NCBI GenBank assembly: GCA_035947475.1
Contig: DASZKB010000061.1
Coordinates: forward strand, 1-27,482
DNA length: 27,482 nucleotides
Direction of reading: 5' to 3'
DNA from: Gaiellaceae bacterium
GTDB lineage: Bacteria > Actinomycetota > Thermoleophilia > Gaiellales > Gaiellaceae
This document shows, piece after piece, positions 1-27,482 of this stretch; positions within the stretch are counted from its first letter, which is position 1, and every line of letters starts with the position of its first letter. Under the pieces are notes generated by a model. It did no database searches and had not been told where the DNA came from. It saw only the letters and a program-made list of their open reading frames with translations. A program made the position numbers and the translations under genes.

Positions 1-1293
1 CTCAGGCTGCTCCCCTTCGAAGGCCTAGGGCTTGCCGTAGTTCCGCTCGTCCAGCACCTGTTCGGCGTTCTCATGGCGGTCGTCCTTTACACGCTCCTTC
101 TCCGCCTCGGGGTCCGAACATGGCTCGCCGCGCTCGCGACCGCGCCCGTGCTCCTGGACTCGTTCCAGCTCAACCTCGAGCAGTACGTCCTCTCGGACAC
201 GTTCTTCCAGCTCCTCCTCGTCACCGGGTGCGCGCTCCTCCTGTGGCGCCGACCGCTCGGCCTCGCCCCGGCTGCGCTCGCGGGGCTCGTGTTCGCCGCG
301 GCCGCCCTCACCCGCACGGTCGGCCTCGCGGCGATCGTCCCGGTCGTGCTCACGGTGTTGTTCCTGCGCGCGGGGCCGTCCCGGGCGCTCGCCCTTCTCG
401 CGTCGTTCGCCCTTCCGCTCGTCGCCTACGCGGCGTGGTTCCACTCGTTCTTCGGCGTCTACGCCCTGAACGGGTACAGCGGACACGTGCTGTACGGGCG
501 CGTGGCGCCGTTCGCCGACTGCACTCAGTTCTCGGTCCCTGCGCGGGAACGCGTGCTTTGCCCAACGCAGCCCGTGGGCGAGCGGCCGTCGGAGAACGAG
601 TTCGTCTGGCGAAAACGGATCTCTCCGATCTACCGCCTGCGGCCGCCGGCCGAGATGACTCGTGACCGGCCCGTGTGGCTCGCGAGGTCGCAGATCGCGG
701 GCGACTTCGCGAGGCGGGTGATCGCGAACCAGCCGCTCGCGTACTCCCGCGCGGTCGGGTCCGATTTCCTCCACGGCTTCGCGCCCGCGCGGACCTCCGA
801 GCCCGGCGACGCGCCCGCCAGCAACTGGGAGTTCCACCTGACGTACCCGGTGTTCGAACCGAAGCTCAACGAAGCGTTCGACGCGCGGGTCGACCGGGAG
901 CTCGCCTCGTTCCTCCGCGCGTACCAGCGCTACGCGTACGCGCCCGGGCCGCTCCTCGGCGCTGCGCTGGTCGTCGGCCTCCTCGCCGCGGTCGGGCTCG
1001 GCCGCGCCAGGTACTCAGGCCTCCGGTCGGCGGCGTTCCTCTTCTCCTCGCTCGCGCTCATCCTCACGCTCGCGCCGGCAGCCGCGCTCGCTTTCTCCTG
1101 GCGCTATCAGCTGCCACAGCTCGTCCTCCTGCCGCCCGCCCTCGCACTCGGTCTCACGGCGCTGACGACGAGGACCGAGGATGACCGGGGGCGCGTTACG
1201 GCGTCGACGCGGCGTCGCGATCCAAGAGCGGCGCCGACCATGTCGGGGTCCGACCTGGCTGGCCGCGCCACGACGCGATCCGGGCGCCGCTAG
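1..1293 (+). CDS. Multi-pass membrane protein, GT-C-like (lipid-carrier-dependent glycosyltransferase family); 5' truncated by the window
   Basis: Frame is open from base 1 (LRLLPFEGLGLAVVPLVQHLFGVL-MAVV...), so the ATG at 73 is internal. Many hydrophobic helices, an acidic luminal-loop motif LLDSFQLNLEQYVLSDTFF, and a large extracellular loop before the last helices. Confidence 0.55.
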   Translation, partial: LRLLPFEGLGLAVVPLVQHLFGVLMAVVLYTLLLRLGVRTWLAALATAPVLLDSFQLNLEQYVLSDTFFQLLLVTGCALLLWRRPLGLAPAALAGLVFAAAALTRTVGLAAIVPVVLTVLFLRAGPSRALALLASFALPLVAYAAWFHSFFGVYALNGYSGHVLYGRVAPFADCTQFSVPARERVLCPTQPVGERPSENEFVWRKRISPIYRLRPPAEMTRDRPVWLARSQIAGDFARRVIANQPLAYSRAVGSDFLHGFAPARTSEPGDAPASNWEFHLTYPVFEPKLNEAFDARVDRELASFLRAYQRYAYAPGPLLGAALVVGLLAAVGLGRARYSGLRSAAFLFSSLALILTLAPAAALAFSWRYQLPQLVLLPPALALGLTALTTRTEDDRGRVTASTRRRDPRAAPTMSGSDLAGRATTRSGRR

Positions 1294-1328
1294 GACGTCG
1301 GTTTGCGCGGTCGCTATCCGGCCACCTT

Positions 1329-1337
1329 TGTTACCCT
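1329..1337 (+). promoter_or_regulatory. Candidate extended -10 promoter (TGnTACCCT) upstream of sqdB
   Basis: TG-T-TACCCT in a short intergenic gap. TANNNT hexamers are rare in this GC-rich DNA. GGAGG RBS at 1387-1391. Confidence 0.4.
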
Positions 1338-1397
1338 GCCGCGTCTGGGCAGGGGGAAATCGCGCGTGCGCGCGCGTCGTTACTTCGGAGGTTGGGT

Positions 1398-2681
1398 TTG
1401 CGAGTCTTGATTTTGGGCGGAGACGGGTTTTGTGGATGGCCAACGTCCCTTCACCTGTCCGCGCGCGACCACGAAGTCACGATCGTCGACAACTTCGCCC
1501 GCCGAAACGCCGACGTCGAGCTCGAGGCGTCGTCGCTCACGCCGATCGCCCCGCTCGGCACGAGGCTCGCTGCCTGGCGGGAGCTGACCGGGCGCGAGAT
1601 CGGATTCCACCGGCTGAACGTGGCCGAGGACTTCGACCGCCTCGTCACTCTCCTCGCCGATCTGCAGCCCGAGGCAATCGTTCACTTCGCCGAGCAACGG
1701 GCGGCGCCGTACTCCATGAAGAGCGCGTGGCACAAGCGTTACACCGTGGACAACAACGTGAACGCCACGCACAACCTCCTCGCGGCGATCGTCGAGTCAG
1801 GCGTCGATGCGCACGTCGTCCACCTCGGGACCATGGGCGTGTACGGGTACGGCGCGGCTCCCGGCGTGAGGATTCCCGAGGGCTATCTGCGCGTGAAGAT
1901 CGAGGCCGAGGACGGAACCGAGGTCGAGCAGGAGATCCTGTACCCGGCGAACGCCGGGAGCGTCTACCACATGACGAAGACGCTCGACCAGCTTCTCTTC
2001 GCCTTCTACAACAGAAACGACGGCGTCCGGGTCACGGATCTCCATCAGGGGGTCGTGTGGGGCACGCAGACGGCCGAGACCCGCCAGGACGACCGGCTCA
2101 TCAACCGGTTCGACTACGACGGCGACTACGGAACGGTGCTCAACCGCTTCCTGATGCAGGCGGCGATCGGCTACCCGCTCACCGTCCACGGAACGGGCGG
2201 GCAGACGCGCGCGTTCATCCACATCCAGGACACGGTGCGCTGCATCGAGCTCGCCGTCGAGCACCCGCCTGAGCCCGACCAGCGGGTGCGGATCTTCAAC
2301 CAGATGACCGAGGCGCACCGCCTGCTCGACCTTGCCGAGCTCGTAGCGCGGCTGACCGGCGCGAAGATCGACTTCGTCGAGAACCCGCGGAACGAGGCCA
2401 GCGAGAACGAGCTGCTCGTGGACAACGGCCAGCTGCTCGCGCTCGGGCTCGACCCGATCACGCTCGAGGAGGGCCTTCTGCGCGAGGTGACCGAGATCGC
2501 GGAGAGGTACGCGCACCGTTGCGACACCGACAAGATCCCGTGCCGGTCGTTCTGGAGGCGACGCGTGGACGGGCGTGCGGCTGCCTCGGCGCCGACGGCC
2601 GCGCCCGCGCAGAGCGCGAACGGAGACGCCGGTGAGGCGTCGCCGGCGATCGCCGCCGAGTTCTCGTCGGTCGCACGCTAG
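1398..2681 (+). CDS. sqdB: UDP-sulfoquinovose synthase (SqdB/SQD1/Agl3 family)
   Basis: Diagnostic motifs GGDGFCGWPTSLHLS, HFAEQRAAPYSM, HLGTMGVYGY, YHMTKTLDQ, TDLHQGVVWG, NRFDYDGDYGTVLNRF and YPLTVHGTGGQTRAFIHI. TTG start at 1398 lies 6 nt after GGAGG. Confidence 0.93.
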   Translation: MRVLILGGDGFCGWPTSLHLSARDHEVTIVDNFARRNADVELEASSLTPIAPLGTRLAAWRELTGREIGFHRLNVAEDFDRLVTLLADLQPEAIVHFAEQRAAPYSMKSAWHKRYTVDNNVNATHNLLAAIVESGVDAHVVHLGTMGVYGYGAAPGVRIPEGYLRVKIEAEDGTEVEQEILYPANAGSVYHMTKTLDQLLFAFYNRNDGVRVTDLHQGVVWGTQTAETRQDDRLINRFDYDGDYGTVLNRFLMQAAIGYPLTVHGTGGQTRAFIHIQDTVRCIELAVEHPPEPDQRVRIFNQMTEAHRLLDLAELVARLTGAKIDFVENPRNEASENELLVDNGQLLALGLDPITLEEGLLREVTEIAERYAHRCDTDKIPCRSFWRRRVDGRAAASAPTAAPAQSANGDAGEASPAIAAEFSSVAR

Positions 2682-2704
2682 CGGGCGCGCTTCAGCGGAC
2701 CGAG

Positions 2705-3670
2705 ATTCCCGACCACGTCCTCGTCACCGGCGGCTGCGGCTTCGTGGGCGCCAATCTGATCCCGAAGCTCCTCGCGCGCGGCCTCACCGTTCGCGTGCTC
2801 GACAACCTCTCGCGCGGGAGTCGCGAGAACCTGGAGGGGCTCGAGGTCGAGATCGTCGAGGCGGACGTCCGCGACTCCGAAGCGGTCGCTCGCGCGCTCG
2901 CCGGGGTCGGCACCGTCGTCCATCTGGCCGCGTACGGGTCGGTCGCGGAATCCGTCGACGAACCGCTCGAGAACTTCGACGTGAACGTTCGGGGGACGGT
3001 CGTCCTGCTCGCCGCGTGCGCCCGCGCCGAAGTGGCGAGCTTCGTGTTCGCCTCGACGGGGGGCGCGCTCGTCGGAAACGCGACGCCGCCCATCGACGAG
3101 ACCACCCTGCCCTGGCCGATCTCGCCGTACGGCGCGAGCAAGCTATGCGGAGAGGCCTACTGCCACGCGTTCGCGGGCTCGCTGGGCCTTCGGACCGTCG
3201 CCTTGCGCTTCGCGAACGTGTACGGCCCGTTCTCGCAGCACAAGCGGGGCGCGGTCACGAACTTCGTGAGGAGCGCGCTTCGCGGCGAGCCGCTCGTCAT
3301 CTACGGCGACGGGCAGGCGTCTCGCGACTTCCTCTACGTCGACGACCTCTGCGACGGGATCTGCGCAGCGCTCGACGCGCCGGTCGACGACGAGGTCGTT
3401 CACCTCGCGTCCGGGAGCGAGACGACGATTGCCCAATTGGCGCGCCTGATCCTCGAGCTGACCGGAGCGGCCGAGACGCCGATCCGCTACGAGCCACGTC
3501 GGCGCGGCGAGGTCGAACGCAACTTCGCGAAGACCGACCGTGCCGCCGCCCTCCTCGGCTTCCGCCCCGTGCATTCGCTGAGAGACGGGCTTCGAAAGAC
3601 GATCGACTGGTACGTCGAGCGCGACCGCCCTCAGCGGGCGGGGACGTCGGCGACGCACAGCACCGACTGA
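2705..3670 (+). CDS. NAD-dependent NDP-sugar epimerase/dehydratase (extended SDR, UDP-glucose 4-epimerase-like); start codon uncertain
   Basis: HVLVTGGCGFVGANL Rossmann motif, ASTGGA, YGASK catalytic YxxxK, FANVYGP, GDGQASRDFLYVDD. The Rossmann motif begins upstream of the first canonical start (2744). ATT at 2705 is the best in-frame candidate start. Confidence 0.82.
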   Translation: MPDHVLVTGGCGFVGANLIPKLLARGLTVRVLDNLSRGSRENLEGLEVEIVEADVRDSEAVARALAGVGTVVHLAAYGSVAESVDEPLENFDVNVRGTVVLLAACARAEVASFVFASTGGALVGNATPPIDETTLPWPISPYGASKLCGEAYCHAFAGSLGLRTVALRFANVYGPFSQHKRGAVTNFVRSALRGEPLVIYGDGQASRDFLYVDDLCDGICAALDAPVDDEVVHLASGSETTIAQLARLILELTGAAETPIRYEPRRRGEVERNFAKTDRAAALLGFRPVHSLRDGLRKTIDWYVERDRPQRAGTSATHSTD

Positions 3671-4347
3671 CCGAAGGGCGGGCGTACGGCCCTCTCGATC
3701 GTCCGGCCGGTCGGAATCACGACGTTGTCGTAGAGCCACACGAGGCGCGGGTCGGGCCGGCCGGCGCCGCCTCTCCGCACGGCGAGCCACCAGGCGAGCC
3801 CGCCCAGGAAGTTGACCGGGCGGACGTCGAGGACTCGGAGCCCTGCTCGCTCGACGGCGGCTCGCATCGTCCGGGGCGTATACCGGCGGACGTGCCCGAC
3901 CTTGCGGTCGAAGTCCCCGTACAGGCGCATGTAGGCCGGAACCCACAGGATCAGCCGCCCGCCGGGCGTCAGGACGGCGGCGAGGTCCCGAAGCGCCTGC
4001 ACGTCGTCCTCGATGTGCTCCACCACGTTCATGGCGACGACGGACTCGACGGGGTCGCCGATCTCGACCCGGCCGGGGAGGCGCACCTCGACGACCTCGA
4101 CGTCGGGGCGGTCGGCGTACCGCTCGCGCAGCCGCCCCAGGCACTCCTCGTCGGCGTCGCTCAGGACGAGGCGATCGCGCCCGCTCGCGGCGAGCTTCTC
4201 GGAGAAGTACCCCATCCCCGAGCCGACCTCGAGCACGGAGCGGCCGAGGTACGGCGCCACGAGGTCGTACTCCCACTGGCGGTACCGCGGCGCCGCCGTC
4301 GCACCGAAGGCGTACTCACATGCGGGCGCGGCCCCCGGACCCGTCAA
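3631..4347 (-). CDS. Class I SAM-dependent methyltransferase
   Basis: VLEVGSGMG motif I, NVVEHIEDD, LTPGGRLILWVPA, GHVRRY. TTG start at 4347 overlaps the ABC ATPase stop (TTGA) and follows GGAGGA. The ORF-track start at 4428 lies inside the ATPase gene. Confidence 0.82.
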   Translation of the reverse strand: MTGPGAAPACEYAFGATAAPRYRQWEYDLVAPYLGRSVLEVGSGMGYFSEKLAASGRDRLVLSDADEECLGRLRERYADRPDVEVVEVRLPGRVEIGDPVESVVAMNVVEHIEDDVQALRDLAAVLTPGGRLILWVPAYMRLYGDFDRKVGHVRRYTPRTMRAAVERAGLRVLDVRPVNFLGGLAWWLAVRRGGAGRPDPRLVWLYDNVVIPTGRTIERAVRPPFGQSVLCVADVPAR

Positions 4348-5147
4348 CCTTCCTCCAGCGCGACCTCGCTCTCGCCGACGTCGAGGAAGCGCGTGTAGGC
4401 GTTGACGACGGTCGCGGAGTCGTCCCACATCGAGACCTGCCCCTTGTGCATCCAGACCGCCTCGGTACAGAGCTCGCGGACGCTCCGGAGGGCGTGGCTC
4501 ACGATGACGATCGTCCGAGACTCGCTGCAGAGCTCGCGCATCTTGTCGAACGACTTCCGCTTGAAGCGCGCGTCGCCGACCGAGAGGGCCTCGTCGATGA
4601 GGAGGATGTCCGGTTCCATGTGCACGGCCACCGAGAAGGCAAGCCGGCCGTACATCCCCGACGAGTACGTCCGCATCGGGAGCTCCATGAAGTCGCCCAG
4701 CTCGGCGAAGGCCGCGATCTCGTCGTAGCGGGCCTCGATCTGGTCGCGCGTGAACCCGGCCGCGAGGCCGCCGAGCACCACGTTCTCGCGACCGGTCAGC
4801 CTCCCGTTGAACCCGACGCCGAGCGCGAGCAGCGTGCTCACGCGGCCGTTCACCTCGACGCGTCCGTGGGTCGGCGGCAGGATCCCGGCGATCGTCCGCA
4901 TGAGCGTCGACTTGCCGGCGCCGTTCATGCCCACGACGCCGAGCACCGTGCCGTGCGGGACCGCGAACGAGACGTCCCGGAGGGCCTCCACCTCGCGGAC
5001 GACCCGGCGCCGGCGCTTGAGCTGCGCGAGCCGTCGCTTCAGCGTCGGTCTCCGCTCGTACGTCGTTCGGTAGGTGACCGAGACGTGCTCGACGCTGATC
5101 GCGCGCGCGTCCGCGGCGAGCTCGCTCGCGTGACGTTCGAGCGCCAT
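4344..5147 (-). CDS. Polysaccharide/teichoic acid ABC exporter ATP-binding subunit (Wzt/TagH-like), with no C-terminal carbohydrate-binding domain
   Basis: Walker A GMNGAGKST, GVGFNGRLTGRENV, signature YSSGMYGRLAF, Walker B ILLIDEALSVGD, H-loop IVSH. Probable start is ATG 5147, 10 nt after the permease stop. Confidence 0.92.
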   Translation of the reverse strand: MALERHASELAADARAISVEHVSVTYRTTYERRPTLKRRLAQLKRRRRVVREVEALRDVSFAVPHGTVLGVVGMNGAGKSTLMRTIAGILPPTHGRVEVNGRVSTLLALGVGFNGRLTGRENVVLGGLAAGFTRDQIEARYDEIAAFAELGDFMELPMRTYSSGMYGRLAFSVAVHMEPDILLIDEALSVGDARFKRKSFDKMRELCSESRTIVIVSHALRSVRELCTEAVWMHKGQVSMWDDSATVVNAYTRFLDVGESEVALEEG

Positions 5148-5157
5148 CGCGCCGCTG

Positions 5158-6036
5158 TCAGAGGCGAACGGCAAACTCTCGCTCCCTCGAGACGAAGAAG
5201 AGCGACCCGACGACGAACGCTGCGGCCGCCCACGCCAGGCCGCCGGCGAGGAAGGCGGGGCTCGGGGCCGCGCCCTGGTTCAGGACGTCGCTCCACGAGG
5301 CGAGCATCGGATAGAGCGGGTTCGCGGCCATGACCGCCGAGAAGCTCTCGGGGACGTCCTGGGCGTAGTAGAGGATCGGAGACGCATACAGCCACAGGCG
5401 GGTCGAGAACGGAAGGAACGACCGGAGGTCGCGGAAGTAGACCTGCGTGGCGGCGAGAAGCATCGTGATCCCGGAGGCGAACACCACGAGGAGCGCCACG
5501 ATCGGGATCGCCCAGAGCAGATGGAGGCCGACGGGAAGCCCCACGATCGCGTGGGCGACGGCGTACACGGCCAGCATCGGGACGAAGCGCATGAACGCCG
5601 TCATCACGGAGGCGAGCGGCAAGAGCGTGCGGGGGAACGCGATGTTGAGGATGAGCCTTCCGCCGCCGACGACCGAGCGCGCGCCGTGCGTGACCGACCC
5701 GGCGACGAACCGGAAAGCGAAGAGCGCCGCCATCAGGTGGAGGAGGAACGTCGGGCCCCGCGTGTCGCCGCGGATGATGCCCACGAGCACGAAATAGGCG
5801 AACACGAGAAGAAGCGGGTTGATGACGAGCCAGAGCTGCCCGAAGAGCGTGTTGTAGTGCTGCTTGCGGAGGTTCGTCCGAGCCAGCTCGACCGCGAACT
5901 CGCGCCGCTGCCAGACGGTCTGTAGATACGGCCAAAGCGGCGGGAGGCCGATGCGGTGCGGCTCGTAGACGTGCCGTTCGGAGAACTCGTCGTCGACGGG
6001 GCGGCGCTCGCTCCGCGTGTCGGTGACAGCGCTCAT
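5158..6036 (-). CDS. ABC-2 polysaccharide/teichoic acid exporter permease (Wzm/TagG-like)
   Basis: LRKQHYNTLFGQLWLVINPLL, FPRTLLPL, VYFRDLRSFLP, LYASPILY, ANPLYPML. About six TM segments, adjacent to the ATPase. Confidence 0.92.
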   Translation of the reverse strand: MSAVTDTRSERRPVDDEFSERHVYEPHRIGLPPLWPYLQTVWQRREFAVELARTNLRKQHYNTLFGQLWLVINPLLLVFAYFVLVGIIRGDTRGPTFLLHLMAALFAFRFVAGSVTHGARSVVGGGRLILNIAFPRTLLPLASVMTAFMRFVPMLAVYAVAHAIVGLPVGLHLLWAIPIVALLVVFASGITMLLAATQVYFRDLRSFLPFSTRLWLYASPILYYAQDVPESFSAVMAANPLYPMLASWSDVLNQGAAPSPAFLAGGLAWAAAAFVVGSLFFVSREREFAVRL

Positions 6037-6078
6037 CGCCCGACCCCGCTTTCCAGGTAGTTCCGGCGCAAGAGGATC

Positions 6079-6084
6079 AGGTTA
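6079..6084 (-). promoter_or_regulatory. Candidate -10 hexamer (TAACCT) for the wzm-wzt-methyltransferase unit
   Basis: TANNNT in the 56-bp gap between the CDP-alcohol phosphotransferase stop and the permease ATG. Confidence 0.35.
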
Positions 6085-6092
6085 ACGAGAGC

Positions 6093-6872
6093 TCAGCTGA
6101 GCCGGGACGAGCGCAGGACGACGACGAGGTGACCGGCGACGGCGACGACCCCGAAGGCGACGAGCCCGAGGAGAAGGACGCGGGTCGCCGTGAGGCCGCC
6201 GACCGCGGCATCGGCGACGGCCGCCGCCAGCGCGAGGATCGTCGCCTCGACCGCCTGGAAGGGCCGGAAGAAGGGTAGGAGCCTCGCGCCCTCGCGCAGC
6301 CGCAGGCCCCGGCCCGTGCGCGCGAGCGCGTCGCCTCCCTCGGGCGCGGGCGGTTCTCCGGCGCGCCCGCTCGCGACCTCCGCGAGATGGGTCTCGGCCT
6401 TGAGGAAGAGGATGAGGACAGCGACGACAAGCCCGAGCGTCGTCCAGCCGCCGAGCGAGCCCCAACCCCCGTCGGCCCGGATGCCGAGCCCGATCGCGAG
6501 CGCCGCCTCGGTGGAGTAGTGAGCGATCTGGTCGAGGTACGTTCCGCGGGAGGAGAACGCGCGCCGCCAGCGCGCCACCTCGCCGTCGCAGCAGTCGAGC
6601 AGGAGCTGGAGCTGCGCGAGCGCGACCGCGCCCGCCGCGCCGGGGAGGCCGGGGAGCGTGAGCGCGAGGGCGCCGAGGAGGCCGGCCGGGATCATGAGCG
6701 CGGTCACGACGTTCGGCGTGACGGGCGTCGCGACGAGGAGCCGGGTCAGGTACGGCGAGAGCCGGCGCATGTAAAGGCGCCCGGCCCAGTGCTCGGCGCC
6801 CGGGCGGCCGAGAAGCGAGTCGGGCTGCGTGACCGCCCGGAGCTCAGCGATCGAACGCGGCGACGAACTCAT
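6093..6872 (-). CDS. CDP-alcohol phosphotransferase family protein with a variant motif (fourth Asp replaced by His)
   Basis: VTPNVVT plus LDCCDGEVARWRRAFSSRGTYLDQIAH, matching DxxDGxxAR-x8-GxxxDxxx(D>H). Multiple TM helices. Confidence 0.82.
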   Translation of the reverse strand: MSSSPRSIAELRAVTQPDSLLGRPGAEHWAGRLYMRRLSPYLTRLLVATPVTPNVVTALMIPAGLLGALALTLPGLPGAAGAVALAQLQLLLDCCDGEVARWRRAFSSRGTYLDQIAHYSTEAALAIGLGIRADGGWGSLGGWTTLGLVVAVLILFLKAETHLAEVASGRAGEPPAPEGGDALARTGRGLRLREGARLLPFFRPFQAVEATILALAAAVADAAVGGLTATRVLLLGLVAFGVVAVAGHLVVVLRSSRLS

Positions 6873-7899
6873 GCACGCGCCTTCCGATCTCCTGCTCGTC
6901 CATCGCGAGGTGCTCGAGGATGGTGTAGCGCTCGGGGCGGGTAGACGGCGCGTGAGCGACCGCTGCGGCGAACTCGTCGTCCGTCAGGCCGAGCTCGCGG
7001 GGCAGCCTCGGGACGCCGTGCCGGCGCAGAGACGCGTCCAGCGTGGGGAAGAGCTCGTCGCCGCGGAGGAACGACGCGAAGAGGGCGCCGGTCGCGACCT
7101 GCTCCCCGTGGGTGGCCTTCGCGGGATAGAGCGCGTCGATGGCGTGCGAGATCTCGTGGCACGCGCCGCTGCACGGGCGGCTCGAGCCGGCCACAGCCAT
7201 CGCGAGACCGCTGAGCACGAGCGCCTCGGCGAGCGCGGTCAGGAACGCGTCCGAGCTCAGGTCGTCCGTCCGGTGGAGCAGCGACTCGGCGCCGGCGCGG
7301 GCGAACGCGGCCGCCAGCCCGTCCACGGTCTCGCCGCGCTCGCGGCTCGCGAGCTCCCAGTCGGCGAGCGCGCTCAGGTTGCTGAGCGCGTCGCCGACGC
7401 CGGACCGCAGCTGCTCAGGAGGACAGCGGCGCACGTAGTCGAGGTCGACCACGACGGCGATCGGGATGTGGACGCCGTACGAGCCCTTGCGCCCGTCGTA
7501 CTCGAGAGAGGCGACCGGCGAGGCGATGCCGTCGTGGGCGAGGTTCGTGGCGACCGCGACCATGGGAAGCCCGGTGAGGCTGGCGGCGTACTTCGCGACG
7601 TCGAGCGTCCGCCCGCCCCCGATCCCGACGACGGCGTCGTACGACTCGTTGCGGAGCGCCTCCGCGAGCTCGAGGGCGGCCTGGAGCGTCCCGCCGTCGA
7701 CGGGGTAGATCCCCGCGTTCTCGAGCGCGGGACGGACCACCCCGACGATCTGCTCGCCCTGGCCCGGGCCGACCACCACGGCGACGTCGCCGTGCGAGGA
7801 GATCCGGCGGTCGCTCAAGAGCGTCGCGAGCGTCGCGACGGCGCCGCTGCCGACTTCGACCGTCAGCGGGCAGGCGACCATTCGGGCTAGTAGCGGCAT
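6844..7899 (-). CDS. sn-glycerol-1-phosphate dehydrogenase-like protein (EgsA/AraM family, DHQ-synthase/Fe-ADH fold)
   Basis: GIGGGRTLDVAKY, TNLAHDGIASP, GVGDALSN, SSRPCSGACHEISHAID and HGEQV (metal-ligand His residues) match EgsA-type motifs. Start ATG 7899 (MPLLARM) overlaps the upstream stop. The 8664 ORF-track start is spurious. Confidence 0.78.
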   Translation of the reverse strand: MPLLARMVACPLTVEVGSGAVATLATLLSDRRISSHGDVAVVVGPGQGEQIVGVVRPALENAGIYPVDGGTLQAALELAEALRNESYDAVVGIGGGRTLDVAKYAASLTGLPMVAVATNLAHDGIASPVASLEYDGRKGSYGVHIPIAVVVDLDYVRRCPPEQLRSGVGDALSNLSALADWELASRERGETVDGLAAAFARAGAESLLHRTDDLSSDAFLTALAEALVLSGLAMAVAGSSRPCSGACHEISHAIDALYPAKATHGEQVATGALFASFLRGDELFPTLDASLRRHGVPRLPRELGLTDDEFAAAVAHAPSTRPERYTILEHLAMDEQEIGRRVHEFVAAFDR

Positions 7900-8618
7900 T
7901 CGATCGCGCGCGCACGCGCGAGGTCGGCGTGGTCGTCGACCTCCACCCAGTCGACCGTCCCGATCGGGGCGGCGTGCACCTCGCCCCCGCGGTCGACGAG
8001 CTCCTGGAAGCCGTCCTCGTAGTAGAGGGAGGGGTCGCGCCGCCACGTCGCCTCGAGAGCCTCGGCGAGCGGGCCGGCCGCCGCGGGCTCGATGACGGCC
8101 AGGCCGATGTACTCGCCGTCGGCGCTCGCCGGGTCGACGTGCTTGCTGATCCGGCGCAGCGTCCCGTCGTCGGAGAGGACGACCTTCATCTCCTCCTCGC
8201 CGAGTGGCTTCTCGCTGTCGACGGCGAGCACGACCGCGGGCCCGCGCGCCTCGAGGAGCGACACCTCGACGCTCGCCGGATGGACGGTGTCGCCGTTCAC
8301 GAGCAGGGCTCCGTCCCGGAACGCCTCGCGCGCGAGCCAGAGCGAGTAGGCGTTGTTCCACTCCTCGGCGCGGTCGTTGAAGACGAGCTCGAGCCGGACG
8401 CCGTGGCGGCGCTCGAGCTCGTCCACGCGCTCGCGGACGTGTGCGGACCCGAACCCCGTCACGACGGCGACGTCGTCGATTCCAACGGAGCGAAGGTTCG
8501 CGAGCGCGCGATCGAGGATCGTCCGCCCGTCCGTCAGCGGCAGGAGGGTCTTCGGGAGCGTCGCGGTGAGGGGGTGGAGGCGCCGGCCGGGCCCGGCCGC
8601 CAAGACGAGCCCGATCAT
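7887..8618 (-). CDS. Sugar/polyol-phosphate cytidylyltransferase (LicC/IPCT-like NTP transferase)
   Basis: LVLAAGPGRRL..PKTLL, WNNAYSL, LLVNGD, EEEMKV, GEYIG, YYEDG, WVEVDDHADL. ATG 8618 forms an ATGA overlap with the upstream gene. Confidence 0.87.
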   Translation of the reverse strand: MIGLVLAAGPGRRLHPLTATLPKTLLPLTDGRTILDRALANLRSVGIDDVAVVTGFGSAHVRERVDELERRHGVRLELVFNDRAEEWNNAYSLWLAREAFRDGALLVNGDTVHPASVEVSLLEARGPAVVLAVDSEKPLGEEEMKVVLSDDGTLRRISKHVDPASADGEYIGLAVIEPAAAGPLAEALEATWRRDPSLYYEDGFQELVDRGGEVHAAPIGTVDWVEVDDHADLARARAIECRY

Positions 8619-9100
8619 TCCGCGAGCATGCCCTCGACGTGCGGTTGCTCCTCGTCGGGGGCATGGCGGGCGCGTCCGTACCGGAGCCAGCTCGCGGTGC
8701 TCTCGCACGCGTAGACGAGCGCGAGCACCACTGACGCGACGAGAAGCGCGGCGTGGAGGACCCCGGCGAGCGCGAAGAGCGAGGCGAGGAGCATGCGGCC
8801 GTCCCAGCCGCCGCCGATCGCCGCGATCCACGCGGGCGGGGCCGCGCGCTGATGACGGAGGCGGTACACGGTGTCGTAGTGGTGAAGGGCGATTACGGTC
8901 ACGAATGCGAAGCAGAGTGGCATCGCGTCACGATCGACGCTGCTCGTGAGGACGATCAGGAACGAGTACTCGAGGGCGCGAAGGAGCGGCGGGACGAGCC
9001 ACGCGAGGCGCCGCTCGCCGAGCGGGGCCGCTCGTCCGAGCACCCTGCCGACCGCGCGCGCGAGCGGCCCGTCGTCGCGGTAGGCCTCGAGCGCCGTCAT
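8615..9100 (-). CDS. Small membrane protein, DUF5941-like (resembles the C-terminal domain of actinobacterial CDP-alcohol phosphotransferase fusions)
   Basis: AWLVPPLLRALEY, HHYDTVYRLR, GGGWDGR. ATGA overlaps at both ends (9097-9100 and 8615-8618). Family name recalled from memory. Confidence 0.62.
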   Translation of the reverse strand: MTALEAYRDDGPLARAVGRVLGRAAPLGERRLAWLVPPLLRALEYSFLIVLTSSVDRDAMPLCFAFVTVIALHHYDTVYRLRHQRAAPPAWIAAIGGGWDGRMLLASLFALAGVLHAALLVASVVLALVYACESTASWLRYGRARHAPDEEQPHVEGMLAE

Positions 9101-10899
9101 CGGGCGAGCGCGGCGAGCGTGCGGCCGGCCACCGCGTACGCGGCGGCGACGCCGCCCCAGGCGAGGAGGGCGATGAAGGTGACGCGGGGGTTCCAGATCG
9201 CGGCCGTGACGGCGATGAGGGCGAAGCGCTCGCCGATCGGGAGAACGAGGATCCGCTTGCCCCACCGCGTCCACGAGCGCCGGTCGAGCGCGCCCGCCGC
9301 CGCGACCGCGGAGAGCGCGACGCTCGAGAGGGTGACGCGGCTCTTCGCCGGCCGCTCGGCTGTGCCGCTCGCCGCGCCGGCCCCAGCCGGGACGGCGGAC
9401 GCCGGCGCCGGCGCGACCACCGTCGTCCCGCCCGCGCCTTCGGCCATGGCGAACGCCGCCACCGGGCTCGGCCTCGGTCGGGCGGGGAGATCGATCGTGA
9501 GCGGGGCGTCCTCGGGGTCGTCGAGCGGGAGCGTCGGCTCGATCGCCTCGTGCTGGCGGGCGGCGTAGGCGAAGTCGACCATGTGCCGGAACGTCTGGAG
9601 CGTGACGGCCGCGGCGGCTAGCAGCCAGACGTCGTCGCCGAAGCCACGCGTGGCGCCGATCGCAAGGCCGGCGTAGACGACGTACTCCTTCGACCGGTCG
9701 AAGACGGAGTCGAGCCAGGCGCCGAGCTTCGAGAACGTCCTCGTGTGGCGGGCGAGCTGTCCGTCGACGCAGTCGACCGTGAAGGCAGCGTGCAGGAGCA
9801 CCGCGCCCAGGACGAGGCTGACGCGGGTCCCGACGGCGAACGACGCGGCGGAGGCGACCCCGATCACGAACGACACGGTCGTCATCGCGTTCGGGGTCCA
9901 CCCGCGCCGCGCCGCGAAGCGCGCCATGTATTTCGAGTAGGGGCTCACGAAGAACGTGGTGAAGAACCCGTCCTGCGCCTTGACGGCCGCGTCGAGCGCC
10001 ACGCGGTCCTCGTCGATCTCCTCCATGTCGCTCATGGCGGTCTCCGCCGCTCCGACCGAGAGGGGCGTCGCGTAGAAGAAGCCCCTGAGGCTGTTTCGCG
10101 AGAGATGGACGCCGCTTCTCACGAGGCCGACGAGGAGGAGCGCGACGACGTCCTCGCGCGCCGCGCGCACGCGCAGCGAGACCTCGGCCTCGGTATCCGG
10201 GTCCAGCCGAATCGACGGCGGGAGCTCCATCGGGTCCGGAAACTCGCCGGTCTCGCGCTCGATCGCCATCCGCCAGAGCCGCGCGCGCCAATCCGCGACG
10301 GTGAGCGCCATCTGGTCGTCCCAGCGGTTCGGTCGCGGCTCCGTCACGAGCTCGGCGAACTCGCGTGCGGCGGCGACGAGCTGCGCCCGGTCGTGCGGAT
10401 CGACCTTCAGAAAGCCCAGGAAGTACGAGTTCGGAACCCCCACCCGGTGGTACGGCGACCCCGCGCTGACCACGCGTCCGCGCACGATCCGGACGCGGTA
10501 GGACCACAGCCCGCGCCCGTGCGACCCGGTGCCGAGGATCCCGGAGACGATGCGGGGGTCGGCGAGAAGCCCGGCCAGCGCCTCGCGGTGCGTGACGGCG
10601 TGCGCGTTGCCGACGAGCAGGCGGCCGGGCGCATCCGCCGCTATCCCTGCGACCGCGCGAAGGTCGTCCGCCTGGTCTTCCGACTCGACCACCGTGACGT
10701 CGACGCCGGCGCCGCGCGCCGCCTCCTCGACCGCTTCCCTCCACCCGGGTCGCGTCACGACCCAGGCGCGGCGCACGTCGAGGCTCTCGAGCGTCGCAAG
10801 AAGACGGACGAGCAGCGTCGAGCCGCGGGCCGGAAGCGCCGCGGCCGGGCGGCCGTCCGCGGCCGCAGCCGTAGCGAAGAGAAGCGCGCTGGTCGTCAC
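9097..10899 (-). CDS. CDP-alcohol phosphotransferase with an N-terminal degenerate nucleotidyltransferase-like domain
   Basis: KAQDGFFTTFFVSPYS, WTPNAMT, and a complete motif DCVDGQLAR-x8-GAWLDSVFD, then LPIGERF. The N-terminus resembles an NTP-transferase fold but lacks LAAGxGxR. GTG start at 10899 follows GAGGAG. Confidence 0.82.
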   Translation of the reverse strand: MTTSALLFATAAAADGRPAAALPARGSTLLVRLLATLESLDVRRAWVVTRPGWREAVEEAARGAGVDVTVVESEDQADDLRAVAGIAADAPGRLLVGNAHAVTHREALAGLLADPRIVSGILGTGSHGRGLWSYRVRIVRGRVVSAGSPYHRVGVPNSYFLGFLKVDPHDRAQLVAAAREFAELVTEPRPNRWDDQMALTVADWRARLWRMAIERETGEFPDPMELPPSIRLDPDTEAEVSLRVRAAREDVVALLLVGLVRSGVHLSRNSLRGFFYATPLSVGAAETAMSDMEEIDEDRVALDAAVKAQDGFFTTFFVSPYSKYMARFAARRGWTPNAMTTVSFVIGVASAASFAVGTRVSLVLGAVLLHAAFTVDCVDGQLARHTRTFSKLGAWLDSVFDRSKEYVVYAGLAIGATRGFGDDVWLLAAAAVTLQTFRHMVDFAYAARQHEAIEPTLPLDDPEDAPLTIDLPARPRPSPVAAFAMAEGAGGTTVVAPAPASAVPAGAGAASGTAERPAKSRVTLSSVALSAVAAAGALDRRSWTRWGKRILVLPIGERFALIAVTAAIWNPRVTFIALLAWGGVAAAYAVAGRTLAALAR

Positions 10900-10921
10900 C
10901 GTGCCGCGGTCACTCCTCGAG

Positions 10922-12208
10922 TCAGCGCTGAGACCCGACGGTAACGGGCGGCGCGTCCGAAGGCGTCGGCGGACGGTCCGGCCCCGGGGGGACGCCGGCA
11001 AGGTCGGAGAGGAGGTCGGCCCACTCGCGCCCGATCTCCTCGAGGCTGTAACGGCGGGCGGTCTCGAGCGCGGCGTCCCCCATGCGCCGGCGCTTCTCGT
11101 CGTCCTCGATCACCTCGAGGAGCGCCGAGGCGAAGGCGTCGACGTCGCCGTTCGGGACGAGCAGGCCGTTCTCACCGGGCGCGATCACCTGGCGAGGGCC
11201 GGTCGGGCAATCGAAGCTCACCACCGGCAGCCGCTTGCTCATCGCCTCGATGAGCACCATCGGAAGCCCCTCGAACCGCGAGCTCAGCGCGAAGACCGAC
11301 GCCTTCGCGAGCTCGCGTCCGAGCTCCTGCGTCCTCGGGATGAGCGCGACATGGTTGTAGAGCTCGTGCTCGAAGACGAGCCTCCGGAGCTCGCCGAGCT
11401 TCTCGCCGCTCCCGTAGATGCGGAGCTTCCACTCCGGGTGGCGCTCGACGACGCGGGCGAACGCCGGGATGAGCCGGTCGAAGCCCTTCTGCGACGTGAG
11501 GCGCCCGGCGGCGAGGACGAGCGGGTTCGAGAGCGTCGAGACGCCGCCTTCGAGCTCGGGCAGCGCGTTCGGGATGCAGACCATCCGAGTGGCCGGCGGA
11601 AGGACGTCCGCGTAAGTGCCGAGGTCGTCCTCCGTCAGGACCGCGAGCGCGTCGAGCTTCGGGTAGCGGCGCGAGATGTCCCCTGCCAGCCCGGCCCTGT
11701 AGGTGCGGAAGTTCAGGTGCTCCTGGCCGACGGTGATCACGTTCGGCGGGGCGAGCTCGGCCGAGATGAGGTTGAGCGCCGGGCGGGTCGCGATCAGGAC
11801 GCCGTCCGAGAGAGAACGCAGCTTTCGGGCGAGCACGACGTCGGTCCAGAGCGACGACGCTCGGTAGGAGTGGTCCTGCGGGTGGACGAGGACGCTCGGG
11901 ACCTTTCGCAGGAGGGCGTCGAGCCGCCCCCGCGGACCGCTCGCCTCGGGCGTCTGGTCGTCGAGGGTGGTGACCTTCACGCCGGGCGGAAACGGGAAGA
12001 ACGGCTCGCGGCGCCTCCGGAGGACGCTGATCACCTCCACGTCGTGGTCGCGCGCCAGGTAGCCGGCGAGGTTGAGGACGGTCCGGATCGTTCCGCCCAT
12101 CCCGTAGGCGTGCACGATCAGGAAGTGGATCTTGAGCGGGCGGTCGAGCGGCGAGCGCGTGGCGCGCGGCCGCTCGTCGCGGCCCCGGCGGAGCGACCGG
12201 AAGGCGAG
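10922..12208 (-). CDS. GT4 glycosyltransferase (AmsD-like/TagE-like) domain; no canonical start, probably the C-terminal part of a frameshifted gene that begins at 12807
   Basis: LKIHFLIVHAYGMGGTIRT, GQEHLN, AAGRLTSQKGFD, SSRFEGLPMVLIEAM, FDCPTGP. The first beta strand (KIHFLI) lies upstream of GTG 12115, and there is no ATG/GTG/TTG back to the in-frame stop near 12390. Confidence 0.85.
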   Translation of the reverse strand, partial: LAFRSLRRGRDERPRATRSPLDRPLKIHFLIVHAYGMGGTIRTVLNLAGYLARDHDVEVISVLRRRREPFFPFPPGVKVTTLDDQTPEASGPRGRLDALLRKVPSVLVHPQDHSYRASSLWTDVVLARKLRSLSDGVLIATRPALNLISAELAPPNVITVGQEHLNFRTYRAGLAGDISRRYPKLDALAVLTEDDLGTYADVLPPATRMVCIPNALPELEGGVSTLSNPLVLAAGRLTSQKGFDRLIPAFARVVERHPEWKLRIYGSGEKLGELRRLVFEHELYNHVALIPRTQELGRELAKASVFALSSRFEGLPMVLIEAMSKRLPVVSFDCPTGPRQVIAPGENGLLVPNGDVDAFASALLEVIEDDEKRRRMGDAALETARRYSLEEIGREWADLLSDLAGVPPGPDRPPTPSDAPPVTVGSQR

Positions 12209-12807
12209 TGCTCGGCGCGCAAGGCGGCCGAGAGGAGGGCGCGCTCGCCCATGCGGAGCGTCCGCCCGGACGCGGCGGAGGGCGGGGTCGCGGGGGCGTC
12301 CGCCGGCTCTTTGGAAGGACGCGCGGGGCTCGAGCGGAGGGAGAGGTTGTTCTTCACCGTGAAGTACGGCTCGAGCCAGCGGGTCTCGTCACCGGTGCGA
12401 ACTGCGGCCGCGGGGTACACGAGGACGTCCTTCTTCTTCGCGAGGTCGTCGAGGTGGCGGCCCACGCGAAGCTCGCCGACGCTTTCGACGTGGAGGTACA
12501 GGTCCCAGACCGCATCCTCGGGAGCGCCCGCTCCGACGAGCGTTTCGAGATCGAGCTCGGCCGAGAACCGCCCGTCGGCCGCACTCGCGTCGCGCTGAAC
12601 CTCAGCGCTGCCGTCACGCTCGCGCGCGAGGAGCACCACGCGGCCGCTCAGCCCCCCGGCAGGCGAGTCCGGAAGCGTGCCGGCGAGCGCGACGCGCGCG
12701 CCGCGCACCCATACTTCTTCGACCTCGGCGTGGGGCGAGATGCCGCCTACCTCCTCAGGGGTCCGGGCCGCCGCCGGCCGCGCGCCGCTATCTTCCTGTG
12801 ATCGCAT
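12118..12807 (-). CDS. Beta-rich accessory domain of the kind seen in teichoic-acid-type glycosyl/phosphotransferases; probably the N-terminal half of the adjacent GT4
   Basis: FSAELDL, VWDLYL, RVGRHLDDLAKKKDVLVYP, EPYFTVKNNLSL. After about codon 200 the sequence turns into low-complexity Ser/Arg, as GC3 bias moves to the GT4 frame. Confidence 0.6.
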   Translation of the reverse strand: MRSQEDSGARPAAARTPEEVGGISPHAEVEEVWVRGARVALAGTLPDSPAGGLSGRVVLLARERDGSAEVQRDASAADGRFSAELDLETLVGAGAPEDAVWDLYLHVESVGELRVGRHLDDLAKKKDVLVYPAAAVRTGDETRWLEPYFTVKNNLSLRSSPARPSKEPADAPATPPSAASGRTLRMGERALLSAALRAEHSPSGRSAGAATSGRAPRARRSTARSRSTS

Positions 12808-12846
12808 CGTCCGGCTTCCAATGCGCCCTGCCGTCGGGCGGGCCTG

Positions 12847-12852
12847 AGTTTA
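12847..12852 (-). promoter_or_regulatory. Candidate -10 hexamer (TAAACT) for the long minus-strand operon 12807->6093
   Basis: TANNNT in the divergent intergenic gap 12808-12922. Confidence 0.35.
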
Positions 12853-12922
12853 GCCGTCGCGTCTTCTCCGTCGGCCCGTTCGAAGAGCCCTCGAGAGGCT
12901 CAAGGAAGCGGTCGACCGGCCG

Positions 12923-14230
12923 ATGAAGGTAGCGATGGCGCGCCTCGTGACACTCGCGGCCGCGGCTGCGCTCGCTGCGGTCGTCGCGCTCGCCGCGGCT
13001 CCGCGCGCCGAGGCGGCGCGGGCGCCGTGCATCCCTGGGGCCGGCAAGCCGCTGTGCTACTGGACGAAGGGGAAGGTCACGTTCGTCGCCGACGGCGACA
13101 CGCTCGACGTCGACGTCCAGGGCGACGGGACGTCGAGGCCGATCCGCGTGCGGATGATCGGGATCAACGCGATGGAGATGTCCGTCTACAGCCGCTACCG
13201 CGACCGGCGGAGAGGCGCGTGCCACGCGCTCGAGGCGACGTCGAGGCTGCAGCGTCTCGTCCGCGGCAGCCGCCGCGTCGTCCGGCTCTCGTCGCAGGGA
13301 CGGGTGAGCAAGGCGGGGCGGCGCTATCGGCGTTCGGTGGCAGTGCGCGTCGGCGGCCGCTGGCGCGACGCCGGCCAGATCCTGGTCAACGAGGGGCACG
13401 TGCTCTGGCTGGCGGCCGGGTCGGAGTGGGCGCACAACACGCGCTACGCGGTCGGCGCGCAGCGAGCCAAGGCGGCGGGTCTGCGGATCTGGAACCCGCG
13501 CTACTGCGGATCCGACTCGTCGGATGCCGTGCCGCTCCGGATGTGGGTGAACTGGGACGCGGACGGCCGCGACCCCCAGAACCTGAACGGCGAGTGGGTG
13601 CGGATCAAGAACCAGGGCACGAGCGCTCTCGCGATCGGCGGGTGGTGGCTCCGCGACTCGTTCCTGAAGCGCTTCACGTTCCCGGCCGGCGCCGTTATCC
13701 CGGCGGGGGGAGCGATCGCGCTCTTCGTCGGCAGCCGCGGCGGCGACACCAACACGAGCACGCATTTCTACTGGGGCCGGACGCGGCCGATCTTCGACAA
13801 CGCGGGCGGTCCGAGGGGAATGGGCGACGGCGCCTACCTCTTCGACCGCCACGGCGACATCCGGGCCTCGATGATGTATCCGTGCCGGTACGCGTGCTCC
13901 GACCCCCTCGCGAGCGCGCTCGAGGTAAGCGCGCACCCTTCCCGCCCGGAGGAGGTCTACGTCCGCAACGCGAGCTCCGCCGCCGTCGACCTCGAGGGGT
14001 ACGTCGTCGAGAACCCGCCGTACATCTACAGCTTCGGGGCGGGCACGATCCTCGCGCCCGGCGAGCGGCTGCGTCTCGTCGTGATCGGCCGTCCCGCCGA
14101 CGACACGGCCCTCGTGAAGCACTGGGGGAAGTCGAGATACATCCTTGACGACGCGGGCGACGTCGTACGCCTCCGCACGCAGACGAACATCACGATCGAC
14201 TGCTTCTCCTGGGGCAGGGGATCCTGCTGA
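12923..14230 (+). CDS. Secreted thermonuclease (SNase) domain protein with two lamin-tail domains
   Basis: Ala-rich signal peptide ending AEA-A (start may be ATG 12935). SNase motifs VADGDT and RMIGINAME. LTD1 NGEWVRIKN..IGGWWLRD..FTFP..GDGAYLFD. LTD2 EEVYVRN..VDLEGY..GDVVRL. Confidence 0.8.
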   Translation: MKVAMARLVTLAAAAALAAVVALAAAPRAEAARAPCIPGAGKPLCYWTKGKVTFVADGDTLDVDVQGDGTSRPIRVRMIGINAMEMSVYSRYRDRRRGACHALEATSRLQRLVRGSRRVVRLSSQGRVSKAGRRYRRSVAVRVGGRWRDAGQILVNEGHVLWLAAGSEWAHNTRYAVGAQRAKAAGLRIWNPRYCGSDSSDAVPLRMWVNWDADGRDPQNLNGEWVRIKNQGTSALAIGGWWLRDSFLKRFTFPAGAVIPAGGAIALFVGSRGGDTNTSTHFYWGRTRPIFDNAGGPRGMGDGAYLFDRHGDIRASMMYPCRYACSDPLASALEVSAHPSRPEEVYVRNASSAAVDLEGYVVENPPYIYSFGAGTILAPGERLRLVVIGRPADDTALVKHWGKSRYILDDAGDVVRLRTQTNITIDCFSWGRGSC

Positions 14231-14263
14231 CGCGGCCGCCCGCGTATCGTTGGCGGGCGACCG

Positions 14264-14812
14264 GTGCCGAATCCGAAGATCCAGGCCAAGTTCTTCGAGA
14301 TCATCCGTGAGAGCGGCATCCGCCCGGCGCGCGCGCTCGAGATCGGCGGGTATCTCAACCACAACTCCCTCTTGATCGCGCCCGAGCTCGAGGCGACCGA
14401 GCGCTACTGCCTCAACCTGATGCGGATGCGCGCCGACACGCCGATGAAGGCCGTGGTCGGGAACTCGAACGACATGCACATGTTCGACGACGAGTCGTTC
14501 GACCTGGTCGTCTCGAACGCGACCTTCGAGCACGACAAGTACTTCTGGCTCTCCCTCGCGGAGATCCGCCGCGTCACCCGAGCCGGCGGCATGGTGATCA
14601 TCGGGGTGCCGGGGTACACGAAGAACGCCAAGCGCGTCGGGGCCAGGGGCACGATCACGTTCGCGGTCCACTACCGCTTCGACTACTACCGTTTCAGCGA
14701 GCAGGCCGTCCGCGACGTCTTCTTCGAGGGCATGGACGACGTCCAAGTGCTCTCGATGCTTCGGCCGCCGCGCATCATCGGCCACGGCCGCAAGCCGGCG
14801 CGGCTCTCCTAG
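14264..14812 (+). CDS. Small class I SAM-dependent methyltransferase (Methyltransf_11-like)
   Basis: ALEIGG, FDDESFDLVVSNATFEH, EIRRVTRAGGMVIIGVP, DYYRFS. TATCGT (-10-like) at 14245-14250. Confidence 0.72.
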   Translation: MPNPKIQAKFFEIIRESGIRPARALEIGGYLNHNSLLIAPELEATERYCLNLMRMRADTPMKAVVGNSNDMHMFDDESFDLVVSNATFEHDKYFWLSLAEIRRVTRAGGMVIIGVPGYTKNAKRVGARGTITFAVHYRFDYYRFSEQAVRDVFFEGMDDVQVLSMLRPPRIIGHGRKPARLS

Positions 14813-14841
14813 CACCGGGTCGGCGGCGCACGCCGCTTCTG

Positions 14842-14847
14842 TATCCT
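14842..14847 (+). promoter_or_regulatory. Candidate -10 (TATCCT) 8 nt before GTG 14856; probable leaderless transcript
   Basis: TANNNT at leaderless spacing, and no Shine-Dalgarno before the start. Confidence 0.42.
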
Positions 14848-14855
14848 CGCGCCGC

Positions 14856-15725
14856 GTGCGCTGGCACAGGATCAACCGGCTGCTTCGGCCGACCGGGTTC
14901 AAGGTGGTCCGCGCCGAAGCGTCCAAGCCGCCCAAGCGACGGGCGCGCGGCATCGCGTCGGATCCCGTCTACGACCGGCTGGTGACCACGCCTGTCTTCA
15001 TCCTCGCGTCGATCCGGTCCGGCTCGACGCTTCTCCGGGTGCTCTTGAACACGCACTCGCAGCTTCACGCGCCGCACGAGCTTCACCTTCCCGGGATGCG
15101 CGTCGAGCTCGGGTCGCGCTACGCCATGCGCGCGATCGAGGAGCTCGGCCTCGACGCGACGGCGCTCGACTACCTCCTCTGGGACCGGGTGCTTCATCGG
15201 GAGCTCACGAAGAGCGGCAAGAAGCACATCGTGGAGAAGACCCCGAGCAACGTCTTCATCTGGCGTCGCATCGTCGAGTGCTGGCCCGATGCACGCTTCA
15301 TCTTCCTCCTCCGCCACCCGGTCGCGATCGCGCGGTCGCGGCAGCTCGCCTGGGGCCGCGAGCTGAGCGGCGAGAACCAGAGGAAGGTGCTGGGGTTCAT
15401 GAACGGCCTGGAGAGAGCCCGCCGTCACCTCGACGGGCTCACGATCCGGTACGAGGACCTGACCACGGATCCCGAACGGGTGACGCAGGAGGTGTGCGCC
15501 TTCCTTGGCGTGGAGTGGGAGCCGCAGATGCTGGATTACGGGCGAGTCGACCATGGCCGCTACGAGCCCGGCCTCGGTGACTGGGGCGAGCGCATCAGAA
15601 CGGGCGAGATCCTGCCGCCGCGCCCAATTCCCGACGGCGAGATCCCCGAGCGTCTGCTCAGGCTTTGCCGCGCGTGGGGGTACGTCGAGAAGCCGGCCGC
15701 GGCCGGCTCTCCGACGCGCCGCTAG
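14856..15725 (+). CDS. PAPS-dependent sulfotransferase (Sulfotransfer_3 type)
   Basis: 5'-PSB loop PVFILASIRSGSTLLR, EKTP, 3'-PB motif FLLRHPVAIARS, IRYEDL, VCAFLGVEW. Confidence 0.87.
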   Translation: MRWHRINRLLRPTGFKVVRAEASKPPKRRARGIASDPVYDRLVTTPVFILASIRSGSTLLRVLLNTHSQLHAPHELHLPGMRVELGSRYAMRAIEELGLDATALDYLLWDRVLHRELTKSGKKHIVEKTPSNVFIWRRIVECWPDARFIFLLRHPVAIARSRQLAWGRELSGENQRKVLGFMNGLERARRHLDGLTIRYEDLTTDPERVTQEVCAFLGVEWEPQMLDYGRVDHGRYEPGLGDWGERIRTGEILPPRPIPDGEIPERLLRLCRAWGYVEKPAAAGSPTRR

Positions 15726-16492
15726 AGGGCGAGCCGCCGTCTCACGCGCTTGGCGAAGGAGGGCGGGCGCTCGGCGTCCGCGCGGCCGCCGGGCCGGCCT
15801 GCTCTAGCCGGCCGAGGAGGCGAGTCGCCATCGAGCTGGGCACGCAGATCCAGAGCGCCGTACCGGCCGGTTATGTCGACGAACTCGAATCCGCGGGCCG
15901 CCTTCTCGAGGAGGAACTGGTTGTGCGGGAGACCGTAGATCCGGGCGCCTACCGCTTCGGCGAAGTGGACCGCGAACGGGAAGACGAGCGTCGGTTCGAA
16001 GTCGCGCCCGTGCTGCCAGATCGAGGCGCTGAAGTCGTCGCCGCCGATCCAGCCTCCGTCCTTCACCTTCGGGAAGACCTTCACGAGGTCGACGGTGATC
16101 CCGCGCAAGGTGTGGTCGCCGTCGATATACGCGAAGTCGAGCGTCCCGTCCGGCATCCGATCGATCACTTCGCTCGTCTTTCCGCGCAGGACGATCCGCT
16201 TGTCGGCGTAAGCGCCCGTGCGCGCCATCGCCTCCTCGAAGAAGCGCTCGAAGACGTCGTCCGCCTTGTTCGCCGGCTTGTTCCAGTCGTCGAGGTGCCG
16301 CCAGGGGTCGATCATGTAGTAGGACGCGACGGCCGGGCACTCTGCGAGCAGCCGCTCGGCGAAAGCGCCCCGGTAGACGCCGATCTCGGCCACGTCGCGC
16401 GCCTCCACGCCGTTCACGAGCGAGACCCAGAGATCGACGCGCGTGGGGGCCCCGGCCGCCCACTCACGAAGCTTGTCCTCACTCGCCTGCAC
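15722..16492 (-). CDS. Class I SAM-dependent O-methyltransferase (Methyltransf_24-like)
   Basis: AEIGVYRG, IDPW, LDFAYIDGDHT, KVKDGGWIGGDDF. Probable start GTG 16492 (16513 is an alternative). The ORF-track start at 16762 overlaps the divergent sulfotransferase. Confidence 0.8.
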   Translation of the reverse strand: MQASEDKLREWAAGAPTRVDLWVSLVNGVEARDVAEIGVYRGAFAERLLAECPAVASYYMIDPWRHLDDWNKPANKADDVFERFFEEAMARTGAYADKRIVLRGKTSEVIDRMPDGTLDFAYIDGDHTLRGITVDLVKVFPKVKDGGWIGGDDFSASIWQHGRDFEPTLVFPFAVHFAEAVGARIYGLPHNQFLLEKAARGFEFVDITGRYGALDLRAQLDGDSPPRPARAGRPGGRADAERPPSFAKRVRRRLAL

Positions 16493-16596
16493 GGCTGATG
16501 CGCGGTCTCCCACGGACGTCGACAGGTTCGTCGCGGGGTCAGGATAGTCGCGCGGAGCGGTCGCCCCGAGGCGGCGGAGGCCCGGCGGCGCTCGGA

Positions 16597-16602
16597 TACG
16601 CT
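16597..16602 (+). promoter_or_regulatory. Candidate -10 (TACGCT) 8 nt before ATG 16611; probable leaderless transcript
   Basis: TANNNT at leaderless spacing with no RBS. Confidence 0.42.
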
Positions 16603-16610
16603 GTGCGCCG

Positions 16611-17609
16611 ATGCGCCGGGAAGACCTGCCACCGCACAGGACCGCGACGTACGTCCTCCCGCGCTGGAAGGTCGTGTACGTCTCGGTTCCGAAGGCCGCG
16701 TGCACCAGCATCAAGTGGTTGATCGCCGAGCTCCAGGAGGAGGATCCGGACCGCTTCCACACCGCGCTGACGCGCGAGGTCGGCCGCGGTATGACGATCC
16801 ACCGGCGCCGCCGGTGGCAGCGGACGCCGATGCTCGACGGGCTCTCGGACGAGGAGCTCGCCGACGTCGCGCCCGAGCGCGGCTGGCTCGTCTTCGCGGT
16901 CGTGCGGCACCCGACCGAGCGGCTGTGGTCGGCGTGGCAGTCGAAGTTCCTCCTCCGCGAGCCGAAATGGGTCGACCGGTTCTGCGAGGAGCCGTGGTTC
17001 CCGCGGGTCCCGGAGTCGACGCAGGACGTCGTCGAGGACTTCCAGCGGTTCGTCCGCTCGCTCGCCGACGTTCCGGATCAGCGCGTCCTCCGCGATCGTC
17101 ACTTCCAGCCTCAGACCGAGCTCCTGACGCCCGAGCGGACGCCGTACACCCGGATCTACAAGACGCGCGAGATCCCGGAGCTCCTCGGCGATCTCGACGC
17201 GCATCTGCGGGCGCAGGGCTGGGACGGCTCGCTCGGCCTCGACGCGAAGAACGAGACGCCGCTTCGCCCGCTCGCCGCCATGTTCTCGCCCGAGACGATC
17301 GACGGGATCCGGCGGGTCTACGGCCGGGACTTCGAGGTCTTCGCCTACGCGAACGTGGAGCCCGAGGCGCTCGAGCCGAGCGGCGAGTACGACGAAGCGG
17401 CGATTCGGATGCTCGGCAGGCTCGTCGAGCGCGGCGAGCGCATCGGCGATCTCGCCGGCCGCGCGCAACGCCTGTACGTCGCGCAAAACGCGAGCCGACA
17501 GGAGGCGAGGGAGCTGCGGCGCCGGGTCGCGCAGCTCGAGGCGACGCTCAACAGCCGGCTCGCCCACAAGGTACGACGGCGGGTCCTCGGAGCGTTGAGC
17601 CGGGCTTAA
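16611..17609 (+). CDS. Carbohydrate sulfotransferase (Sulfotransfer_2 type) with a C-terminal coiled coil
   Basis: YVSVPKAACTSIK (5'-PSB), FAVVRHPTERLWSAW (3'-PB RxPxxRxxS), DRHFQPQ. Heptad-like tail AQNASRQEARELRRRVAQLEATLNSRL. Confidence 0.8.
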   Translation: MRREDLPPHRTATYVLPRWKVVYVSVPKAACTSIKWLIAELQEEDPDRFHTALTREVGRGMTIHRRRRWQRTPMLDGLSDEELADVAPERGWLVFAVVRHPTERLWSAWQSKFLLREPKWVDRFCEEPWFPRVPESTQDVVEDFQRFVRSLADVPDQRVLRDRHFQPQTELLTPERTPYTRIYKTREIPELLGDLDAHLRAQGWDGSLGLDAKNETPLRPLAAMFSPETIDGIRRVYGRDFEVFAYANVEPEALEPSGEYDEAAIRMLGRLVERGERIGDLAGRAQRLYVAQNASRQEARELRRRVAQLEATLNSRLAHKVRRRVLGALSRA

Positions 17610-17640
17610 CCAGCCGTCGGGTCGATCGTCGACCGAGAAC

Positions 17641-18909
17641 GTGAAGATCCGCTTCCTCATCGCGAACGCCTACGGCGTCGGCGGAACCATCAAGGCGACC
17701 TACAACCTCGCGGGAGAGCTGGCGAAGCGCCACGACGTCGAGATCGTGAGCGTGCAGAAGCACCGCGACTCACCCGCTTTCGGAGTTCCTCAGGGCGTCC
17801 GGTTGCGGGCGCTCGTCGACCGCTCGCCGCGCGCGAAGCGCGCCGACGAGACGCGGGCAGGGGCCCTCCCGCGCGCGAAGGGGAAGCTGAAGGCGTGGGC
17901 GCGGGAGCGGCCGAGCCGCGTCGTCCACCCGGGGGACTTCCGCTACAAGAACTTCAACCTCTTCACCGACCTCCGGCTCGTCCAGTTTCTCCGCTCGCTC
18001 GACGACGAGATCGTGATCGGGACGCGCGCGGGGCTCAACCTCGCGGTTGCCCGGTTCGCCCGTCCCTCGGCGATCCGCGTGGGGCAGGAGCACCTGAACA
18101 TGACGAAGTACGGCCAGGAGATCCAAGCGGCCTTCCGCAGGTACTACCCGCGGCTCGACGTCTATTCCGCGCTCACCCAGGGCGACGCGGACGCCTTCTC
18201 CGAGCTGCTCGGCCCGGACGCGCGCGTCGTCTGCATCCCGAACGGGGTTCCGGATGTCGGCGGCGCGCGCTCCTCGACCGAGGGGAACGTCGCGATCGCG
18301 GCCGGGCGACTCACCCCCCAGAAGGGCTTCGACCGGCTGCTACCGGCCTGGGTGGAGGTCGCGCGCAAGCACCCCGACTGGGAGCTTCGGATCTTCGGGG
18401 GCGGGAAGCTCAGGCGGCGCCTGGAGAGGCGGATCGAGGAGCTCGGGATCGGCGACACCGCACGGCTCATGGGGTACACCGACGAGCTGCCCCAGGAGAT
18501 GGCGAAGGCGGCGTTCTACGTCATGAGCTCGCGCTTCGAGGGCTTCCCGATGGTGCTGCTCGAAGCGATGCGCTGCGGGCTCCCGATCGTGAGCTTCGAC
18601 TGCCCGAACGGCCCGCGCGACCTCATCAGCCACGGGCAGGACGGCTTCCTCGTCCCCGACGGCGACGTCGACGCCCTCGCGGCGGCGATGATCGAGATGA
18701 TCGAGCTCGGCGACGCGCGGCGCTCGTTCGGCGACGCCGCGCTCGAGAAGGCGAAGCAGTACGAGATGCCCGCGATCTCCCGGCGGTGGGAGCAGCTTCT
18801 GGAGGAGATCCTCGAGGAGCGCCGGCGCTCCCGCGCCCTCACGCGAGCGCCGGCCGCACGCTCCTCCACAGGAGGATCAGCGCGCCGGGGAGCGCCGCGA
18901 GGACCGTGA
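17641..18909 (+). CDS. GT4 glycosyltransferase (AmsD-like), paralog of 10922-12208
   Basis: KIRFLIANAYGVGGTIK, GQEHLN, AAGRLTPQKGFD, SSRFEGFPMVLLEAM, FDCPNGP. Confidence 0.9.
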   Translation: MKIRFLIANAYGVGGTIKATYNLAGELAKRHDVEIVSVQKHRDSPAFGVPQGVRLRALVDRSPRAKRADETRAGALPRAKGKLKAWARERPSRVVHPGDFRYKNFNLFTDLRLVQFLRSLDDEIVIGTRAGLNLAVARFARPSAIRVGQEHLNMTKYGQEIQAAFRRYYPRLDVYSALTQGDADAFSELLGPDARVVCIPNGVPDVGGARSSTEGNVAIAAGRLTPQKGFDRLLPAWVEVARKHPDWELRIFGGGKLRRRLERRIEELGIGDTARLMGYTDELPQEMAKAAFYVMSSRFEGFPMVLLEAMRCGLPIVSFDCPNGPRDLISHGQDGFLVPDGDVDALAAAMIEMIELGDARRSFGDAALEKAKQYEMPAISRRWEQLLEEILEERRRSRALTRAPAARSSTGGSARRGAPRGP

Positions 18910-19798
18910 CGACGTAGAAGACGACGCCGGTGGCGAAGGCGGCGTCGGCCGAGACGTCGAACTGGGCCAGGAAGGCGACGAAGAACGCCTCGCGGACTCC
19001 GAGGCCGTTGATCGTGAACGGCACCATCATGACGAGGAAGAGGAGCGGCCCCAGGAGGAGGTACGGAAGCGGCGACATCTCCACTCCGATCGCTTCTCCG
19101 CACAGCCAGATGGCCCCGAACCGAGGGAGCTGGACGGCGAGCGTCGCGAGGAGGACGAGGCCGAGAACGCCGGGGCGCGACCGATAGTCGTGCATGGCGA
19201 GGTAGAGGCTCGAGAGCGGACGTTCGAGCCGGACGCGGCGTCCCAGCGGGAAGACGGTCCCGACGAGATGCCGGCTCGTCCGCCGCGAGAAGAGCAGCAC
19301 CGCGACGAGTGCGAGGACGGCGGCGAACGCGAGCTCGACCCAGACGATGAGCCGAAGGTTCTCGAAGCGGCCCGCGACGACCGCGAGCCCGAGGGCGACC
19401 ATGAGGAGCGTCCCGGCCGCCCCGACTGCCCGCTCCATGAGCACCGCGGCAACCGTCTCGCCCTTCACCGTCGGCCGCCGGCGCGCGTGCTCGACGATCC
19501 GGACCGCGTCGCCGCCGATCGTGGTCGGCAGCACCTGGCCTGCGGCGTAGCTCACGAAATAGAGCTTCGTGAGCCAGCCGAGCGGCTCGTGGATCCCCTT
19601 GGACGCGAGTAGGAGCTGCCAACGCCACGACATTCCCCACGTCGTCACGAGGAAGATCGCGAGGGCGGCGACGAGGTACGCGGGGTTGCTCGACGCGATC
19701 AGAGAGGCGGTCCGATCGACGTCGACGAGCCAGAGCAGGTACGCGACGAGGCCGCCGCTGACTGCGATCTGGAGAGCGAGGCCCAGAGGACGCCTCAC
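18839..19798 (-). CDS. Lysylphosphatidylglycerol-synthase-TM/UPF0104 flippase-like membrane protein
   Basis: SWRWQLLL, GQVLPTTIGGDAVR, AAVLMER, VPFTINGLGVREAFF. GTG start at 19798. The 769-aa ORF-track call extends antisense through the GT2 gene. Confidence 0.82.
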   Translation of the reverse strand: MRRPLGLALQIAVSGGLVAYLLWLVDVDRTASLIASSNPAYLVAALAIFLVTTWGMSWRWQLLLASKGIHEPLGWLTKLYFVSYAAGQVLPTTIGGDAVRIVEHARRRPTVKGETVAAVLMERAVGAAGTLLMVALGLAVVAGRFENLRLIVWVELAFAAVLALVAVLLFSRRTSRHLVGTVFPLGRRVRLERPLSSLYLAMHDYRSRPGVLGLVLLATLAVQLPRFGAIWLCGEAIGVEMSPLPYLLLGPLLFLVMMVPFTINGLGVREAFFVAFLAQFDVSADAAFATGVVFYVVTVLAALPGALILLWRSVRPALA

Positions 19799-19805
19799 GG
19801 CGGCG

Positions 19806-19811
19806 AGGCTA
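19806..19811 (-). promoter_or_regulatory. Candidate -10 (TAGCCT) 7 nt before GTG 19798; leaderless
   Basis: One of two back-to-back TANNNT hexamers in a 54-bp divergent gap. Confidence 0.45.
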
Positions 19812-19840
19812 CCAGCGGGATTGCGCCCGAGCCGCGGCGG

Positions 19841-19846
19841 TACTGT
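19841..19846 (+). promoter_or_regulatory. Candidate -10 (TACTGT) 6 nt before GTG 19853; leaderless
   Basis: Second hexamer of the 54-bp divergent gap. Confidence 0.45.
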
Positions 19847-19852
19847 ACGCCG

Positions 19853-21442
19853 GTGGCGGTGAAGGTCAGCGTCGTCGTCCCGGTCTACAACCCCGGGCCG
19901 CACATCGACCGCCTGATCGCGTCGCTTCTCCGGCAGTCGCTGCCGCGGGATGAGTTCGAGGCCGTCTTCGTCGACGACGGCTCCACGGACGGAACGGGTG
20001 AGCGGCTCGACGCGCTGTCGGCCGAGCACGCGAACTTCACGGTCGTCCACATCCCGAACTCGGGCTGGCCCGGCCGGCCGCGGAACGTCGGCATCGACAC
20101 AGCGCGCGGCACGTACGTCTACTTCGTCGACAACGACGACTGGCTCGGCGACGAGGCGCTCGAGCGCCTGTACGCCATGGCGGAGCGGAACGCCTCCGAT
20201 GTCGTGATCGGGAAGATGGCGGGCCATGGCCGCCGCGTTCCCAGGGAGCTCTTCGCCGCCACCCGCGACCGCGTATCCGTCGAGAGCTTCCCCCCGCTCA
20301 CGGCCGCCGAGTTCGGCATCGACCCGCTCACCCCCCACAAGCTCTTTCGACGGGCGTTCCTCGACGAGCACGCGATCCGGTTCCCGGAGGGGCGCCGCCG
20401 GCTGGAGGATCACGTCTTCGTGATGCAGGCGTACGTTCGCGCCGACGTCATCTCCGTGCTCGCCGACTACGTCTGCTACCACTGGGTTCGGCGACGCGAC
20501 AACCGGAACGCCGCCAACATCCGGCTCGATCCGCGGGGCTACTTCGAGAACGGCCGGGAGGTGCTCGACATCGTCGAGCGCCACACCCCGCCGGGCCCCC
20601 TGCGCGACCGCCTCATCGCGGCGTGGTACGAGGGAAAGATGCTCTGGCGCGTCGGTGAGGGGAAGCTTCTCGCCTACGAGCCGGACTACCGCCGCGAGCT
20701 CTTCGCCGAGATTCGGCGCCTCGCGCTCGAGCGGTTCGGTCCCGACGTCGTCGCGCGCCTCCCCGCCCACCTGCGCGTGCGCTCGGCGCTTCTCCAGGCC
20801 GGCGACCTGGAGCGGTTGCTGGCGCTCGCGCGCGTCGAGAGCGGGCTGGAGCCGACGGCCCTGCTCGAGGAGGCGAGACCGGACGCGGGTCGACTGGTTC
20901 TGCGGCTGAGCGGGCGGCTTTCCTACGAAGGCGGAGCGCCTCTCGCTTTCCGACGCGACGGCGAGAAGCTCTACTGGGACCCTCCCGTCGACTTGGGCAC
21001 CGCCGTCTCGCTCGCCGACCGGGAGGTGACGGGCGAGCTCGAAACGAGCCGGATCGACGTCTTCGTCCGCTCGCGCAAGGAGCGCGCGGAGTTCTTCCTG
21101 CCGGCCGACTCGGCGGTCGTGCGGCACGACGATGACGACGGGCTGCACATCTCGCTCGAGGCCGAGGCCCGGCTCGATCCCGTCACCGCCGGGGCGGGAA
21201 GCCCGCTCGCTCGCGACCTCTGGGACGTCCTCGCCTGCGTTCGGACGGCCGGCTGGGCCCGGGTCGTGCCGGTCTCCTCAGCGACCGAGCCAGCGTCCGC
21301 CGCGATGAGCCCCGCCGTTGGCGGCGACGGCGTTCGCATGACCCCTCGCTCGACGGCTCGAGGGACGCTCGCCGTCGCGATCGGCCCCGTGCGGTCGCGA
21401 AGCGCGCGCCCTCGCTTCGCTTCGACCCTGCTCCGCCGCTGA
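19853..21442 (+). CDS. GT2 glycosyltransferase, TarS/TarP-like, with a C-terminal beta-rich domain
   Basis: VSVVVPVYN, VDDGSTD, NSGWPGRPRN, FVDNDD (DxD), GKMAGHGRRVP, LTPHKLFR, FPEGRRRLEDHVFVMQAY. This order of motifs parallels, from memory, S. aureus TarS (NSGGPGKPRN, KMKGVNGRGVP, LSPTKIYR, FPEELKSAEDQLFTMKAY). Confidence 0.88.
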   Translation: MAVKVSVVVPVYNPGPHIDRLIASLLRQSLPRDEFEAVFVDDGSTDGTGERLDALSAEHANFTVVHIPNSGWPGRPRNVGIDTARGTYVYFVDNDDWLGDEALERLYAMAERNASDVVIGKMAGHGRRVPRELFAATRDRVSVESFPPLTAAEFGIDPLTPHKLFRRAFLDEHAIRFPEGRRRLEDHVFVMQAYVRADVISVLADYVCYHWVRRRDNRNAANIRLDPRGYFENGREVLDIVERHTPPGPLRDRLIAAWYEGKMLWRVGEGKLLAYEPDYRRELFAEIRRLALERFGPDVVARLPAHLRVRSALLQAGDLERLLALARVESGLEPTALLEEARPDAGRLVLRLSGRLSYEGGAPLAFRRDGEKLYWDPPVDLGTAVSLADREVTGELETSRIDVFVRSRKERAEFFLPADSAVVRHDDDDGLHISLEAEARLDPVTAGAGSPLARDLWDVLACVRTAGWARVVPVSSATEPASAAMSPAVGGDGVRMTPRSTARGTLAVAIGPVRSRSARPRFASTLLRR

Positions 21443-21603
21443 TCCGGCGGGCTCGCGCACTCGTTCGCCCCTTCGTCCGGAGCCTGCGCCGCCGACGGTC
21501 GCGCGGGGATCGTCTCGACGAGAGGGCGGTCGTCACCGCGTTTCGCCGTCTCGCCGAGGCCGACCTCGCCGGCACGCGCCGCTCGGCGCTCGTTCGACGG
21601 ACG

Positions 21604-22218
21604 GTGATCGACCAGTTCCACCGCCTGTACTACCACTCGCCGAGACGGACCTGGAAGAACACGCGCTTTCTCGGCGTCCCCGTCTGGAAGAGCCCGCTCG
21701 ACCTCTGGGTCTACCAGGAGCTCGTCTACGAGGTTCGTCCCGACGTCATCGTCGAGGCGGGGACGAAGTTCGGGGGGAGCGCGTACTACTTCGCGAGGCT
21801 CTTCGACCTGCTCGGCCACGGCGAGGTGGTGACCATCGACGTGAAGGAGCAGCCGAACCGGCCGGAGCACCCGCGCATCACGTACGTGACCGGCTCTTCG
21901 ACGGACCCGGCCGTGGCCGAGCGCGTCGACGCTCTCGTCGCGGGCCGGAAGCCGCTCGTCGTCCTCGACTCGGCTCACAAGCGCGATCACGTTCTCGAAG
22001 AACTGCGGATCTGGGGCGCGCGCGTCCCCGTCGGGTCGTACGTGGTCGTCGAGGACACGCACGCCGACGGCCACCCGGTGACGACGAACTTCGGCCCCGG
22101 GCCGTGGGACGCCGTCGAGCTCTTCCTCACCGAGAACGATGCGTTCGAGGTCGACACCTCGCGGCACAAGTTCTTCTTCACCTGGAACCGGCGCGGGTAC
22201 CTGAAGCGGGTGTCGTAG
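21604..22218 (+). CDS. CmcI-family (rhamnosyl-type) O-methyltransferase; may start at CTG 21439
   Basis: FLGVPVWKSPLDLWVYQEL, PDVIVEAGTKFGGSA, VVLDSAH, GSYVVVEDT, GPGPWDAV. The frame stays open and coding-like upstream, to the GT2 stop and beyond. Confidence 0.83.
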   Translation: MIDQFHRLYYHSPRRTWKNTRFLGVPVWKSPLDLWVYQELVYEVRPDVIVEAGTKFGGSAYYFARLFDLLGHGEVVTIDVKEQPNRPEHPRITYVTGSSTDPAVAERVDALVAGRKPLVVLDSAHKRDHVLEELRIWGARVPVGSYVVVEDTHADGHPVTTNFGPGPWDAVELFLTENDAFEVDTSRHKFFFTWNRRGYLKRVS

Positions 22219-22239
22219 CGCGGCGTGCGCCTGCCGCGC
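22218..22239 (+). terminator. Possible U-less hairpin terminator after the CmcI gene
   Basis: GCGCGGC-(8 nt loop)-GCCGCGC directly at the stop codon, followed by a -10-like TATCGT (22246-22251) for the next gene. Confidence 0.3.
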
Positions 22240-22265
22240 CGCCTCTATCGTTTACGCGGCTCCCG

Positions 22266-23498
22266 GTGAGGGTCCTCTACTTCGATCCCAAGTTCCTGAC
22301 GCCGCGCCACTCGGCGCCGACGCGCGCGTACTCGCTGGCGCGCCATCTCGTGGAGCGGGGACACAGCGTCACGATGGTCGCGCGGAACCCGAGCTGGCTG
22401 GACGTGTCCGCGAACGGGCGTCGGCGCAGCCCCGTCCTCCGCGAGCGCGTGGACGGCATCGACGTCCTCTGGACGAAGATTCCGTACGACCAGAGCTTCT
22501 CGAAGCGGAAGCGGCTCTTCTCCTACGGGACGTACGCGGCCGTTGCGAGCGTCGTCGCCGCGGGAGCCGCGCGCCCGGACGTCGTCTACGCCTCGTCGAC
22601 GCCGCTGACCGCCGGTGTCCCCGGTGCTGTCGCTTCCCGCCTGAAGGGCGTCCCGTTCGCCTTCGAGCTCCAGGACCTTTGGCCCGCCGTTCCAGCCGCG
22701 CTCGGCTTCCTGAACGGGCGGCGCGAGCTCGCGGCGGCCGAATGGCTCGAGCGGCGGCTCTACGAGAGCGCCGACCGGCTCGTCGTCTGCAGCGAGACGG
22801 TGCTGGAGGACCTCGCCAGGCGCGGGATCCGGCGCGAGAAGCTCGTCCTCGTTCCGAACCTGAGCGACGTCGATCTCTTCCACCCCGACGCAAGCGACGA
22901 GGGGTGGCGAGCACGCCTGGGCCTGGCAGGGAAGCTGGTGGCCCTGTACTCGGGATCCATGGGGGTCGCGAACGGCGTGTACCAGCTCGCCGATGCGGCC
23001 GCGGCGCTTCGTCGCTCGGGCGACGACCGGGTCGCGATCGTGGCCGTGGGAAGCGGAAGCGAGCGGGCCGCCCTCGAGCGGCGCGTCGCGAGTGAGGGCC
23101 TCGACAACCTCGTGGTGCTCCAGCCGGTCGCCCGCGAGGAGATGCCCGGCCTGGTCGCTTCGTGCGACGTCACCCTCACCGTCTTCGCGCCGAACCCGAT
23201 CCTCGCGCTCAACTCCCCGAACAAGTTCTTCGACTCGCTCGCGGCCGGAAAGCCGGTCGTCGTGAACGTCGACGGCTGGCTGCGGCGGCTCGTCGAGGAG
23301 AACGAGGCGGGCGTGTACGTCCCCGCGGGCGACGCGGAGGGCCTTGCGAGCGGCCTGAGGTCGCTTGCCGAGCGCCCCGAGCACCTCGCCGAGATGGGGC
23401 GAAACGCCCGCGCGCTCGCGACCCGCGAGTTCGCGCGCGACCTTCTCGCGGACCGGCTCGCGGCCACTCTGGAGGACCTTGCCGCCCGCGGGCGCTGA
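22266..23498 (+). CDS. GT4 glycosyltransferase (WbuB-like)
   Basis: TRAYSLARHL, YASSTPL, FELQDLWP, YSGSMGVAN, NSPNKFFDSLAAGKPVV. GTG start at 22266. Confidence 0.88.
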   Translation: MRVLYFDPKFLTPRHSAPTRAYSLARHLVERGHSVTMVARNPSWLDVSANGRRRSPVLRERVDGIDVLWTKIPYDQSFSKRKRLFSYGTYAAVASVVAAGAARPDVVYASSTPLTAGVPGAVASRLKGVPFAFELQDLWPAVPAALGFLNGRRELAAAEWLERRLYESADRLVVCSETVLEDLARRGIRREKLVLVPNLSDVDLFHPDASDEGWRARLGLAGKLVALYSGSMGVANGVYQLADAAAALRRSGDDRVAIVAVGSGSERAALERRVASEGLDNLVVLQPVAREEMPGLVASCDVTLTVFAPNPILALNSPNKFFDSLAAGKPVVVNVDGWLRRLVEENEAGVYVPAGDAEGLASGLRSLAERPEHLAEMGRNARALATREFARDLLADRLAATLEDLAARGR

Positions 23499-23535
23499 GG
23501 AACGCGGGCCGCCAGGCGGTCGACGCTACGAGGCC

Positions 23536-24138
23536 GTGAAGCGGGCGTTCGACGTCGTCGCCGCGTCCGCGTCCCTCGTCGCGGTCGCGCCCGTCGTGGC
23601 GGCCGTCGCCGTCGCCATCCGGGTCGAGAGCCCCGGCCCGGTCATCCTCCGCCAGCCGCGCGTGGGCCGCGGCGGGCGCGATTTCCCGATGTTCAAGTTC
23701 CGCACGATGGTCGTCGACGCGCACACGCTCGGCGCGGGGTGGCTCGTCGCCGAGAACGATCCGCGCATCACGCGCGTGGGAGCGTTCCTGCGCAAGTGGT
23801 CGCTCGACGAGCTGCCACAGCTCTTGAACGTCCTGCGGGGGGACATGAGCATCGTCGGCCCGCGGCCGACGCTCCGCTACCAGGTCGAGCAGTACACGCC
23901 CTTTCAGCGTCGCCGTCTCGAGGTGCGGCCCGGCATCACCGGGTGGGCGCAGATCTCCGGGCGGAATGAGCTCACGTGGCCGGAGCGCATCGAGTTCGAC
24001 GTCTGGTACGTCGACCACCGCTCGCTCCGGCTCGACGCGAAGATCCTCGCCCGGACGCTTCCGGTCGTACTCCGCGCCACCCGCGTCTACAACGACGCCC
24101 GCGGCGACTGGGGCGAGCGCGGGGCGGAGGGAGTCTAG
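23536..24138 (+). CDS. Priming polyprenol-phosphate phosphoglycosyl transferase (Bac_transf; small monotopic PGT)
   Basis: VKRAFDV, FKFRTM, DPRITRVGAFLRKWSLDELPQLLNVLRGDMSIVGPRP, RPGITGWAQ, DVWYV. GTG 23536 gives about 200 aa. Confidence 0.92.
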   Translation: MKRAFDVVAASASLVAVAPVVAAVAVAIRVESPGPVILRQPRVGRGGRDFPMFKFRTMVVDAHTLGAGWLVAENDPRITRVGAFLRKWSLDELPQLLNVLRGDMSIVGPRPTLRYQVEQYTPFQRRRLEVRPGITGWAQISGRNELTWPERIEFDVWYVDHRSLRLDAKILARTLPVVLRATRVYNDARGDWGERGAEGV

Positions 24139-24150
24139 GCGGTCGCGAGC

Positions 24151-24184
24151 GGCGTGCCGGCCGTGCGTATCAGCACGGGACGCC
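24151..24184. terminator. Possible bidirectional hairpin between the convergent PGT and hydrolase genes
   Basis: CCGTGC-GTATCA-GCACGG inner stem (24161-24178) with outer GGCGT/ACGCC pairing. Confidence 0.3.
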
Positions 24185-25663
24185 GCCGCCGCAGCCGAAC
24201 GGGTGTCCCGGGCGGTCCCGCGTCGGTACCGCTCTGAACCCGAGGGCGGCGGCCCTGGTGCCGCTCGTCAGGCGCGCTCGGTACGTACGCCCGCGCGGGA
24301 CGCGGAGGGAAGCGCGAAAGATGCCGTGGCGGTTAGTCCTGAGCGTCCGAACCCTGCTCCAGCCGCCCGACGCTCGGCGCTGGACGATGACGCGGGTCGG
24401 GCTTCCGCACGACGGCCACGGAGGGCCGCACGGCGTCCGGCCCCAGACGTTGACGCGACGTCCCGACGGGAGCGCCACGAACGGGAACCGGAAGGCCCGG
24501 AGCGCCGGCTTGGCCCGATGGGCCGCGAACCCGCCCGCGCGCCTGTAGTAGAGCCCCGACTGGTAGCGGTCGGCGGGGAAGGGGTTGTCGGTGAGCTGGA
24601 GCCACGTCACGTGACTCACGCCGACTCGCCACATCCGGTACATCGCCTCGGCGACCCACCGGGCGTGGGTGCGCGCCGGCACGCCCGTCGGATCGGGCGG
24701 GCGCGTATCCCAACCGAACTCCCCGACCCAGAAGCGGATCGAACGTGGCGAGCGGATCTTCCCGTACCGGATGGCGGCGCGAAGGACCCGGCGCATCTCG
24801 GGCAGGTCGCCGAGCGAGACGTCGTCCCGCGCGAACGCGCGGTGCCTCGGGCCTCCCGACGTGTACGGGTGGTGGTCCCAGACGTCGAAGTTGCTCGCCG
24901 GGCACCCCGCCTTCGGCCTGAGACGCGTCGTCAGGCAGAGCATCGCGCGCATGAAGCGAAGCGGGCCGACATTCCCGGTCAGCGCGAGCCGCCCGCCGAA
25001 CGGCGCCGTCCCGCCCGCGATGATCACGTTCCCCGCGTTCACGCCTCGGATCGCGGCGCTGGAGGCGTTGACCATCGAGCGGTACCACCCCGGCGCGACG
25101 AGTCGGCCGCCCTCGGCCTGCGGCGTCACGTAGAGGCGGAGGTTCGGCTCGTTCCAGATCGTCCAGTGCCGGACGGCGGGGAGCACGTCCGAGTACGGAT
25201 CCGGCTGGAAGTTTCCGTTGTAGCGGCGCGCGGCGGCGCGCAGGAACTGCGCGAGAGCGGACGGGTCGGGCCGCGCGGTACCCGGGAAACGAGAATCGCC
25301 TCGGCCCTCCGCCCAGCGCGGGGCGTAGAGGACCATCACGATCGGCCTGAGGCCGTGAGCGCGAGCGAGGAGAATCTTCTCGTCGAAGGAGCGCCAGTCG
25401 TAGTGCGGCGACGCGGGATCGTCGGCGTTGAACCCCGCGGGACGCGGGTCGGGCGCGATGCTACGCCAGTGGAGGAGCAGCTTGACGTAAGGGGACCCGG
25501 CGCCTCTCACCCTCGCAAAGGCGAGATCGCGCTCGGGGCCGTCGAAGACGGCGGTCGGGTACTGGAGCACGCTCGTCTCGAGCGGGCGTGCGGCCGAGGC
25601 GAGAGCCGGCTGTAGGAGCGCGATCGCGGCGACGAGCGTCGAGAAGAGCACGACGCGGCGCAT
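24170..25663 (-). CDS. Secreted clan GH-A glycoside hydrolase (GH5/GH39-like TIM barrel) with a C-terminal beta domain
   Basis: Signal peptide MRRVVLFSTLVAAIALLQPALASA-A (ATG 25663), acid/base motif WTIWNEPN, HHPY, nucleophile motif FWVGEFGW. Confidence 0.72.
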   Translation of the reverse strand: MRRVVLFSTLVAAIALLQPALASAARPLETSVLQYPTAVFDGPERDLAFARVRGAGSPYVKLLLHWRSIAPDPRPAGFNADDPASPHYDWRSFDEKILLARAHGLRPIVMVLYAPRWAEGRGDSRFPGTARPDPSALAQFLRAAARRYNGNFQPDPYSDVLPAVRHWTIWNEPNLRLYVTPQAEGGRLVAPGWYRSMVNASSAAIRGVNAGNVIIAGGTAPFGGRLALTGNVGPLRFMRAMLCLTTRLRPKAGCPASNFDVWDHHPYTSGGPRHRAFARDDVSLGDLPEMRRVLRAAIRYGKIRSPRSIRFWVGEFGWDTRPPDPTGVPARTHARWVAEAMYRMWRVGVSHVTWLQLTDNPFPADRYQSGLYYRRAGGFAAHRAKPALRAFRFPFVALPSGRRVNVWGRTPCGPPWPSCGSPTRVIVQRRASGGWSRVRTLRTNRHGIFRASLRVPRGRTYRARLTSGTRAAALGFRAVPTRDRPGHPFGCGGGVPC

Positions 25664-25776
25664 CTCGGCGCGGAACGACGACACGGCACTCTTGTTCATC
25701 CGGGCGTTGTTCATCGGATCTCGCGAGGTGACCCCTCGCCCTCCGGTCGTGGCCGACGCCGAAGGAGCGGCCTCGG

Positions 25777-25782
25777 AGTATA
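25777..25782 (-). promoter_or_regulatory. Candidate -10 (TATACT) for the hydrolase gene
   Basis: Near-consensus hexamer in the divergent gap. A partner TACACT lies at 25854-25859 on the plus strand. Confidence 0.35.
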
Positions 25783-25890
25783 GAGAGCCGCCTGGACCGC
25801 GGCGACACTCCTTTCAGAACGCTAACGTCACGTCCGCCGGCCCGGAGCGGCACTACACTGACCGGCTGACGTACCGCCCCGCCGCCGCAC

Positions 25891-27482
25891 GTGACAATCG
25901 CCCCTGTCCGGCCCTCTGCTCCGCCCCCCGCCCCGCCGAGCACGAGGCGGCTTAGCCCGGCGGCGCTCGCTGCGTCCCTCGTCGTCGCCGCGGCCGTCTT
26001 CCTCGTCGCCTTCGACGGCGGCTCGTACGGCCTTCTCGACCGGAACTCGATCGCCATCGGGCTGTGGTGGACGATCGCGCTCACGGTCGGTCTCGGGATC
26101 CTCCCGCTCGAGCGCGTACCCCGCGCGGCACTCCTGACGGCCGTTCTTCTCGCGGCGCTCGCGGCGCTCACCCTTCTTTCGGCGCTGTGGGCGGACAGCG
26201 TCGAGGCGACGCTCAACGAGTTCAACCGGGTCGTGCTGTATCTGGGTGTCTTCGCGCTCGTCGTGCTCGCCTCGAAGCGCCTCACGGCCCCCCGCTGGAG
26301 CGACGGGATCGCGCTTGGGATCACCGCCGTCGCGCTCGTCGCCCTCGCCAGCCGCTTCCTGCCCGGCCTCTTTCCCGGGTCCCAGCTCCCGATCTTTCTC
26401 CCCACCGAGCGGACGCGGCTGTACTACCCGCTGAACTACTGGAACGGCCTGGCGATCCTCGTGGCGCTCGGGGCCCCGCTCCTCCTTCGCGCCGCCGTCG
26501 CCCCGGGAAGCCTCGTTCGCCGCGCAGTCGCGCTCGCCCCGTTCCCCGCGCTCGCAGCGGTCATCTACCTCACGTCCTCGCGGGGCGGAACCGCGGCGAC
26601 CGTGGCCGGCGTCGTCGCCTTTCTCGCGCTCACCGCGCACCGCTGGGCGGCGGCCGGTGCCGCGACGCTCGCGGCGCTCGGGTCGGCGGGCGCAGTCGTC
26701 GTTCTCCTCGACCGCCACGAGCTCGTGAACGGGCCGCTCGACTCGGCCGCGGCCGAGGCGCAGGGAAGGAGCGCCGCCGCTCTCGTGCTTCTCGCGTGCG
26801 TCCTCACCGGCGCGCTGTACGCCCTCGCCGTTCGCTACGTTCCGCGCGGGATTCGCGTCGGACCGCGCGTCGCCTGGGCCCTCGTCGCGGTCGTGGCCCT
26901 TCTCGCGCTCGCCGGAGTTGCGGCCGCCGACCCCGTGCAGCGGTTCGAGGAGTTCAAGCGCCCGCCTGAGGCCTCGCTCGGCGACGACCCCATCCGCGCC
27001 CATCTCACGAGCGCGAGCGGGAACGGCCGCTGGCAATGGTGGGCGGCCGCGGTCGACCAGTTCAGGAGCCACCCGCTCCTCGGCGACGGAGCGGGCTCGT
27101 ACGAGGCGTGGTGGGCGCGGCACGGAACGCTCCCGGGCTTCGTCCGCGACGCTCACTCGCTCTACCTCGAGATGCTCGGTGAGCTCGGGCTTCCAGGCTT
27201 CCTCCTCGTTCTCGCGATCGTCGGGTCGGGGTTCTTCGTCGGGATGCGCCGGCTCCGTCGTCACGACCCCGACGGGCGAACGGTTACGGCCGCCTTCCTC
27301 GCCGGCCTGCTCGCGTATGCGCTCGCCGCCGGGGTCGACTGGATGTGGGAGCTGACGGCAGTGTCGGTCGTCGGCGTCGCGTTCCTCGCCCTCTTGACGG
27401 GCGCCGCGACGGGGGTGCCAGGGCGGCGGCCGGCCGCGCGCTCGCGGGTGCGCCGGCGAACGATCGGCACGGTGCCCGCCGT
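25891..27482 (+). CDS. O-antigen ligase/Wzy_C family membrane protein; 3' truncated, and not in the ORF track
   Basis: I translated frame +1 from GTG 25891 to the window end with no stop. Motifs: RLYYPLNYWNGLA, YLTSSRGG, NGRWQWW..A..QFRSHPLLGDGAGSY, DAHSLYLEMLGELG, AAGVDWMWEL. Many TM helices. Confidence 0.82.
   Translation, partial: MTIAPVRPSAPPPAPPSTRRLSPAALAASLVVAAAVFLVAFDGGSYGLLDRNSIAIGLWWTIALTVGLGILPLERVPRAALLTAVLLAALAALTLLSALWADSVEATLNEFNRVVLYLGVFALVVLASKRLTAPRWSDGIALGITAVALVALASRFLPGLFPGSQLPIFLPTERTRLYYPLNYWNGLAILVALGAPLLLRAAVAPGSLVRRAVALAPFPALAAVIYLTSSRGGTAATVAGVVAFLALTAHRWAAAGAATLAALGSAGAVVVLLDRHELVNGPLDSAAAEAQGRSAAALVLLACVLTGALYALAVRYVPRGIRVGPRVAWALVAVVALLALAGVAAADPVQRFEEFKRPPEASLGDDPIRAHLTSASGNGRWQWWAAAVDQFRSHPLLGDGAGSYEAWWARHGTLPGFVRDAHSLYLEMLGELGLPGFLLVLAIVGSGFFVGMRRLRRHDPDGRTVTAAFLAGLLAYALAAGVDWMWELTAVSVVGVAFLALLTGAATGVPGRRPAARSRVRRRTIGTVPA

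What the first reader, a model, noticed from the sequence alone, without database searches (positions are those of the whole stretch)
1..27482. One envelope locus supplying three different anionic decorations (sulfonate, sulfate ester, phosphodiester) plus multiple O-methyl groups
Seen: sqdB, two unrelated sulfotransferase families, a G1P/cytidylyltransferase/CDP-alcohol phosphotransferase module, four methyltransferases, four soluble GTs and export machinery, all within 27 kb. Inference: the locus builds an unusually heavily modified polyanionic wall polymer, or two of them. I do not know of a characterised pathway that combines all of these.
Basis: partly seen in the sequence, partly recalled or inferred. 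Interest (0 to 1): 0.68.

Follow-up and report, generated by a model that had tools for sequence, protein, structure and literature searches.

The report
Mix-and-match sulfo/phospho surface-glycan gene island
An uncultured soil actinobacterium (order Solirubrobacterales) carries a real 27-kb surface-sugar gene island that combines enzymes for a sulfonated sugar, sulfate esters, glycerol-phosphate and methyl groups around one exporter; each enzyme set also occurs separately in relatives, so it is an unusually rich assembly of known cassettes and not a new kind of system.

Summary
The window is a whole contig of a 64%-complete Solirubrobacterales MAG and encodes:
- a genuine SqdB plus a 4-epimerase-like SDR;
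- two intact sulfotransferases (Sulfotransfer_3 and Sulfotransfer_2);
- a G1P-dehydrogenase / nucleotidyltransferase / DUF5941 / two CDP-alcohol-phosphotransferase operon fused to Wzm/Wzt;
- four methyltransferases, four soluble GTs, one priming phosphoglycosyltransferase (PGT), a GT-C, a flippase-like protein, a Wzy_C protein and a secreted glycoside hydrolase.

Relatives share a scaffold (PGT, flippase-like protein, Wzm/Wzt) into which the cassettes are slotted in different combinations:
- SqdB-SDR-MT-Wzt-Wzm plus ST2 (G146);
- G1P module plus ST2 (G016, G010, metagenome contig L130);
- SqdB plus ST3 plus G1P module (G041);
- SqdB plus two ST families (L192).

In relatives an APS-kinase gene sits 2-5 kb from ST2. 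L130 adds a secreted formylglycine sulfatase and a lipoprotein glycerophosphodiesterase.

All four cassettes together were seen only in this window. In 150 genomes of the order, no genome had both window-type SqdB and a G1PDH. Whether there is one polymer or several, and whether it is wall-attached, is untested.

The scan had already met the G1P cassette and the SqdB/GT-C cassette on other DNA. A 2026 Actinoplanes paper describes an EPS cluster with two sulfotransferase families plus a methyltransferase.

The parts
1..1293 (+). g01, GT-C-like polytopic membrane glycosyltransferase; 5' end cut by the contig end
   Evidence: Weak Pfam PMT hit and 9 TM-like segments. The full-length G028 orthologue (57% id) falls in PMT/PMT_2 Atlas clusters. 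Linked to SqdB in G028, L050, L057, L079 and G041.
1392..2681 (+). g02, SqdB, UDP-sulfoquinovose synthase
   Evidence: PDB SQD1 E 2e-94 with catalytic T/Y-H/K conserved. 64-84% id to SqdB of many phyla. NF041015 327 bits, below the 575 cut-off.
2705..3670 (+). g03, SDR closest to UDP-glucose 4-epimerase; probable ATT start at 2705 (the first canonical start, 2744, would remove the Rossmann motif)
   Evidence: PDB 4zrm E 5e-55. Upstream frame encodes VLVTGGCGFVG. ATT/ATC at the same place in G041 and G146. 71-74% id orthologues follow SqdB in G041 and G146.
3631..4347 (-). g04, class I SAM methyltransferase, last gene of the exporter operon
   Evidence: Methyltransf_23/12/25/11. 75-83% id orthologue between SDR and Wzt in G146.
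4344..5174 (-). g05, Wzt/TagH-type ABC ATPase with no C-terminal glycan-binding domain
   Evidence: NF010065 227 bits, galactan Wzt 204 bits.
5158..6036 (-). g06, Wzm/TagG-type ABC-2 permease
   Evidence: ABC2_membrane, NF050109; 6 TM-like segments.
6093..6872 (-). g07, small CDP-alcohol phosphotransferase with D..DG..AR...G...D...H (fourth Asp replaced by His)
   Evidence: PF01066. The His is conserved in 5 orthologous hits.
6844..7899 (-). g08, sn-glycerol-1-phosphate dehydrogenase homologue (EgsA/AraM type)
   Evidence: NF002022 250 bits. PDB G1PDH 4rgq E 3e-44, with the GD..SN, H..SH and HGEQ blocks conserved.
7887..8618 (-). g09, IPCT/GlmU-like nucleotidyltransferase (predicted CTP:glycerol-phosphate cytidylyltransferase)
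   Evidence: NTP_transf_3, NTP_transferase; IPCT part of NF041135; ATGA overlap with g10.
8615..9100 (-). g10, DUF5941 membrane protein
   Evidence: PF19365 E 7e-31; ATGA overlap with g11.
9097..10899 (-). g11, large CDP-alcohol phosphotransferase with an N-terminal degenerate nucleotidyltransferase-like domain
   Evidence: PF01066 48 bits and weak NTP_transf_3; complete signature motif at residue 410; closest PDB AF2299 and IPCT-DIPPS.
10922..12115 (-). g12, GT4 glycosyltransferase, paralogue of g19 (46% id)
   Evidence: Glycos_transf_1 E 7e-38.
12118..12807 (-). g13, small protein with weak TarS_C1 similarity; first gene of the minus-strand operon
   Evidence: PF18674 23 bits, below the cut-off.
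12923..14230 (+). g14, secreted protein: signal peptide, weak SNase-like domain, two lamin-tail domains
   Evidence: LTD E 1.5e-23; SNase 18 bits over the full profile; signal peptide; homologues in ST2 loci L133 and L146.
14264..14812 (+). g15, Methyltransf_11 methyltransferase
   Evidence: 58% id to its L130 counterpart over the whole length.
14856..15725 (+). g16, Sulfotransfer_3 sulfotransferase (ST3)
   Evidence: PF13469 99 bits; RSGST and RHP..S motifs; 56-59% id orthologues next to a g12-type GT4 in G041 and L139.
15722..16500 (-). g17, Methyltransf_24 methyltransferase (start approximate)
   Evidence: 67% id to L130 MT24.
16611..17609 (+). g18, Sulfotransfer_2 sulfotransferase (ST2)
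   Evidence: PF03567 73 bits; PKAACTS and RHPTERLWS motifs; invariant in alignment A1.
17641..18909 (+). g19, GT4 glycosyltransferase directly after ST2
   Evidence: 75% id orthologue after ST2 in L130.
18839..19822 (-). g20, LPG_synthase_TM / flippase-like membrane protein
   Evidence: PF03706 E 2.5e-40, TIGR00374; 57-59% id orthologues beside the PGT and Wzm in G146 and G016.
19853..21442 (+). g21, TarS/TarP-like GT2 with TarS linker domain
   Evidence: PF22181 E 3e-37, PF00535; PDB 8bz4, TarS 5tz8, TarP 6h1j.
21604..22218 (+). g22, CmcI / rhamnosyl O-methyltransferase family
   Evidence: PF04989 E 8e-56, NF045824 156 bits; 46% id orthologues adjacent to ST2 in G143 and G152.
22240..23498 (+). 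g23, GT4 glycosyltransferase (start approximate)
23365..24138 (+). g24, Bac_transf polyprenyl-phosphate phosphoglycosyltransferase (the only initiating enzyme in the window)
   Evidence: PF02397 E 7e-68; 57-75% id orthologues in all related loci.
24170..25714 (-). g25, secreted clan GH-A (cellulase-like) glycoside hydrolase
   Evidence: No Pfam hit; signal peptide and WNEPN motif; Atlas feature and structure neighbours are Cellulase/Glyco_hydro_cc families.
25891..27480 (+). g26, Wzy_C (O-antigen ligase/polymerase-like) membrane protein; 3' end cut by the contig end
   Evidence: PF04932 66 bits; 13 TM-like segments.

Best explanation
The window is a hypervariable surface-glycan biosynthesis island of an uncultured soil Solirubrobacterales bacterium.

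A scaffold is shared with relatives: a Bac_transf PGT that primes a polyprenyl-phosphate carrier, a flippase-like membrane protein and a Wzm/Wzt ABC exporter. This scaffold has collected four accessory cassettes that occur separately or in pairs in related loci:
1. SqdB plus a 4-epimerase-like SDR (UDP-sulfoquinovose supply), placed next to a GT-C.
2. A five-gene operon in which a G1P dehydrogenase and a nucleotidyltransferase are predicted to make CDP-glycerol, and two membrane CDP-alcohol phosphotransferases to transfer glycerophosphate.
3. ST3 with a g12-type GT4.
4. ST2 with a g19-type GT4, plus methyltransferases.

Most likely sequence of events:
- The glycan is built on the lipid carrier at the cytoplasmic face by the GT4 and GT2 enzymes.
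- It is O-sulfated from PAPS and O-methylated from SAM by the soluble tailoring enzymes.
- It receives glycerophosphate from CDP-glycerol at the membrane.
- It is exported by Wzm/Wzt.
- It is finished or attached outside the cell (GT-C, Wzy_C protein, an LCP enzyme encoded elsewhere).

Shown: gene identities, intact motifs, operon packing and recurrent synteny.
Inferred: substrates, the order of steps, that at least two of the anionic groups share one exported polymer, and that it is wall-linked.
For: Gene identities and motifs.

Operon packing: ten minus-strand genes g13 to g4 have ATGA or short overlaps, so a GT4, the G1P module, Wzm/Wzt and a methyltransferase form one unit.

Scaffold plus cassettes in relatives:
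- G010, G016 and G020 keep G1PDH, the small CDP-OH transferase and Wzm together. Wzt follows in G010 and G016, the nucleotidyltransferase is adjacent in G016 and G020, and the large CDP-OH transferase and DUF5941 were seen only in G020. The PGT is nearby in G010 and G016.
- G146 keeps PGT, LPG_TM, Wzm, Wzt, MT(g4), SDR and SqdB, plus ST2 4.5 kb away, without any G1P module.
- G041:C89 has GT4, ST3, MT and GT-C, then SqdB and SDR, then Wzt, Wzm, the G1P module and the PGT. Two TagF-type genes lie in the same cluster.
- L130 has the G1P operon continuous with MT24 and a sulfatase, then MT11, ST2, GT4(g19) and a GDPD.
- L139 has ST3, GT4 and ST2. L192 has SDR, SqdB, GT-C/GT2, an ST3-like gene and ST2.
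- G143 and G152 have CmcI-MT adjacent to ST2, with Wzm/Wzt and the PGT.

Sulfate activation: an APS-kinase gene lies 2-5 kb from ST2 in G146, G016 and G003, and a PAPS_reduct-family gene lies beside it in G146 and G016.

Single system in this MAG: the MAG has only one PGT, one Wzm and no paralogues of the cassettes, and it has an LCP gene on another contig.
Against: - The full combination was seen only here. In 150 genomes of the order, window-type SqdB occurs in 7, a G1PDH at E<=1e-40 in 4 (only G016 close to the window's), ST2 in 5 and only distant ST3 in 16. No genome has SqdB plus G1PDH.
- Most Solirubrobacterales SqdB genes are followed by an overlapping GT4, as in sulfolipid operons. SqdB could therefore serve a lipid.
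- No glycosyltransferase can be assigned to UDP-SQ.
- APS kinase and PAPS/APS reductase were not found in this MAG, though it is only 64% complete.
- The Wzy_C, GT-C and flippase-like genes could belong to a second, lipid-linked pathway.
- There are at least nine strand switches, so not all genes are co-transcribed.
- There are no chemical data and no cultured representative.
Confidence: 0.6

Rival explanations
1. The island encodes two or more separate products that only share a chromosomal neighbourhood. One would be an ABC-exported glycerophosphate-containing glycan (g4-g13, g24). Another would be a Wzy_C / GT-C / flippase-dependent glycosylation, for example protein O-glycosylation or side-chain addition, which receives the sulfo and methyl decorations.
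For: - There are at least nine strand switches.
- Wzy_C (g26), g13-g15, g17 and g25 have no counterparts in most related loci.
- GT-C enzymes use lipid-linked donors outside the cell. The Prauserella locus couples SqdB to a GT-C/GT2 fusion and GtrA, independently of any ABC exporter.
Against: - There is only one PGT and one exporter in the window and in the MAG.
- In L130, MT24 and a sulfatase are co-directional and almost contiguous with the G1P-Wzm operon, and ST2 is 4 kb away.
- SqdB-SDR is glued to MT-Wzt-Wzm in G146.
- The sulfotransferases and methyltransferases are soluble and lack signal peptides. This fits completion in the cytoplasm before ABC export.
Confidence: 0.28
2. SqdB here supplies the membrane sulfolipid SQDG, as in phototrophs and some Gram-positives, and its position beside the glycan genes is incidental. 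The locus then gives only sulfate and phosphodiester decorations.
For: - Five Solirubrobacterales SqdB loci carry an overlapping or adjacent downstream GT4 in the sqdB-sqdX manner.
- The literature treats SQ almost only as a lipid headgroup (PMC13436972).
- GT4 is the family of SqdX/SQD2, and three GT4s are in the window.
Against: - No SqdX orthologue and no orthologue of the SqdB-adjacent GT4 is in the window. The best MAG hit is only about 40% identical over part of its length.
- SqdB-SDR keeps its place against MT-Wzt-Wzm in G146, and lies in the same cluster in G041.
- SqdB is linked to GT-C genes in G028, L050, L057, L079, L192 and the window.
Confidence: 0.12
3. The sulfotransferases act on small molecules or lipids (as mycobacterial Stf enzymes or NodH/NoeE do) and not on the exported polymer.
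For: - ST3 has a weak NoeE match.
- Bacterial sulfotransferase substrates cannot be read from sequence.
Against: - Each ST is repeatedly adjacent to a GT4 of the g12/g19 type, and to Wzm/Wzt or PGT genes.
- A secreted formylglycine sulfatase sits in the same operon as the G1P/exporter genes in L130.
Confidence: 0.1
4. The contig is an assembly chimera that joins unrelated loci.
For: It is a short-read MAG contig.
Against: - Every junction between modules is reproduced in an independent assembly: SqdB-SDR | MT-Wzt-Wzm in G146; Wzm | G1P module in G010, G016, G020, G041 and L130; G1P module | MT24...ST2-GT4 in L130; ST3 | GT4 in G041 and L139.
- GC content is even.
- Eight runs from two studies hold 73-93% of the sampled words of 12-20 kb.
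Confidence: 0.03

Closest known systems
Actinoplanes missouriensis wps-1 exopolysaccharide cluster (PMC13390465, 2026)
   Same: An actinomycete glycan cluster with two sulfotransferases of different families, a SAM methyltransferase and a glycoside hydrolase. It is predicted to make a sulfated polysaccharide, and the sulfotransferase genes are needed for a phenotype.
   Different: It is Wzx/Wzy/Wzz-dependent, not Wzm/Wzt-dependent, and has no SqdB and no G1P/CDP-alcohol module. Sulfation is not chemically verified there either. I did not compare the sequences.
Classical wall teichoic acid pathway of Bacillota (TagO, TagD, TagB/TagF, TagGH, TarS)
   Same: A TagGH-like ABC exporter, a TarS/TarP-like GT2, a predicted CDP-glycerol supply and an LCP enzyme in the genome. 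The related cluster G041:C89 even has two TagF-type genes.
   Different: There is no TagF/TagB family gene in the window or MAG, and none in G146, G016, G010 or G003. There is no TagD-type cytidylyltransferase. Glycerophosphate is predicted to come from a G1P dehydrogenase and to be transferred by membrane CDP-alcohol phosphotransferases. The primer is a Bac_transf PGT, not TagO.
SqdB/SqdX (SQD1/SQD2) sulfolipid pathway and Sulfolobus Agl3 N-glycan sulfoquinovose
   Same: SqdB is a close orthologue (64-73% id to cyanobacterial SqdB, catalytic residues kept). As with Agl3, the sugar seems destined for a glycan and not a lipid.
   Different: There is no SqdX/SqdD partner. The neighbours are a GT-C, an epimerase-like SDR and a glycan exporter. 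SQ in a bacterial surface glycan has not been shown experimentally in the papers I could search.
IPCT/DIPPS and AF2299 CDP-alcohol phosphotransferases (PDB 4mnd, 4o6m)
   Same: These are the closest solved relatives of g11 and g9. They share the nucleotidyltransferase plus CDP-alcohol transferase logic with a soluble CDP-alcohol donor.
   Different: The similarity is at family level only (43 bits). Here the enzymes are coupled to a G1P dehydrogenase, DUF5941 and an exporter, and the second enzyme (g07) has His instead of the fourth Asp.
S-layer glycan (slg) clusters of Geobacillus/Paenibacillus (WsaP, Wzm/Wzt, WsaB, WsaE); from my own knowledge, not checked here
   Same: A Bac_transf primer, an ABC exporter, a Wzy_C-type transferase and O-methyltransferases in one locus. 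The glycan is completed in the cytoplasm.
   Different: Those glycans are neutral rhamnans with a methyl cap on a protein. No sulfo or phospho cassettes are involved, and no S-layer protein gene is seen here.
Gtr-type / PpgS-Rv3779-type extracytoplasmic glycosylation (polyprenyl-P sugar synthase, flippase, GT-C)
   Same: A GT-C lies next to SqdB. The Prauserella locus has a GT-C/GT2 fusion, GtrA and SqdB, and L130 has a PMT_2 GT-C next to a GT2.
   Different: No polyprenyl-phosphate GT2 or GtrA is seen in the window. The contig ends inside the GT-C gene, so one may lie beyond it.

Membership tests
UDP-sulfoquinovose synthase (SqdB/SQD1/Agl3) | Full-length similarity to SQD1, with the extended-SDR insertions | tested here: met
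   PDB 1i24 E 1.9e-94, query 2-390 against chain 11-394. 64-84% id to 80 SqdB loci including cyanobacteria.
UDP-sulfoquinovose synthase (SqdB/SQD1/Agl3) | Catalytic Thr, and Tyr-His...Lys (T145, Y182, H183, K186 of SQD1; numbering from my own knowledge) | tested here: met
   GTMGvYG and vYHmtKt align with the SQD1 motifs.
UDP-sulfoquinovose synthase (SqdB/SQD1/Agl3) | NCBIfam NF041015 equivalog cut-off (575 bits) | tested here: not met
   326.8 bits. Only 1 of 14 control genomes passes this cut-off, although 12 ring, so the cut-off appears clade-specific.
UDP-sulfoquinovose synthase (SqdB/SQD1/Agl3) | Sulfite supply (APS/PAPS reductase) in the genome | tested here: inconclusive
   PF01507 was not found in the 64%-complete MAG. 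It is present in 5 of 5 genomes searched: G146, G016, G143, G152 and G041.
PAPS-dependent sulfotransferases (Sulfotransfer_3, Sulfotransfer_2) | Pfam gathering score | tested here: met
   99.2 bits against 27, and 73.1 bits against 22.
PAPS-dependent sulfotransferases (Sulfotransfer_3, Sulfotransfer_2) | 5'-phosphosulfate-binding loop and 3'-phosphate-binding motif | tested here: met
   g16: IRSGST and LRHPVAIARS. g18: VPKAACTS and VRHPTERLWS. The g18 motifs are invariant in A1.
PAPS-dependent sulfotransferases (Sulfotransfer_3, Sulfotransfer_2) | PAPS synthesis (APS kinase) available | tested here: inconclusive
   Not found in the MAG. Present in 5 of 5 ST2-bearing relatives, and within 2-5 kb of ST2 in three of them.
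sn-Glycerol-1-phosphate dehydrogenase (EgsA/AraM) | NCBIfam NF002022 equivalog cut-off (413 bits) | tested here: not met
   249.9 bits over profile 6-338.
sn-Glycerol-1-phosphate dehydrogenase (EgsA/AraM) | Closest solved relatives are G1PDHs, with conserved metal- and substrate-site blocks | tested here: met
   4rgq, 4rfl and 5fb3 at E 1e-39 to 1e-44, well above glycerol dehydrogenases (1e-13). The GD..SN, H..SH and HGEQ blocks are conserved.
sn-Glycerol-1-phosphate dehydrogenase (EgsA/AraM) | Stereospecific DHAP to sn-G1P activity | not testable with these tools
   Needs an enzyme assay with chiral analysis.
CDP-alcohol phosphotransferase (PF01066) | Signature D-x2-D-G-x2-A-R-x8-G-x3-D-x3-D | tested here: met
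   g11: complete motif from residue 410.
CDP-alcohol phosphotransferase (PF01066) | The same signature in the second enzyme, g07 | tested here: not met
   The fourth Asp is His. The His is also present in G010, G016, G020 and G041 orthologues. The Pfam score is above the cut-off (34.4 against 22).
Classical wall teichoic acid pathway | TagB/TagF-type CDP-glycerol glycerophosphotransferase (PF04464) | tested here: not met
   No hit in the window's 26 proteins or in the MAG. None in G146, G016, G010 or G003. Two in the related cluster G041:C89.
Classical wall teichoic acid pathway | TagGH-type ABC exporter and TarS-type glycosyltransferase | tested here: met
   g05 scores 203-227 bits to TagH models, which is below their equivalog cut-offs. 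g21 has the TarS linker at E 3e-37 and matches PDB TarS and TarP.
ABC-transporter-dependent glycan assembly | Adjacent Wzm and Wzt, a polyprenyl-phosphate primer enzyme and cytoplasmic GTs, with no Wzx | tested here: met
   g05/g06 overlap. g24 is Bac_transf. There are four soluble GTs. No Wzx/MOP-family hit in any of the 26 proteins. The Wzy_C protein g26 is an unexplained extra.
GT-C glycosyltransferases | Polytopic membrane protein with PMT/PMT_2-type similarity | tested here: inconclusive
   PMT at 20.4 bits, below the 22.7 cut-off. Atlas neighbours carry PMT or PMT_2 on only 11-33% of members. No structure was predicted.

The most novel reading that the evidence does not exclude
All cassettes act on one Wzm/Wzt-exported wall polymer. 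This would be a 'sulfo-teichoic' glycopolymer that carries sulfoquinovose (C-sulfonate), O-sulfate esters and sn-glycerol-1-phosphate phosphodiesters together with O-methyl groups. The glycerophosphate would be supplied and transferred by a G1P-dehydrogenase / CDP-alcohol-phosphotransferase route, not by TagD/TagF. Such a polymer class, with three chemically different anionic groups, has not been described in any bacterium.
Probability: 0.25. Interest if true: 0.78.

Novelty: new variant of a known kind. Interest (0 to 1): 0.52.

Why it matters
Sulfated bacterial glycans are rarely documented outside cyanobacteria and a few symbionts and pathogens. Sulfoquinovose is known in bacteria only as a lipid headgroup. 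Glycerophosphate in wall polymers is thought to come from TagD/TagF or from phosphatidylglycerol.

This island and its relatives suggest that abundant, uncultured soil Actinomycetota (Thermoleophilia) tune their surface charge with interchangeable sulfonate, sulfate and phosphodiester cassettes. That could let them keep a polyanionic envelope when phosphorus or sulfur is scarce.

It would also make these bacteria an unrecognised source and sink of organosulfur (SQ, sulfate esters) in soil.

The comparative set assembled here (G146, G016, G041, L130, L139, L192) gives concrete gene pairs for biochemical tests.

Tried and rejected
- No RNA holder was listed for the 12-20 kb stretch, so nothing can be said about expression.
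- The first metagenome scan with the single ST2 protein found no relatives. The alignment-based scan worked.
- Two ORFs near cyanobacterial SqdB (L059, L071) that I first took for SqdX matched only themselves. The L110 ORF behaved as SqdX: about 44-51% id next to SqdB in six loci.
- No SqdX orthologue and no orthologue of the Solirubrobacterales SqdB-adjacent GT4 is among g12, g19 or g23, so no SQ-transferase could be named.
- APS kinase, the PAPS_reduct family and TagF-family searches of the own MAG were empty. At 64% completeness this shows nothing.
- The C-terminal 200 residues of g21 gave no family, and g13 gave only a below-cut-off TarS_C1 match, even at E <= 1.
- Literature searches for the G1P/CDP-alcohol module found only a synteny remark in Streptomyces (PMC13118837). 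Searches for sulfated Gram-positive wall polymers found only the Actinoplanes prediction.
- I did not run structure or complex predictions, because no claim here rests on protein-protein binding.

Full report
**What is there.** The window is 71% G+C. It is the whole of contig C61, the longest contig of a MAG of 1.37 Mb in 254 contigs, 64% complete. A third-position GC frame plot resolves 26 genes. Pfam and NCBIfam name them as follows:

| Gene | Assignment |
|---|---|
| g01 | GT-C-like membrane protein, 5' truncated |
| g02 | SqdB |
| g03 | SDR |
| g04 | methyltransferase |
| g05/g06 | Wzt/Wzm |
| g07 | small CDP-alcohol phosphotransferase |
| g08 | G1P-dehydrogenase homologue |
| g09 | nucleotidyltransferase |
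| g10 | DUF5941 |
| g11 | large CDP-alcohol phosphotransferase |
| g12 | GT4 |
| g13 | weak TarS_C1 match |
| g14 | secreted LTD protein |
| g15 | Methyltransf_11 |
| g16 | Sulfotransfer_3 |
| g17 | Methyltransf_24 |
| g18 | Sulfotransfer_2 |
| g19 | GT4 |
| g20 | LPG_synthase_TM flippase-like protein |
| g21 | GT2 with TarS linker |
| g22 | CmcI / rhamnosyl O-methyltransferase |
| g23 | GT4 |
| g24 | Bac_transf PGT |
| g25 | secreted hydrolase |
| g26 | Wzy_C, 3' truncated |

It understates the locus slightly, since there are two CDP-alcohol transferases, a GT-C, a primer enzyme and a hydrolase.

**Are the key enzymes real?**
- SqdB matches Arabidopsis SQD1 end to end (E 2e-94) with the catalytic Thr and Tyr-His...Lys in place. 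It is 64-73% identical to SqdB next to cyanobacterial and alphaproteobacterial genes and 74-84% identical to Solirubrobacterales copies. It fails NCBIfam's equivalog cut-off (327 against 575 bits), but so do all but one of the control genomes that ring.
- Both sulfotransferases keep the two PAPS-binding motifs. For ST2 these are invariant across family homologues.
- The G1PDH homologue is far closer to solved G1P dehydrogenases (E 1e-44) than to glycerol dehydrogenases (1e-13), and it keeps the conserved active-site blocks. It is below the equivalog cut-off (250 against 413).
- g11 has the complete CDP-alcohol signature. g07 has His at the fourth Asp position, and the same His is in all orthologues examined. 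It is therefore a distinct subfamily and not a decayed copy.
- g03 is closest to UDP-glucose 4-epimerases.
- All four methyltransferases are full-length relative to their orthologues.
- g25 has a signal peptide and a WNEPN motif, and its Atlas neighbours are cellulase-like clan GH-A proteins.

**Organisation.** Genes g13 to g4 lie on the minus strand with ATGA-type or short overlaps. So a GT4, the whole G1P module, Wzm/Wzt and a methyltransferase form one transcription unit. SqdB-SDR converge on its 3' end. The tailoring genes g15-g19 and the GT/PGT genes g21-g24 form several short units on both strands.

**Organism and distribution.** The closest SqdB loci are Solirubrobacteraceae, Thermoleophilaceae and 'Actinomycetota' MAGs. 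Two studies, one of them labelled soil, hold near-identical DNA.
- Among 24 genera of the same family, SqdB was found in 1 and a G1PDH in 4.
- In 150 genomes sampled across the order:
  - window-type SqdB (74-79% id) occurs in 7;
  - a G1PDH at E<=1e-40 occurs in 4, only one of them close to the window's;
  - ST2 (34-37% id) occurs in 5, all in the window's family;
  - only distant ST3 homologues (31-40% id) occur in 16, all in another family;
  - no genome has SqdB and G1PDH together.

**Why the cassettes nevertheless belong together.** The neighbourhoods tell a different story.
- G010, G016 and G020 keep G1PDH, the small CDP-OH transferase and Wzm together. Wzt follows in G010 and G016, the nucleotidyltransferase is adjacent in G016 and G020, and the large CDP-OH transferase and DUF5941 were seen only in G020. 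In G010 and G016 a g24-type PGT lies within about 10 kb and an ST2 homologue within 5-13 kb.
- G146 (same family) has PGT, LPG_TM, Wzm, Wzt, MT(g4, 75-83% id), SDR (74%) and SqdB (78%) in the window's order, plus ST2 4.5 kb away, but no G1P module.
- G041 contig C89 has GT4(g12-type), ST3 (58%), MT and GT-C, then GT-C, SqdB (79%) and SDR (71%), then Wzt, Wzm, the G1P module and the PGT. Two TagF-type glycerophosphotransferase genes lie in between. ST2 was not found in that genome.
- G143 and G152 have a CmcI-methyltransferase directly adjacent to ST2, with Wzm/Wzt, a GT4 and the PGT.
- Among metagenome ST2 loci, L130 reproduces Wzm, small CDP-OH transferase, G1PDH (83%), NTP, DUF5941, large CDP-OH transferase and MT24 (66%), then MT11 (57%), ST2 (66%) and GT4 g19 (75%). 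L139 has ST3 (59%), GT4 and ST2 (56%). L192 has SDR (70%), SqdB (77%), GT-C/GT2, a weak Sulfotransfer_3 and ST2.

Each junction of the window is thus seen independently elsewhere, which also argues against a chimeric assembly. The picture is a conserved scaffold (PGT, flippase-like protein, Wzm/Wzt) with interchangeable cassettes, much like O-antigen or teichoic-acid loci.

**Independent support for the predicted chemistry.**
- In G146, G016 and G003 an APS-kinase gene lies 2-5 kb from ST2, and in G146 and G016 a PAPS_reduct-family gene sits beside it. Sulfate activation is therefore part of this locus type. In this MAG those genes were not found, which at 64% completeness is uninformative.
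- In L130, the gene upstream of MT24 in the G1P-exporter operon is a secreted sulfatase with the canonical formylglycine signature. The gene after the g19-type GT4 is a lipoprotein-type glycerophosphodiester phosphodiesterase. These are extracellular turnover enzymes for exactly the two ester types predicted.
- The TagF-type genes inside the G041 cluster fit a CDP-glycerol product of the G1PDH/nucleotidyltransferase pair. The window's MAG and four relatives lack TagF-type genes. That leaves the CDP-alcohol phosphotransferases as the only candidate glycerophosphate transferases there.

**Where does sulfoquinovose go?**
- In five Solirubrobacterales loci SqdB is followed by an overlapping or adjacent GT4, the sulfolipid-operon pattern. 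None of the window's GT4s is an orthologue of that enzyme or of SqdX.
- In the window SqdB instead sits next to a GT-C. In G028 and L034 it sits next to a flippase-like protein (with the g01-type GT-C in G028). In Prauserella it sits next to a GT-C/GT2 fusion plus GtrA.
- This points to a glycan destination, either through a cytoplasmic GT4 or through a lipid-phosphate-SQ intermediate and the GT-C. The polyprenyl-phosphate GT2 needed for the second route is not in the window, which ends inside the GT-C gene.

**One polymer or several?**
- For one polymer: there is one PGT and one exporter in the window and the MAG; the tailoring enzymes are soluble; the operon links in L130 and G146 tie cassettes to the exporter.
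- For more than one product: the Wzy_C, GT-C and flippase-like genes; at least nine strand switches; the lack of counterparts for g13-g15, g17, g25 and g26 in most related loci.
- My estimates: about 0.6 that at least two of the anionic groups decorate the Wzm/Wzt-exported glycan, and about 0.25 that all three do.

**Comparison with what is known.**
- The closest published case is the Actinoplanes wps-1 cluster: two sulfotransferase families, a methyltransferase and GH26, Wzx/Wzy-dependent, with sulfation unverified (PMC13390465).
- The exporter, the TarS-like GT and the predicted CDP-glycerol recall wall teichoic acid synthesis, but the defining TagF/TagB enzyme is missing.
- SqdB is a true member of its family but in a non-lipid context. 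The only documented glycan use of SQ that I know of is archaeal (Agl3).
- A Streptomyces pan-genome paper notes the synteny of araM, tagG/tagH, a nucleotidyltransferase and a CDP-alcohol transferase, without functional data (PMC13118837).
- Earlier notes of this scan report the G1P cassette and the SqdB/GT-C cassette repeatedly on other DNA, and SqdB with sulfotransferases in Binatota and Chloroflexota. I used these as leads only.

**Verdict.** The island is real and unusually rich, a new variant of a known kind of system (variable surface-glycan locus). Its value lies in showing that sulfonate, sulfate-ester and glycerophosphate cassettes are exchanged on a common scaffold in soil Thermoleophilia, and in providing testable gene sets. 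The claim of a single triply anionic polymer remains a hypothesis.

Noticed in passing
window 2681-2744; G041:C89 about 33800; G146:C5 about 351500: The SDR after SqdB has no ATG/GTG/TTG between the SqdB stop and its Rossmann motif. An in-frame ATT (window, G041) or ATC (G146) sits five residues before VLVTG. This suggests a conserved rare start codon or translational coupling.
   Followed up: partly
window 6093-6872 (g07): The small CDP-alcohol phosphotransferase has His instead of the fourth Asp of the family signature. The His is conserved in orthologues from G010, G016, G020 and G041. This may be a distinct catalytic subfamily.
   Followed up: partly
window 12923-14230 (g14); L133 8300-9868; L146 5289-6701; L036 about 3735: A secreted protein with a weak SNase-like domain and two lamin-tail domains recurs beside ST2/GT4 genes in other contigs. 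It occupies roughly the position that a GDPD has in L130, so it could be a phosphodiesterase or binder for the polyanionic product.
   Followed up: partly
L130 6392-8119 and 12238-13182: A secreted formylglycine sulfatase (CPSRSSILTGR signature) and a lipoprotein-type glycerophosphodiesterase are embedded in the closest syntenic metagenome locus.
   Followed up: yes
G146:C5 360387-361501; G016:C2 1091310-1092418; G003:C48 45726-46178: An APS-kinase gene lies 2-5 kb from the ST2 homologue in the glycan locus of three relatives. An adjacent PAPS_reduct-family gene was found in G146 and G016; G003 was not searched for that family.
   Followed up: yes
G041:C89 19020-20108 and 23626-24750: Two TagF/TagB-type glycerophosphotransferase genes sit inside the cluster that also has SqdB, ST3 and the G1P module. 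This is the only related locus with classical teichoic-acid polymerase-type genes.
   Followed up: no
order-wide, e.g. G028:C6 760648-761802, G032:C5 152745-153944: A second SqdB-like paralogue (41-47% id to the window's) is nearly universal in one sister family: together with the window-type copy, 43 of 45 genomes match. It often lies in very long open frames. Its function and context were not examined.
   Followed up: no
G016:C2 1072144-1073206; G146:C5 about 344000-350500: In G016 the G1PDH gene is split over two frames. In G146 the PGT and MT(g4) matches are split into two pieces and the Wzm and Wzt matches cover only part of the query. These are either decaying loci or indel errors of long-read assemblies.
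   Followed up: no
window 10922-12115 and 17641-18909: g12 and g19 are paralogous GT4s (46% id). GT4s of this type are repeatedly adjacent to a sulfotransferase: ST2-g19 in the window and L130, ST3-GT4 in G041 and L139. This suggests GT/ST pairs that add and then sulfate one sugar.
   Followed up: partly

Follow-up and report, generated by a model that had tools for sequence, protein, structure and literature searches.

A sulfoquinovose synthase gene linked to a GT-C glycosyltransferase in a Gaiellaceae bacterium suggests that a cell-surface polymer may be decorated with a sulfosugar

The window, i.e. the whole stretch of 27,482 nucleotides that was analysed, covers positions 1 to 27,482 of contig DASZKB010000061.1 and stems from a 64% complete metagenome-assembled genome of a Gaiellaceae bacterium, an uncultured actinobacterium of the soil type. 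Codon-position GC statistics and Pfam searches identified three genes on the plus strand at its beginning, i.e. a gene for a membrane glycosyltransferase of the GT-C fold (1-1293), which is 5'-truncated at the contig start and lacks ~95 residues, sqdB for UDP-sulfoquinovose synthase (1398-2681), and a gene for a GalE-like 4-epimerase of the extended SDR type (~2705-3670). sqdB starts with the TTG at 1398, which is located 6 bases after GGAGG; an alternative TTG is present at 1392. This arrangement confirms the preliminary description, in which sqdB was flanked by a GT-C-like membrane protein and a sugar epimerase; as also described there, no SqdX/SqdD-type gene is adjacent to sqdB in the window. 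A gene for a class I methyltransferase (3631-4428, minus strand; identified by Pfam), which is a conserved neighbour of the cassette, is convergent with the epimerase gene, overlaps its 3' end by 40 bases and has the same position in L005, the P0124 contig and G241. An ABC-2 type exporter pair, also on the minus strand (ATPase, 4344-5174; permease, 5158-6036; Pfam ABC_tran and ABC2_membrane), adjoins the cassette in L005 and G241 as well, and is a candidate for the exporter of the acceptor polymer.

The rest of the window encodes the three GT4 glycosyltransferases that had been noticed before, which we refer to as GT4 a (10922-12115, minus strand; Pfam and tree), GT4 b (17641-18909, plus strand; similarity search and tree) and GT4 c (22104-23498, plus strand; tree). 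Moreover, it encodes a membrane protein of the LPG_synthase_TM family (18839-19810, minus strand; Pfam, 2.1e-40), a TarS-like GT2, a Bac_transf initiating transferase and a Wzy_C protein. The sqdB cassette is a separate plus strand unit that is convergent with this remaining locus.

The window SqdB aligns over its full length with Arabidopsis SQD1 (1i24; residues 2-390 to 11-394; E-value 1.9e-94), and the alignment covers the insertions that distinguish SQD1 from other SDR proteins. The identity to cyanobacterial SqdB is 62-73%, and that to the S. meliloti SqdB, which is encoded at the head of the sqdB-sqdD operon, is 63%. The NAD site is kept (G8-D-G10-x-x-G13, i.e. GxxGxxG), as are H96, R101, T145, M146 and Y190-H191-xx-K194. 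Thr145, Tyr182 and Lys186 are catalytic in SQD1 (SQD1 numbering), and His, Arg and Met residues are essential in Agl3 (PMC4388408); every residue essential in Agl3 or SQD1 is present in the window SqdB. On the NCBIfam model for UDP-sulfoquinovose synthase (NF041015), the protein scored 326.8 bits, which is below the curated cut-off of 575 bits. This score, together with the weak in vitro activity of recombinant SQD1 and Agl3 and the unsettled mechanism of sulfur transfer in vivo (PMC4388408), would fit a SqdB homologue that does not yield UDP-sulfoquinovose but stops at UDP-4-keto-glucose-5,6-ene or adds another nucleophile, giving another modified hexose. However, the cut-off was exceeded by only one control genome and by no SqdB in the bacterial relatives searched, and we infer that the model is tuned to the archaeal Agl3 type; because the model is taken as Agl3-tuned, the shortfall is not counted against membership in the wider family. 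The retained essential residues and the identity to the S. meliloti enzyme also argue against such a homologue, as do sulfate-reduction genes that adjoin the cluster in relatives (ATP sulfurylase, PAPS reductase and ComA in L009 and G241, and APS kinase also in L009), which we count as a sulfite supply in favour of UDP-sulfoquinovose synthesis. In total, judged by its sequence, the window gene encodes a canonical SqdB/SQD1 UDP-sulfoquinovose synthase, and a different product is highly improbable. A second, Agl3-like type of SqdB exists within the same class.

The genome search for sqdX, sqdC and sqdD proposed in the preliminary description was done by tblastn against the source genome, using SqdX and SqdX-like proteins encoded beside sqdB in cyanobacteria, Deinococcota, Bacillota, Verrucomicrobiota, Actinomycetota and Pseudomonadota, as well as SqdD of S. 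meliloti. In this 64% complete genome, the SqdX queries gave only generic matches to GT4 C-termini of at most 80 bits, and SqdD, which is a GT8 protein, had no match either here or in four relatives. Because of the incompleteness of the source genome, the absence of sqdX from the source organism rests on relatives that are 93-96% complete and have the same sqdB type; in these four genomes, matches did not exceed 85 bits and no SqdX was recognised. The S. meliloti SqdC candidate, which is an SDR protein, matched the window epimerase only weakly and at the level of the SDR family (28% identity over 129 residues). In the maximum-likelihood tree of GT4 proteins, the phylogeny that had likewise been suggested, 11 SqdX and SqdX-like proteins formed one group (support 91/96) and all three window GT4s were located outside this group. 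Thus, GT4 a, which is a 47% identical paralogue of GT4 b, GT4 b itself, and GT4 c, which groups with its orthologue from G241, were rejected as SqdX.

A sulfoquinovosyl membrane lipid, either SQDG or another sulfoglycolipid, could still be made by a non-orthologous transferase, in which case the neighbourhood of wall-polymer genes would be incidental. GT-A-fold lipid glycosyltransferases exist, the window SqdB and that of SQDG producers fall into one clade (the 62-73% identity above), and sqdX could be located in the missing part of the genome. However, neither SqdX nor SqdD was found in the source genome or in the 93-96% complete relatives, while SqdX, where present, is easily recognised in six phyla by an identity of 34-51%. 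Moreover, GT-C genes are tightly and repeatedly linked to sqdB, and GT-C enzymes use lipid-linked donors outside the membrane. We therefore consider a sulfolipid product improbable.

For the epimerase gene, the start at 2744 given in the preliminary description was not borne out, as the GxxGxxG motif is located upstream of the first GTG; the start codon is probably the ATT at 2705, which is conserved in relatives. Read from 2636, the protein matches Pfam Epimerase (3e-59); it contains the motifs GGCGFVG, FASTGG and YGASK, and the best PDB match is the Thermotoga UDP-hexose 4-epimerase 4zrm (E-value 4e-61). It scored 147 bits on the GalE model TIGR01179, the cut-off of which is 262 bits. Among 251 genomes of the class, this epimerase lineage is present in four and is encoded beside sqdB in all four; other GalE-like paralogues are present elsewhere in the genome. 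Similarly, epimerases with 41-55% identity to the sqdB-linked reference set are encoded beside sqdB in nine other loci and in none of 14 SqdX-type loci. Based on these comparisons, the sqdB-linked epimerase is not a copy of the housekeeping GalE, and its strict linkage to sqdB fits, and does not prove, the synthesis of an epimerised sulfosugar.

The membrane protein encoded at 1-1293 has the transmembrane fold of GT-C enzymes. Asp77, in the motif D-S-x-x-Y, is conserved in at least 90% of 51 members of the GT-C family and directly follows a helix to which TM1 of Pmt4 and ArnT can be aligned; this makes it a candidate for the conserved acidic residue of the first extracytoplasmic loop of GT-C enzymes. 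Because the contig is truncated, this N-terminal part, with the acidic loop, is absent from the window copy. Close orthologues (E<1e-100) are present in three of the 251 genomes of the class and adjoin sqdB in all three. Because these orthologues and the epimerase lineage always adjoin sqdB in genomes of the class, the adjacency of sqdB, the GT-C gene and the epimerase gene is not due to chance. Of 13 genomes of the class with the same sqdB type, 10 lack a close GT-C orthologue by the same threshold. In the wider GT-C-like family, sqdB is missing from the neighbourhood of 8 of the 15 members for which the flanking sequence is ample and, therefore, this family is not by itself specific for sulfosugars. 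We propose that the GT-C protein functions as an extracytoplasmic sulfosugar transferase.

The sqdB context in relatives is consistently one of envelope glycosylation. In the closest relative for which upstream sequence is available, the gene order is GT2 (309 aa), GT-C (528 aa), SqdB, epimerase and methyltransferase, while in G241, which belongs to the same family, the order is GT2, a DUF6077 membrane protein, SqdB, epimerase, methyltransferase and ABC exporter. In G028, L010 and L023, a GT2, an LPG_synthase_TM-like gene and this GT-C neighbour sqdB in varying order. In family f10, sqdB is followed by a GT2 and a PIG-V-like GT-C in G058, while in G070, LPG_synthase_TM is located between the GT2 and the PIG-V-like GT-C. 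LPG_synthase_TM-like genes are found inside the module in L010, L015, L023, L033 and L115-L117, and P0241 is a fusion of LPG_synthase_TM to this GT-C. The module GT2 is present in G028, G241, G149 and the f10 genomes; the best solved matches of the relatives' proteins are dolichol-phosphate-mannose synthase (DPMS/DPM1), ArnC and GtrB. Among 80 metagenome loci of the GT-C family, 23 contain sqdB, 21 a GT2 and none SqdX; a GT2 is present in 21 of the 23 sqdB-bearing loci, and the order epimerase, GT-C, GT2, SqdB is recurrent. Related modules are present in the cultured strains Rhodanobacter ginsengisoli KACC 11762 and Saccharomonospora sp. CUA-673. Neither an orthologue of the module GT2 nor a module flippase was found on the window contig or elsewhere in the 64% complete assembly. 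The LPG_synthase_TM protein of the window, encoded 15 kb away, belongs to another subfamily than the module proteins of relatives, to which it has no BLAST similarity; it is a possible flippase of lipid-linked sugars.

Because sqdB is located beside a lipid-carrier-dependent GT-C and not beside a sulfolipid synthase, a cell-surface polymer is the probable destination of the sugar. Together with the lack of SqdX and SqdD, the position of the GT4s outside the SqdX group and the envelope-glycosylation context, this supports the idea in the preliminary description that sulfoquinovose, or an epimerised derivative, is directed to a surface glycan rather than to lipid. Moreover, the co-occurrence in relatives of the GT-C and sqdB with a DPM1/ArnC/GtrB-type GT2 and, frequently, LPG_synthase_TM suggests that UDP-sulfoquinovose is probably loaded onto polyprenyl phosphate, flipped and transferred by the GT-C. 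We slightly favour the cassette being the visible part of such a lipid-carrier-dependent system for sulfosugar decoration. By analogy with relatives, a GT2 of this type would be encoded directly upstream of the contig start in the source organism and would move the sulfosugar onto polyprenyl phosphate. The lipid-linked sulfosugar would then be flipped, for which the candidate in relatives is the LPG_synthase_TM-like protein, assuming that it acts on polyprenyl sugars, and outside the membrane, the GT-C would hand the sugar over to an acceptor. This would most likely be a glycerol-phosphate-containing, sulfated and methylated glycopolymer, for which the adjoining operons would provide the synthesis and the ABC-2 transporter the export. 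The epimerase might either act ahead of the transfer and form the C4 epimer of UDP-sulfoquinovose, which we put forward tentatively at about one chance in three, or balance the UDP-hexose supply. More doubtful is a specific version in which the epimerase makes UDP-6-deoxy-6-sulfo-galactose, i.e. the C4 epimer of UDP-sulfoquinovose, of which we met no description, and in which this sugar or sulfoquinovose is carried on polyprenyl phosphate and attached by the GT-C to a teichoic-acid-like polymer of archaeal-type glycerol-1-phosphate; if true, this wall polymer would combine sulfonate, sulfate ester and phosphodiester charges.

A surface glycan could also be reached by a different route, in which a Leloir-type transferase, i.e. 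a GT4 or the TarS-like GT2, uses UDP-sulfoquinovose directly in the cytoplasm, so that the sugar becomes part of each repeat unit before the polymer is exported, while the GT-C is a mere neighbour that acts on another lipid-linked sugar. The three GT4s, the TarS-like GT2, the Bac_transf initiating transferase and the Wzy_C protein of the window are compatible with this route; in other lineages, sqdB is located beside non-SqdX GT4s (the L082/L032/L012 clade) or beside a GT2_248/GT4_591/GT8 set in which the reference set labels no GT-C, and some members of the wider GT-C family have no link to sqdB. However, the close GT-C orthologues adjoin sqdB in each of the three genomes of the class that have one, a GT2 accompanies sqdB in nearly all sqdB-bearing GT-C loci (the 21 of 23 above), and the cassette is a plus strand unit of its own that is convergent with the remaining locus. 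Altogether, these observations make the cytoplasmic route unlikely.

Sulfoquinovose ranks among the organosulfur compounds with the highest abundance in the biosphere, and its biosynthesis is linked in textbooks to the sulfolipid of photosynthetic membranes, with N-glycans in an archaeon as the one exception. In the literature searched, we found neither a sulfoquinovose-containing bacterial glycan, and hence no precedent, nor a published description of the arrangement of sqdB with a GT-C gene. If true, the predicted system would mean that abundant soil Actinomycetota (Thermoleophilia and others) make sulfonated envelope glycoconjugates of a new class, and that sulfoquinovose enters the soil sulfur cycle from a non-phototrophic source as well. 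For three-component glycosylation systems, an anionic C6-sulfonated sugar would be a new type of donor.

Compared with SQDG synthesis by SQD1 in Arabidopsis and SqdB in cyanobacteria, Sinorhizobium and Rhodobacter, the window synthase is a clear orthologue with conserved catalytic residues; however, the locus lacks the partner SqdX (GT4) or SqdD (GT8), and the neighbours of sqdB are genes for envelope glycosylation and not for lipids. To our knowledge, no use of UDP-sulfoquinovose outside lipids is established other than the N-glycan route of Agl3. Agl3 of Sulfolobus acidocaldarius provides UDP-sulfoquinovose for S-layer N-glycans (PMC4388408). Thus, the same class of enzyme feeds a protein or surface glycan and not a lipid; however, the window SqdB reaches only 327 bits on the Agl3-type model. 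In the usual model of the archaeal system, a dolichol-pyrophosphate-linked oligosaccharide receives the sugar while it still faces the cytoplasm, whereas the window context predicts a monosaccharide on polyprenyl monophosphate that is transferred outside by the GT-C. The window epimerase resembles GalE-type UDP-hexose 4-epimerases (Thermotoga 4zrm and Thermus 2p5u) in being an extended SDR of ~320 residues with GxxGxxG and an S/T-Y-K triad, but differs in scoring below the GalE cut-off, in being found only beside sqdB in the class sample and in its probable ATT start. Finally, polyprenyl-phosphate-sugar decoration systems include GtrA/GtrB/GtrC, ArnC/ArnEF/ArnT, CsbB/GtcA/YfhO and GacI/GacJ/GacK/GacL; in their three-component logic, a DPM1-like GT2 links a sugar to polyprenyl phosphate, and after the action of a flippase, the sugar is attached by a GT-C to a polymer that has already been exported. 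The predicted logic of the sqdB module is alike, with the relatives' GT2 matching DPMS/ArnC/GtrB and the window protein having the GT-C fold. By contrast, the GT2 is not visible in the window, the flippase candidate in relatives is LPG_synthase_TM (MprF-flippase-like) instead of GtrA, Wzx or ArnEF, different lineages have different GT-C partners (PMT-like, DUF6077 or PIG-V-like proteins), and the sugar would be a C6-sulfonated hexose, possibly epimerised, that is supplied by a dedicated SqdB.

Third-position GC statistics together with Pfam and NCBIfam scans identified 26 genes in the window, which is one entire contig of a metagenome-assembled genome (MAG) that is 64% complete and spans 254 contigs totalling 1.37 Mb, with a GC content of about 71%. 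On the plus strand, the gene for a GT-C-type membrane protein (1-1293), open at the contig start, is followed by sqdB, which starts with TTG at 1392 or 1398 and ends at 2681, and by a gene for an extended-SDR epimerase that ends at 3670. A minus-strand methyltransferase gene is convergent with the epimerase gene, overlaps it by 40 bases, and is the first gene of a long operon encoding an ABC-2 exporter, two CDP-alcohol phosphotransferases, a glycerol-1-phosphate dehydrogenase, a nucleotidyltransferase and a GT4. Farther right lie genes for two sulfotransferases, additional methyltransferases, two other GT4s, an LPG_synthase_TM protein, a TarS-like GT2, a Bac_transf protein and a Wzy_C protein. 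This gene map agrees with the neighbourhood in the preliminary description, including its three GT4s. A sequence scan of 1200-4500 for promoters and terminators found none over shuffled expectation.

Alignment of the window SqdB to the Arabidopsis SQD1 structures spanned the entire protein (E 1.9e-94). Its identity is 62-73% to cyanobacterial SqdB, including that of Prochlorococcus, in which a GT4 lies directly 3' of sqdB, and 63% to the SqdB heading the S. meliloti sqdB-sqdD operon; its named relatives belong to Solirubrobacteraceae, Gaiellaceae and Thermoleophilaceae, which are Actinomycetota of the Thermoleophilia type. The NAD motif, the T145/Y190/K194 triad and the Tyr-adjacent His are all retained, as are the counterparts of the essential His/Arg/Met residues of Agl3, the Sulfolobus UDP-sulfoquinovose synthase, replacement of which inactivates that enzyme (PMC4388408). 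The protein scores below the cut-off of the NCBIfam model NF041015; this cut-off was exceeded in one control genome only and by no SqdB of the relatives searched. We judge the low score to be a trait of the model and not of the protein, and presume that NF041015 is calibrated for archaeal Agl3-type enzymes. We conclude that the synthase is an ordinary member of the SqdB family. Its product is very probably UDP-sulfoquinovose, and a different product, to which the sub-cut-off score might point, is highly improbable for a protein that retains these residues.

A second SqdB type occurs in the same class (L014, an sqdB region of G028:C6, 9649-12832; also G032 and 21 other class genomes), and G028 contains both types. 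It is 43-48% identical to the window SqdB, scores 497 bits on the Agl3-type model and has Pro at the position of R101. Its gene precedes one for a DUF2304-GT2 fusion, and in its vicinity are the same epimerase lineage, a Wzx-like flippase and phosphodiesterase-family genes. Separately, in the locus L030 (G057:C12, 9359-10549) the SqdB frame is unaligned for ~70 mid-protein residues, the catalytic Thr region included, suggesting a double frameshift or an assembly error. The sequence CP090106.1 (L017), labelled 'plasmid pSymB', is 3.7 Mb long, carries tolQR, ruvAB and ligD around sqdB and looks like a chromosome filed as a plasmid.

The sulfoquinovosyltransferases of the sulfolipid pathway are SqdX (GT4) and SqdD (GT8). 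As SqdX or SqdX-like queries we used sqdB-adjacent genes from Prochlorococcus, another cyanobacterium, Deinococcota, Verrucomicrobiota, Pontibacillus, Curtobacterium and Pseudomonadales; across phyla the proteins are 34-51% identical to each other, and the two checked are GT4 by Pfam. One candidate, chosen by size and position as a cyanobacterial SqdX (L044:9262-10425), is a sulfur-transport protein by Pfam; it was left out of the GT4 tree and its null search of the own assembly carries no meaning. In the whole assembly of the MAG no SqdX was detected, with matches of at most 80 bits to the generic GT4 C-terminal part only, and the S. meliloti SqdD had no match. Because the MAG is incomplete, we repeated the search in four relatives that are 93-96% complete and have the same sqdB type (G241, G028, G195 and G149); there, SqdX scores peaked at 61-85 bits, and SqdD was not found. 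In a maximum-likelihood tree (LG+C20), 11 SqdX or SqdX-like proteins formed one group (91/96 support) with the three window GT4s outside it. The GT4 at 22104-23498 (+) paired with its orthologue in G241, while those at 10922-12115 (-) and 17641-18909 (+), on opposite strands and 5.5 kb apart, are 47% identical paralogues (100/100 support). Thus, both the genome search and the phylogeny favour the reading in the preliminary description, that sulfoquinovose or an epimerised derivative is destined for a surface glycan and not a lipid. Sulfolipid synthesis by a non-orthologous enzyme, with a synthase so similar to those of sulfolipid producers, is distinctly unlikely.

In Solirubrobacterales-type genomes, a well-supported GT4 clade outside the SqdX group adjoins sqdB (L082 1219-2433, L032 11395-12663 and L012 8021-9217); it may represent a different, direct UDP-sulfoquinovose transferase.

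The window GT-C is 57-60% identical to proteins of the loci L010 and G028/L015/L023, in which a block of a small GT2, an LPG_synthase_TM-like protein and the GT-C immediately adjoins sqdB. In the closest relative with recorded upstream genes, a partial gene is followed by genes for a GT2 (309 aa), a GT-C (528 aa), SqdB, the epimerase and a methyltransferase, and the part that starts with the GT-C matches the gene order of the window. In the 93% complete genome G241, from the same family, the order is GT2, DUF6077 membrane protein (670 aa), SqdB, epimerase, methyltransferase and ABC exporter, with ATP sulfurylase, PAPS reductase and ComA within a few kilobases. In family f10, sqdB is followed in turn by genes for a GT2, an LPG_synthase_TM and a PIG-V-like GT-C (G070) or for a GT2 and a PIG-V-like GT-C (G058); moreover, a single database protein (P0241) is a fusion of LPG_synthase_TM to this GT-C. 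Among solved structures, the module GT2 is nearest to the polyprenyl-phosphate glycosyltransferases dolichol-phosphate mannose synthase, ArnC and GtrB. Close GT-C orthologues (E<1e-100) are present in 3 of the 251 class genomes, in all three adjacent to window-type sqdB. A metagenome scan with the single GT-C protein returned nothing; with the family alignment it returned 80 loci of a wider GT-C-like family, with sqdB in 23, GT2 in 21 and SqdX in none, and a recurrent order of epimerase, GT-C, GT2 and SqdB. Of the 15 loci flanked by 3 kb or more on both sides, 7 contained sqdB. The GT-C-sqdB link is strong but not exclusive. Rubrobacterales, Saccharibacteria and Gammaproteobacteria also have related pairs of sqdB and GT2.

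The LPG_synthase_TM protein of the window, a possible candidate for the module flippase, has no similarity to the LPG_synthase_TM-like proteins of the module. In the own assembly, the missing GT-C N terminus, the partner GT2, a module flippase and sulfate-activation genes were not found; the search yielded only two unrelated GT2s (31-33% identity) on other contigs, and the left end of the locus therefore cannot be completed from this MAG.

Two cultured strains, Rhodanobacter ginsengisoli KACC 11762 (L052) and Saccharomonospora sp. CUA-673 (L040), carry sqdB with a polyprenyl-phosphate-type GT2 and no SqdX-type GT4 inside the 6-kb flanks; the former additionally has an LPG_synthase_TM-like gene and an epimerase of 50% identity. 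Both are possible experimental handles. In a Nocardioidaceae/Gaiellaceae variant (L047, L050, L070, L075 and L009), sqdB is surrounded by genes for a Sulfotransfer_2 protein, a 248-aa GT2, a 591-aa GT4 and an epimerase, with a 914-aa GT8 protein also in L009 and L075; our reference set labelled no GT-C in these loci.

The sole Pfam match of the upstream membrane protein is a weak one to PMT. From the GT-C family alignment (51 members) we folded P0124, the closest full-length relative (78% identical to the window protein). The predicted structure had a pLDDT of 87.8 and a pTM of 0.86, and its first 21 PDB matches in Foldseek were all GT-C enzymes. A nearly invariant D-S-x-x-Y motif, in a segment missing from the truncated window protein, falls in the loop following the helix aligned with TM1 of GT-C enzymes, the region that houses their catalytic acid; its D77 is a candidate for this residue. 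DUF6077, the G241 counterpart, lies near AftA-type GT-C clusters in language-model features, which we treat as a lead only.

Between the upstream in-frame stop and the epimerase GxxGxxG motif (window 2636-2750) there is no ATG, GTG or TTG. Six to seven codons ahead of LVTGG there is an ATT at 2705 (ATC in G241) that L005, L006, L008 and L009 conserve amid diverged flanks and that is therefore likely a rare start codon; in relatives, the automatically assigned start is a later GTG, which loses the NAD motif. The protein has the S/T-Y-K triad, has its nearest relatives in the UDP-hexose 4-epimerases of Thermotoga and Thermus and scores below the curated GalE cut-off. Its lineage (E<1e-70) occurs in 4 of the 251 class genomes, always beside sqdB of either type. 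Epimerases of Alpha- and Gammaproteobacteria and Nocardioidaceae that match the sqdB-linked set at 41-55% likewise lie near sqdB, with none labelled at the 14 SqdX-type loci. As other GalE-like genes are present in the genome, this restriction makes a dedicated role in the sulfosugar pathway likely, possibly C4 epimerisation of UDP-sulfoquinovose. The epimerase is not an SqdC orthologue (only 28% identity over 129 residues). In S. meliloti, an unannotated ORF after sqdD (L017 7169-8020), the SqdC candidate, encodes an SDR 'Epimerase'-family protein distantly related to the window epimerase; an SDR thus accompanies SqdB in a sulfolipid operon, too.

In L009 (6280-9467; Gaiellaceae MAG) and G241 (L025 16962-19900), genes for ComA (phosphosulfolactate synthase), PAPS reductase and ATP sulfurylase directly adjoin the sqdB cluster, and L009 has APS kinase there as well. 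They look like a dedicated sulfite supply beside two sulfite-consuming enzymes; none of the four was found in what is assembled of the window's genome.

Altogether, these observations suggest a pathway in which UDP-sulfoquinovose made by SqdB, possibly then epimerised, would be converted to a polyprenyl-phosphate sulfosugar by the DPM1-type GT2, whose gene would lie off the contig end in the window. This intermediate would be flipped across the membrane, and the GT-C enzyme would transfer the sugar to an acceptor outside. Direct cytoplasmic use of UDP-sulfoquinovose by one of the locus's own GT4 or GT2 enzymes is unlikely given the GT-C-sqdB link. For the polyprenyl-phosphate route, the most economical acceptor would be the exported polymer of the adjacent operons, because the cassette keeps its position beside methyltransferase and ABC-2 exporter genes (L005, the P0124 contig and G241). 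Particular to the window are the PMT-like variant of the GT-C, an epimerase that is strictly linked to sqdB and probably starts at ATT, and the surrounding locus with a glycerol-1-phosphate/CDP-alcohol module and two sulfotransferases. The literature searched, with incomplete coverage, held nothing pertinent on bacterial sulfoquinovose glycans, polyprenyl-phosphate sulfoquinovose, or PF03706 proteins acting as flippases alongside glycosyltransferases. In its predicted logic the cassette follows the Gtr, Arn, CsbB/YfhO and GacIJKL systems, and the combination of SqdB with such polyprenyl-phosphate decoration is new relative to that literature.
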